Shown here piece by piece: positions 1 through 64,000 of a DNA stretch of 64,000 nt. Each line of letters begins with the position of its first letter. Position 1 is the first letter of the stretch. Source of the stretch: Prorocentrum cordatum (lineage: Eukaryota); assembly GCA_963575745.1 (NCBI GenBank), contig CAUYUJ010000314.1:248001-312000 (forward strand), read 5' to 3'. A model generated the notes under the pieces. The model did not search any database, was not told the origin of the DNA, and worked only from the letters and a program-made list of their open reading frames with translations. The translations under genes were made by a program, and so were the position numbers.

Positions 1-500
1 TGATGATTATGATGATTGTGTCGATGATGCTGATGATGCTGATGATGATGATGCTGCTGCTGATGATGATGATGCTGATAATGACGGTGGTCGTGATGAT
101 GACTATGATGACCATGACGATGACGACGATGATAATTCTGATGATGAGGATGAGGATGCTGATGGTGATGATATAAACAGGAGCATGAGGAGACGGATTG
201 TGAGGACAGGAGGGGTGAGGGAGGAAGGAAGGATAAGGAATGAAGGAAGGAAGGAGGAAGCAAGGAAAGTGTTTTGTGTTGATGAAGACGAGCGGAGGAG
301 GCAATCTGGAGGACTATGCGAAGGACGAGGAGGAGGGAGCAAGGAGGGAGGAAACGAGAAGGGATGATGACGACGAGAAGGCGAAGGATGAGGAGGAGAT
401 GTGGCGATACAATCCCGGGATGAGGAGGAACGAGGAGGAGGAGGAGAAGGACTAGGAGGAGGAACGAGGAGGAGGAAAGAGGAGGAGGAGGAGGACCAGT
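1..500. repeat. (GAT)n/(GAG)n low-complexity tract
   Basis: Degenerate GAT/GAG/GGA triplet runs; the overlapping ORFs are poly-S/E artefacts. Confidence 0.9.
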
Positions 501-804
501 ATAAATCCAAGAGTCATCAACGATGTTGGAATAAACCCTCCCTCCAAGCTCCCCCTCCATAGGCCCCTACAAAGGTTCATTTCCGCTGAAGGCCCTGAAG
601 CATGCCAAATATTGTTCTGGGGACTCCAACGCCACGGATCAATCTGACTGTTGCGTCTTGACGATCTTGAATCGCGTCAGAACGCCATTCCTCGGACTAC
701 AACACCGCGAACCAACGTAACTGTTGCACCCTCAAATCCAGAATCCTTCCAAAACACCTTTTCTTTCACGTTGATGATGGGAAGCCGTTGCAAATTTTAA
801 AACG

Positions 805-1105
805 ATTGCGCGCGACGCTAAGGCGAGAGCCACAGTTTGAAAAGGAACCGCTTTCAATCCGTGAAGCTCTGACACATTTTTAGAAAGAATGCGCGCGGAG
901 CTGAACCGAGATCCATATTTTGAAAACCACCCGCCCTCATTCCGAAAACGAAGGTACGTGGCGCTGAAGCGAGAGCCACATTGTCAAAACCACCCGCCAT
1001 GAGTCTATGAAGATCTTGCACATGTTCAAAACGAATGTGCGCGACGCTAAGGCGAGAGCCACATTTTGTAAACGGCCCGCCCTTCATCTGTGAAACTGTT
1101 GTCAA
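805..1105 (+). repeat. Degenerate ~75-80 bp tandem repeat (about 4 units)
   Basis: Motif GCG(A)CGCT(A/G)AGGCGAGAGCCACA-TT-GAAAACC-CCCGCC recurs near 811, 893, 960 and 1040. Confidence 0.6.
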
Positions 1106-1209
1106 TGCTTAAGCTTCAGGGTCGTAAATAGTGAGGGAGTCTCAGGCGAATCGCCCGGCCCGCCCTAAAACTGGCCTCGCGGTGCGGCAGGAAGAAGCTA
1201 TTTTTACGG

Positions 1210-1745
1210 AAGAGGAATGGAGGAAGAACGAGGAGGAGGAGGAGGAGGAGGAGGAACGAGGAGGAAAAGCGCGGAGGGAGGAGAAGGAGAGGAGGGAAAA
1301 GGGATGAGAGAGGATGAATAAGAGGAGAGGCAGAAGAAGTTTGAGCAGGAGGAGGAAGATAAGGAGGAGGAGGAGGATAAAGAGGAGCGGGGGAAGCAGA
1401 AAGGATAATAGCAGGAGTATGTAGGAGGAGGGAGTTGAGTAGAGCGAGCATCGAGGATTGAGGGGTGAGGGAGGATGGATCACGGAGGATGAAAGGGGCA
1501 GGAAAGATCAGGGAGGGAGGAGGCAGAGGACCGACCATTAGGAGGAGGAGGAGGCGGAGTACAAGGACGATGAGGATGAGCAGGAGGAGGATAAATAGTA
1601 ATAACGATCATAATGATGTCAAGACTGCTAACACTAATAATACTAACAGTAATACTAACAATAATGGTAACAGTGCTAAGAATAATAGTCATGAGAACAA
1701 GAATGAGAAGAGGAGGAAACGAAGAGGAGGAGGACGACGACGACG
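1210..1745. repeat. (GAG)n/(AAT)n low-complexity tract
   Basis: Purine-rich triplet runs. Confidence 0.85.
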
Positions 1746-1785
1746 GCGATCGTGGGGGGGGCCTCTCCGGCGGTGCCCGCCGGAG

Positions 1786-1839
1786 GAGCCTGCCTACGTA
1801 AAGTTCAGCCGGCCAGACGCGGCCCAGGCCGCTCTCCAG
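1786..1839 (+). CDS. Candidate 54-nt host exon, RRM-like fragment (EPAYVKFSRPDAAQAALQ)
   Basis: AG|G acceptor and CAG|GA donor (GA donors occur in dinoflagellates), phase 0, 18 codons. AYVKF followed by helix DAAQAAL resembles RRM RNP1/alpha2. Confidence 0.45.
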
Positions 1840-2039
1840 GACGGGGGGGGGGAAGCAGGAGGCCCCGCCCCCATCACGGTGTCCAACGCTCTCGTTTGTT
1901 TCCGCCTCCTCCCGCTCTCTCTGTCGTGCTTCCGCTCTCCCTCATCCCACCTGGTATGCTCCAATACTCGCGAAGTGCCTATTCGCAAATGTTCGAAAAA
2001 CAGTTGTTCGCCTCGACGTAGCACATATATACATAAATA

Positions 2040-2168
2040 CCTATACGACCACCCTGCGGGTGATAAGGAGGTTGGGGGGGGTGGAGGGGCCGAGCAATCG
2101 GCAACAATGGTGATTGTTCTCCTGACGATGCCAGTGGAGATTTTTTTAACATCACCATCATCACCATC

Positions 2169-2215
<47 letters not shown>

Positions 2216-2566
2216 AATCATCATCATCAACATCATCATCGGGACACCGACGGGACACCGACGGGACACCACCGGGACACCGGCGGGACACCGCGCGGCC
2301 CCGCGCCCCGGTGGAGAATCATTTGGTGCGGCCGCGCCTCAGCCACAGAGGACACCACCGGGACACCGGCGGGACACCGCGCGGCCCCGCGCCCCGGTGG
2401 AGAATCATTTGGTCCGGCCGCGCCTCAGCCACAGGAGACTTTCCTCTCGCCCGCCCACGCAGCTTCGCCTCGCCCGCACGCACGGCACGCACGAACACGA
2501 AACCGAAATCGATTTCCCGGTAGGGGGGCTCTCCGTTCCACTTCGATCTCACCCCCCAACCTCCGA
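2040..2566 (-). mobile_element. Non-autonomous Helitron2/HINE-like element, family C, copy 1
   Basis: Both ends are shared with 21752-23364. The minus strand starts A|TCGGAGGTTGGGGGG and ends CCCCCCAACCTCC plus hairpin CACCC-GCA-GGGTG. Internal (CAT)n and GGGACACC repeats. Confidence 0.65.
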
Positions 2567-2644
2567 TATACAAATATTTCCAATACTCGCAAAGTGGCGA
2601 TTCGCAAATGTTCGAAAAGTAGTTGTTCGTCTCGACGGAGCACG

Positions 2645-2943
2645 TATATATACTCATACATATATGTATACACATATCCATACATTTGTGTATACATACA
2701 TACATACATACATTCATGCATAAACATATACATGCGCATGTCCATATACAAATACATATACATGTTCGTATAAGTTACATATACAATTACATGTACATGC
2801 ATGTTTATACACATTCGTATACATACACATATTTAATTGTGCACGTATATACACTTACGTACTTGTATACGTATAGATTATGCATATATATTACATGTTT
2901 ATATAGTTGTAGGTATACATATATGTATATATGCATGCATGCA

Positions 2944-2989
<46 letters not shown>

Positions 2990-2990
2990 C
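2645..2990. repeat. (TA)/(TACA)/(TG) low-complexity tract
   Basis: Direct inspection. Confidence 0.9.
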
Positions 2991-3007
2991 TCCTGTTCAC
3001 ATATTAT

Positions 3008-3730
3008 GGGGCCAGGGACCCTGGAAAAAACGCCCCCCCGCTAACGCCCGGGCCTCTGGAAAAAACGCCCCCCCCCCCTCCCCTTTAACAAATTTGACCC
3101 ACCCTGGGCCGCTCGGGAGCACCCCACGAGAGCCCGAAGACGGCCCCAGAGGGCTCCTGGCGCTCTGGCGCACCCCCGAAACGACCCCAATGACCAAACG
3201 GAGCCGTCATACCCCCAAAGATCGCTACAAATCCTCCCAAGAGGCCTCCAAGAGCACTCCCAAGAAAGCCCCAAGAGGGAGAATTCGCTGATTTTCCATA
3301 GTTTTTTGGTGCATTTCAGGGTTCTCCCCTTTTCGGCTTCCCGAGGCTCCAAGACGGCCCGCGAGGCCTCCCAGATCGCCTGAAGACGGCGCGACAGACT
3401 TCACGACGGCCCCGAGCCAGCCCAGGAAAGCCTCCAGACATTCCCGAGACAGCCCCACGAGACCCCAGGAGGCTCCCACGAGGCCCCGAAGAGGCCCCAA
3501 GAGGATCCGCAGAGGCCCCCAGGAAAGCCGGCCCAAGAGGCCTCCAGACATTCCCTAGAGAGCCCCACGAGGCCCCAGGAGGCTCCCAAGAGGTCCCGAA
3601 GAGGCCCCGAGAGGATTCCCAGAGGCCCACCAAAAGCCAACCCAAATCTCCCCCCACCCTGACATTTCACCCACCCTGGGCCTCTCGGGAGCACCCCACG
3701 AGAGCCCGAAGACAACCCCAGAGGGCTTCA
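3008..3730 (+). repeat. Dispersed GAGGCCCC-rich repeat with ~65-bp direct repeats (3093, 3666)
   Basis: TTT(G/C)ACCCACCCTGGGCC(G/T)CTCGGGAGCACCCCACGAGAGCCCGAAGAC occurs twice. Related sequence lies in reverse at 14.8-15.5 kb and 30.6-30.9 kb. Confidence 0.65.
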
Positions 3731-4373
3731 GACGGCATGGGCTTCGCGTCTTTGCCTAAAGGCCTGCGTAATGGCGTGTAAGCAGCCGCGTAAGGTTAGA
3801 CCATGCGGCCTTCCCCTTCGCTGGGCTCCGTGTCCGTAGCCGTTTGTGCCCGAATGCTGGGTCATCTTTTTGGGCCGCAGCGGTGGCTGCCAGTCGCCCG
3901 ATCACGTGGCTGGATGAGCCCGGCCTCGCGCGGGCAGCTCGCTGCACGAACTGAATATTTGGCTTGCATTCGCTGTGGACTGAACCCGAAGTTGCTGCTG
4001 ACATCGGCATCAGACGTGCTCACATTGGTCCTATGCATAGAGAAGCTCTGGGCGAAGCGCGGTCGTGGTAGATGGTTGGCGGGGACGCTGCTGTTGATGA
4101 CAAAGGCTTCGCCCGAGCAGCGCAACAAGAGGTGCAAGACCTGACGCTCGAGATGTTCAAGAATAGCCGCTTGTGGTGCCACTCTTCGCTGCTGCGCCTG
4201 CATGCCCGCTGGAAATCTCTCTCCGGCACGCGCGGCAAACAATGCGCCAAGAAGACGTAGCGTTTGATCGCGGCGTTTATCGGCACCGCGTGGTTGGATT
4301 CGTCGCTTGCGTCGCCCAATTGGTTCCCGACGTTCAGAGCGGCACGCGAGGCCATATATGACGCGCTGGACAA

Positions 4374-4843
4374 TCCGCATGCGCATACTTTTCCCCAATC
4401 AGAGCTTGCCTCTGTAGAGGTCCTAGCGGATTCATATGGTTAGGTGAGGTGTGCCGCCGATTTCGGCGGCGGGCCTGGGTGCCCGGGTGCCCGGGTGCCC
4501 GGGGGTGCCCGGGTGCCCAGGTGCCTGGGTGCCCTGGGGTGCCCGGAGGTGGCCGGGGGTGCCGGGAGGTGCGGGGGGGTGCACGGGTGCCTGGGTCTTC
4601 TATCGCCTTATAGCCTTATAACTGGTAGCCCTAATAACCCTGTAGCCCACTAGCCCTATAGTCATGTAGCTCTATATCCTTTTAGCTGTGAGGCCCCTAA
4701 GCCCTATAACCCTGTAGCCTTATAGCCCTATATCCCTATGGCCCTGTAGCCCTATAGCTCTCTAGCCCTATAGTCCCGTAGACTTACAGCCCTATAACCC
4801 TATAGCTCTATAGCCCCATTGCCCTATAGCCCTAAAGAGATTA
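4374..4843 (+). mobile_element. Family F element (CCCCAATC end, (GGGTGCCC)n, (GCCCTATA)n), truncated copy
   Basis: About 110 bp of unique end is shared with 21540-21670 and is followed by the same two microsatellites. Confidence 0.6.
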
Positions 4844-4863
4844 CGTTTTTTTCTTGTTTCCCC

Positions 4864-5198
4864 CCCAACCCTCCTTGGTTGGGTTTTCGTTTTGAATAGA
4901 GCAGTGTGGTCGCGTCCCTTCTCCCGCCCTTCCTCCTTTTCCTCTCCCGCCTCTTTCTGTCTTGCCCGCGGGGGGCTGCGATCTGTGAAACTGTCGCAAT
5001 TTTCGAGGCCTGCTGGGGGGCCCAGCACAGTGAGGGCCACGGGCGGATCCAAATTAGACCTCGCCATCCCTGGGGGGCTGCGATCTGTGAAACTGTCGTC
5101 ATTTTCGAGCCCTGCTGGGGGGCCAGCACAGTGAGGGCCACGCGCGGATTCAAATTAGACCTCGCCATCCCTGGGGGGGTGCGATCTGTGAAACTGTC
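4864..5198 (+). mobile_element. Family A element, 5' fragment (102-bp tandem repeat carrier)
   Basis: T-run, CCCAACCCTCCTTGGTTGGG hairpin, CGTTTTGAATAGAG, CT-rich tract, then about 2 satellite units. Same start as 10446. Confidence 0.75.
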
Positions 5199-6671
5199 GA
5201 CGTACCCAACCCCTGCGCAAAAGCGGGGCGCAAATAGTTTAGGATACTTTATAAGGGGGCGATGACGGAGCGAGGGTTACATATGTCTGCAGACGGAATT
5301 CGGGAGACTCGCAGGACACTGGCTACAGGAAAAGGGCTTGATAAAGCTGATGATTTACAATTCCTGAGCACTCCTAGCCACTTCGAAAACGGGGATCACA
5401 GCAGGCCTCGAAAGTGGCGACAGGTTCACAGATCGCAGCCCCGCAGGGATGGCGAGGTCTCATTTGAATCTGCCTGTGGCCCTCACTGTGCTGGGCCCCC
5501 CAGCAGGCCTCGAAAATGGCGGCAGTTTCGCAGATCGCAGCCCCCCAGGGTTGGCGAGGTCTAATTTGAATCCGCGCGTGGCCCTCACTGTGCTGGGCTC
5601 CCCAGCAGGCCTCGAAAATGGCGACAGTTTCGCAGATCGCAGCCCCCCAGGGATGGCGAGGTATAATTTGAATCTGCGCATGGCCCTCACTGTGCTGGGC
5701 CCCCCAGCAGGCCTCGAAAATGGCGACAGTTTCGCAGATCGCAGCCCCCCAGGGATGGCGAGGTTTAATTTGAACTGCGCGTGGCCCTCACTGTGCTGGG
5801 CCCCCCAGCAGGCCTCGAAAATGGCGACAGTTTCGCAGATCGCAGCCCCCCAGGGATGGCGAGGTCTAATTTGAATCCGCGCGTGGCCCTCACTGTGCTG
5901 GGCCCCCCAGCAGGCCTCGAAAATGGCGACAGTTTCGCAGATCGCAGCCCCCCAGGGATGGCGAGGTCTAATTTGAATCCGCGCGTGGCCCTCACTGTGC
6001 TGGGCCCCCAGCAGGCAGGCCTCGAAAATGGCGACAGTTTCGCAGATCGCAGCCCCCCAGGGATGGCGAGGTCTAATTTGAATCCGCGCGTGGCCCTCAC
6101 TGTGCTGGGCCCCCCAGCAGGCCTCGAAAATGGCGACAGTTTCGCAGATCGCAGCCCCCCAGGGATGGCGAGGTCTAATTTGAATCCGCGCGTGGCCCTC
6201 ACTGTGCTGGGCCCCCCAGCAGGCCTCGAAAATGGCGACAGTTTCGCAGATCGCAGCCCCCCAGGGATGGCGAGGTCTAATTTGAATCCGCGCGTGGCCC
6301 TCACTGTGCTGGGCCCCCCAGCAGGCTTCGAAAATGGCGACAGTTTCGCAGATCGCAGCCCCCCAGGGATGGCGAGGTCTAATTTGAATCCGCGCGTGGC
6401 CCTCACTGTGCTGGGCCCCCCAGCAGGCCTCGAAAATGGCGACAGTTTCGCAGATCGCAGCCCCCCAGGGATGGCGAGGTCTAATTTGGCGACTGTGCCC
6501 TCAGCTCGTGCTCTGGCCCCGCCACTGTGCTGGTCCCCCCAGCAGGCCTCGAAAATTGCGACAGTTTCACAGATCGCAGCCCCCCGCGGGCAAGACAGGA
6601 AGAGGCGGGAGGAGAAGGGACGCGACCACACTGCTCTATTCAAAACGAATACCCAACCAAGGAGGGTTGGG
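5197..6671 (-). mobile_element. Family A element, inverted copy with ~11.5 x 102-bp tandem repeat
   Basis: Reverse complement of 10446-12348, including the ~150-bp unique 3' block (5200-5350 matches 12185-12337). Unit period is 102 bp (5553 to 5655). Confidence 0.85.
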
Positions 6672-7849
6672 AAAAAAGGTTTCAGTATCGTTTCATTCAA
6701 GTCTACCTGTGAACGCGCAGCTGAACTCCGCCACGTGTCACGAGTATCGCGCACATGGTCCGCAGCGCGTGCGTGGTGCGCCGCGATGTCACCATGCTCT
6801 TGCCGATATCGATCACGCCAAAGGATTGGGCGCACGTGCGTGGCGTTAACGACGCCACGACGCGGGCGCGTTTCGATCGCACCAGCGTGCGCACCCTGGA
6901 GGATGCCACGGCGATGCTGGAGACGGTAGTCGAATGCGTAGCGGCGGCGGCGGCTGGCTCCTTTACAGTGCGGCAGCCAAGTTTCGCGCCATGCTGCTGG
7001 CAGAACTTGCGTGTCCGTTTGTGCGAGCGCGTGGGCCTCGAGAAGGCATGTGCGTGCACCATGCCAACTATTATTTCAGGCGCATCCCAGTTGATTCTGG
7101 CCCAGTTTCCATCATGCGCAGGGAAGTCTTTCGCAGAGTGTCGCGTGTGGAGTCCGTGAAGATTGGCGAAAACACAGGGAAGGCGTCCGCTGTCATGGCG
7201 GCGTGGATGGCCACAGAGCCAGCTGAGTTGAGACGTAGGAGCATGTGGGCCATGCGGCGCCGGGGCGCCGGGGTCTTCGGCAAAACGTTACCCGTCCCGA
7301 GGAACTATTGCGGCCGGTGTGGAGAGCGTCTCACTCAGAAGGAGTTCGGGCCGCAGCGGGGCGGCCCGCCTCGGGCCGTTCACGCTTCGTGCGTTCGCCG
7401 CGGTTGATTGCACCCGCGGCTGGGGCGCAGTTGACAGCATTTTGCGGATTTTCATCGCCACGTGAGTCCGTTTTGCGCGCAGCACGCGTCTCGCCAACGT
7501 GTATGCGTGGCACGAGGGAGCGGGGGAAAGCGCCATGGCGAGAGCAGGGGCGACTACGACACTGGGAGCGCACGATGCAATGATCATTGTACTATTGTCA
7601 ACGTCCTGGGTTTTTCCAATGCCAAAGTTCTTCCATCGTTCGGGAGTGCCTCCCCGCGCGCGCAGGCGCGTGGGCGCGAATGTACATGTGTATACCTACA
7701 CGCGTATGTGCGCGCGTAGACAAATGCAGGTAGACTCGGTGCACATGTGCGCACGCCCACAGTTCGACGTGTGTGTATATATTTATGGTGAGGCCTACCA
7801 CCAAGATCTGGGATGTGTTTATTTGTTGTTTTTTCTTGAGTCTGTTTTT

Positions 7850-9454
7850 CCCAACCATCCTGTGGTGTTGGGTCCCCGTTTTGAAGAGACGGTGCCCCGC
7901 GTCCTCCTCTCCTCTCCTCTCCTCTCCTCTCCTCTCCTCTCCTCCTCCTCCCCCCTCCTCCCTCCTCCCGTCATCATCATCATCATCGTCATCATCATCA
8001 CCATCATCGTCGTCGTCGTCATCGTCATCATCGTCGTCGTCATCATCGTCATCATCGTCATCATCACCATCATCGCCGTCATCATCGCCGTTGTCGCCAC
8101 CATCATCATCATTGTCATCCTCCTCCTCCTCCTCCTCCTCCTCATCATCATCATCATCATAATCATCATAATCATCATCATCCTCCGCATCATCACCATC
8201 ACCATTACCATCATCATCATCATCATCATCATCGTCATCATCATCATTATCATCAGCATGCGTCCCCTGCACCCATGTCGGCACACCCCTCACACGTTTC
8301 GTGGCCCCAAATGGAGCTCCACCGCAGGCCCCGGTGGCTGCGCTCGCATGCGGTTCCACCCCCCTTTTCGGCACACCCCTCACACGTTTCGTGGCCCCAC
8401 AGGGAGCTCCACCGAACGCCCCAGTGGCTGCGCTCGCATGCGGTTCGACCCCCCATTTCGGCACACCCCTCACACGTTTCGTGGCCCCATAGGGAGCTCC
8501 ACCGAAGGCCCCAGTGGCTGCGCTCGCATGCGGTTCCACCCCCCATTCTCGCACACCCCTCACACGTTTCGTGGCCCCATAGGGAGCTCCACCGAACGCC
8601 CAGTGGCTGCGTTCGCATGCGGTTCCCCCCCACCCATTTCGGCACACCCCTCACACGCTTTCGTGGCCCCATAGAGAGCTCCACCGAAGGCCCCACGTCT
8701 GCGCTCGCATGCGGTTCGACCCCTGGCACACCCCTCACACGTTTCGTGGCCCACAGGGAGCTCCACCGAACGCCCCAGTGGCTGCGCTCGCATGCACCCC
8801 CCACGGCACACCCCTCACACGTTTCGTGGCCCCATAGGGAGCTCCACCGAAGGCCCCAGTGGCTGCGCTCGCATGCGGTTCCACCCCCCATTCTCGGCAC
8901 ACCCCTCACACGTTTCGTGGCCCCATAGGGAGCTCCACCGAACGCCCCAGTGGCTGCGCTCGCATGCGGTTCCACCCCCCCATTTCGGCACACCCCTCAC
9001 ACGTTTCGTGGAGCTCCACCGAACGCCCCAGTGGCTGCGCTCGCATGCGGTTCGACCCCCCATTTCGGCACACCCCTCACACGTTTCGTGGCTCCATAGG
9101 GAGCTCCACCGAACGCCCCAGTGTCTGCGCTCGCATGCGGTTCCCCCCCCAATTCTGGCACACCCCTCACACGTTTCGTGGCCCCATAGGGAGCTCCACC
9201 GGAGGCCCCAGTGGCTGCGCTCGCATGCGGTTCCACCCCTCGTTCTGGCACACCCCTCACACGCTTCGTGGCCCCATAGGGAGCTCCACCGAACGCCCCA
9301 GTGGCTGCGCTCGCATGCGGTTCCACCCCCAATTTCGGCACACCCCTCACACGTTTCGTGGCCCCAGAGGGAACTCCACCGAGGAATATATCCACAATTG
9401 CGGTATTCACAACTACGTATGGTTGGGTCTTTCGTCCGGCTAATTCGTTACGCC
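7850..9454 (+). mobile_element. Family B element with ~12-13 x 90-bp tandem repeat
   Basis: T-run|CCCAACCAT ... ATGGTTGGG, then hairpin GGCTAA-TTCG-TTA(C)GCC and a T-run. (CCT)n/(CAT)n precede a satellite of period 90 (8281, 8371, 8461, 8551). Confidence 0.8.
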
Positions 9455-9469
9455 TTTTTTTTTCAAATT

Positions 9470-10440
9470 GCTTTAGAACGCCGCTACAACGATTGTCATT
9501 TCGTAGGCGCCACAACAGGATTCCTTGTCTAACGGCGCCACAGAAGGAATCGTTTCATATGGCCGCCACACAATGGATCTTTTTGTGATGGCACCGCACA
9601 AGAGATCCTTGTGTAAGGCCGCCGCAAAAGGCCTCCTCTTGTAAGGCCGCCACGCAAGGAACATTTTTTGTGGGGCCGCCACAAAAGAAATCCTTTTGTA
9701 AGGCCGATCATTCCCCTTCGGGCGCCAGCAGCGGAACACCATGAAAACAAGGAAAACCAAGGGAAACAAGGACAACACAGCGAAAAACAAGGGACACCAG
9801 AAACTGATTATGAAAACACAACCAAAAACAATGAAAACCAAAAAGTAATGCACACACAAGAAAACATGTAAACATACATTGTTTTCTTGTGTGTGCATGC
9901 CTTTTTTTGTGATTTCACAGGTTTTCATTTGCTTTCATTGTTTTTTTGCTTTGCTTTTATAGTCTTTTTTTTATATTTTTCCTAATTGTTCGCTGTGTTA
10001 TCCTTGTTTTCATTATTTTTCATTGTTTTCCTGGTTTTCCGCTGCCGGCTTCCGAAAAAAAAAATGCGGCGACCTCGGCCTTACAGAACAGCTTTTTTTT
10101 TGTATATTTTTTTTGGCGGCCTTGCAAAAGGCAGAATCGATCCATTTGTAAGGCCGCTATTTTTCTCGGAAGCCAGCAGCGGGAAACCAGGAAAACAATG
10201 GACAACACAAGGAAAACAAGGAAACCATAGCGAGCAACAAGGAAAACACATAAGAAGACCATGCCAACACAACAAAAACAATGATACTCAAAGAAAACAT
10301 ATAAACACACATCAACAAATGCAAACACAAGAACACATTGTATTTTCACATGGCTTTTAGTGTATTCGTTGATTTTTGCTGTGTTTTCATATGTTTTCTT
10401 TGATTTTCTTTGTTGTTGGCTGTGTGTTTCAAATATTTTC
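9470..10440. repeat. Foldback repeat: ~29-bp GGCCGCCACAAAAG/CTTGTAAGG units plus A-rich/T-rich palindromes
   Basis: Palindrome centred near 9872 (GCACACACAAGAAAACATGTA-AACA-TACATTGTTTTCTTGTGTGTGC). A second A-rich arm starts at 10172. Confidence 0.7.
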
Positions 10441-10445
10441 TTTTT

Positions 10446-12348
10446 CCCCACCCTCCTTGGTTGGGTATTCGTTTTGAATAGAGCAGTGTGGTCTCCACTC
10501 CTTCCTTCCTCCTCCTCCCTCCCTCCCTGCCTCTTCCTGTCTTGCCTGCGGGGGGCTGCGATCTGTGAAACTGTCGCCATTTTCGAGGCCTGCTGGGGGG
10601 CCCAGCAAAGTGAGGGCGACGCGCAGATTCAAATTAGACCTCGCCATCCCTGGGGGGGTTGCGATCTGTGAAACTGCCGCCATTTTCGAGGCCTGCTGGG
10701 GGGCCCAGCACAGTGAGGGCGACGCGCAGATTCAAATTAGACCTCGCCATCCCTGGGGGGGCTGCGATCTGTGAAACTGTCGCCATTTCGAGGCCTGCTG
10801 GGGGGCTCAGCACAGTGAGGGCGACGCGCAGATTCAAATTAGACCTCGCCATCCCTGGGGGGCTGCGATCTGTGAAACTGTCGCCATTTTCGAGGCCTGC
10901 TGGGGGGCCCAGCACAGTGAGGGCGACGCGCAGATTCAAATTAGACCTCGCCATCCCTGGGGGGCTGCGATCTGTGAAACTGTCGTCATTTTCGAGGCCT
11001 GCTGGGGGGCCCAGCACAGTGAGGGCGACGCGCGGATTCAAATTAGACCTCGCCATCCCTGGGGGGCTGCGATCTGTGAAACTGTCGCCACTTTCGAGGC
11101 CTGCTGGGGGGCCCAGCACAGTGACGCCACGGGCGGACCCAAATTAGACCTCGCCATCCCTGGGGGGCTGCGATCTGTGAAACTGTCGCCACTTTCGAGG
11201 CCTGCTGGGGGGCCCAGCACAGTGACGCCACGGGCGGACCCAAATTAGACCTCGCCATCCCTGGGGGGCTGCGATCTGTGAAACTGTCGCCACTTTCGAG
11301 GCCTGCTGGGGGGCCCAGCACAGTGACGCCACGGGCGGATCAAATTAGACCTCGCCATCCCTGGGGGGGCTGCGATCTGTGAAACTGTCGCCACTTTCGA
11401 GGCCTGCTGGGGGGCCCAGCACAGTGACGCCACGGCGGACCCAAATTAGACCTCGCCATCCCTGGGGGGCTGCGATCTGTGAAACTGTCGCCACTTTCGA
11501 GGCCTGCTGGGGGGCCCAGCACAGTGACGCCACGGGCGGATTCAAATTAGACCTCGCCATCCCTGGGGGGCTGCGATCTGTGAAACTGTCGCCACTTTCG
11601 AGGCCTGCTGGGGGGCCCAGCACAGTGACGCCACGGGCGGACCCAAATTAGACCTCGCCATCCCTGGGGGGCTGCGATCTGTGAAACTGTCGCCACTTTC
11701 GAGGCCTGCTGGGGGGGCCCAGCACAGTGACAGCTCGCCATCCCTGGGGGGCTGCGATCTGTGAAACTGTCGCCACTTTCGAGGCCTGCTGAGGGGCCCA
11801 GCACAGTGACGCCACGCGCGGACCCAAATTAGACCTCGCCATCCCTGGGGGGCTGCGATATGTGAAACTGTAGCCACTTTCGAGGTCTGCTGGGGGGCCC
11901 AGCACAGTGACGCCACACGCAAATTCAAATTAGACCTCGTAAAAGATGCAAGCGCTGAGCACATCATTTGCAGGGGGCGAAGCGGAAAGAAACAGCTTGC
12001 TCTCCACGGGACGCCCCTCATGCCTCGTGAGTTGCTGTCAGGCCCTGGATCACATCATCCTCGAACCGTTATTGTTTCTGGGACCTCGCCGCAGACTCAA
12101 GCTAGACCTCGCCATCTCTAGCGGGCTGCGATATGAGATCCCCGCTTTCGAAGCGGCTAGGGGTGCTCAGGGGTTGTAACTAATCAGCTTTATCTAGTCC
12201 TTGTCCTGTAGCCAGTGTCCTGCGAGTCTCCCGAATCCCGTCTGCAGACATATGTAACCCTCGCTCCGTCATCGCCCCCTTTATAAAGGGCCCTCAACTA
12301 TTTGCGCCCCGCGTTTGCGCAGGGGTTGGGTACGTCGCCAGGGTAATG
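10446..12348 (+). mobile_element. Family A element, complete copy with ~13.5 x 101-102-bp tandem repeat
   Basis: T-run|CCCCACCCTCCTTGGTTGGG, satellite 10550-11940, then GGGGTTGGG-TACGTCG. Inserted in a T-rich arm of the foldback repeat. Confidence 0.85.
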
Positions 12349-12349
12349 T

Positions 12350-13265
12350 TTTGAAAACTTTTGGCTGTGTGTTCACATTTTTTCTTGTTCTCTTTATGTC
12401 TGGCTGTGTTTTCATTGGTTTTCTCTTGCTTTCATGGCTTTTTGCTGTGCTTCAGAAGTTTTCATGTGCTTTCATTGTTTTTGGGTTTGTTTTTATAGTC
12501 TGTTTATGTTTTTCATTGTTTTTCGATGTGTTTTCCTTGTTTTCCTTGTTTCTCTTTGTTTTCCTGGTTTTCCGCTGCGGCTCCCTACAAAAGATTAGCG
12601 CTCTTACAAAGGGATTCCTTTGTGGCGGCCTTGCAAGGGGATCCCTTCTGTGGCAGCCTTACAAAAAGGATTGCTTCTGTAGCGGCCTCATACATCGATT
12701 CGTTTTGTGGCGGCCTTGCAAAAAGATTCCTTTCGTGGCGGCCTTACAAAGGGATTCCTTTTGTGGCGGCCCTACAATGGGATTTCTTTTGTGGCGGCCT
12801 CACAATAGGATGCCTTTTGCGGAGGCCATGCAAAGGATTGCTGCTGTGGCGGCTTGACAAAAGGTTTTCTTCTGTCGCGGCATTACAAAAGAATCCCTTT
12901 TTTCCGGCGGCCCGGACGCACCCCTGGAGGGATTTCTTTTGTTGTACCGTCGTCACAAGCGGGGAATTCGTCCAAGATGTTGTTGCCTTGGCGCGGGATG
13001 CGTGCCTTAAGAGACGTATCGGAAGATGAACGTTGCTTTCGAATTCATTCTCTCAGAGAGCATGAGCCGCAGCGGACGCACCCCTGGAGGGTTTCTTCCT
13101 TGCTTCGTGTTTCAACAGGGGATTTTTTTAATGTAAAAAACAGGGGGGGGGGGGGGCATGCCTATTGTGAGAAGCGCATCGAATGAAGCAGATCGCCATC
13201 AATGTCGTTTTCTTCAGGAGTTTGATTCACGGCGAACGTACCCCTTGAGGGTTTTTCTTTTGTAT
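12350..13265 (+). repeat. Continuation of the foldback repeat (T-rich arm, TTTGTGGCGGCCTTACAAAAGG units, 3 x CGGACGCACCCCTGGAGGG)
   Basis: Inverted relative to 9470-9870; the motif recurs near 12913, 13072 and 13232. Confidence 0.65.
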
Positions 13266-14253
13266 TGTCGCTCAAACGGTGAATTCTGTGTTTTTTGTAC
13301 ATTCTGGGCGCGGGGGGTTACTGCAGTTAGAAACACAGAGGATGACAGCTATCAGCCCCTGCTTTATTTGCGTAAGAAATTTCGCCCATGGCGTGCGCAC
13401 GCCCTGAATTGGCCAGCGCATTCTGTATTTGTTTTGGCGCTGTCTGTCTGTTAGCCAGGTCGCTAGAGTATAATTGTTTACAAATGGTATTATTGCAAAC
13501 ATTTAGCAACGCAGAACGAGTTTGCCACCTCCTTCCATGCAGGATGGTGCGCACATGAACATGGGGCGACGGTCTCAAGACTCATGGGCACCTACCTCAT
13601 GCGGATCCCTGACATTTTCCGGGGCATCATTTATTTGATGCTTCCCTCACACGCTATTCGCGTAACCCGCGCGTTCGCTAAACGCGTGGTGTTGGTTGTG
13701 GGTTTGAGTGTGAGTTTCGACGGGGCAGCAGAGGCATCCAATTTTGGAGGCTGGCCATCACCCGGTCTTCGCCTTATTCGCGTTCTTGCTTAACGCGCTT
13801 GTTGGTTGTCGGTTTGATGGGCGAGCCTGGGCGAGCTAGCAGGGGCATCCATTTTTTGGATGCCCCCGTGATCGTCTTCGTCGCTTTCTGCTTGCTCTTG
13901 CAATGCTAGCCGCGACGCGCGTGTGCAACGTATGCATCTGCATTTTCGCTTCTCGGCTACGCCCATTGAAAGTGATTACAGTTTGCGAACAGATTCCTGT
14001 TATTCCCGAGGGTCTCACGCCTTTCGCGCGATTTGCTTGCGCTCTCAGCTTATAACGCATACTGAGAGAAAGCCTTGCCCACCACGCATTTTTCAGTTTA
14101 AGTTGCGTTAGCACTTGCGCAGGTCGAAGAATTCATGTGCTTTCATGTCTTTCTGCCTTGGTCATCAGGTTCTGATATGTGCGACTCCCCAGCGCATGGA
14201 AACAAAAAACTCGCATCCATTTTTCGATGCCCCGAGTCGCGGCTTTCGCTTCT

Positions 14254-14291
<38 letters not shown>

Positions 14292-14789
14292 TACCGCGTG
14301 CTGCATGTGGTTTCATTTGCCTTCACGTGACGATAAAAACCACACACACACACACGGCCACCGTTGTTAGCATCCGTCGTGCTCGTTCCCTCCTGCCTCT
14401 CTCTCTCTCTATCCCTCCCTCCCTCCCTCCCTCCTCCCTCCCCTCCTCCCTCCCCCTCCCTCCCTCCCTCCCTTCCTCCTTCCGCTCGTGTTATCCAGGA
14501 GCGGGCGGGAGAGAGGAAGAAGTCTGAAGGAAGGGGCGAGCGAACGAGAAATCTAACTGGAGAAGGAAACAGGAGGGGGGGAGAGAGTGGGAGGAGGAGG
14601 GATGCGGGGGTGAGAGGAACATTTTTTGAAGCCCTAGGAGCCTTTCGTCGTCGTTGTCTTTGTCGTTATCCAGCTGCCTGCGGCAAGTCTCGCCGCCGTG
14701 CCAGTCCATCATGTTCGGTGGCGACTGTTCGAGAGGGCATCGGAGGCATCTTGGATGTTCGTTGGGATATTCTAGACGTTTCGCGTATC

Positions 14790-15247
14790 CCCACCAGCCC
14801 GTCCAGAAACGACGCCCAGGCGAGTAGAGGGTCGTCCTGAGGGGCTTTTCGGCGTCTTGGGTGCCTCGGGGGGGCCTCTTTGGGCCGTTTGGGATCCTCT
14901 TGGGGGCCTCTTGGGGGCCTCTTGGGGCCATATTGGGGCCATCTTGGGGCCTCTTGGTGCCTCCTGGGCGCCTCTTGGGGCCATCTTGGAGGACATCGAC
15001 CAAAGAAGAGGGGGGCTTCAATTAGTGCTGCCCCCTCTGGGGGCCAAAATGGGGCCAACACCTTAATAAAATCAGTGATTTTGGCTTCCTCGGCGAGGCC
15101 GTTTTGGACGCTCTGACCGCTCCCCGCCCCCCCTGTCCAGGTCAGTGGGGAGGGGGTAGGGGGAGGGGTAAACCCCTCCCCGAAGGGGAAAAAGGAGGGG
15201 TGGAAGAGGAAACGCTCTAAACCACCGACGCCCAGAGGGCTGGTGGG
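14790..15247. mobile_element. GGGGCCTCTT-repeat MITE-like element (family G)
   Basis: 11-bp inverted repeat CCCACCAGCCC/GGGCTGGTGGG flanks ~11-bp internal repeats. Confidence 0.5.
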
Positions 15248-15653
15248 ATTTATCGTGAGAGTTCTCTTGGAGCGCTTTTGGGGCTACTTTGGGGCCTCGT
15301 GAGCCGTCTTGGAGGCGTATTGGGCCGTCTTGACGGTTTTGGTGGCCTCCCAGGTTCGTCTTCGAAACGATATTGAGCTTTTTGGAAGCATTGAAGAGCG
15401 CCAGGGATGTGTCTGGGCGCCGACAGAAGCCCCGGAAGAGGGGCAGATTCATACACCTGGGCGCGAACCGGGAGGAGGGGGGCCCTTAGAAAAATTGCAG
15501 AAACCCTACCAGACAGCACTTAGCATTCTACCGCGCGGGAATTAACGTTCGAAGAATTCAAATAATGTTTGCGTCGTGTAATGGTTTGACGGGGCCCATG
15601 TAGGATTTGCGTCGTAACGGCAACAACTGTGTCATTTTAGTCTTTTTACTCAG

Positions 15654-17182
15654 GCGCCCGACGAGAGCGTCGAGAGCGATGCGTCCGTCGACTTGGTGAA
15701 CGGCGACATCGACATTGGCGGCGAACGCCCCGGCCTCGACGACATTGACGTGAGCGATGTGTCGTCGGAGACTCTCCTCCACGCCGTCGAATTCATGGAC
15801 GACGCGTTCGACGAGGGCGAGGACTCGGAGGAGGAGGAGGACGAGTTGCCAGAGCAGGAGTCTGAGGATGAGCTCGTGGACAGACGTTCCTCCTTCTGGA
15901 GACCTTCTGTGCGACGATGACGACGACGCTGCAGACCACTTCGAGGAACTGCCGCCGCCCCTGCCCTCGCCATCAGATGCTCTTGGCGGCGCGGCAGGGG
16001 CGGCCGAAAGGCGACCCGCCGCGGCAATGTCAAACGCGGGAGGGAAGTGCGCCCCAAAGAGGGGGAAAGCCAGGGTGCATGCTCGGCCGAAGAAGCTGTT
16101 CAAGAAGAAGTGGGCCAGTGCATGGAAAAAGACCCCATATGTCCGCAACGGCATAACTTCGCGATCTCGCAAAGACCGCGCCACCTGGGCTTGGAATATG
16201 AAGGATATCGCGGCGGCTAGCGAGAAGGCTCTGATTACGCGCCTCACCAGGGGTGGTTTTCTAAAGAAGTGGATTGGGTGCCATTGCCCCCAGCGGTGCC
16301 TGGGCATATAGGTGCAAGAAAGACGGGTGCCAACGATTCATCCTTCCTCATGCCGGGCACCCCGTTTTCTCGGCGGGCTCGGGGCACGCTGCAAAATCGC
16401 CCCGAAGCCAAGTGCGGATCCTTTTCGGGCTCATCCTGGGCTTGACTCATTCGCAGATTCACTTGCTGCGGGGGGGCAGCGCCAAGTTCATCAGCGAGAT
16501 GTCGAAGCGACTCGACGCGTGCCTGGCGAAGGACGTCGTCGCCCGAGAGAGAGGTATCAAATTTGGGGACGGTCCCAAACAAAAGTGGCGCGACGTCGAG
16601 GCGGACGAGGTCGACTTGGGCAAGGAGTTCGTCACCGATAACGCCAAGGACAAACTCATGTGGCTCCAGTCGGCTGGCATAGTCGAGCGGGGCAGACCAA
16701 GCAGCTGAATACTTTTCCGCACGAAGCCCAAACTTACAAGAAGGAGGGCTCCTGGCCCTGGGCCGATCAAGAAATCAGATTGGTACCCAATTGCGAAAAA
16801 GTGGTTGAAGGGGCGCAATATTCTCTTGCACACTGACGGCGCCCGCTCATACAAGCTAGGGCTGAACCGCAAGAACGCGTTGGATGGCGTCATCCACGAT
16901 TACGTCACCCACAAGCCAAAGAAAGACGGGAACTTCCTGCGCCCCAAATACGTGCAGCTCTTCGCTCACAACATTGATGGGGTCACCATGTACACGAAAG
17001 GTGGGACCCAGATAATTTATCGGCGTTGGCAGCATATTCGTAAGCTTGTAGGCAGGCGGTCGGCCGCTGGCTCATCCCAGAAGAGGATGGATGCGCGCGT
17101 GCGCGCTGCGCAGTGGGCCTACTGGCACCAAGGCGATGATTTGTTTTTGAGAGCAGGAGAAGTTTTTAGGCGTCGCTGCTGA
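15654..17182 (+). pseudogene. Merlin/IS1595-family DDE transposase, inactivated
   Basis: Acidic N-terminus, Zn ribbon (CHCP...YRCKKDGC), VEADE, LHTDGARSY, HDYVTH and GTQII(Y)RRW match ISXO2/Merlin motifs. Frameshifts near 15880 and 16295, in-frame TGA at 16706-16708, and Tyr at the third acidic position. Confidence 0.88.
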
Positions 17183-17264
17183 ACTGGCGTTGTATTTCTG
17201 TGTTCGTACTCGACTTCTTTGAACAAAAAACATGTATGTCCAGATCTTGGTGGTAGGCGTGATC

Positions 17265-17570
17265 ATTTCTATATGTATATGTATATATGTATGTGTGTCG
17301 AATTACACATATATCATACATAGTTGCAGATTTGATACATGTATGTGCGTGTGCATCAGTATACACGTGCACACATATACAATGATACGTATCCTTGCAT
17401 ACGTACGCATAACGTCCACGCACGTGCGCGTGCACACCAGGGCGCATCAAGGGCGAAGGTGCGCGCCGCTTGCGGCCGAAGCTCAAAGGACCAAGGTGCA
17501 CGGCGCGCGGCGCCGCCGCAGTCTTGTGTGTATATATGTATGTGTGTATATGTATGCACGTACACATCTG
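17265..17570. repeat. (TA)/(TG)/(CA) low-complexity tract
   Basis: Direct inspection. Confidence 0.8.
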
Positions 17571-17809
17571 AGCTTCCCGCGGCGGATCGAGACTATTTGC
17601 GAATAGTTGCGTTGCGAGTAATGAGCGCGCTTGCCTATCATCTCCTTCTTCCTCCTTGACTCCAGTTCCTCCCGCCTCTACCCCTCCTCGAGCTTGCTGT
17701 TGCGCACCGCTGCGCCGCAGAGAGATCCTGCCGCGTCGACGCGCTCCCGCGTCCGCCAGACGGCGGGCAGCCGGCCCAACGCGAGTGCGGCCACCCGTGC
17801 GCCGACCCA

Positions 17810-18150
17810 GGGGGGCTTCCAGGGGAGGGGGGAGGAGGGAACCAGATCTCTCGACCCATCTGAGGCGTTCCGAAAAGAACTTTCCATTCGAGGATCGAGG
17901 GAGTTGTCACCTCTTCCTCGGCGGGGGCTTTCCAAGGGAGGTGGGAGGAGGAGACTAGTCCACTCGACTTATCTGAGGCGTTCTAAAAAGAGCCTTCCTT
18001 TCGAGGGTCGAGGGGGTTGTCATCTCTTCTTCGGCGGGGGGGTCCAGGGGAGGGAAGAGGAGGAAACCAGACCACTCGACGCATCTGAGCCGTTCCAGAA
18101 AGGGTCTGGCCTTCGAGGGTCGGGGGAGTTGTCATCTCGTCCTCGGCGGA
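17810..18150 (+). repeat. Degenerate ~113-bp tandem repeat, 3 units
   Basis: CTCGAC..ATCTGAG.CGTTC..TTCGAGG.TCG.GGG.GTTGTCA.CTC.TC recurs near 17850, 17963 and 18074. Confidence 0.75.
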
Positions 18151-18280
18151 AGGCGGCTGAAGGGCGGCGGACTTTCGGCGGAGGTAGAACGAGGCCGCCT
18201 CCGCCAGCGGAAGCATGCGGAAGGCTGGCGGAAGGCGGCGGAAGTGAAAGGTGCGCCAGACGTTTTGGGGTTTAGGGTTT

Positions 18281-20734
18281 GCGCAACCCGCAATTTGTAC
18301 AGGAGGAAAGAAGCGGAAGTGGGTAAGAAAAACGCGCTGACAGTAGGCGTGCCGGCAGCTGCCTCAGGTCTGGTCACGGGGCCCAGCTGCGCAGCACCCC
18401 AGGGGGGGGGGAAGTCTGAAGGGCCCAGGACCTTTAAAGGCACGCGTGTAGGTTGTGCTTGCGCTGGAGGCGGAGGTCAGCCTGTTTGGGGTCCAGCTGC
18501 GGCCCCGAGGGTGGGGAACGTTGGCTGGCCACTCGCCGTTCAGTACCTGTGGCCGGCGTTCGAATCGGTCCTGTCCGGCCTCGCCTTGACCAGTTCGGCG
18601 CCCAAGGTGGTCGGTGATAATTGTTTTCCTCGTCTCGCGGTATCTCCAGGAGGAGCTGCGATCTGCGGCTTAAGGTTTGCCGGCCCGTCTCACATTGCTG
18701 GTGCGTCTTCCTGCGAATGAAACATCGGGCGGCGCTGTCCCCGTTTTCGCGTGGCGGTGGAAAGCGCCTGGGGCTCGACGGGGGCGTCGGGCTGCAGAAC
18801 CGTACGTCTGTCCAGCGAACTCGTAGGGTCTGTTCGCACAGATCCAGTGAGCCTTGCGTGTTGCCCAAGAGATTCTGCTGGAGGCCCTCGTAGTTCTGCT
18901 GGCAGTCTGCGCAGCTCTGCAGACGGCCCTCGTGGCTTCGCGGGTTGCCCAGGAAGTTCTGCGCGTAGCCCTCGTCTGCCAGCCGGAGGTTCTGGATGCT
19001 CTGCAGGTGCCCCTGACAGCTTCGCTGGTGGCCCTCGCAGCTCAGCTGATGGCTCTCGAAACTCTGCTTGTGTTCCTCGTAGCTCAGCTCGTGGCCATTG
19101 TAGCCTAGCCTGTGGCCCTCGTAGCTCAGCTCAATGTCCTCTTAGCCCTTCTTGTGGGCCTCGTCCACAGCTGGTGGTGCCCGTAGTTCAGCCAGTGGTC
19201 TTCGTAGCCCTGCTGGAGGCTGTGGACGCACAGCAGGTCGCCCTGGTAGCTCTGCTGGTGGCTCTCGTAGCTCTGCTTGTGGCCCTCGTGGCTCGCCTCG
19301 TGGCCCTCGTAGCTCAGCTGGTTGCACTCGAAGCTCTACCTGATGACCTCCTAGCTCCAGTGGTGGCTCTCGAAGCTCTGCTCGTGGCCCGTGTAGTTCA
19401 GCTGGTCGCCCTGGTAGCTTTGCTCGTGGCCCCCGTAGCTCAGGTTGTGACCATCGTAGCTCTGCTGGTGGCTGGCTCTCCTAGCTCAGCAGGCGGCCCT
19501 GGTAGCTCAGCTGGTGCCCCTCGTGGCAGCCGTAGCTCAGCTCGTGGCCCTCGTAGCTCAGCCTGTGGCCCTCGTAGCTCAGCTCAAGGTCCTCGTAGCT
19601 CTGGTTGTGGGCCTCGTAGCACCGCTCGTGGTGCTCGTAGTTCAGCCAGTGGTCTTCGCAGCTCTGCTGGAGGCTGTGGACGCTCAGCAGGTCGCCCTGG
19701 CAGCTCTGCTCGTGGCCCTTGTAGTTCAGCTGGTCGCCCTGGTAAGTCTGCTGGAGGCTCTCGTAGCTCCGCTTGTGGCCCTCGTAGCTCAGCTCGTGGC
19801 CCTCGCGGAACTGGAGGCGGTCCTCGTAGATCAGCAAGCGGCCTTGGTGGCTCAGCTGGTCGCCCTCGTAGCTCTGCCTGTGGCCCTGCTGGTGGCTCCC
19901 GAAGGTTTGCGTGTGACCCTGGAAGCTTTTCTGGTAGCCCTGGAAGGTCTTCTTGTTGCCCTGCTGGAAGTCCTCGAAGCTCCGCTGGCCCTCGTAGCTC
20001 TGCTCGCGGCCCTCGAGGCTCGGACAGTTGCTCTGGTAGCTCCGCTGGTGGCCCTCGCAGTTTTGCCAGTGGCTCTCGTTTGTCTGTTTCTAGCTATCGC
20101 GGCTCCGAGCGTTGCTCTCGGAATTCTGTGGCTCCGAGGGCGCGATCTGTTCGCATTCCTCGAGGTTCTCATCGGAGTCGTCGGCTGCCAGGTCGTAGTG
20201 TTCCACTTTCAAGTTGTCATTGTAGCCCTTGTCCCCGCTGTTGGTCCAGCCACACAAACTGCTCTCCTGCAGTGGCTGGCATGGTAGGCGGCAGGGCGAG
20301 GAAGCCGTATGCATCGTAGTCGTTGCAACCCTTGTATCAGTTGTGGCCACTGTATGCGCTGTAGTCGAAGGCGTCGTGGAGGACGTACTCGATGTCCACT
20401 GATTCCCGCGCGACGATGTACTCGATCAGCGTGCCGGGCTGCACGTCCGTGGTCCTCAGGCCTCGGAGGGCAGCACCGCGCGCCGCCTGCTGCTGACGCC
20501 CAGGAGCGCACCGCGCCGCCGTGAGCCCAACGGCGAGCTCGTCCGTTCTGCGGAGGCTTCAGGCCGCCGCATGCTCGGGCAGCCCCCCCCGGAGTCATGG
20601 CCGCGCCCCCTGCCCGCGCCGCGGTCAGGGGGCACGGTGCCGGCGCCGCTGGGCGCGCGGCGCGCGCGCGGGAACGTGCCGGGGACGTATCCCGCCCGCA
20701 TTTGGCCCTAGCCCTTGAGCCAAGATGGCTACGG
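18281..20734 (-). pseudogene. SL-capped processed pseudogene encoding a (SYEGHxL/Q)n heptad-repeat protein
   Basis: DinoSL at the 5' end. Reads LRTTDVQPGTLIEYIVARESVDIEYVLHDAFDYSAY, then 21-bp units (AGCTACGAGGGCCACGAGCTG) over ~18880-20060, with stops and frameshifts. No introns evident. Confidence 0.7.
20714..20734 (-). other. Genomic dinoflagellate spliced-leader relic
   Basis: Minus strand reads CCGTAGCCATCTTGGCTCAAG against DinoSL (D)CCGTAGCCATTTTGGCTCAAG, 20/21 identical. Confidence 0.93.
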
Positions 20735-20737
20735 GCC

Positions 20738-20977
20738 CTCCTCGAGCCTCCTCCTCCTCCTCCCTCCCTCCCTCCTCCTCCTCCTCCCTCCTCCTCCTCC
20801 TCCTCTCCCCCTCCTCCCCCCTCCTCCTCTCCTCCTCCTCCTCCTCCTCCTCCTCCTCTTCCTCCTCCTCCTCCTCCGCCTCCTCCTCCTCCCTCCTCCT
20901 CCTCCTCCTCCTCTCCTCCTCCTCCTCTTCCTCCTCCTTCTCCTCCTCCTCTTCCTCCTCCTCCTCCTCCTCCTCCC
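20738..20977. repeat. (CCT)n microsatellite
   Basis: Direct inspection. Confidence 0.95.
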
Positions 20978-21751
20978 ACGAGCTGCGATTTAACGCTCTG
21001 TGTGTCCCCTGGCCGCGACCATGGCCCCCTCCCAGTGGCACAATATGTTGTCCCAGGAGGGGCTGTTGTGAAAACGGTCCGATCATCGTTGGTGGGGCCG
21101 GCGAGGGACGAGGGGGGAGGGAGACAGGGGGGCCGAAAGAGGAGGGCGAATGGGGGCCCGAACGGAAGAACCGCGCGCAGGAGGGAAGGAAACGAAGCCA
21201 GAGGCGCGGCCTGCGCGCGCGTGCATCACTGCGCACATGCGCGCGTGCTTGCGCGCGCCAGCACGCGCACGCGCGCGCGCACTCAGCCCCAGAGAGGGGG
21301 CTGGAGAGGGAGCTCCTGAGGCCTCGGAAGGGGAAGGGGTGGGTGCGTGCACGTGCCCTGGGGGCTCCCACCGCCCCCCCTGGGCCGCCGCCGCAACGGG
21401 CCCCGCTCACTCTAGCATAGTAAGGATGGGCGACTTTCCAAGGTTACCCTTGCATCCGTCCCCTTCGGCCCATCCTCGGCCCCTTTCGCTGGCCGCGCCC
21501 CGCTCGCAGAGTGTCGACACGGCCACCCAAGGCCCTTGCATCCGTATGGTGCGTACTTATTCCCCAATCAGGGCTTGCCTCTGTAGGGGTCCTGGCGGAT
21601 TCATACGTTTAGGTGAGCTTTGCCGCCGATTTCCGCGGCCCGCCCGGGTGCCCGGGTGCCCGGGTGCTCTATAGCCCTATAGCCATATAGCCCTATAGCC
21701 CTATAGCCCTGTAGCCCTATAGCCCTAAAGCTTTACAGCCTTATAACCCTA

Positions 21752-23364
<1,613 letters not shown>

Positions 23365-24059
23365 TAGCCCTAGAGCCCTAGGGCACTATAGCTCTATGGC
23401 CCCATTTCCCTATAGCCCTACAGCCCTATAGCTCTATAGCCCTAAAGTCCTATAACCCTATAGCCCAAATAGCCCTTTAGCCCCATGGCCCCATAGTCCT
23501 GTAGCCCTATAGCCCAAGAGCCCAATAATCCTAATAGCCCTATAGCCCTATAGCCCTATAGCCCTATAGCCCTATAGCCCCATAGCCCCATAGCCCAATA
23601 GCTTTATATGCCTATAATCCAATAGCCCTATAGCCCCATAGCCCTATATCCCTGTGGCCCTATTGCCCTATGGTCCTATAGCCCTATAGCCCCATAGCCC
23701 TCTAGACACATAACGCTATGTGGTCCAGTGGGCGGACAAAATATCGCAAGTTATATGATCGTTCCGAGAAACAAGATGACAATTTTGATCATATTCCATC
23801 GATATCCGAGGAGCTCCCCTTCCCCCGTATTTCAATGTTGACTTGCATTATTCTGTCCTCCCGGACTTGGGGTTCTCGCCCGATGCCAACATTGAAATTT
23901 AGGGGGCGGGGGCGTTTTGTCGAGGTGGCGTCGCAATGTCGGCGCGGCCGTGCGCGGCCAGGAGCAACTTGCAACATTTCGTCGTCCCACCGATGGAAGC
24001 ACAGACTTTTCTATGACTCGAAGTGCACGGCATCTAGCAATCATGCACCTCGTCAGCCC

Positions 24060-24460
24060 CAGTTCCCAGCACTCGAAGTCCTTGTCGCCAGCGCTGCGCC
24101 GGGCGTACTCCAGCAAGAAGCGCTCCCCGGTTTTGGGGGGCAGCGACTCCTTCGGGGCGCAGGAGCGCAGCGCAGACCAAGTTCGACAATTCCATCGAGG
24201 CGCTGCCTTTTTCCGAGGCGCTCGCCAGACATCAGCCCGTTTAATTGCGGCTTCTGGGGTTGCGTCAACCGCCGCCTCCGCAAGCAGCAGGAGGCCCTCG
24301 TGCTCGCCTGGTAAGAGGAAAGCCAGGGCCCATTTCGCGGCGCGCCTCAGGCGGGCTCTCCAGCGCGTGCCCGAGGCCATCTTGACTCCTCTGGTGAAGT
24401 CCATGGGCCGGCGCTGCAAGGCCCTCCAGCGCGTAAAGGGGAAGGACTTCGAGGAGCGAT
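24060..24460 (+). pseudogene. Tc1/IS630-like transposase C-terminal fragment, copy 1
   Basis: LSPALRRAY..VLGGSD, FPRRSPDISPFNCGFW..V...LR and RL..ALQRVP..LVKSMGRRCKAL..KGKDFE, spread across frameshifts. Confidence 0.75.
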
Positions 24461-25006
24461 GCCCTGCGCGCCCCGCGCGGCTGCCGACGCCGCGAACACG
24501 CGGCCTTCCGCTGGCGGCCCGCCGCCGAGGACACGGGGAACATGCGAAGTTCATGCCCAGTCGCCGCGGTGGGGCGCTGGGACTTCGGGCCAGCCGCCCA
24601 CCAGCCGTTTGAGTGTAATTTCTTGAGTTGTATTTTTCCCGACTGGCAGCCGATCTTGACGCGCGCTCGCAATGGCCTTCCCGGAGTAAACATCCTGTCG
24701 CAGGGCCCTTTTGCCCATCTAAGCGCTGGCGTGCTCAGCCGAGGCCTGTCGGCTCATCCGCGGTGGGCGCCCGACGGGCATGAGTTGGTGCGGAGTGACG
24801 TTGACCTCCTGTCAGCTATTTCCAGGCCGGCGCCAGGGCCGCGCTCGGGCTGCGCCTGGAGCGCGAGCGGCCGCCCCTGGGCCGCGCGGCGGACTTGCGC
24901 GGGCTCGGCGCGGCAGGCTCTGCCTGGGCGATGCTGGCGCGTGGCCTGCTCAGAGCAGCGGGCGGCGACAGGGCGGCCCCGCGCCCGCCGCGCTTGCATT
25001 TGCATC

Positions 25007-25259
25007 ATTTGAAAACTCCAGTGCTATTTGAATACATATTTGAATACCTATTTGAATACCTATATGAAAACTGCAGCTATATGGGGATTTGCATTTGCTA
25101 CGCGCGAATAGTAGAATTCAAAAGAAGGTATTTTCTTTCTTTCTATTTTCAAGTTTCAAATCGGTTCCCCCCATATAACTGAAGTTTTCAAATAGGTATT
25201 CAAATAGGTATTCAAATAGGTATTCAAATAGTATTCCAATGTACTGGGAGTATTCAAAT
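25007..25259. repeat. Inverted repeat with 12-bp TATTCAAATAGG subrepeats (second copy 27160-27412)
   Basis: Arms 25007-25087 and 25166-25259 flank an ~80-bp AT-rich spacer. Confidence 0.85.
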
Positions 25260-26214
25260 AGGCCAGATACAGGCGCCGCGCGCGCCCCGCCACCCCGTCG
25301 TCGCCCGGCGCGCCCTGCCCCGCTGCGCGGCCGCGTGCCAGCACCGGGCGACGTTCGGCACAGAGCTTGGGCAGTGCCCAGCGCAGCCAAGGGTGCGCCT
25401 GGCGATGCGATCACAGCGAGGGCCGCGCATGTCCTCGTCGCGGCCCACGATCGGCCTGGCGCGGGCCAGGCGCGACGCGGGCTCGGCGCTGCTCGCCGGG
25501 CGAAGGCGAAGCCCAATATATTGTTCTGTTTTGCTTGCGCAGCGGAGGCAGCCCAGCGCAGCCCAGCTCAGGTCTGCGCGGCCCAATCCACCCGAGCTCA
25601 ATATATTGCAGTCCCGTCCAGGTCAGCCCTGCGCAGGTGCGCCCAGGTCAGCCCAACTCGAACCAGCTGGGTCCAGCTCAGACATCAGCGAGGCGTGAAC
25701 CCTTCGGTCCAGTGGCGGCTCGGCCCGGCTCCGGCTCGCACCCTGTTCGAAGCTCGGCAGTCGACCTTCGACCGAACGTCGACCCTGTACCCTTGATCAT
25801 CCTCGCCATCATCCTTCCCCCAGTTCTCCGAGTCCCCCGCCCTCCGCGTCAGCCTTCACCCTGCAGGGGGATGACAAACGCAGTGGGCGGACAAAATATC
25901 GCAAGTTATATGATCGTTCCGAGAAACAAGATGACAATTTTGATCATATTCCATCGATATCCGAGGAGCTCCCCTTCCCCCGTATTTCAATGTTGACTTG
26001 CATTATTTTGTCCTCCCGGACTTGGGGTGCTCGCTCGATGCCAACATTGAAATTTAGGGGGCGGGGGCGTTTTGTCGAGGTGGCGTCGCAATGTCGGCGC
26101 GGCCGTGCGCGGCCAGGAGCAACTTGCAACATTTCGTCGTCCCACCGATGGAAGCACAGACTTTTCTATGACTCGAAGTGCACGGCATCTAGCAATCATG
26201 CACCTCGTCAGCCC

Positions 26215-26613
26215 CAGTTCCCAGCACTCGAAGTCCTTGTCGCCAGCGCTGCGCCGGGCGTACTCCAGCAAGAAGCGCTTCCCGGTTTGGGGGGCAGCGA
26301 CTCCTTCGGGGCGCAGGAGCGCAGCGCAGACCAAGTTCGACAATTCCATCGAGGCGCTGCCTTTTTCCGAGGCGCTCGCCAGACATCAGCCCGTTTAATT
26401 GCGGCTTCTGGGGTTGCGTCAACCGCCGCCTCCGCAAGCAGCAGGAGGCCCTCGTGCTCGCCTGGTAAGAGGAAAGCCAGGGCCCATTTCGCGGCGCGCC
26501 TCAGGCGGGCTCTCCAGCGCGTGCCCGAGGCCATCTTGACTCCTCTGGTGAAGTCCATGGGCCGGCGCTGCAAGGCCCTCCAGCGCGTAAAGGGGAAGGA
26601 CTTCGAGGAGCGA
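26215..26613 (+). pseudogene. Tc1/IS630-like transposase C-terminal fragment, copy 2
   Basis: Near-identical to 24060-24460. Confidence 0.75.
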
Positions 26614-29323
26614 TGCCCTGCGCGCCCCGCGCGGCTGCCGACGCCGCGAACACGCGGCCTTCCGCTGGCGGCCCGCCGCCGAGGACACGGGGAACATGCG
26701 AAGTTCATGCCCAGTCGCCGCGGTGGGGCGCCGGGACTTCGGGCCAGCCGCCCACCAGCCGTTGAGTGTAATTTCTTGAGTTGTATTTTTCCCGACTGGC
26801 AGCCGATCTTGACGCGCGCTCGCAATGGCCTTCCCGGAGTAAACATCCTGTCGCAGGGCCCTTTTGCCCATCTAAGCGCTGGCGTGCTCAGCCGAGGCCT
26901 GTCGGCTCATCCGCGGTGGGCGCCCGACGGGCATGAGTTGGTGCGGAGTGACGTTGACCTCCTGTCAGCTATTTCCAGGCCGGCGCCAGGGCCGCGCTCG
27001 GGCTGCGCCTGGAGCGCGAGCGGCCGCCCCTGGGCCGCGCGGCGGACTTGCGCGGGCTCGGCGCGGCAGGCTCTGCCTGGGCGATGCTGGCGCGTGGCCT
27101 GCTCAGAGCAGCGGGCGGCGACAGGGCGGCCCCGCGCCCGCCGCGCTTGCATTTGCATCATTTGAAAACTCCAGTGCTATTTGAATACATATTTGAATAC
27201 CTATTTGAATACCTATATGAAAACTGCAGTTATATGGGGATTTGCATTTGCTACGCGCGAATAGTAGAATTCAAAAGAAGGTATTTTCTTTCTTTCTATT
27301 TTCAAGTTTCAAATCGGTTCCCCCCATATAACTGAAGTTTTCAAATAGGTATTCAAATAGGTATTCAAATAGGTATTCAAATAGTATTCCAATGTACTGG
27401 GAGTATTCAAATAGGCCAGATACAGGCGCCGCGCGCGCCCCGCCACCCCGTCGTCGCCCGGCGCGCCCTGCCCCGCTGCGCGGCCGCGTGCCAGCACCGG
27501 GCGACGTTCGGCACAGAGCTTGGGCAGTGCCCAGCGCAGCCAAGGGTGCGCCTGGCGATGCGATCACAGCGAGGGCCGCGCATGTCCTCGTCGCGGCCCA
27601 CGATCGGCCTGGCGCGGGCCAGGCGCGACGCGGGCTCGGCGCTGCTCGCCGGGCGAAGGCGAAGCCCAATATATTGTTCTGTTTTGCTTGCGCAGCGGAG
27701 GCAGCCCAGCGCAGCCCAGCTCAGGTCTGCGCGGCCCAATCCACCCGAGCTCAATATATTGCAGTCCCGTCCAGGTCAGCCCTGCGCAGGTGCGCCCAGG
27801 TCAGCCCAACTCGAACCAGCTGGGTCCAGCTCAGACATCAGCGAGGCGTGAACCCTTCGGTCCAGTGGCGGCTCGGCCCGGCTCCGGCTCGCACCCTGTT
27901 CGAAGCTCGGCAGTCGACCTTCGACCGAACGTCGACCCTGTACCCTTGATCATCCTCGCCATCATCCTTCCCCCAGTTCTCCGAGTCCCCCGCCCTCCGC
28001 GTCAGCCTTCACCCTGCAGGGGGATGACAAACGCAGTGGGCGGACAAAATATCGCAAGTTATATGATCGTTCCGAGAAACAAGATGACAATTTTGATCAT
28101 ATTCCATCGATATCCGAGGAGCTCCCCTTCCCCCGTATTTCAATGTTGACTTGCATTATTCTGTCCTCCCGGACTTGGGGTTCTCGCCCGATGCCAACAT
28201 TGAAATTTAGGGGGCGGGGGCGTTTTGTCGAGGTGGCGTCGCAATGTCGGCGCGGCCGTGCGCGGCCAGGAGCAACTTGCAACATTTCGTCGTCCCACCG
28301 TCCGATAGCCCTACAGCCCCATAGCCCCAGAGCCCCATAGCCCAATAGCCCCATAGCCCTATAGCCCCACAGCCCTGTAGCCCTATGGCCCTATAGCCCT
28401 ATAGCCCTGTAGACCTATGTAGCCCTATGGCCCTATGGCCCTATAGTTCCATAGCCCTATAGCCCCATAGCCCAATAGCCCCATAGCCCTATAGCCCTAA
28501 AAAGACTTTGATTGGGGCTTTTCTCCGGTATCATTCGACGGGTTGACTGTAGCTGTACTAGTATGCTCCCTGGATGCTGGGGGGTGGGCTGGCGTACCAT
28601 TTTTGGGCTACTTGGGCCTACTAGTCTTCAGTCGGGCCTTCCCCTCTAGGGAGGAACATTTAAAACAGTCAACAAATAGTCTGGGGAACAAATCTATTAT
28701 TCTTGATGATTGATTTTTTGATTTATGTTTTGACTAAAACCCGCCCGTAGGAGGACATGCCCGACCTAATACTAGTACGATCGGCGGAGAGGGCCTCAGC
28801 TTGAAACATCCTCACAATTCTGGCTCTAAGGGGGGGCCACTCGTAGGGATACCTTGGCGCACCAATGCGGGCCCGAGGGCCGAGCAAGGGCGCATCAGTG
28901 GGGCCATTCAGGCGTGGCACCACCCCGACCGGCGGCAAGGCTCACCGCTCGAGACATCCTCGCAATGCCGCCCCCGCGGGGGGCTGCCAGTAGGGCTTCT
29001 GTGGTGTACTGGTGCAGCCCCGGGATGCTGGGGGGTGGGTGGGGGGCTACTAGTAATCAGGGCGGCTCAGGCCTGCTGGTACGACCAGCGGAGAGAGTCC
29101 CTTGTTGAGACATCCTTGCAATTTCGCCCCGGCGGGGGCTAGTAGGGCTACTTTGGCGTACTGGTACAGATTGGTACGACCCCCCAAGGGGCCTAGCCGG
29201 GGCGCATAATAGTACGAGGGCAACTTGCGCCTACTAGTACGAACCCCCGGTTGTACCAATGAGCGTACTTAGGTCCTATTAGTAAGACTTCTTTCCGCCC
29301 GCGGGTCGTAGTAGTGTTTTTTT

Positions 29324-30436
29324 CCCAACCATCCTCCTGCGTTCGGTCCTCGTTTTGAAGAGAGCGCCCCGCGTCTCACTCCCTCCTCGCCCCTCCTCCT
29401 GCTGCTCTTCCTCCTTCTCCTCCTCCTCCTTCTCCTCCTCCTCCTCCTCCTCCCCCTCCACTTCCCTCCTTCCTCCTCCCAGCCTTGCTTCTGCCCTCCG
29501 CATGTTAACCATTACGGCACACCCCTCACTCGTTGTTTCGTGGCCCCATAGGTAGCTCCTCCGAAGGAGCCAGTGGCAAAGTTTGCATGCGGCTCCGCGC
29601 CCACCGCACGTCCATTTCGGCACGCCCCTCACACGGTTCGTGGCCCCATAGAGAGCTCCACCGAAGGCTCCGGTTGCAGAGTTTGCATGCGGCTCCCGCG
29701 CACATGTTTCGTGGCCCCATAAGGAGCTCCAGCGAAGGCCTTGGTTGCAACATTTGCATGTGCCTCCCTGCCTGCCGCATGTCCACTTCGGCACACCCCT
29801 CGCGCGTTTTGTAGCCACATAGGGACGGCCCCAGTGGCAAAATGTCATCGGGTGTCCATTTCGACACCCCCGTTACACGTTTCGTGGCCCCATCAGGGGG
29901 CTCCACCGAATGCCCCAGTGGCAAAGTTTGCATGCGGCTCCCTGCCCACCGCATGTCCATGTCGGCACGTCCCTCACACTGTTCGAGGCCCCATAGAGAG
30001 CCCCTCCGAAGGCGGCAGTGGTAGGATTCGCAGGCGGTTCCCCGTCCATTTCGGCACACCCCTCACACGCTTCGTGGCCTCGTAAGGGAGCTCCACCGAA
30101 GGCCCCAGTGGCAAAGTTCGCGTGCAGTTCCCCGTCCATGTCGGTACATCCCTCACTCGCTTCGTGGCGCCATGAGGAGCTCAACCGAAGGCTCCAGCGG
30201 CACAGTTTGCATGCGGCTCCCCGCCCATGTCGGCACACTCCTCACACGCTTCGTGGCCCATAGGGAGCTCCACCGCGTGACTCAGTGGCACGACTCGCAT
30301 GCGGCTCCCCGCCTATGTCGGCGCACTCCTCACACGCTTCGTGGCCCCATAGGGAGCTCCACCGAAAGCGGTGCCACAACGCGGTGCTCTCAACTGCATA
30401 TGGTTGGGTCTTTCGCCCGGATATTGCTTCTGCCTT
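29324..30436 (+). mobile_element. Family B element, older and more diverged copy (~9 x ~90-100-bp units)
   Basis: T-run|CCCAACCAT ... ATGGTTGGGTCTTTCG.CCGG, with GGCACACCCCTCACACG..GGAGCTCCACCGAA units. Confidence 0.8.
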
Positions 30437-30559
30437 GCGACCGGTGCCGCCGACCCTGAAGACGACGACGACGACGAATACGAGGAGGAGGAGGAGAAGG
30501 AGGAGGGGGACTAAGGTGGAAGGGAGCAGGAGAAGGCGAAGGAGATGTTCCCCATGTGG

Positions 30560-30970
30560 GCCGAGGGAGTCGTGGCAGAGACAGACAGGGAGCCTTGTGG
30601 CCTGCGGTCCTTCCCGCCATCCTGCTGGGGTTGTGGTTGAAAAGCCTCTTGGATGTTTTCGGGCCGGTTGTGGCCTCTGTTGGGCCTCTTGGGGATCTCA
30701 TGGGGGCCGTCTTGGGAGTGATCCTGGATGCTTCTGGGGGCGTCTTGCACGCCTCTTGACCCGTCTGGAAGCCGTGAAGGCGTCTTGGACAGATCGTTCG
30801 GCGATTCGGGGCACTCTTGGACCTTCTTGGGGGCGTCTTAGGGCACTCTTGGCGCGTCTTGGCGCTTTTTTGGCCTCCAGGACGCCCAGGGGCGGATGCG
30901 CATCTGACTACCCCCCCCCCAGGACCCCCTCCGGGACCCCCCCCCTTCGGCGGGGGAGGGATCAAAGGGA
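30560..30970. repeat. GGGGCCTCTT/GGCGTCTT-repeat element
   Basis: Same ~11-bp motif class as 14.8-15.4 kb. Confidence 0.5.
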
Positions 30971-31419
30971 AGGGGCTTCCCTTCGACTTACGTACGACGT
31001 TGCTACGGTTTTCTCTCGCTGGCAGGCCTGAAGAGGAGAGTGCAGGGAAAGTAGACGACGGAGACGCAGGGAAAGAGGACAACGGATGCGTCGATTGAGC
31101 GCACGCCGACAGGCGGCACACGCCGACAGGGTCGGCGGATTTTTGCGTGCTGGTGCGACCCCAGTCGTACTAGTAGGCGTCCTTAGGTCCTGCCAGCGTG
31201 ACTTCCCTGCGCCCGCGGGTCGAATTGGTAGGCTTTTCTGGGGGGCGTGATAGTACGACACCCCTGGTAGTACTGCAGGCTCAGAAGTAGTTGTCCAAAG
31301 CTACACTGAAGCCCCAACAACACACGAAATACAAAGAAAGCTTCTGCGCACGCGCGGCCCGAACGTCTCTCCCTGGGGTGATCCATTCCATCAGTTACAA
31401 TTTCGTCGATGAGGGTGGA

Positions 31420-31860
31420 TGGAGCCTGGTTTGGGCGATTCTGCTGAGGACGTCCTGAAGATCTACCTGGTTTGGCCCCTTGTGTGGCCTGGCTTGCCTT
31501 ACTTTGGCCTGGTTTGACCGCGCGCCCCGCCTGAAGCATCCTCAACATCTGCCTTGTTTGGCCCCTGGTTTGGCATGGTTTGGGCGAGGTTCCGCCTGAG
31601 ACGTTTCCACAAGTTGCCTGGTTTGGCCCTGGCATGGGCTGGTGTGTGCTTGGTTCCGATTGAGACCTCCTCACAAGTTGCCGCCTGGTGTGGCCCTGGT
31701 TTTGCCTGGTTTGGGCCCGGTTCCTCTTGAAAAGTCCTCACGAGTTGCATGGTTTGGCTTTGGTTTGGCCTGATTCGGGCCCGGTTCTGCTTAAGACCTC
31801 CTCACAGGCTGCCTGGTGTGGCCCTGGTTTGGACTGGTTAAGGCCCCGTTCGGTTTGAGA
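31420..31860 (+). repeat. Degenerate TGGTTTGGCCC minisatellite
   Basis: Recurrent CCTGGTTTGG(C/G)CC units. Confidence 0.7.
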
Positions 31861-32787
31861 AGTCTTCACACTTTGTGGTGGTGATTCGAACTGACATGCT
31901 GCAAAGAAGAACTCATCACCATTATCCCGGGCTGCGTTTTCTTCGACACTCAATGGGTAATCAACACAGTTCGTGGTGAGTTTTAAAAAGAAGCGAAGCA
32001 ATCGCACTGAGCAGTGGTAACCCACTGTGGTCCACGTATGGCACGACTGCGCTACGAAACGATGGGCGAAATGGTTGTGGAAATTCCCAACACGCTGTGG
32101 GTCGGCAGGGGCGCGCGTGGCGGCGTTAGGAGAAAACCTTTCCGAGCCGGGCCCTACTAGTGGGACTTCCCTCCACCCGCGGGTCGTACAAGTAGGCCAA
32201 CTTTGGCGTACTAGTAGGACCCCCGGGTCGTACGAACAAGCGTATTTAGGCCCTACTAGCGGGACTCCGCCGAGTCGTACCAGAAGGTCTAGGTAGGCCT
32301 AGTAGGACGACCTACCAGGGAAGCCACGCACTCTCTCGCCCAGGCGTGCTTCGTGCCCAGTGTTTACGCGCGTGCAATCGGATGGCCACACCCAGCTCGC
32401 TGATCACCCCAACACCAGCCTGGCGCGAGAACACCCGAAAATGAAAACGTCAAGACTCACATACTTCCGAAATCCTCTGGAAGCCTCCGAACCTCCAGAA
32501 ACCTCCAAGCCTCGGAAAGCTCCAGTGACGATGTAAGAGTACTTGTCAGAAACCCTCCGAAGCCTCCGCGCGCGTTGGAGAGCGGCCGACCAGCAAGACG
32601 CTGGCGGGGCGGGAGGCGTGCAACGATAGCCTCATCTACCTCGACGGGGCGGGAGCTGGGGTGGGCTGGCGCCGCGGATCCGCAGAGGGCTCCCAGTTTC
32701 CATCGTCGTCGGCGTCGTCGTCGTTGACGCTGTGGTCGCCGTCAATGTCGTCGGCGTCGTCGTTGTCTCCGCCGCCTCCGCCGCCGT

Positions 32788-32847
<60 letters not shown>

Positions 32848-34282
32848 GGCTTCCCATCGCCACGGCTGGACGCGGCTCGAACAAGCACCCAGGATGGAGC
32901 CGAGGCCCAGATAAACGGACTGTGGTCAGACGGCCAAGAGTGTTGGCGCCAAATCGTATGACAACCTGGGCCGATTTGACGTCATTTGCCTTATGAGCAG
33001 TGATATTTCTATGGGGCGCTCTACATGGCTTCGAAGGAATGAGAAAGGTTCGTGGATATCCGTTATTGTCTTGGTACTTCAGGGGTGAAACTCCACGGCT
33101 GGTGCCCATTGATGTTTGAATGTTTATGCGATATTTGTCTCTCTCTCTCTCTCTCACACACCTTGGTGCCCCATGGGTTGTGCTATGTGGCTGGTGCTCG
33201 ATGGTGCCTCCATTGTTGCGGTCTCTGGTCTCTGTCCTGGTGCTTCCTGGGCGGTGCTCTTTGAATTGGCTGGCGCCCTGTGAGGCCTCCATGGTGGCGA
33301 TGCCTCCTCCTTGCCCTTGGTGTGTCCATGGGTCGTGCTCCAAGGATGGTGCCCTGCGCTGCCTGACTGGCTGCAGCGTCTTGCTCTTTGCCGCAATGCA
33401 CGGTGGGCGGCGCCGTGCGCCCACAGGGCCCCACGCTGCCGTCGTGGCAGCAGTAATTACCGTCTCCCCGCCTTGGGGCGCCCTGGTGGGTGGTGTCTTG
33501 CGGCGGATGCCCCACGGCGCCCCAGGTGCTGCGATGCCTCGTTTCTTTGTTTGGTTCGTCTGGTGCCCAGTGGGCGGTGTTTTTTTTGGCAGATGCCCAG
33601 TGACGCCTCAGGCTGATGCCCCATGGCGCCCCAGTTGTTGCGATGTCTCTTTTTTTTGCGTCTGGTGCCCAGTGGGAGATATATACTTTTTTGGCAGGTG
33701 CCCGTGAATGTGTACCCCCTCCCCTCTCCTTTTCTTCTTCCTCATCCTCCTCCTCCTCCTCCCTCGCCCCCACATTCTACACAAACTGTCGCCTTTGGTT
33801 GAATAAGAGATTGTCCACGCTGCGTTTGGCCGAACCTGTGCTAGATTCTTCGTTTGCCCTCCAGGGGACCGCTCGAGCACCGGCGCTGGAACGCAGACCG
33901 CCTTGCCTTGCCGAACCATAGGCGTGTTCGGCACGCTCGTGTCGCTTCGAAGCGGCGGCGATCGGCCGATCTTCCGCGATTCGCGGTCGTTCAAGGTTGT
34001 TCGCTCTGTCGCGAGCGCGATGATAACCGCTGGGCTGCGGTTGCCGTTGCTGCCCTCGCCCCACCCCTCGCTCTGCGCGCCGCCGATCCCTCGCGCTCGG
34101 GCCGCGGGAATGCTGGGGCGCAGGTATGTTCCAGAGCGCCGTCCCGAGGGGTTGGCCCACTGTGTCCAACGCACAGCCAAGGGCACTCGCGCTCACGCTC
34201 CTCCTCGGGTGGAAGACGAGGGGGGAGAAGGGGAGGAGCAGAGAGGGGGGGGTTCGGGTTGGGGGAGGGGTCAGGAGGAGGG

Positions 34283-34305
34283 AGATGATATCGATGATGA
34301 TGATC

Positions 34306-34344
<39 letters not shown>

Positions 34345-35132
34345 CTGATGATGATGATGATGCTGATGCTGCTGCTGATGATGATGATGATGGAGAGGAA
34401 GATGAGGATGGAGAGGAGGATGAGGATGATGATGCTGCTGCTGATGATGATGATGATGGTGATGATGATGGTGATGATGATGATGGTGATGATGATGATG
34501 ATGATGGAGAGGAGGCTGATGATGAGGATGATGACGATGCTGATGATGCTGATGCCGATGCTGATGATGATGCTCATGCTGATGCTGCTGATGATGTTAC
34601 TGATGCTGCTGATAATGATGATGATGCTGATGATGAAAGATGATGATGCTGCTGATGATGCAGATGATGACGATGATGATGCTGATGATGAGTATGATGA
34701 TGCTTATGATGATGATGATCATCATGATGATTATGATGCTGCTGCTGCTGATGATGCTGATGCTGATGCTGATGCTGATGCTGATGCTGATGCTGCTGAT
34801 GATGTTGATGATGATGGTGGTGATGATGATGATGATGATGATGGTGGTGGTGATGATGATGCTGATGCTGCTGTTGATGATTCCGATAACGATTATGATG
34901 CTGCTGCTGATGATGATGCTGCTGATGATGCTGATGCTGATGCTGATGATGATGGTGGTGATGATGCTGATGCTGATGCTGATGCTGATGATGATGGTGA
35001 TGATGATGATGCTGATGATGATGCTGCTGCTGATGATGCTGATGGTGATGATGATGATGGTGATATTGATGCTGCTGCTGATGATGATAATGATGATGCT
35101 GATGATGCTGATGATGATGATGATGATGATGC

Positions 35133-35179
<47 letters not shown>

Positions 35180-35204
35180 CTGCTGCTGCTGCTGTTGCTG
35201 CTGC

Positions 35205-35237
<33 letters not shown>
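34283..35237. repeat. (GAT/GCT)n microsatellite
   Basis: Direct inspection. Confidence 0.95.
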
Positions 35238-36119
35238 GAGTTTTCCTCCCCCTGCCCTTTGGGTTTGAAAAGCCCAAGCATCGGCGCAACATCGTGTCAG
35301 CAGGGGGCCTGTGGTGGACCTGAGCACCCCAGGATCCCCTGACCGTGAACTCGAAGCGGCTGAGCGAGCCCGTGAAACACGACCGAGGCGCGCGCCGCGC
35401 GCCCCCGCAGTGCCTTCAGCGGCCGCGTCGCCTGGCCGCTGCGCCAGCGGAGCACCCAGCACGCCACCCCCCTTCAGGTCGAGCACCACGACGCCCGCCG
35501 CTCACGCCTGGCCGTTGCCAACGCGTCCCGCTGAGCATGCGACGGAGGCGTGGCGCGCGGCAGTTGGCCTGCCCTGGCCGGTGGTGGCCCCCCTCTGCAG
35601 AGCGGGCCTTCGCGCGGCCAGGGCAAAGCAGGACCGAGCATCGGAGCGATGGGAAGCGACACCAGCACCACCAGGGGGGCCACCTCCAGCGTGGTGGTCC
35701 CCACCGCTCAGGCGGAGCCCCACGCTTTCGGCACAGTGGGGGGGGGGACGCTCGGGCCCAGCCGCGGGGCAGGCGGCAGAAGCGGCGCCGGCGCGCCCGC
35801 CTGGCCCAGCACGGCAGCCCAGCGGGCGAGCGACACCAGAAAGGGCGCGGCAGGCGGTGGCAGGCCCGCGGCTCTGCGCGCCGCGCCGCGGCGCCATGCG
35901 CAGCATCTCAGGACGCCAGGTGGGTGCAGGGCGGACCCGCAGGGATCCGCCGCGACCATGCGGCGGCGCCGCCCGGCAGCGTCGCGGAGCCCCGCACGAT
36001 AGCGGGCCGCGAGCGCCCGGCGGTCGCCCAGGCAGGACGGGCGGGCGCCTGCGGGCGAGGAGGGGAGGGGCGAACGAGGGAGGAGGAGACGGGGGGGCGG
36101 GATGAGAGGACGGCGATAA

Positions 36120-36376
36120 AGACGCCGATGACGTGTATGTTAAAGTTGGGGATGATGGTGATGTGTTGATGGTCATGATGAGCATGATGATCATGGTGCT
36201 GTTGATGCTGATGATGGTGATGCTGATATTATTGCTGATGCTGATGCTGATGCTGCTGATGATGCTGATGCTGATGCTGATGTTGGTTATGGTGGTGATG
36301 CTGATGATGCTGATGATGATGGTGGTGGTGGCGGTGGTAGCGGTGGTGGTGGTGATGATGTTGATGCTGCTGGTGT

Positions 36377-36444
<68 letters not shown>

Positions 36445-36734
36445 CTGATTATGCCGATGATGACGGTGATGATGATGATGCTGATGAGAAGGAGGGGCAT
36501 GAGCATGAGGCTGATGATGAGGATGATGCTGCTGCTGATGATGATGATGATGATGATGATGATGAGGAGGAGGAGGAGGAGGAGGAGGAGGGGGAGGAGT
36601 ATAATGATGATGGTGACGGTGATGCTGATGATGCTGGTGATGAGGATCATGATGCTGCTGATGATGATGCTGGTCGTGGTGATGATGTTGCTGATTATGG
36701 TGATGCTGCCGCTAATTATGCTGGTGATGATGAT

Positions 36735-36777
<43 letters not shown>

Positions 36778-37555
36778 CTTAGGTTGATGATGGAATTACG
36801 GATGGATGGGCATTAATGATGATGGTAATGATGGCGATCATGATTATGACGGCACTGATTTTTGAGGGCGATGACGACGACTTCACGAATGTGGTGATGA
36901 CGGTGATGACGACAGTGACGTTTAGGGTGATGACGGTGCGGAAGGGGAGTAGAAGGGGGAGGGGGAGGGCGAAGGTGAGGAGGAGCATGAGGAGGAGGAG
37001 GAAGGTGAGGAGGAGGACGAAGGAGATGAGTTCGAGAAGGGGGAAGATGAGGGGGAGGAAAGCCTGAAGGAGGAGGAGGACGGACACGACCCTGAAGCAA
37101 GCAGCGAGCGTCAGCCTCGGGAGGAGGACGAGGCCGAGGACGAGGACGGCGCCGGCGAGGGTCGGCGACGTGGGGAGGGCGAGGTGCGCCTGAACGCGGC
37201 GTTCCGGTCGATGCCCACGCGGACGCAGGATGCCGCCGCGCCGCGCTCGGTGGGGCGCGCTGCGGCCCCTCTCGCCGTGGGCTGCCGCTGCTGCCCCTGC
37301 TGTGGACGTCAGGCAGGCTGCAGGAGCACTGCCTGTCGCGTTCTTCTGCTGCTGCCCTTCCTCCTCCTCCTCCTCCTCCTCCTCCTCCTCCTCCTCCTCC
37401 TCCTTCGTGTCCACTTCGTTCGCCTCCTCCGCCTCCTCCTCCCTCTTCTCCCGTCTCCTCCCCCCCTCTCCATGATGATGATGACGATGCTGATGACGAC
37501 GATAATGATGATGATGCTGATGCTGATGCTGATGCTGATGCTGATGATGATGATT

Positions 37556-37592
<37 letters not shown>

Positions 37593-38005
37593 GGATGATA
37601 ATGATGAAGCAGTTGATTATATATGATGATGATGCTGATGATGATGATGATGATGATGAGGAGGAGGAGGAGGATGAGGAGGCGGAGCAACTGGCTTGAT
37701 TTAAGGCGAAAATAGGTTGAGTCGGTTGAGTGTTTTTATGTTTTTTGATGGTTTTTGATGCCGACGACGATTGTAATGATGGTGGCTATCAAATCGTAGT
37801 GCTGATGGTGGTGGCGATGGTGATGGTGATGATGGTGGTGCTCATCACATCCAGAATCACCATCATCACCATCACCATCATCACCATCACAACCGCCCTC
37901 ACCATACCATCATCACCATCCCCATCATCATCATCATCCTCATCATCATCATCATCATCAGTATCATCATCACCATCCATACCATCAGCATCGCCATCAC
38001 CATCG

Positions 38006-38050
<45 letters not shown>
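36120..38050. repeat. (GAT)/(GAG)/(CCT)/(CAT) low-complexity region with short unique islands
   Basis: Direct inspection. Confidence 0.85.
37184..37228 (+). CDS. Candidate 45-nt host exon (VRLNAAFRSMPTRTQ)
   Basis: AG|G acceptor, CAG|GA donor, 15 codons, in a unique island amid microsatellite. Confidence 0.25.
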
Positions 38051-38051
<1 letters not shown>

Positions 38052-38056
38052 TAGGA

Positions 38057-38067
38057 CTTGGCTCAAG
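38057..38067 (+). other. DinoSL 3' relic upstream of the transposase ORF
   Basis: TTGGCTCAAG equals the last 10 nt of DinoSL and ends 30 nt before the ATG. Confidence 0.65.
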
Positions 38068-38096
38068 CGGACCGCGGACGACGACATTATTAAATA

Positions 38097-40874
38097 ATGT
38101 CGTCGTCCGCTGGGGCGGTTTCCCCGAGCCCTCCAGCCTCGTCGTCCCCTCTTTTTTCGAGGGCAGCTTCGCCGAGCCATCCTTCTTCTTCGAGGGCAGC
38201 TGCTTCGCCGAGCCCTGCTTCTTCTTCTTCAAGGGCAGCTTCGCCGAGCCCTGCTTCTTCTTCGAGGGCAGCAGCTTCGCCGAGCCCGAGCCCGAGCCCT
38301 GCGGCCGCGTCGAGGGCAGCTTCGCCAAGCCGTGGCAGCTGCAACAACTCGGACGCAGAATCGGCCGTGGCAGCTGCAACAACTGCCGTGGCCGCTGCCG
38401 ACGCAGCGGGCTCCGAAGAGGACAGCGGCTCCAACAGCGGCTCCGACAGCGGCTCCGGAGAGGACAGCGGCTCCAGCAGCGAGGCAGCCGCGGCTGCAAG
38501 AGCGAAGGCGAAGGCCGCCCCGAGCAAAGTAGTCGAGAAGTTCCCGCCTTCGTTGCCCATGACCCTGGAGGAGCACGTCGCCAGCCACGACTACCCAAAG
38601 CACGTCTCCACCTGCGGCGCTTGCAGATTTTGGAAGAACAAGGAGAAATGGAGCTCCTCGATGTCTGCGACGAATCCAGTAACACTGAAGAGTGAAACTT
38701 GGATAGGCTGCGTTGGTGGTAGATTTGCAGTCTGCTTGTCCTGCTCGGCGTTCAAGGGCGTTCGCTGCATTTCCACCATAGGCCAGGGATCCGCGAGTTT
38801 CCAACGCAAGGAAAACCTCGTGCGCCATGCACAGTGCGAGGAGCACCAGGCAGCAGAAGCGGCGTGGAAAGAGCGGATTCGAGCGGAAGGTGCGCACCAG
38901 GGTCTCCCCGTGTCTGTGTTCTCCACAACGGCTGCATCAGCTGCAGCAGCTGCAACAGCCGTGGCGCCTGCGCCCGCCGTCGTCCGCAACGCCGACCAGC
39001 GCCCTGGTTGCCGCGCAGTGGTCGCCACCCGTGCAATGTTGGAGACAAGCAGTTCCTTCAGTAGTTTCGACGTGTGGCGGGGTGCGTTCGTTGGGGGCGA
39101 CCGCCAAGTTTTGGAGTCTAGTCGGCAGTGCCGAAGGTTGGTGACCACCATGGCTCAGCACGAGGAGATCATCACGCAGAGGATCCTCAGACATGGTGCT
39201 GTTTTTCGTTTGGCTGCGGGCGGCCTCGACCGCGCGCGCCAGGTCGAAATTGGCACCGCGCTGTGGTCGATCCCGAAGGCTTTGGACTTCCTCCCAAGCT
39301 ACGGTCTCCAGGCAAGCTGGTTGGAACAGCTGGGCCCCAGAGGGCCCTGGATCGTGGATCGGGTGATCGGGATGCGGGAGTTCCCGCGGGACATGGGCTG
39401 CGACGGCAAGGCTTCCATGCTGGAGGAGTGCGTCCGTCGCGCGTGCCATGCGGCAGGCGGGGAGGTGGACGGGGACTTGCACAAGCATGTGCGACAGGAG
39501 ACTCGGGCATGGCGCAGCGATGGGGCGGATCTAAGTGTACCCACCATGGCTGCAACAACTACGTTCCCTGGGCTGAAGTTTCACGCGTGGGACGAGTCAC
39601 ACTCGCCCCAGAAGGTTCTGGCCAATTCGATGAAAGGAGACAGCGAAATAACGACCACGGACGAGCTGCTGGTAACGGGTAAGAAGCCGACAAGTCTGGC
39701 CAAGTTCCTGACTACCTCCACCGTGTTCCGCAACACATTCGGGAAGCAGCAGCTGGTGGAAGACGACGTTACGTTCGTCAAAATTTTCGGCTGGGCCCCC
39801 CAGCGTTTCAACAGTCGGGCGAGGCCCTATGCACGGGAAAGTCGGCGTTGGGAAGCCATTTCCGAGGCGCTCGCAGCGGAGTCCCAGGGGAATGACAAAG
39901 ATCGGCGCATTCTCGCCCGACATATTCTGGAAGGGCTCGGAGGCGAGAACAGTTCGCGCCTGCTCCTGGGGGGGTTGCTGGCCGGCTTGAGCGCGGAGCA
40001 CTACTCCTGGGTCGCGACCGGAGTCAAGAGCAACCCCGACGCTGCCAGCGTTCCATCCAGGGCAGCCGCTTTCCTCTCCAAGCTGGATACATTGTTCGTC
40101 AAGGGGAATATTCTGGCCACCCCCGACACGTTTACTGGCGTCACCCTCAAGTTTCTGAAGGTCACGAGGCGGTTCATGTGCGGCACTGGCGTCCAGACCG
40201 TTGGTATCGGCGATCGGAGCACGGGGCCCCGAGCCCGCGTAGCCGTCCACGCGGCTCTTCGACGAGTGCAGGGTATCGTGGCCAATGTGATGAAGAAAAT
40301 GAAGCTATATCGGCCAGAGCATTCTTGGTTGCACGCCTTTACAGCCTTTCGCTTGCCTTCCCCCCTGTCCCTGTCTGCAACAGCAGAGCATGCACCAGAA
40401 GCCGAGGCCTGTTTGAAGCGCATCTGCCAGGCGGCAGACCTCCCCGAGCAGAAGGCAATCTCCCAGCTGCGGCAAATGTTGCCCCGTGCCGAGGATCATC
40501 ATCATCGAAACGGGGGCGCCGCGCGGCAGGCTTGGGGCCGCGCTGCGGTGGAGTGGCCCGAGCTCCACAGCGGCCGTCGCCTCGTGGAGCTCTTCCTTGT
40601 ATGGAAAACGAGCACGGGCAACTTGGAGAGGCGATTCCGCCGTTTCTCGGAGATGAATTGCCCCGAGAGGGCGCGGCTCCTCGACGTGTCCGTCGAGGAG
40701 TGCACGCTCGTGGACCAGGCGCCCTCCAGCAGGTTGCTGCGCGCGTGGCTGGACGGCAACGACGGGAGCAGCTCTGCCGCCAGTCGTTGGTGCAGCCATG
40801 TGCTCAAGCTACATGAGTTCGCGCAGGGGAAGATAGCGCGCGGGAGCTTGGGACAGCACGTCGGACAGAGGTAG
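38097..40874 (+). CDS. hAT-like transposase (925-aa ORF, probably inactivated)
   Basis: S/A-rich N-terminal repeats, TTF-like Zn finger (W..CLSC...F..KENLVRH..CEEH), FRLAA(G)G at the expected first Asp, SDGA, WDESH, QRFNS and STGNLERRF, in hAT order. Confidence 0.75.
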   Translation: MSSSAGAVSPSPPASSSPLFSRAASPSHPSSSRAAASPSPASSSSRAASPSPASSSRAAASPSPSPSPAAASRAASPSRGSCNNSDAESAVAAATTAVAAADAAGSEEDSGSNSGSDSGSGEDSGSSSEAAAAARAKAKAAPSKVVEKFPPSLPMTLEEHVASHDYPKHVSTCGACRFWKNKEKWSSSMSATNPVTLKSETWIGCVGGRFAVCLSCSAFKGVRCISTIGQGSASFQRKENLVRHAQCEEHQAAEAAWKERIRAEGAHQGLPVSVFSTTAASAAAAATAVAPAPAVVRNADQRPGCRAVVATRAMLETSSSFSSFDVWRGAFVGGDRQVLESSRQCRRLVTTMAQHEEIITQRILRHGAVFRLAAGGLDRARQVEIGTALWSIPKALDFLPSYGLQASWLEQLGPRGPWIVDRVIGMREFPRDMGCDGKASMLEECVRRACHAAGGEVDGDLHKHVRQETRAWRSDGADLSVPTMAATTTFPGLKFHAWDESHSPQKVLANSMKGDSEITTTDELLVTGKKPTSLAKFLTTSTVFRNTFGKQQLVEDDVTFVKIFGWAPQRFNSRARPYARESRRWEAISEALAAESQGNDKDRRILARHILEGLGGENSSRLLLGGLLAGLSAEHYSWVATGVKSNPDAASVPSRAAAFLSKLDTLFVKGNILATPDTFTGVTLKFLKVTRRFMCGTGVQTVGIGDRSTGPRARVAVHAALRRVQGIVANVMKKMKLYRPEHSWLHAFTAFRLPSPLSLSATAEHAPEAEACLKRICQAADLPEQKAISQLRQMLPRAEDHHHRNGGAARQAWGRAAVEWPELHSGRRLVELFLVWKTSTGNLERRFRRFSEMNCPERARLLDVSVEECTLVDQAPSSRLLRAWLDGNDGSSSAASRWCSHVLKLHEFAQGKIARGSLGQHVGQR

Positions 40875-40909
40875 GCTTCGGGCGCAGGCGAGCAGCTGCC
40901 GTCGACGCC

Positions 40910-41805
40910 ATGGTGGCCGCTTCCCCGAGCAAGCGCGCCCGCCTTCTCGCGGAGGGCGCCCCCGATCTCGCTGCGCTGGCTCAGGGGGCGGCCCAGGCGA
41001 GCGGCGCAGATCCAGTCGGGCCCGCTGCAAAAAACGTCGCCGCCGTCGCCAAGCGGGGGGCCAGGATCCGAGAGCGCAATCTTGGGGGGGCGAAGGCCGC
41101 CGCCAAGGCCAGGAGTACCCGAGAGAAGAAAGTCCTGCGCAGTAGTGCCAGGCCAGCTGCGGGCCGTGACGCTTGCTTGCTGCCCCCCCCCCGCGTCCCG
41201 CTGGGCTCATGCTGGCTCGCATGGTAGATGAGGGCGCTCGCAAGAAGGCGCAGCGCTTGCGTTTCAAGGTGTTTCAGGACCCCGTGGAGTTCCTGGACTA
41301 TCTTGCCAGTCATACGGCCCAGGGGAAGAAGAAGGGGAACGTAGTCTTGGCGCCAACAGCTGACACCGACTATTGCATCGCCGCCCAGATCGTAGCAGCG
41401 TTCACGGGAGTTTTTTTCACAGCGCCGGCTGACTTTGCACGGGAGGATTCTCCAAAAGGCATCCAGTACACGGAGAAGCTTCGGAACTCGAGCAAGAGCT
41501 ACCACGTGGCTGTAACAGAGGCTCTCGCGGCAGACCTGCCTACGCTGCCCCGCGTTTTACGAGCGCTTGCACAGACGCCGAGTGGGTGTGTGATCTATTA
41601 CAAGAGCCCCAAGAAGCTCTGCAAGTTCTTCAAGAGGCAGGCCAATCCCCGCCTGGCGCAGCGAACTTGCGTGCTGTGCCGCTCGGGAGAAGAAGCGGGT
41701 GTTGACAGTGCTGTTAAACAGCTCTACAACAGCCCGAGGAACTGGGTGCTGCGTTTCGACGCGACGGTCGCAGCACTGTGCCCAGGCACCATGGCCGTGC
41801 CATAG
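40910..41805 (+). pseudogene. Frameshifted C-terminal extension of the transposase, or a downstream ORF of unknown function
   Basis: Protein-like ORFs 40910-41227 and 41173-41805 overlap across a C-run near 41184. Confidence 0.55.
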
Positions 41806-42106
41806 TTTGTTGAAAAAGAGCGCCGCCCAACGTCGTCCGACCTTACCTCCCCCCCTGCGCCCCTCAGTGGGCGCCGCTGCCGCGGGCGGCGCTGCCCGCC
41901 GCTGGGGACCTGAAGGTCGCCGATGGGGGGGGGGGGGCTGCTGTTGCCCGTGGCGGCGGTTGTCGGCGGCGAGGGTGGGAGGGCGGGGGTGGGAAGCATC
42001 GGGCGCCCAGGGCCGCCCTCAGGAGGAGGGGGATGAGGGGGGTGATGGGGCTGAAGGAGGAGGGGGGAGCAGGACGAGGCAGGAGCAGCGACGAGGCCGT
42101 CTTCCC

Positions 42107-42353
42107 CGCTGCAACATCCGCTGCAACAGCCGCTGCAACAGCCGCTGCAACAGCCGCTGCAACAGCCGCTGCAACAGCCGCTGCAACAGCCGCTGCAACA
42201 GCCGCTGCAACAGCCGCTGCAACAGCCGCTGCAACAGCCGCTGCAACAGCCGCTGCAACAGCCGCTGCAACAGCCGCTGCAACAGCCGCTGCAACAGCCG
42301 CTGCAACAGCCGCTGCAACAGCCGCTGCAACAGCCGCTGCGACAGCCGCTGCA
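42107..42353 (+). repeat. (GCTGCAACAGCC)n 12-bp minisatellite, ~20 units
   Basis: Near-perfect tandem array. Confidence 0.97.
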
Positions 42354-42529
42354 GTAGTAGAGCACACCCAGCTTTCCTGTAGCGCAAGCACCTCGGCTCA
42401 AGGCATTTCTTGCAGCGCCTGCAGGCTGCCATGCCAGAGATGGGGCGCAAGGGCAAGGGCAAAGGGCGCCAGGTCAGACCAGCCAAATCTGGGCTAGCTG
42501 TAGTACCCCCCCCCCCCCCCCTGTCTGAT

Positions 42530-42810
42530 AAGAGCTCCCATGGAGCTCTAACATGCCATGTTAGAGCTCCCATGGGGCTCTAACATGGCAGGTTAGAGGA
42601 TGTTAGAGCTACATTGGAGCTCTAACATGCCATGTTAGAGCTCACCTGGAGCTCTAACATGGCATGCTACATGATGTTAGAGCTCACAGGGAGCTCTACC
42701 ATGCCATGTTAGAGCCCCAGCGGCATGCTCTAGCTCTAACATACCATGTTAGAGCTCCCATGGAGATCTAACATGGCATGCTAGAGCTCCCAGTAGTGCC
42801 ATGTTAGCAA
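42530..42810. repeat. Palindromic ATGTTAGAGCTC satellite, short block
   Basis: Alternating GAGCTCTAACAT and ATGTTAGAGCTC. Confidence 0.9.
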
Positions 42811-42815
42811 GTCGT

Positions 42816-42884
42816 ACGTCTAACTTGATATGTTACACCTCCCTGGGGATACCCCAGGGAGGTGTAACATATCAAGTTAGACGT
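42816..42884. other. Perfect 33-bp-arm palindrome
   Basis: ACGTCTAACTTGATATGTTACACCTCCCTGGGG-ATA-reverse complement. Confidence 0.95.
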
Positions 42885-43029
42885 CGAATTGTACTACAGC
42901 TCCTCCAGTTTTGGCTAGTAGGAGCTGCGTGGGAGCTCGAACATGGGATGTTAGTAGAGCTCCCATCTTCAGGTCGGCAGCTGGGAGTACTTGCTCAATC
43001 ATCGCAAAGGCTTGCGGAGCCAGAGGGAG

Positions 43030-44749
43030 CGGTACGCTGGCGCGTCAGGAGGGCGAACACGATGAGGTGTTGGATCATGAGCGCCGCCTGCGCTGGGTCC
43101 AACATAAGCAGCAGCAGTTGGACTATGACGGCATGATGATCTTCGACCGTCCAGGAGTCTGGGAGGGCCAGGAGAGACCCTACGGGTGCCTGGACGCGAC
43201 CGCACATAGGCAGTTGAGCGACGAGGAGATCAGGTGGAACACTCCTATGATCGACTGGGAGCGTCGGAACCCGCCACGGGCGACTGGGATCGAAGACTGT
43301 GCACGGTACCACTGGGATCTGCATATTTGGCAGCGGCGCCTGTCAAACGCCCAGAGTCGCCAGAGAGAGGCGTCGCCGCGCCAGCGCCAGTTGGCTGCAA
43401 CAGCGTCATCAAGCGGGCGGCGGGCCCAGGCCGAGCAGTCGGGTGATCCGCACCACGCGATTGTGATCTCCGACAGCGACTCCCCCCGAGAGGCTGGTGA
43501 CCGTACCCGCAGAGGCAGAGAGCGCACCCGCAGCACGGCGCGGGATGTTCCTGTCACGGCACGGCGCGGGATGGGTGCTCCTCTCGCATCTCCGCTTCGG
43601 CAGGAGGAGGATGATTGGAGACAAAAGACTCCGTGGGCCAAGCACGCGGCAGCGAAGAGGGTCAGTGACGCGCCCGCGGAGGGCCAGCCTCTTCCGAAAC
43701 GGATGCCCTCCCGCCCGCCACGGCCAATCGATTTATCGGGCAGGGTCGCGCCGCCGCCGCCGCCGATGGCGAGAGCGCAGCTGCGGCAAGAGGCGGGCCA
43801 CTACAAGCCCGACCCAGAGGGAGCGCACAAGGAACACATGGAGGCTGCTGAGCGGCGCCAGCTCTTATCCCAGGCCCCACGTGGGTCAGCCGCACGGGCG
43901 ACGACGGTTTCTTCTTCTGCCACCATGATGAAGCGCAGCGAGGAGCCTATATAGCGCGGGAAACTTCTTACGCGGCAGGCGGAACATACGACGAAGAATG
44001 CCCGCATAGCTGCAAGAGCCATGTCAGCCTTCCCGCTGCGTGCAAAGGTCGGTCAGACGGCGGAGCAGTCCAAAGGTTACACGTCCATCGCCAAGTTGCC
44101 CCCCGAGGAGGCCGCAGTCGTCGAGCAGAGCAAGCCGAAGCGCCTTCCACCCTTTGTTTTGTCGTCCCCGCACGAGGCCATTCCCGTGTTCCACAAGGAC
44201 TGGACGCTGGTCGAGGACTGGATGCTGGAATTAAAGCTGCGGGCAGAGAGGAACAATATGATACATGAGTACCTCCTAGCCGGCTTCCCCGTGTGGTGCC
44301 CGAGCTCGGGAAACTCCATGTGGCCTCTGGTGCGATCGCACGACTTCTGCACCTTTCACCCCATCCAAGCTGTAACAGCGGAAGCGGGCCCTGGCTGCGT
44401 CGTGAAGGAGGCGTCCATCGTGCAGAAAGGAGACATCGTCTTCTGCCTGGTGCAACCGCAGCACCAATACTACGCGCACATTGTGGTCAAGGCAGATTGG
44501 GACTCCCACAGGCGCGAGTACAAGTACTGGATCGGCAACATCAGGCAGAACATACATGGCTATTGTTTCAGGGAGCACATCTTCGGGATCCTCGTGGACG
44601 TGCAGGTGCAGTACCATGGCAACTACTACAGTCGCCCGCACCCAAAAACGCTGTACGACAGAGTCGCGCTTATTTATTACACGAACCCTGGCGAGGCAAT
44701 GCAACTCTGTGAGCCTCGGTGGGAGCAGCCCGCGTCTGGGAGCAGCTGA
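43030..44749 (+). pseudogene. Unknown N-terminal region plus peptidase S24/S26-like domain; single in-frame TAG at 43952-43954
   Basis: ORFs 42911-43954 and 44021-44749 share a frame with 22 open codons between them. The C-terminal part has SSGNSMWP, GDIVFC and YYAHIVV. Start position uncertain. Confidence 0.65.
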
Positions 44750-44960
44750 CAGCTTGCACAGACTGTCGCAGTAAATCGCGGGGCCTCTCCGAGCGCGCTT
44801 CTGGTAGACTGCAACAGTCGACTGCGACACGCCAGTTCTGGTTTAGGCATTGCTTCTGTCAGCGCCAGTTTTGGCCGACCTGCACAGATGCGCCTCTCAG
44901 ATGAGCCCTGCCTTCCGCTATGCAACAGATACGCACACAATTCGAGTACGCGGCACCCTC

Positions 44961-45614
44961 GCACACATTTCGAGTGGGGTCGTGGGCGGCTAGCATGACT
45001 GCTGAACACCGCAAGTTCTCGAGCGCCTGACCCAGTCGGCGAAGTGCTTCCAGTCGCGTCGGGTGGTGACTGTCTGTCAGATACCCTTCGGCGCGGGTGG
45101 CCTGACCTTTGCCTTATACTGTAACAGTGGCACGCCTGTGCGGCCGCCCGCATGCGCTTTGACGCTGTGCGGACTGGGTTTGTCTTGCGGTTTTCCTTGA
45201 TGCTGAGCCGGCTTGGCTGCACGACTGAGGTGTGTGTGTGTTTGTATATGATTAGCACACATCAACACGAAGTACATGTATTGTGTGTGGTATTGTCCTC
45301 TCGTGCGTCTCATCTTAGGAGCGTGCCACTCGTTCAGGGACCCTGGCTTCCAGCTCGCTGGCCTCAGGTTGCCGGTTGACTTACTCAGGGGGATGGCAGT
45401 GGTGCGGGGAATGGGAAGGGGCTGGGATGGGGACGGTTGCGCGGAATCGGCAGAGTCTTTGTGGCCAGCGCTCCGCTGCAACAGCCGCGCACATTTCGAG
45501 TGGGGTTGTGGGCGGCTAGCATGACTGAACACCGCAAGTTCTCGAGCGCCTGACCCAGTCGGCGAAGTGCTTCCAGTCGCGTCGGGTGGTGACTGTCTGT
45601 CTGTCAGATACCCT
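44961..45614 (+). repeat. ~125-bp direct repeats (44961-45087 and 45487-45614)
   Basis: CACATTTCGAGTGGGG...CTGTCAGATACCCT is duplicated with small indels. Confidence 0.85.
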
Positions 45615-46328
45615 ACGTCTGACAAAACGGCGAGCTTCTCCGACTCGTCTCCTCTCGCCGTCTGCTGCGCCTCCGCTGCAACAGCTCCTGCGCCTCCCCG
45701 CCCCCCCGGTCCCTGGTGGCGGCCGGCGCTGCCGCGGGCGGCCGCGGCGCCCCCGCAGGCCCGCGTGGGGGAACCAGGATGGCGATGACGAGGAGGACGA
45801 GGCTAGGAGGAGGAGCAGGAGGAGGAGTCCAGGTGGGAGGAGGGGGGTGGAGCGCATCACGCTCTGAGCTAAGGTGCCCGCGAGAGCATTTGCTACTGGC
45901 GCGAGTGGGAATGGGCCCACGATAGGACTCTGCGCATGTGCTGCGCATGGCTGGAACAGCGAGCGCAGGCGCTCCCATGCATCCCTGAGCTCAGAGATGA
46001 GGAGAAAGACGCACATATTCAGATCAACTGCATTCCTTATTATGCAGATTGTCTCACCCTCCAGGCCGCTAGGCGCTAGGCGCTTGGATGCTTGGGCTGC
46101 CTGGTTCGAATTGATCTAGCCTCTAGCCTTCGGCTGTCTGGTGCCCAGTGCCTCCCTGGTCGCCACCAGCTGGGCGCAGCAAGCGAGGAGGAAGAGGCCA
46201 CCAGAGAGGGCCCTAGGGCCCTAGGGCACCACGCCCAGGACCCCGCAGAGCCCCGAGCACCCCAGCAGATCCGCGACAGGATTCGCATCCTTACATCATC
46301 TTGGCATATTGGCCCAAGCTAGTTCCCC

Positions 46329-47552
46329 ATGGCTGGGGCAAGAGCCATGGGGGATCCTTTATTCAGCACCTCATCCCAGGGGTCTCCCAGCGCGGACTCG
46401 CAGTCGGTGTCTGCCTGCCTTCTGCGAGACATGTTTGGCGGCTCGGATGACGAGGCCACTGAAGGTGCGACGCTCTATGTTGAAGCCAGAGTTGCCGTGG
46501 ACGTTCGGACCGTGGCCGCCGCCGCTGCGAGTCCGCAGCAAGCCAACCAGGGAGGTTTTGCAGCGGGCGTGGGCGCCGCTGGCGGCGCCCACAGAGCAGC
46601 GCGAGATCCAGACAGCATCGCTTCCTCCAGACATAAGGGCTTGCAAGAGCCGTCGGCATCGCCTCCAGAGATCAGGGCCTGCGAGATCCAGACAGCATCG
46701 CCCTCTCCAGCACAGGTGCATCCAGCATCAGCATCGTCGCTTCCTCCAGGGAGCGTCGGAGACGGCGGAGCAGCTCGAGGGCCTTGCGGCGTGAACGTGA
46801 AGGTCACGGTCATGGCCAATGACACCATCAGCGCCGATGGCATGGGCAATGGGAACAACGGCATATTTTCGTTCATCACAGATCGCCTGGGGCTCGACCT
46901 TTCACGCGGGGGGCCGCCTACCGACGCTGTCGAGGGCCGAGCAGGATGCGGCGACGGTGGCGACAAGGGCTCTGGAGTTCGGAGCCCGAGGGCCTTTGCA
47001 GGGGTCGATGGCGGCAGCGCATTTCAGTTCGCGAAGGTCGCCTGTTTCGACGACAACGGCAACAGAGTGACAGCGCCTGCCAGGCGTCGCATGCGCTCGC
47101 GCAGCCGAGAGACGCGGCTTAAGATGATGCGGGAGGGCGCCCGGGAGGACGCTCGACAGGTGCCTAGTGATTGTCGCGACATGCAATCGATGTTTGTACA
47201 CCAGCCCCTCGTCGACATCGACGTTGGTCTAGTGATGAAGCGCGTGCGGCACCTCCACGATCGTGCCATCGCCTCTGGGCTCTCCGTCTACATCGGCACG
47301 ACGAGCGACCCTTCATGGCGATGGAATGGAGGATGGGGGTGGCGAGGAAACGACCGAAGCTTCATGCGCGGGCACAAGCTCAGCTACGATGAGATGCAAG
47401 TGGTCGCGTCCTTCCCCGACAAACAATGCGGAGAGGTTGAGAAGCATGTGATCGCGCACTTCCCCCGTGCTGACAACAAGGTCGCGTCGCAGCAGGGGCT
47501 TGCGGTCAGGCACTGCGCATGCAGCTTCCTATATGTCTGTAGGACATTATGA
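46329..47552 (+). CDS. Protein with disordered N-terminus and C-terminal GIY-YIG-like nuclease domain
   Basis: VYIGTTSDP..RW...H...EVEKHVI...DN matches the YIG, Arg, His, Glu, Asn order. SL-like relics CATCTTGGC and CATATTGGCCCAAG lie at 46297-46318. Confidence 0.6.
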   Translation: MAGARAMGDPLFSTSSQGSPSADSQSVSACLLRDMFGGSDDEATEGATLYVEARVAVDVRTVAAAAASPQQANQGGFAAGVGAAGGAHRAARDPDSIASSRHKGLQEPSASPPEIRACEIQTASPSPAQVHPASASSLPPGSVGDGGAARGPCGVNVKVTVMANDTISADGMGNGNNGIFSFITDRLGLDLSRGGPPTDAVEGRAGCGDGGDKGSGVRSPRAFAGVDGGSAFQFAKVACFDDNGNRVTAPARRRMRSRSRETRLKMMREGAREDARQVPSDCRDMQSMFVHQPLVDIDVGLVMKRVRHLHDRAIASGLSVYIGTTSDPSWRWNGGWGWRGNDRSFMRGHKLSYDEMQVVASFPDKQCGEVEKHVIAHFPRADNKVASQQGLAVRHCACSFLYVCRTL

Positions 47553-47671
47553 GCGCCATTTGCGAAGCTGCCCAGCTCCGCTGTCTTGTGCGTGCAGTGG
47601 CCACTACCCAGACGTGGTACGTGGTGGGGACGACTGAGGCTGCGATGCAGAAGTGACAGAATCGCCAGTAC

Positions 47672-48242
47672 GCTGCAACAGCCGCTGCAACAGCCGCTGC
47701 AACAGCCGCTGCAACAGCCGCTGCAACAGCCGCTGCAACAGCCGCTGCAACAGCCGCTGCAACAGCCGCTGCAACAGCCGCTGCAACAGCCGCTGCAACA
47801 GCCGCTGCAACAGCCGCTGCAGCCGCTGCAGCCGCTGCAGCCGCTGCAACAGCCGCTGCAACAGCCGCTGCAACAGCCGCTGCAACAGCCGCTGCAACAG
47901 CCGCTGCAACAGCCGCAACAGCCGCTGCAACAGCCGCTGCAACAGCCGCTGCAACAGCCGCTGCAACAGCCGCTGCAACAGCCGCTGCAACAGCCGCTGC
48001 AACAGCCGCTGCAACAGCCGCTGCAACAGCCGCTGCAACAGCCGCTGCAACAGCCGCTGCAACAGCCGCTGCAACAGCCGCTGCAAAAGCCACTGCAACA
48101 GCCGCCGCAACAGCCGCTGCAACAGCCGCTGCAACAGCCGTTGCAACAGCCGTTGCAACAGCCGCTGCAACAGCCGCTGCAACAGCCGCTGCAACAGCCG
48201 CTGCAACAGCCGCTGCAACAGCCGCTGCAACAGCCGCTGCAG
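47672..48242 (+). repeat. (GCTGCAACAGCC)n 12-bp minisatellite, ~48 units
   Basis: Near-perfect tandem array. Confidence 0.97.
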
Positions 48243-48379
48243 TAGTAGAGCACACCCAACTTTCCTTTCGCGCAAGCACCTCGGTTCAAGGCATTTCTTG
48301 CAGCGCCTACAGTCTGCCATGTCAGACATGGGGGCCCGCGCAGGGGGGGCATCCTGGCCCATGTCCAGAAGCCATCATC

Positions 48380-49108
48380 ATGGACCCTGACACTGGACCC
48401 ATTGATGCGCCATGGCTACCAGTTAAGGAATACGGTTCGAAGACGAGTGGAGAACCTAATGAGCCCTGGTGGCATTGTAAACCGTGCGACAAATGGGCAG
48501 CCCCGACGCACCAGATTTCGCAGGACCACATCAATAATGTAAAGAATAAGTATCTCTGGTTCCATGAGGCTTGTCCACAGGGTTCTGATGAGGACAAGAC
48601 CGCATGGTGCTCTAACATCATGGACATTGTGGAGCTCCACCCGAGCTACGTCCAGAAGAAGCGGGAAGACGATGAAGCGGAGGACTCGAGGTCGACGAGG
48701 AAGGCCAAGGTCAACAACAAGGCCAGAGAGGGCAGAGGAGAGCAATGGCAAAGTGAAGGCCATCAGCAAGAAGCTGGAACAGCTGCGGGAGCTCTCCACT
48801 GGAAAAGCTGGAACAGCTCAAGAGCTGCGTCACCAGGAGTTGCAACGGCAGGAGCTGATACATGGCGAGCACAGCAGTGGCAGCAGCAGGACGGGCGAAC
48901 CACCGTTATCACCACGATGCTCAATTTCTTGACCAACGCACAGAGCAACAAGGACGAGAAGACGGATGATATTCTGGCTCTCCTGCGGGCACAGGGGCAG
49001 ACGCTTGTGAATCTCCACCGGGCACAGGACAACCTGCAGAAGAAAGTCGAGGAGCTCCATTGGAAAGTGGAGGAGCTCAAGCAGAAGGACAAACAGCAGC
49101 ACCAGTGA
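48380..49108 (+). CDS. C2H2 (matrin/U1-like) Zn-finger plus C-terminal coiled-coil protein, copy 1
   Basis: WWHCKPCDKWAAPTHQISQDH and heptad LQKKVEELHWKVEELKQ. Paralogue at 56460-57230. The true start may be near 48319 via a frameshift. Confidence 0.65.
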   Translation: MDPDTGPIDAPWLPVKEYGSKTSGEPNEPWWHCKPCDKWAAPTHQISQDHINNVKNKYLWFHEACPQGSDEDKTAWCSNIMDIVELHPSYVQKKREDDEAEDSRSTRKAKVNNKAREGRGEQWQSEGHQQEAGTAAGALHWKSWNSSRAASPGVATAGADTWRAQQWQQQDGRTTVITTMLNFLTNAQSNKDEKTDDILALLRAQGQTLVNLHRAQDNLQKKVEELHWKVEELKQKDKQQHQ

Positions 49109-49404
49109 GCTCAGCAGCAGGACAAGTGACCTCGCATCGGCGTCTGGTAGCCGATGTCGGAGGCGCGCAGCGTGGCTCGCGTGCTGGCTCTTTTTTTCGC
49201 CGCGCTGACGCGGCGCAGGGGGCTGGAATATCTATGGCTTCTGAAGTTTTGGAATGCTCTGGATTTGTTCGCAAATTGAGTATGCTCCTTATGGCCCCCA
49301 CAGCGCCCACCTGTCGGAGCCCCACCTCGAGCTCGATCCTCGACTACTTCGCTTTGGGAGCAGGTGTTGCTATATTGATTTCAGGCGCTGACTTCGTGCG
49401 TCCA

Positions 49405-49870
49405 CGGAGTTCTAATATATCATGGTAGAGCTCCCACGGAGCTCTAACATACGAAGTTAGAGCTCCATTGGGGCTCTACCATAATCTAACATGCTATGTA
49501 TGTTAGAGCTCCACTGGAGCTCTAACATGCCATGTTAGAGCTTCCAGGAGGGAGCTCTAATAGAATCGAACGTGCTATGTTATTAGAGCTCCGTTGGAGC
49601 TCTAACATGCAATGTTAGGGCTCCCTGGGAGGTCTATCATGCATGGTTAGAGGTGCCAGGGAGTTCCCTGGCATCACATGGTTCAGCTCCCAGGGAGCTA
49701 TTTATATGAATAACATGACATGTTAGAGGTCCCACGGAGTTCTAACATACGATGTTAGAACTCCCAAGGAGCTCCAACATACTCTAACGTGCTATGTTAG
49801 CAGCATGTTAGAGTTGCCTCCCATACTCGATGGGACCTCTAACATAACATGCTAGAACTCCCATCGAGCC
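49405..49870. repeat. Palindromic satellite, degenerate block
   Basis: ATGTTAGAGCTC and GAGCTCTAACAT units. Confidence 0.9.
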
Positions 49871-49943
49871 GTCCCGCCCGCCGTCGTCGTCGTCGTCGTC
49901 GTCGTCGTCCCATTGGGCGCGTCCGCATGCCGTCCCCCCGCCA

Positions 49944-49974
<31 letters not shown>

Positions 49975-50276
49975 GATGATGATGATGGTGATGATGGTGG
50001 GGATGATGGTGATGGATGATGGTGATGATGGTGATGGAGATGATGTTGATTGTATTTATACGATCGGATAGTCGCCATTTGGAACTATCATTATCATCGT
50101 CATAAACATCGTCATCATCACAATCAGAAATACATGACATCGTCATAATGATCACAACAAAAAAACATCAAACAACAGGAAAGACCATACTCACATCAAA
50201 ACAAACATCAAAACCATCAACCTAAAGCAGCCCTAACCCCAGCCAGTCGAGGGGGCCGCTTCCGACGAGTAGGCCG

Positions 50277-53180
50277 GGGGCTCTAACATGCCATGTTAGT
50301 AGAGCTCCCACGGAGCTCTAACATGCCATGTTAGAGCTCCCAGGGAGCTCTAACATACTGGAACATGCTATGTTAGAGCTCCGTTGGAGCTCTAAGAAGC
50401 CATGTTAGAGCTCCCTGGGAGCTCTAACATAGCATGTTAGAGCTCCCAGGGGCTCTTAACATATTCGAACATGCTATGTTAGAGCTCCGTTGGAGCTCTA
50501 ACATACCATGTTAGAGCTCCCAGGGAGCTCCCACTGAGCTCTAACATGCTATGTTAAAGCTCCGTTGGAGCTCGGTATTTTAGAGCTCCCGGGGAGCTCT
50601 AACATAGGGGCTGTAATATAGCATGTTAGAGCTCCCAGGGAGCTCTAAAAAGCCATGTTTGAGCTCCCACGGAGCTCTAACATACCATGTTAGAGCTCCC
50701 AGGGCTCTATCATACTGCAACATGCTATGGTTAGAGCTACCGTTGCAAGCTCTAAACACGCCATGTTTTCGAGCTCCCCACGGAGCTCTAACATGCCATT
50801 GTTAGAGCTCCCAGGGAGCTTTTTCTTAACATACTCGAACATGCTATGGTTAGAGCTTCCGTCGGAGGGCTCTAACACGCCATGTTCGAGCTCCCACTGA
50901 GCTCTAACATTGCCATGTTAGAGCTCCAGGGAGCTCTAACATATGGAAACATGCTATGGTAAGAGCTCGTGTGGAGCTCTAAGTACCTGTCATAGAGATC
51001 CAGGGGGCTCTACACATGCCATGTTAGAGCTCCCAGGGGAGCTCTAACATACTCGAACATGCTATGTTAGAGCTCCGTTGGAGCTCTAACAAGCCATGTT
51101 AGAGCTCCCACGGAGCTCTAACATACCATGTTAGAGCTCCAGGGGAGCTCTAGCATACTGGAACATGCTATGTTAGAGCTCCGTTCGAGCTCTAACATAC
51201 CATGTTCGGGTCCCCAGGGAGCTCTAACATACTCGAACATGCTATGTTCGAGCTCCGCTGGAGCTCTAACATACTGGAACATGCTATGTTAGAGCCCCCA
51301 GGGAGCTCCCACTGAGCTCTAACATGCTATGTGAAAGCTCCGTTGGAGCTCGGTGGGTTAGGGCTCCCAGGGAGCTCTAAACATACTCGAACATGCTATG
51401 TTAGAGCTCCGGGTGGGGTTTTAACATGGCCTGTTAGAACTCCCTCGGGGCTCTAACATAACCATATCAGAGCTCCCATGGAACCCTAAAATACTGAAAC
51501 CTAGTATGTTAGAGCTCCGTTGATGCTCTAACATACCATGTTAGAGCTCCAGCGGAGCTCTAACATGCCATGTTAGAGCTCCCAGGGAGCTCTAACATAC
51601 TGGATCATGCTATGTTAGATCTCCGTTGGAGCTCTAACATACCATCTTAGAGCTCCGTGGGAGGTCTAACATACCATGTTTGAGCTCCCAAGGAGCTCTA
51701 ACATACTCGATTATGCTATGTTAGAGCTCCGTTGGAGCTCTAACAGGCCATGTTAGAGCCCCCACGGAGCTCTAACATACCATGTTAGAGCTCCCATGGG
51801 GGCTCTAACATACTGGAACATGCTATGTTCGAGCTCCCAGGGAGCTCCCACTGAGCCCTAACATGCTAGGTTAAAGCTCCGTTTGGGCTCGGTATTTGAG
51901 AGCTCCCAGGGAGGGAGCTCTAACATGGGAGCTCTAATATAGCATGTTCGAGCCCCCACGGAGCTTCTACATAATATAACTTGCTATGTGAGAGCTGCGC
52001 TGGAGCTCTAAAAAACCATGTTAGAGCTCCCACGGGGCTCTAACATACCATGTTAGAGCTCCCAGGGAGCTCTAACATACTGGAACATGCTATGCTAGAG
52101 CTCCGTTGGAGCTCTAACATGCCATGTTAGAGCTCCCACGGAGCTCTAACATACCATGTTAGAGCTCCCAGGGAGCTGTAACATACTCGAACATGTTATG
52201 TTAGAGCTCCGTTGGAGCTCTAACTTACCATGTTAGAGCTCCCAGGGAGCTCCCGCTGAGCCCTGACATGCTATGTTAAAGCTCCGTTGGAGCTCGGTAT
52301 TTTAGAGCTCCCAGGGAGCTCTGACATGGGAGCTGTATTATTGCATGTTAGAGCTCCCAGGGAGCTCTAACATACTCGAACATGCTATGTTAGAGCTCCG
52401 CTGTGGCTCTAACAAGCCATGTTAGAGCCCCCACGGGGCTCTAACATACCATGTTAGAGCTCCCAGGGAGCTCTAACAGACTGGAACATGCTATGTTAGA
52501 GCTCCGTTGGAGCTCTAACATGCCATGTTCGAGCTTCCACGGAGCTCTAACATACCATGTTAGAGCTCCCAGGGGGCTCGAACATATTGGAACATGCTAT
52601 GTTAGAGCTCCGTTGGAACTCTAACATGCCATGCTAGAGCTCCCACGTAGCTCTAACATAGCATGTTAGAGCTCCCAGGGAGCTCTAACATGCTGGAACA
52701 TGCTACGTTCGAGCTCCGTTGGAGCTCTAACAAGCCATGTTAGAGCTCCCACGGAGCTCTAGCATATTCTATGTTAGAGCTCCCAGGGAGCTCTAACATA
52801 CTGGAACATGATATGTTAGAGCTCCGTTTGGAGCTCTAACATACCATGTTAGAGCTCCCACGGAGGCTCTGAACATACATTGTTAGACTTCCAGGGAGCT
52901 CTAACCTACTGACACATGATGTTAGAGCCCGTTGGAGCTCTAACATATACCATGTTTAGAGCTCCATAGGAGCTCAAACATACCAAATTAGAGCTCCCAG
53001 GGAGCTCTAACATACTGGGAACATGTTATGTTAGAGCTCCCTGGGTGCTCTAACATAGCATGTTAGAGCTCCCGCGGAGCTCTAACATGCCATGTTCGAG
53101 CTCCCACGGGGCTCTAACATACCATGGTAGAGCTCCCATGGGGGCTCTAACATACTCTACCTTGCTATGTTAGGGCTCCC
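50277..53180 (+). repeat. Palindromic ATGTTAGAGCTC satellite, forward array (runs into the gap)
   Basis: Asymmetric linkers read CCAGG, CCACG, CGTTG and ACTGGAACATGCT. Confidence 0.97.
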
Positions 53181-53280
53181 NNNNNNNNNNNNNNNNNNNN
53201 NNNNNNNNNNNNNNNNNNNNNNNNNNNNNNNNNNNNNNNNNNNNNNNNNNNNNNNNNNNNNNNNNNNNNNNNNNNNNNNN
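53181..53280. other. Assembly gap (100 N)
   Basis: N run. Confidence 1.
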
Positions 53281-53296
53281 CCTCTCTCTCTCTCTC

Positions 53297-53358
<62 letters not shown>

Positions 53359-54818
53359 CGACTAGGAGGCCCGGGTCGACTCCTCTTTGGGAAGCCAAAA
53401 TGCTGCCCCTGGCAGCGTTTGGTGACTATGAAGCCCCTGGTGGACCCCCCCTGGGGCTCCCAGATGATGCCCCTGGCAGCGTTTTGTGACCATGAGGCTC
53501 TCAAGAGATACATGTTGGGGAGGCCAAACGGCAATTCTAGCTGAGGCGTCCCACCAAAATCGGCGCGAACGGGCTCGTGAGATCAGCCAGGGTGGCTCCC
53601 CCTTGGGGCTCCCAAATGATGCCCCTGGCAGCGTTTTGTGACCATGAGGCTCTCAAGAGATACATGTTGGGGAGGCCAAACGGCAATTCTAGCTGAGGCG
53701 TCCCACCAAAATCGGCGCGAACGGGCTCGTGAGATCAGCCAGGGTGGCTCCCCCTTGGGGCTCCCAATGATGCCCCTGGCAGCGTTTTGCGACCATGAGG
53801 CTCTCAAGAGATACATGTTGGGGACGCCAAACGGCAATTCTAGCTGAGGCGTCCCACCAAAATCGGCGCGAACGGGCTCGTGAGATCAGCCAGGGTGGCT
53901 CCCCCTTGGGGCTCCCAAATGATGCCCCTGGCAGCGTTTTGCGACCATGAGGCTCTCAAGAGAGACATGTTGGGGAGGCCAAACGGCAATTCTAGCTGAG
54001 GCGTCCCACCAAAATCGGCGCGAACGGGCTCGTGAGATCAGCCAGGGTGGCTCCCCCTTGGGGCTCCCAAATGATGCCCCTGGCAGCGTTTTGTGACCAT
54101 GAGGCTCTCAAGAGATACATGTTGGGGAGGCCAAACGGCAATTCTAGCTGAGGCGTCCCACCAAAATCGGCGCGAACGGGCTCGTGAGATCAGCCAGGGT
54201 GGCTCCCCCTTGGGGCTCCCAAATGATGCCCCTGGCAGCGTTTTGTGACCATGAGGCTCTCAAGAGATACATGTTGGGGAGGCCAAACGGCAATTCTAGC
54301 TGAGGCGTCCCACCAAAATCGGCGCGAACGGGCTCGTGAGATCAGCCAGGGTGGCTCCCCCTTGGGGCTCCCAAATGATGCCCCTGGCAGCGTTTTGTGA
54401 CCATGAGGCTCTCAAGAGATACATGTTGGGGCGCCAAACGGCAATTCTAGCTGAGGCGTCCCACCAAAATCGGCGCGAACGGGCTCGTGAGATCAGCCAG
54501 GGTGGCTCCCCCTTGGGGCCTCCCAAATGATGCCCCTGGCAGCGTTTTGTGATCATGAGAGAGTGTGAGTGTGAGTGAATGTGACTGTGAGTGAGTCTGA
54601 GTGAGAGTGAGTCTCATCTTATCTTTCGAGTCTTATCGAGTCCAATCTTATCTTACCTTATCATATATTGTGCTATCTTATCTTATCTTGTAGTATCTTA
54701 TCTTGTCTTGTCTTATCTGGTGATTATCATTGGGAGGAGGGAGGCGCGAGCGGGAGGAAGGAGGAGCAGTGGGAGGCGTCAGAGTAATAACAAGAACCCC
54801 AATCCTTAGGACATGGGG
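53281..54818 (-). mobile_element. Family E element with ~7 x 152-bp tandem repeat
   Basis: Period 151-152 bp (53466, 53618, 53769, 53921...), flanked by (CT)n, (GAGT)n and (TCTTA)n. End hairpin CCCCAATCC-TTA-GGACATGGGG at 54797-54818. Confidence 0.65.
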
Positions 54819-54944
54819 AATACACACACATAGAATTATCCCCCATATTTTCCCATATTTTCTGTGTTTTTGTCTTCCCCCCCCCCCACTTCCCATATGT
54901 TGGAATCAACGGTTAATTGTGTCTGTATGTTTTTTTTCCCTCCT

Positions 54945-56280
54945 GTTAGAGCCCCCATGGGTGCTCCAACATCGTATGTTAGAGCTCCAGTGGATTTTTA
55001 ACATAACCTTTCATCCTATGTTAGAGCTCCCTGGGGGGGGGGCTCTAACATCGTATGTTAGAGCTCCGTGGGAGCTCTAACGTGCTATGCTTGAGCTCCC
55101 AGGGAGCCCTAACATAGCAAGTTATTAGCGTATGTTAGAGCTCCCTGGGGACTCTAACATGCTATGTTAGAGCTCCCTGGGAGCTCTAACATCGTATGTT
55201 AGAGCTCCCTGGGGGCTCTAACATCGTATGTGAGAGCTCCAATGGAGCTCTAACATAACATGTTCCAGTATGTTAGAGCCCCCTGGGAGCTCTAACATGG
55301 TTTGTTAGAGCTCCGTGGGAGCTCTAACATTGCTTGTTAGAGCTCTAACGGAGCTCTAGCATAGCATGTTCGAGTATGTTAGAGCTCCAACGGAGCTCTC
55401 ACATAGCATGATCGAGTATGTGAGAGCTCCCTGGGAGCTCTAAGTTGGTATGTTAGAGCTCCGTGGGAGCTCTAACATGGCATGTTAGAGCTCCAACGGA
55501 GCTCTAACATAGCATGTTCGAGTATGTTAGAGCTCCCTGTGAGCTCTAACGTGGTATGTTAGAGCTCCGTGGGAGCTCTAACATGGCATATTAGAGATCC
55601 AACGGAGCTCTAACATAGCATGTTCCAGTATGTTAGAGCTCCCTGGGAGCTCTAACATGGCATGTTAGAGCTCCAATGTCGCTCTAACATAGCATGTTAT
55701 ATTGTGTTAGAGCTCCCTGGGAGCTCTGACATCGTATGTTAGAGCTCCGTGGGAGCTCTCACATGCTATGTTAGAGCTCCCAGGGAGCTCTAACATAGCA
55801 AGTTCGAGTTTGTTAGAGCTCCCTGGGAGCTCTAACATGCTATGTTAGAGCTCCCTTGGAGCTCTAACATCGTATGCCAGAGCTCCAATGGAGCTCTAAC
55901 ATAGCATGCTATATTATGTTAGGGCTCCCTGGGAGCTCTAACATCGTATGTTAGAGCTCCGTGGGACCTCTAACATAGCATGCTAGAGTATGGTAGAGCT
56001 CCCTGGGGGCTCTAACCACATTGTATGTTACAGCTTCGTGGGAGCTCTAACATAGCATGTTCGAGCTCCATGGGAGATCTAACATGCCATGGTAGAGTCC
56101 CACGGGGGCTCTAACATCGCATGTTAGAGCTCCACGGGAGCTCTAACATCTTATGTTAGAGCTCCCAGGGGGATCTAACATAGCTTGTTCGAGCTCCCTG
56201 AAGCTATTCTAAAATGCCATGTTAGAGCTCCCTGGGAGCTCTATCATGCCATGCTAGAGCTCCCTGGGAGCTCTACCATG
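54945..56280 (-). repeat. Palindromic satellite, reverse-oriented array
   Basis: Linkers read CCTGG, CGTGG, CAACG and AGCATGTTCCAGT, the reverse complements of the forward arrays. Confidence 0.95.
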
Positions 56281-56459
56281 TGAGGGAAATCGATCAACGA
56301 AGGGGGATCCCTCAAATCGCCCTGCCCCTCGGGAACCCACAAAATAGCCTCCTGGACCCCTCTTGGTTCCATTGATCAGATCACGCAGCTTTCCTGTAGC
56401 GCAGGCACCTCGGCTCAAGGCATCTCTTCTTGCAGCGCCTGCAGGCTGCCTTGTCAGAT

Positions 56460-57230
56460 ATGGGGGCCAGCGCAGGGGGGGGGCCTGGCCCATGTCCAGA
56501 CACCGTCATCATGGACCCTGACACTGGACACATTGATGCGCCATGGCTAGAAGTTCGCGAGTACGTTTCGAAGAAGAGTGGGGAACCTAAGGAGCCCTGG
56601 TGGTTTTGTTGACCGTGCGAGAAATGGGCAGCCCCGACGCGCCAGATTCCGGCGGACCACATCAAGAATGTAAAGAATATGCATCTCTGGTGGCATAATG
56701 CTTGTCCACAGGGTCCTGATGAGGAGAAGGCCGCATGGTGCTCGAAGATCATGAACACTGTGGTGCTCCACTCGAGCTACGCCCCGAAGCGGAAAAACGT
56801 TGAAGCGGATGATTGGAGGTCGTCGAAGAAGCCCAAGTGGCAATGGCAAAATGAAGGCCGTCAGCAAGAAGTTGGAACAGCTGCAGGAGAGAACACCTTG
56901 AAAAGCTGGAACAGCTCAAGAGCTGCGTCATCATCAGGAGCTGCAGCAGCAGGATATGCAACAGCAGGAGCACAGCAGTGGCAGCATAAGCTTACGCAGC
57001 AGCAGCAGCAGGGCGGGCTCGATATCACCGTTATCACCTCGATGCTCCATTTCTTGACCAGCGCTTTTCCACACCTTATGACACATAACAACGTGGCCGA
57101 GAAGATTGATCAGATTCTGGACCTCCTGCGGGCGCAGGGACAGGCGCTCCAGGACCTGCAGAAGAAAGTCGAGGAGCTCGATCAGAAAGTGGAGGAGCTC
57201 AAGCAGCAGGACAAGAAGGAGTGCCAGTGA
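56460..57230 (+). pseudogene. Zn-finger/coiled-coil protein, copy 2 (in-frame TGA at 56610-56612)
   Basis: Colinear with 48380-49108 (MDPDTG.IDAPWL, WWFC*PCEKWAAPT, ACPQG.DE.K.AWCS) and shares both UTR-like flanks. Confidence 0.75.
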
Positions 57231-57349
57231 GCTCAGCAGCAGGACAAGTGACCTCGCATGGGCGTCTGGTAGCCGATGTCGGAGGCGCGCAGCCTGGCTC
57301 GCGCGCTGGCTCTTTCGCCGCGCTCGCGCGGTGCGCCCGTGCAGCGGGC

Positions 57350-57498
57350 CAGCGAATTCGAAAGAATAACAGATGTATGGGGTTCTGCGTCTAGTAGGAC
57401 TGAAACAATGAGTGCGTTGAAGACTGGGATCTCCTCTTGACGCCTTGAGGGGCGAGGAATTTCTGGCAATCTCTCTTGGGGCCCTTAGGGTGGTTAGA
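57350..57498 (+). repeat. Dispersed ~140-bp repeat (second, longer copy at 63525-63715)
   Basis: ATAACAGAT.TATGGGGTTCTG...GGGATCTCCTCTTGACGCC.TGAGGGGCGAGGAATTTCTGGCAATCTCTCTTG is shared. Confidence 0.85.
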
Positions 57499-58034
57499 TG
57501 ATGTTAGAGCTCCAGGGAGCTGTGACATGACATGTTAGAGCTCCAACGGAGCTCTGTCATAGCATGTTGTTAGATTATGTCAGAGTTACTTGGGAGATTT
57601 AACATATGAAAGTCGGCGGTGCGTGGGGGGCGGTGAAGCCTTCATCCTCCTCCTCCTTCTCCTCCTCCTCCTCCTCCTCCCCACCTTCAAGTTCTAATTC
57701 GGAAGTCCCTGAGCCCCCTCCGCCCCTGATCCCCGGCCGCGCCCCAGGGGGCAAGGCCGCCCCGCGAGGGCTGGGAGGGCCGCGCCCTATTCATGTTTCA
57801 CCGTGGTCGAAGACAGGGCCCCACCCCCATGTTTCACCGTGGCCGAAGACAGGGCTTCAAGGGGGAAGCCTTCGTTCTCGAGGTCGAGGACGGGGCAACG
57901 GACGGTGAGTGCGACCTGCCGCCGTGTTCGGACATGTTTCCTTACTTATGCGCGCTTAAAAGGAGGGGGGTGGGGGGGCCGATGGGGCGACGACGACGAT
58001 GACGACGACGACGACGACGACAACGACGGGGCGG

Positions 58035-61000
58035 CTCGATGGGGGCTCTAACATGCTATGCCAGAGCTCCCATCGAGCTCTAACATAGCATGTTAGAGTT
58101 CACAACCCTCACATCGAATCTAACATAACACGTTAGAGCTCCCAAGGAGCTCTTACATATGTTAGAGTTCCATGGGAGCTCTAACATGCCATGATAGAGC
58201 TCCCAGGGAGCTCTAACAACATCCTAGGTGAGAGCTCGAGGCGAACATGCCATGCTAGAACTCCCTGGGGGCTCTAACATGCCATGTTAGAGCTCCCAGG
58301 GAGCTCTAACGTGCTCGAACATGCTATGTTGAAGCTCCGTTGAAACTCTAACAAGCCATGTTAGATCTCCCACGGAGCTCTAACATACCATGTTAGAGCT
58401 CCCAGGGAGCTCCCACTGAGCTCTAGCATGCTATGTTAAAGCTCCGTTGGAGCTCGGTATTTTAGAGCTCCCAGGGAGCTCTAACATGGGAGCTCTAATA
58501 GAGCATGTTAGAGCTCCCTGGGAGCTCTAACATACTCGAACATGCGATGTTAGAGCTCCGTTGGAACTCTAACAGGCCATGTTAGAGCTCCCACGGAGAT
58601 CTGACATACCATGTTAGAGCTCCCAGGGAGCTCTAACATACTGGAACATGCTATGTTAGAGCTCCCATGGGGGCTCTAACATTCTCGAACATGCTATGTT
58701 AGAGCTCCGTTTGAGCTTTAACATGCCATGTTAGAGCTCCCAGGGAGCTCCCACTGAGCTCTAACATGCTATGTCAAAGCTCCGTTGGAGCTCGGTATTT
58801 TAGAGCTCCCAGGGGGCTCTAACATGGGAGCTCTAATATAGCATGTTAGAGCTCCCAGGGAGCTCTGGCATACTCGAACATGCGATGTTAGAGCTCCGTT
58901 GGAGCTCTAACAAGCCATGCTAGAGCTCCCACGGAGCTCTAACATAGCATGTTAGAGCTCCCAGGGAGCTCTAACATACTGGAACATGCTATGTTAGAGC
59001 TCCGTTGGGCTCTAACATGCCATGTTAGAGCTCCCACGGAGCTCTAACATAGCATGTTAGAGCTCCCAGGGAGCTCTAACATTCTGGAACATGCTATGTT
59101 AGAGCTCCCAGGGAGCTCTAGCGTACTGGAACATGCTATGTTAGAGCTCCGTTGGGGCCTCTAACATGCCATGTTAGAGCTCGCAGGGAGCTCCCACTGA
59201 GCTCTAACATACTATGTTAATAAAGCTCCGTTGGAGCCCGGTATTTTAGAGCTCCCAGGGAGCTCTAACATGGGAGCTCTAATATAGCATGTTAGAGCTC
59301 CCTGGGAGCTCTAACGTACCCGAACATGCTATGTTAGAGCTCCGTTGGAGCTCTAACAAGCCATGTTAGAGCTCCCGCGGAGCTCTAACATAGCATTTTA
59401 GAGCTCCCAGGGAGCTCTAACATATTGGAACATGCTATGTTAGAGCTTCGTTGGAGCTCTGACATGCCATGTTAGAGCTCCCACGGGGCTCTACCATACC
59501 ATGTTAGAGCTCCCAGGGAGCTCTAACCTACTCGAACATGCTATGTTAGAGCTCCGTTGGAGCTCTAACAAGCCATGTTAGATCTCCCAGGGAGCTCCCA
59601 CTGAGCTCTAACATGCTATGTTAAAGCTCCGTTGGAGCTCGGTATTTTAGAGCTCCCAGGGAGCTCTAACATGGGGGCTCTAACATAGCATGTTAGAGCT
59701 CCCAGGGAGCTCTAACATACTGGAACATGCTATGTTAGAGCTTCCAGGGAGCTCTAACATACTGGAACATGCTATGTCAGAACTCCGTTGGAGCTCTAAC
59801 ATTCCATGTTAGAGCTCCCACGGAGCTCTAACATACCATGTCAGAGCTCCCAGTGAGCTCTAACATACTGGACCATGCTATGTTAGAGCTCCGTTGGAGC
59901 TCTAACAAGCCATGTTAGAGCTCCCACGGAGCTCTAACATACCATGTTAGAGCTCCCAAGGAGCTCTAACATACTGGAACATGCTATGCTAGAGCTCCGT
60001 TGGAGCTCTGACATACCATATTAGAGCTCCCACGGAGCATTAACATGGCATGTTAGAGCTCCCAGGGGGCTCCGACTGAGCTCTAACATGCTATGTTAAA
60101 GCTCTAACATACTGAGCTCCGACTGAGCATCTCAGAGCTCCCTGGGAGCTCTAACATACTCGAGCATGCTATGTTAGAGCTCCGTTGGAGCTCTAACAAG
60201 CCATGTTAGAGCTCCCACGGAGCTCTAACATACCATGTTAGAGCTCCCGGGGAGCTCTAACATACTGGAACATGCTATGTTAGAGCTCCGTTGGAGCTCT
60301 AACATGCCATGTTAGAGCTCCCACGGAGCTCTAACATACCATGTTAGAGCTTCCAGGGAGCCCTAACATACTCGAACATGCTATCTTCGAGCTCCGTTGG
60401 AGCTCTAACATACCATGTTAGAGCTCCCAGGGAGCTCCCACTGAGCTCTAACATGCTATGTTAAAGCTCCGTTGGGGCTCGGTATTTTAGAGCTCCCAGG
60501 GGGCTCTAACATGGGATCTCTAATATAGCATGTTAGAGCTCCCAGGAAGCTCTAACATATTCGAACATGCTATGTTAGAGCTCCGTTGGAGCTCTAACAA
60601 GCCATGTTAGGGCTCCCTGGGAGCTCTAACATACCATGTTAGAGCTCCCAGGGAGCTCTAACATACTGGAACATGCTATGTTCGAGCTCCGTTGGAGCTA
60701 TAACATGCCATTTTAGGGCTCCCACGGAGCTCTAACATACCATGTTAGAGCTCCCAGGGAGCTCTAACATACTCGAACATGCTAGGTTAGAGCTCCGTTG
60801 GAGCTTTAACAAGCCATGCTAGAGCTCCCACGGAGCTCTAACATGCCATGTTAGAGCTCCCAGGGAGCTCTAACATACTGGAACATGCTATGTTAGAGCT
60901 CCGTTGGAGCTCTAACGTGCCATGTTCGAGCTCCCACGGAGCTCTACCATATCATGTTGGGGCTCCCAAGGAGCTCTAGCATACTCGAACATGCTATGTT

Positions 61001-61980
61001 AGAGCTCCGTTGGAGCTCTAACAAGCCATGTTAGAGCTCCCACGGAGCTCTAACATACCATGTTAGAGCTTTCAGGGAGCTCTAACATACTCGAACATGC
61101 TATGATAGAGCTCCGTTGGAGCTCTAACATACCATGTTAGAGCTCCCATGGAGCTCTAACGTACTCGAACATGCTATGTTAGAGCTCCGCTAGAGCTCTA
61201 ACAAGCCATGTTAGAGCTCCCACGGAGCTCTAACATACCATGTTAGAGCTCCCAGGGAGCTCTTACATACTGGAACATGCTATACTAGAGCTCCGCTGGA
61301 GCTCTAACATACCATGTTAGAGCTCCCATGGAGCTCTAATATACCATGTTAGAGCTCCCAGGGAGCTCTAACATACTGCAACATGGTCTGTTAGAGCTCC
61401 GTTGGAGATCTAAGATACCATGTTAGAGCTCCCGCTGAGCTCTAACATAGCATGTTAGAGCTCCCAGGGAGCTCTAACATACTCGAGCATGCCATGTTGG
61501 AGCTCCCAGAGAGCTCTAACATACTGGATCATGCTATGTTAGAGCTCCGTTGGAGCTCTAACTTATCATGTTAGAGCTCCCACGGAGCTGTAACATACCA
61601 TGTTAGAGCTCCCAGGGAGCTCTAACGTACTCGAACATGCTTTGTTAGAGCTCCGCTGGAGCTCTAACAAGCCATGTTAGAGCTCCCACGGAGCTCTAAC
61701 TTACCATGTTAGAGTTTCCAGGGAGCTCCCACTGAGCACTAACATGCTATGTTAAAGCCCCGTTGGAGCTCGGTATTTTAGAGCTCCCAGGGAGCTCTAG
61801 CATGGGAGCTCTAATATAGCATGTTAGAGCTCCCTGGGAGCTCTAACATGCTATGTTCGAGCTCCCTGGTGGCTCTAACCTACCCGCCGCCGCCGCCGCC
61901 GCCGCCTCAGAGCTCCCAGGGAGCTCTAACATAATCTAACATACGATGTTAGAGCTCCATTGGAGCTCTAACATACGATC
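58035..61980 (+). repeat. Palindromic ATGTTAGAGCTC satellite, forward array
   Basis: Same units and linkers as 50277-53180. Confidence 0.97.
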
Positions 61981-62287
61981 GGATTCTCGGGCCCTGGCTG
62001 TCGACTCCCGTCGGGAGGGCCGAGTGGTCGAGGGGCCTCCCGACGGAGGGCCCTTGCAGATGAGTCATCGTGCGGCGTTCCCCGACGGTCCGACGGTCTC
62101 CCCCGTGGCCGGTGGCCCATGGCCCGTGACCCGTCGTCGTCGTCACCGTCCGTCGGCGTCGCTGCCTCAGCCTCAGCCGTCTGCAGTGCGAAGGTCCAGT
62201 GTTTCGGCTGTACTCCTCCCCAGCCTGAGCAGGCGACCCCCCCCCGCCTCGGACTCAGGCGTCGACGCGGCGTCGACGCTCGCCGCG

Positions 62288-62989
62288 ATGGCCGCGATGG
62301 CAGCATCGGGGCCGTCGACGACTCATCACATCCAGCTCCAGCTTCGTGTGACCATCAATGGAGATGATGGAGTCGTGGTGGGCGGTGTGACCATCAACAA
62401 TGGAGATGGAGTCGTGGTGGGCGGCGGCGGCGACGACCAGCGCGCCCCGGGGGCCGCCGCCGTGTTCCAGCATGCGTTTCATGTGCCAGCTGCTGGTGGT
62501 GGTGGCGCTGCGGCCGCAGGCCCTGTGGGCGCCGCTGCAGCTCCGGGTGGCGCAGGGGCCGCACTCCCACTCCCACCCCCAGCACTTCCTGTCGCTGCCG
62601 CTGGGCAGCCTTCTCCTGTCGCTGCGCAGCCTGGGCAGCCTGGGCTGCCTCCACCGGCGCCGGCGGGGCAAGCCTTGGAGGTGCCCGAGGGGTCTGAGGC
62701 CAACGAATTCGGCTGGCCAGCCACTGCGCCGTGGATCGCACCGCACTTCCGCCGGATCTTGCCCCTCGCGGCTGGCGCGCTCGGGTACCACAGCAGCCAC
62801 GTGATGGCCCGCTATCGCAGCGTTGACATCTGCACCGTATGCGGCGGCTTCTCTGAGCGTGTATGTTCCAGGAAGCTCTGCGCGCCCTGTTCAGGGATCC
62901 GCAGTGATCACTATGGCAGGCGCAACCTTCTTCACATGCGCGTCGGCCACCACCCCAAAACTAACCGCGATTTTGCGGGCTGCTACTAA
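62288..62989 (+). CDS. A/P/G-rich protein with C-terminal Cys/His domain (HxSH..CxxCG..KLxxPC..GHHP)
   Basis: Open frame with a clustered Zn-binding pattern, reminiscent of C-terminal Zn domains of non-LTR retroelement proteins. No RT is present. Confidence 0.5.
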   Translation: MAAMAASGPSTTHHIQLQLRVTINGDDGVVVGGVTINNGDGVVVGGGGDDQRAPGAAAVFQHAFHVPAAGGGGAAAAGPVGAAAAPGGAGAALPLPPPALPVAAAGQPSPVAAQPGQPGLPPPAPAGQALEVPEGSEANEFGWPATAPWIAPHFRRILPLAAGALGYHSSHVMARYRSVDICTVCGGFSERVCSRKLCAPCSGIRSDHYGRRNLLHMRVGHHPKTNRDFAGCY

Positions 62990-64000
62990 CGTGGTGAGGG
63001 CCCGCCACGCGCCGCGCGCTGGAGTAAATGGAGGGAGGAGGGGTGGGGGGAGATGGGGGCGAGGCGATATGATCAGAGATTTTGACGACCGCGACGACGA
63101 CCGTGACGACGACGACGACGCGACGACGACCCGACCCGACTCGCCCTTAATCCTTAGGCCTCATCTGCATTCTGTGCCCTGCAGGACGCCGCCCCCGCGG
63201 CTGCTTCCCACGGTCCGTCGGCCCGATGCCACGCGCGCGCTCCATGCGAGGCCGCGTGGGCTGCAGCATGCGCGCCGTCTCATCCCCCGCCCCGCAGCGC
63301 GCGCCCCCCCCCCCCCACTGGCACCACTGGACGTTTGCGCAAGTGTCGGGCTTATGCCGATCGGATCAACGCCCCATGGCTCCAGGGCCCCCCAGGGCTC
63401 CCCCCCCCCGACTACATGAATTATCCGACGCTGTCCGCCGCGAGGGCGGGGGGGGAGGGGGGGCGCGCTGTAGCTGTTCTCTGTTCTATCGGCTAGCGCA
63501 GTCAGTCGAAACCTTCGGCCTGGCAGCGAATCTCGAAAGCATAACAGATTTATGGGGTTCTGGATCTACTAGGACTCAAAAAATGAGTGTGTTGAAGATT
63601 GGGATCTCCTCTTGACGCCCTGAGGGGCGAGGAATTTCTGGCAATCTCTCTTGAGGCCCTGTGGGGAGATAGAATTTCTGGGATCTCCTCTTGAGGCCCT
63701 TAGGGTAGTTAGAATTTCTTGGTGCCGTTGGGGTCTTGCAAAATCTCTGGGCCCACCCATCAAGAGCTGGTAGGCCATCTGGGGAGAACTCGACAGGCTC
63801 TTGGCGCCCTCGCTCGCTGAAAATGCATTAATCTTCGCATTGCTTCGAGGGAATGGGCGACTTCCGACATCCGTGAGTTCGTCTAGAATTGGTTGCGGCT
63901 ATTTTCGCTCTGCTTCCTATCCGCCCTCTGGACGTTCCATCGGCTACAACGGCCCCTGTTCTTCCATCATTGCCCAATTCCATTCCCACCGCGGCTCCAG

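Follow-up and report, generated by a model that had tools for sequence, protein, structure and literature searches.

The original description of dinoflagellate retrogenes that carry a relic of the 22-nt spliced leader (SL) is reportedly that of Slamovits and Keeling (2008). Many retrogenes (477) have been reported for Prorocentrum minimum in the available text of PMC12014239, PMC5585692 and PMC6050394. In the P. cordatum genome, according to the accessible part of PMC10666404, most genes are unidirectional and 64.8% are dispersed duplicates, while single-exon genes are common in dinoflagellates. Elements of the hAT superfamily, as delimited in the available sections of PMC3942097, measure 2.5-5 kb and are bounded by terminal inverted repeats (TIRs) of 10-25 bp and target-site duplications (TSDs) of 8 bp. 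Further precedents for gene-bearing or satellite-bearing mobile DNA, both taken from the available text, are GIY-YIG nucleases linked to the integration or homing of dinoflagellate polinton-like viruses (PMC12721341) and satellite-like arrays that oyster Helentron elements can carry (PMC7492417). Here a 64,000-nt stretch of P. cordatum contig CAUYUJ010000314.1, termed the window, is set against these systems. With moderate confidence, the region is attributed not to one transposon but to retroposition, duplication of a block, expansion of satellite and decay, against a genomic background in which genes ordinarily share one direction.

Genes and repeats of the window

The long + strand ORFs noted in the initial annotation are present (38094-40874, 41170-41805, 42881-43954, 43955-44749, 46323-47552, 47657-49108, 56613-57230 and 61940-62989), although the "six or seven" genes proposed there group into four families, A, B, C and D, with ORF1 and ORF2 forming one gene and ORF3 and ORF4 another (Table 1). 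The proposed co-oriented arrangement is borne out, as is the intron-free one for A and B. The genes lie head to tail on the + strand, and both A (aligned to P0001, P0002, P0003, P0005 and P0277) and B (aligned to P0083 and P0279) are colinear with homologues on transcript-sized contigs, whose RNA origin is assumed, without intron-sized gaps; the only breaks are frameshifts in A and a stop codon in B. Genes A, B, C and D display a coding-like GC3 pattern. In ORF8 this pattern is confined to the last ~95 codons, which hold a Cys-rich motif, and no family or known relatives were found for it. Three of the five full gene copies (A, B and D') are visibly broken in the window. The best matches of B and C are both labelled "unnamed protein product [Prorocentrum cordatum]".

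Table 1. Coordinates of genes, SL relics and repeats in the window
Feature	Position	Strand	Remarks
SL relic of gene A	38052-38067	+	last 10 nt exact (38058-38067), TAG before
Perfect palindrome	38074-38110	.	18-nt arms, centre 38092; z -9.6
Gene A (ORF1+ORF2), pseudogene copy	38097-41805	+	alignment to homologues across three frames
12-bp minisatellite, array 1	42106-42353	.	20.7 copies
Leader-only D-type fragment	42354-42459	+	~105 nt, no coding part, no Zn finger
32-bp palindromic satellite, short array	42531-42793	.	repeat detection
Perfect hairpin	42816-42884	.	69 nt, 33-nt arms; -39.7 kcal/mol, z -16
Gene B (ORF3+ORF4)	42970-44749	+	homologue alignment through the stop
Possible decayed SL relic of gene C	46305-46318	+	14-mer, 2 mismatches; 11 nt before ATG
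Gene C (ORF5)	46329-47552	+	open frame, looks intact
12-bp minisatellite, array 2	47671-48241	.	47.6 copies; directly upstream of D leader
Gene D unit	48242-49216	+	leader 48242-48379, ORF 48380-49108, conserved 3' piece to 49216
Palindromic satellite	49402-53156	.	74- and 106-bp higher-order periods; up to assembly gap (N run 53181-53280)
Palindromic satellite	55038-56280	.	repeat detection
D' unit, diverged D copy	56382-57334	+	77% nt identity; ORF part 56511-57230
Palindromic satellite	57501-61879	.	repeat detection
ORF8	61946-62989	+	doubtful coding status

The 12-bp minisatellite, perfect hairpins and satellite arrays described between the genes were all located in the window. Minisatellite array 1 and the 92 nt that follow it share 95.6% identity with 47994-48333. 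The palindromic satellite totals ~9.6 kb, and its 12-mer core is found 397 times at up to 1 mismatch, where shuffles predict 0.20; a literature search for a description of it returned only unrelated primer matches or no Prorocentrum paper. The 69-nt hairpin is kin to the satellite unit and is placed between satellite and gene B. The palindrome at the start of gene A repeats the opening bases of the gene in inverted orientation and is located between SL relic and ATG, and other gene A copies seem to lack it because their contigs diverge from the window exactly there.

Gene A, its copies and its decay

Homologues of 1,119-1,292 aa align to gene A across three frames (frame 3 to ~40860, frame 2 to ~41185, then frame 1), and it is therefore regarded as one gene of ~1,240 aa. 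Family members measure roughly 1,100-1,290 aa and display an extra conserved C-terminal domain of ~200 aa. The family is multi-copy, since 354, 33, 572 and 130 contigs from four runs align on gene A at 90-100% identity and 81 protein clusters are related to it. At 40834/40835 a 37-nt piece present in other copies is missing from the window copy; this piece is carried or begun in contigs of all four runs, those of X2 and X5 joining across it and those of X1 and X4 ending loosely. A second frameshift falls in the C-run 41185-41194 and, being in a homopolymer, may stem from misassembly. At position 375 the copy has Gly, against Asp in 41 of 41 relatives (D375G), one of seven departures from 127 highly conserved columns. 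The dN/dS of gene A is 0.15-0.31 against distant copies, values that place the family overall under purifying selection, and 0.53 against the closest. Judged from its sequence, with the 37-bp deletion, the second frameshift and the loss of the invariant Asp, gene A is dead in the window. A search for a poly(A) remnant revealed only a 5-A run 8 nt past the stop codon and a 7-A run after the stop in the relative L001.

The SL relic of gene A lies ~30 nt upstream of the start codon, directly after an (ATC)n array, and in other copies, from contigs of three of the four runs (X1, X2 and X5), a fuller relic abuts the leader. This relic, its fuller form elsewhere and the colinearity with transcript-sized homologues mark gene A as an SL-tagged retrocopy, the one gene among those described here whose relic is convincing. 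Several SL relics had been proposed at the outset. The claim holds for A, fails for B, where none was detected, and is graded in between for the others. Support is moderate for C, where a second partial SL-like piece precedes the putative relic and where, by estimate, a similar number of 15-mers with up to 3 mismatches is expected by chance in the window; a relic at the D leaders, which carry an SL-like 14-mer with 3 mismatches, is weakly suggested. Counted simply as a motif, the SL 3' 9-mer shows no enrichment: the window has 8 occurrences at up to 1 mismatch, where 22 are expected. A near-complete SL relic occurs elsewhere in the window.

The A family is probably derived from a hAT/Buster-like transposase, a call based on matches below threshold and on language-model neighbours. 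In 11 of 23 members the N-terminus carries a zf-C17orf113-like zinc finger (best E 4e-7), and the neighbours are C17orf113, DUF4371, FAM200-ZBED5 RNase-like and Dimer_Tnp_hAT clusters (0.91-0.92). The hAT C-terminal dimerisation domain (PF05699), carried by 34-95% of atlas-neighbour members, matched one of the 23 members at E 0.023, below threshold, and none of another 63 members or loci (E up to 0.01); across the same 23 and 63, no Pfam hAT domain reached threshold. Comparison with solved hAT structures gave no sequence match to the family. The predicted proteins share invariant D375, D475/D478 and E844-type residues, the first replaced by Gly in the window copy, in a spacing that we take to resemble a D, D, E core interrupted by a long insertion. 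The element ends and TSDs envisaged around A or the island did not appear: a scripted search (arms of at least 10 nt with up to 1 mismatch, plus an 8-bp TSD with up to 1 mismatch), which decayed ends would escape, returned 0 TIR and TSD pairs for gene A and likewise 0 for the island. Gene A is flanked by no inverted repeats other than simple (trinucleotide) repeat arrays.

The B, C and D families and their recurrence

In gene B a conserved N-terminal region is followed by a disordered linker and, at the C-terminus, an S24-peptidase-like domain. The gene lacks an ATG where its full-length homologue starts and is broken by an in-frame TAG at 43952-43954. Because the alignments of P0279 (683 aa) and P0083 (349 aa) continue across this TAG, with a residue present there, ORF3 and ORF4 are taken as one gene with a nonsense codon; in the P0082 gene model the stop-bearing stretch is left out. 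Assignment of the C-terminal domain as S24-like is supported through viral intermediates, which are ~100-aa proteins from large phage-like viral contigs (hhalign probability 99.5%, E 3.9e-22); seven of these eight pass the Pfam Peptidase_S24 cut-off (23.3 bits). By itself, the window B protein has no PF00717 match, 6 of 48 family members match (best E 0.04, none at the gathering cut-off), and the domain gave no significant alignment with E. coli LexA and UmuD. A Gly-x-Ser-Met-x-Pro motif is conserved in the family (G97 and P102 invariant, S99 and M100 at at least 90%), and our reading of the alignments places a conserved His, in the family and the viral proteins alike, at the site where the catalytic Lys is expected.

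The N-terminal half of gene C is of low complexity, and its C-terminal domain (~47130-47549) is conserved and GIY-YIG-like. In its family of 39 sequences Y54, G56, R64, H82 and E104 are invariant and N116 is present at at least 90%. Conserved Tyr, Arg, Glu and Asn residues have catalytic roles in the GIY-YIG fold. The domain misses the PF01541 cut-off of 22.6 bits (13.7 bits, E 0.082), PF01541 matches occur in 9 of the 39 relatives (best E 0.0025), and the atlas neighbours include GIY-YIG (77% of members) and T5orf172/MUG113 clusters (0.94-0.95). From these sub-threshold matches and neighbours, a GIY-YIG-like identity for gene C is put forward as a lead. The family guesses of the initial annotation are thus reasonable, the S24-like one holding through intermediates and the GIY-YIG-like and hAT-like ones standing as leads. 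Among the viral contigs searched, no relatives of C or D were detected.

The gene D product (242 aa) combines a Cys/His motif with a C-terminal coiled-coil-like region. The first 590 bases of the ORF beginning at 47657 are translated minisatellite, and the real start is at 48380. The D' copy has an in-frame stop at 56610-56612, within the CxxC motif. A Zn-finger module was said to occur three times; one copy is open, the second is this interrupted one, and the third is the short leader fragment, devoid of a Zn finger. D and D' evolve neutrally (dN/dS ~1.3). With their open frames, C and D could be working genes.

A gene model on a 783,665-bp P. cordatum contig, P0275, matches B, C, D and D' in the same succession, with 77-90% identity in the main segments and 53 to 90% in other pieces. 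As this order recurs on another contig of the species, the B-C-D-D' block is considered to have been duplicated as a unit. In P0155, on a contig of 49,725 bp, a B-like part runs into a segment with 97% identity to 45258-45365. On its left (~42970) the recurring block adjoins the 69-nt hairpin and satellite, and L001 has the same satellite ~1 kb downstream. Homologues were expected in the same order elsewhere, and this stands for B-C-D-D' and for the satellite beside an A relative, but not for A, which has no counterpart in the P0275 gene model, although a gene model could skip one. Relatives of B, C, D or ORF8 accompany the A relative in 0 of 22 metagenomic loci, most with short flanks: at least 1 kb downstream is covered in only 6 of the 22 and ~2.5 kb in only 2, whereas B begins 1.2 kb after A in the window. 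Unlike a purely "scattered" model, the recurring block and the satellite near L001 represent real linkage, and a block-level mobile unit is possible.

Origin of the region and comparison with known systems

Under retroposition, duplication and decay, four unrelated "dark" gene families sit between arrays of 32-bp palindromic satellite in what would be ordinary repeat-rich nuclear DNA. Gene A would be an mRNA-intermediate copy of a multi-copy, probably hAT/Buster-derived family, inserted intronless with an SL relic at its start and later decayed. The B, C, D and D' block would have been copied as DNA at least one more time in the genome, by segmental duplication, with stops arising in B and D' of the window copy, while the D-type unit (minisatellite, leader and ORF) would exist in three local copies, one a stump. 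The same-strand orientation would reflect the normal dinoflagellate layout of trans-spliced unidirectional gene arrays. Gene structures and their defects, the relic at A, the recurring block and the missing transposon ends are observed directly; the order of these events, and duplication rather than transposition as the mover of the block, we infer.

It is unlikely that the B-C-D(-D') cassette and the palindromic satellite instead form a self-propagating DNA unit of an undescribed kind, driven perhaps by GIY-YIG-like homing or belonging to a rolling-circle or other large element with core genes outside the window. Gene order retained on another contig at such reduced identity, and a third contig with B plus a downstream piece, would suit it, but two or three copies are all that is known and plain segmental duplication suffices for them. 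The cassette would combine predicted nuclease-like, protease-like and Cys/His proteins, and the tie of GIY-YIG nucleases to polinton-like viruses and the Helentron precedent, both introduced above, lend it plausibility, as does the hairpin-satellite junction at its left edge; against this, none of the 8 ORFs has a Pfam match to a capsid, ATPase, polymerase, helicase, Rep or recombinase, no long terminal (inverted) repeats emerged from self-comparison of the window, and the viral contigs yielded nothing akin to C or D. The breaks in B and D' and the neutral evolution of D and D' count against it as well. Quite improbable is an extended version, in which the B-C-D cassette, the 12-bp minisatellite and the palindromic satellite would constitute an undescribed dinoflagellate multi-gene repeat unit that spreads as DNA, perhaps through nuclease-initiated copying into hairpin-prone satellite, with hAT-derived retrocopies landing in the same fragile DNA.

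Little probability is likewise given to a working host cluster, in which B, C, D and perhaps A are functional, co-transcribed and trans-spliced, their defects being assembly errors or bypassed, as by the intron that the P0082 model places across the TAG. The open frames of C and D, the GC3 pattern, the purifying selection on the A family and the wide occurrence of families A, B and C (all three searched) in transcript-sized contigs agree with such a cluster. The C-run frameshift would fit an assembly error, but the 37-nt gap is a real difference between copies and not a homopolymer error, and gene A has unique changes at invariant residues. Skipping the stop in B conflicts with the two homologues that read across the TAG with a residue there, and neither the D' stop inside a metal-binding motif nor the D/D' dN/dS favours function. 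Very improbable, finally, is the cargo-bearing hAT element of the initial annotation, with gene A as the transposase carrying B, C, D and satellite, for although A is probably hAT/Buster-like, all genes share one strand, B-C-D-D' recur together and satellite follows the A relative in L001, the island spans 25 kb against the hAT range in the available text of PMC3942097, no TIR and TSD pair was found, A starts at an SL relic and therefore arrived via RNA and not by cut-and-paste, it is broken and lacks the family-invariant Asp, the P0275 model and the 22 A-bearing loci (short flanks) separate it from the block, and co-orientation is normal in this type of genome (PMC10666404, available text).

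For now the region serves as a well-documented case of known processes, bringing together in one place mRNA-derived copies, block duplication, satellite expansion and rapid decay as routes of dinoflagellate genome growth. It provides first, provisional identities for three large families of unnamed marine-plankton proteins, namely a ~1,200-aa hAT/Buster-like family with an SL relic, a family with an S24-like domain common to large phages, and a GIY-YIG-like one. Movement of the B-C-D block as a unit, if established, would make it a new kind of mobile DNA, in organisms whose repeats are still poorly described.

Comparison with described systems reveals both likenesses and differences (PMC sources as far as their available text extends). 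Endogenous polinton-like viruses of dinoflagellates (PMC12721341) likewise place a GIY-YIG-type gene in a multi-gene repeated DNA block; in contrast, no capsid, packaging ATPase, polymerase/helicase or tyrosine recombinase was matched among the window ORFs, and TIRs of 230-860 nt are missing. Gene B resembles Peptidase S24 (LexA/UmuD-like) in its Gly-x-Ser-Met-x-Pro motif and its match to S24-passing viral proteins, and differs in the His at the Lys site and in the fusion to a long eukaryote-type N-terminal region. With the hAT Buster group and its domesticated relatives C17orf113, ZBED5, FAM200 and GTF2IRD2 (PMC3942097, PMC3606216) the A family shares the zf-C17orf113-like N-terminal finger and its neighbours, whereas its ~200-aa C-terminal extension, its SL relic and its lack of TIRs and TSDs set it apart. 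The unidirectional arrays and duplicates of P. cordatum (PMC10666404) are matched in same-strand genes, GC richness, widespread duplication and the return of the gene order at a second locus; the window genes differ in being embedded in palindromic satellite, with three of five full copies broken. Like the relic-SL retrogenes of DinoRL (PMC12014239, PMC5585692, PMC6050394), gene A has a relic just 5' of the start codon, is intronless and has many dispersed copies. It departs from them in looking transposase-derived, a term ("transposase") with 0 occurrences in the available text of PMC12014239, and in a relic that is internally altered, the same altered form being common to several copies; DNA-level copying of an old retrocopy has therefore occurred in addition to retroposition.

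Gene layout and repeats of the island

The window is GC-rich (50-65%), and its first 37 kb contain nothing but repeats and low-complexity ORFs, convincing genes being found from 38 kb on (see table). ORF, repeat and folding analyses recovered the ORFs, 12-bp minisatellite, hairpins and palindromic satellite reported in the initial annotation. The six or seven ORFs do not, however, represent as many separate genes, ORF1 and ORF2 constituting one gene and ORF3 and ORF4 a single frame split by a stop codon. The closest named relatives of two of the window's genes are recorded as "unnamed protein product [Prorocentrum cordatum]", and the window is accordingly taken to be nuclear DNA from this species or one closely related to it.

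Features of the island and matches of a 1,734-aa P. cordatum gene model
Feature	Position	Strand	Remarks
Gene A	38097-41805	+	ORF1+ORF2
Gene B	42970-44749	+	ORF3+ORF4, one frame, split by TAG at 43952-43954
Gene C	46329-47552	+	ORF5
Gene D ORF (Cys/His coiled-coil)	48380-49108	+	behind 138-nt leader that follows minisatellite
D' (second copy of D)	56382-57334	+	77% DNA identity to D; stop within CxxC motif
"Third module"	42354-42459	+	leader only
Perfect hairpin outside arrays	42816-42884		z -16 vs shuffles
Perfect hairpin outside arrays	38070-38114		z -9.6 vs shuffles
Assembly gap	53181-53280		100 N
1,734-aa model on B	42970-44662		82% over main part
1,734-aa model on C	46803-47543		90%
1,734-aa model on D	48875-49078		78%
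1,734-aa model on D'	57027-57221		77%

The 12-bp minisatellite forms two arrays in the window, and the 32-bp palindromic satellite forms four (~9.6 kb summed) with higher-order periods of 74 and 106 bp; its 12-mer core has 397 matches with ≤1 mismatch, compared with an expectation of 0.20. The palindromic satellite was absent from the viral contigs searched, a literature search with its 12-mer matched unrelated primer sequences only, and no paper on a Prorocentrum satellite was found. An Rfam scan of the window gave no matches. Because of the run of N, the right third of the island is linked to the remainder by scaffolding only. Beside this gap, between two satellite blocks, lies a very homogeneous tandem array of a 152-bp unit (53439-54559; 7.4 copies, 98% matches, no Rfam match).

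Other repeats comprise a 2.15-kb unit in tandem duplicate at 23726-28300 (23726-26147 vs 25881-28300, 99.5% identity), a tandem family of ~102-bp units at 4849-6676 and 10436-11939, inverted relative to each other, and one of ~89-bp units at 8256-9382 and 29509-30369. Dispersed direct repeats were observed in the spacer after gene B (44960-45090 and 45486-45617, 92.6% identity) and in the spacers after D' and the doubtful ORF8 (57350-57498 and 63524-63673, 88.7% identity), and the 12-bp minisatellite motif also turns up in the B-C spacer, as isolated units. Long trinucleotide arrays of GAT/ATC type are located just upstream of gene A (34284-35237, 36151-36792, 37472-37677 and 37856-38051), one of them immediately preceding its spliced-leader relic. 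On the minus strand, a relic of the dinoflagellate spliced leader (SL) with 1 mismatch in 21 is found at 20714-20734, and ORFs downstream of it (18434-20089, same strand) encode a repeated Ser-Tyr-Glu-Gly-His-type unit, so that gene orientation switches somewhere between 20 and 38 kb.

Structure, decay and affiliation of gene A

ORF1 retrieved 81 related protein clusters (40-75% identity, mostly 1,000-1,290 aa, on 2-6 kb contigs), and ORF2 corresponds to the extra C-terminal 200 residues of these relatives. Homologues aligned to the window by tblastn follow frame 3, then frame 2 from ~40859 and frame 1 from ~41185; ORF1 and ORF2 are thus one gene with two frame changes. Contigs of four public sequencing runs (X1, X2, X4 and X5) were mapped to 38060-42100, the gene A region only, and the 354, 33, 572 and 130 short contigs per run that align at 90-100% identity indicate that A is a multi-copy family. 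At 40834/40835, other copies contain 37 nt that are missing from the window copy; contigs of X2 and X5 span this insertion, and in X1 and X4 it is represented by loose ends. The second frame shift lies within a run of cytosines (41185-41194) and might be technical. Summed contig depth drops past ~41840 in three runs, which was not counted as the 3' end of a repeat unit.

The A family is constrained, and the lineage of the window copy less so. This copy deviates at 7 of 127 columns of at least 95% conservation (0-16 for other alignment members), with Gly where 41/41 relatives have Asp and Arg where 41/41 have Tyr, and its dN/dS against four relatives drops with growing distance, from 0.53 (closest) through 0.31 and 0.17 to 0.15 (most distant).

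The family, initially annotated as a hAT transposase, is probably hAT/Buster-derived, judging from sequence evidence that amounts to leads only. The zf-C17orf113 zinc finger was detected in 11 of 23 A members (best E 4e-7) and in 9/63 further members, every one under the 29.5-bit cut-off. Neighbours of A in a protein language model (0.91-0.92) include C17orf113, DUF4371, FAM200-ZBED5 RNase-like and Dimer_Tnp_hAT clusters, such mixed sets being weak evidence. In their spacing, the family's invariant acidic residues resemble a D, D, E core that contains a long insertion. Dimer_Tnp_hAT itself was matched by 1 of the 23 members (E 0.023) and by none of the 63 at E up to 0.01. In sequence searches of solved structures, no hAT chain was matched by the A protein or three A profiles, and A together with profiles A1, A3, A4, A6 and A7 gave chance-level matches only. 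No A relatives were present in the viral contigs searched.

Genes B, C and D

Homologues of 349 and 683 aa align straight across the TAG of gene B, and in a P. cordatum model this position is occupied by Glu. The longer homologue also extends over the N-terminal region of ORF3; no ATG is present in the window at its start point. The B family comprises 120 clusters, in which Ser-motif, GDIVF and His motifs are conserved; its direct match to Pfam S24 is weak (6/48 members, best E 0.04). Ten loci on viral contigs encode ~100-aa relatives; 7 of the 8 scanned score above the Peptidase_S24 cut-off (40.7 bits at best), and alignment of the B family with the viral relatives gave an hhalign probability of 99.5% (E 3.9e-22). 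As a fold or family assignment, the S24 identity proposed for B thus appears to hold. When the B family was compared with UmuD and LexA of E. coli, hhalign aligned the Ser motif at probabilities of 1.4% and 0.1%, respectively. The viral proteins (L025-L034, on contigs of 12-390 kb) are stand-alone and display an invariant Ser motif; the genes next to theirs, which include a sigma factor and NAD-synthesis genes, resemble those of large phages. In both the B family and these viral proteins, His occupies what is presumably the expected Lys position.

A word-based search with gene C recovered one close relative only; an exhaustive search with its last 140 residues gave 73 representatives at E ≤0.001, 28 of which reach 1e-10. 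In the alignment, Tyr, Gly, Arg, His and Glu are invariant and an Asn is nearly so; clusters of GIY-YIG and of T5orf172/MUG113 are among the atlas neighbours. The GIY-YIG identity suggested earlier for C stands as a lead. Pfam GIY-YIG is matched below threshold, with a score of 13.7 bits for the window (cut-off 22.6) and matches in 9/39 relatives. The N-terminal third of C lacks a coding GC3 pattern, and long low-complexity N-termini occur in relatives too. An SL-like 14-mer with 2 mismatches, 11 nt 5' of the ATG of C, is a moderate candidate for an SL relic.

Among the three D-type leaders, similarity begins ~35 nt upstream of an SL-like motif, which indicates that they are DNA-level copies, and the motif was rejected as an SL relic. 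Of the SL-like relics, the one at A is convincing and that at C moderate. The dN/dS between D and D' is ~1.3. Two of the three Zn-finger modules described at the outset, D and the stop-containing D', were retained, but the third reduces to a leader.

Scanned against PHROGs, the B and C families produced weak matches only, sequence searches of solved structures with B, C and D gave chance-level matches only, and the viral contigs searched contained no relatives of C or D.

Gene linkage and origin of the island

The 1,734-aa P. cordatum model, from a contig of 783,665 bp, aligns with B, C, D and D' in that order; it lacks an A-like part, and neither its first 309 nor its last 490 residues match anything in the window. 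In a second model (49,725-bp contig), a B-like part is joined to a stretch that shares 97% identity with 45258-45365. The matches of both models argue that the B-C-D-D' block was duplicated as a unit. That the recurring block is instead a mobile unit of a new kind is improbable. Relatives of B, C, D or ORF8 were found in none of the 22 metagenomic loci bearing A relatives, a weak test with at least 1 kb of downstream sequence in only 6. The conserved linkage proposed initially is therefore seen for the order B-C-D-D', but not, within these short flanks, for A with the other genes. Downstream ORFs differ among the A-bearing loci, and frame changes occur in 10/22.

One such locus, L001 (70% identity to A), has a 72-nt 3'-flank piece in common with the window at 93% and ends in the palindromic satellite; the 3' flank of its A relative contains an inserted foldback hairpin and (CT)n run (3800-3880), of which the window has none at that place. 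In L009, the C-terminal domain of A recurs as a partial second copy (6431-6790) 2 kb downstream of the first, and SL relics of a different gene were observed downstream of the A relative in L006 (~3463) and L012 (~4059), which suggests retrocopies in tandem.

Approximately 30 nt 5' of the ATG of A, the exact 3' 10-mer of the SL follows a TAG. In contigs of three of the four runs, other A copies display the first six bases of the SL, a short altered middle and the matching 3' part, this fuller relic directly adjoining the leader sequence. Upstream of the relic, the window, which carries an (ATC)n array, is unrelated to the other-copy contigs, and an additional palindrome in the window, with 18-nt arms, mirrors the start of gene A. 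The relic and flank pattern are consistent with retroposition, a process described for dinoflagellates in PMC12014239. The altered relic common to several A copies implies that DNA-level copying took place too. SL-relic enrichment was dropped as a statistic, the SL 9-mer not being enriched.

A large hAT-type element carrying retroposed genes and satellite as cargo, the model proposed initially, is not supported. PMC3942097 gives 10-25-bp TIRs and 8-bp target-site duplications (TSDs) as defining features of hAT elements, and the search for such ends returned no TIR+TSD candidates around A or around the island. A retroposed gene A, a segmentally duplicated B-C-D-D' block and D units copied locally, together with satellite growth and decay, would provide the simplest account.

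An endogenous polinton-like virus was rejected, since the hallmark genes of these viruses, as presented in PMC12721341, are absent from the island. According to PMC10666404, it is normal for this genome to have genes running on one strand, numerous duplicates and genes of a single exon.
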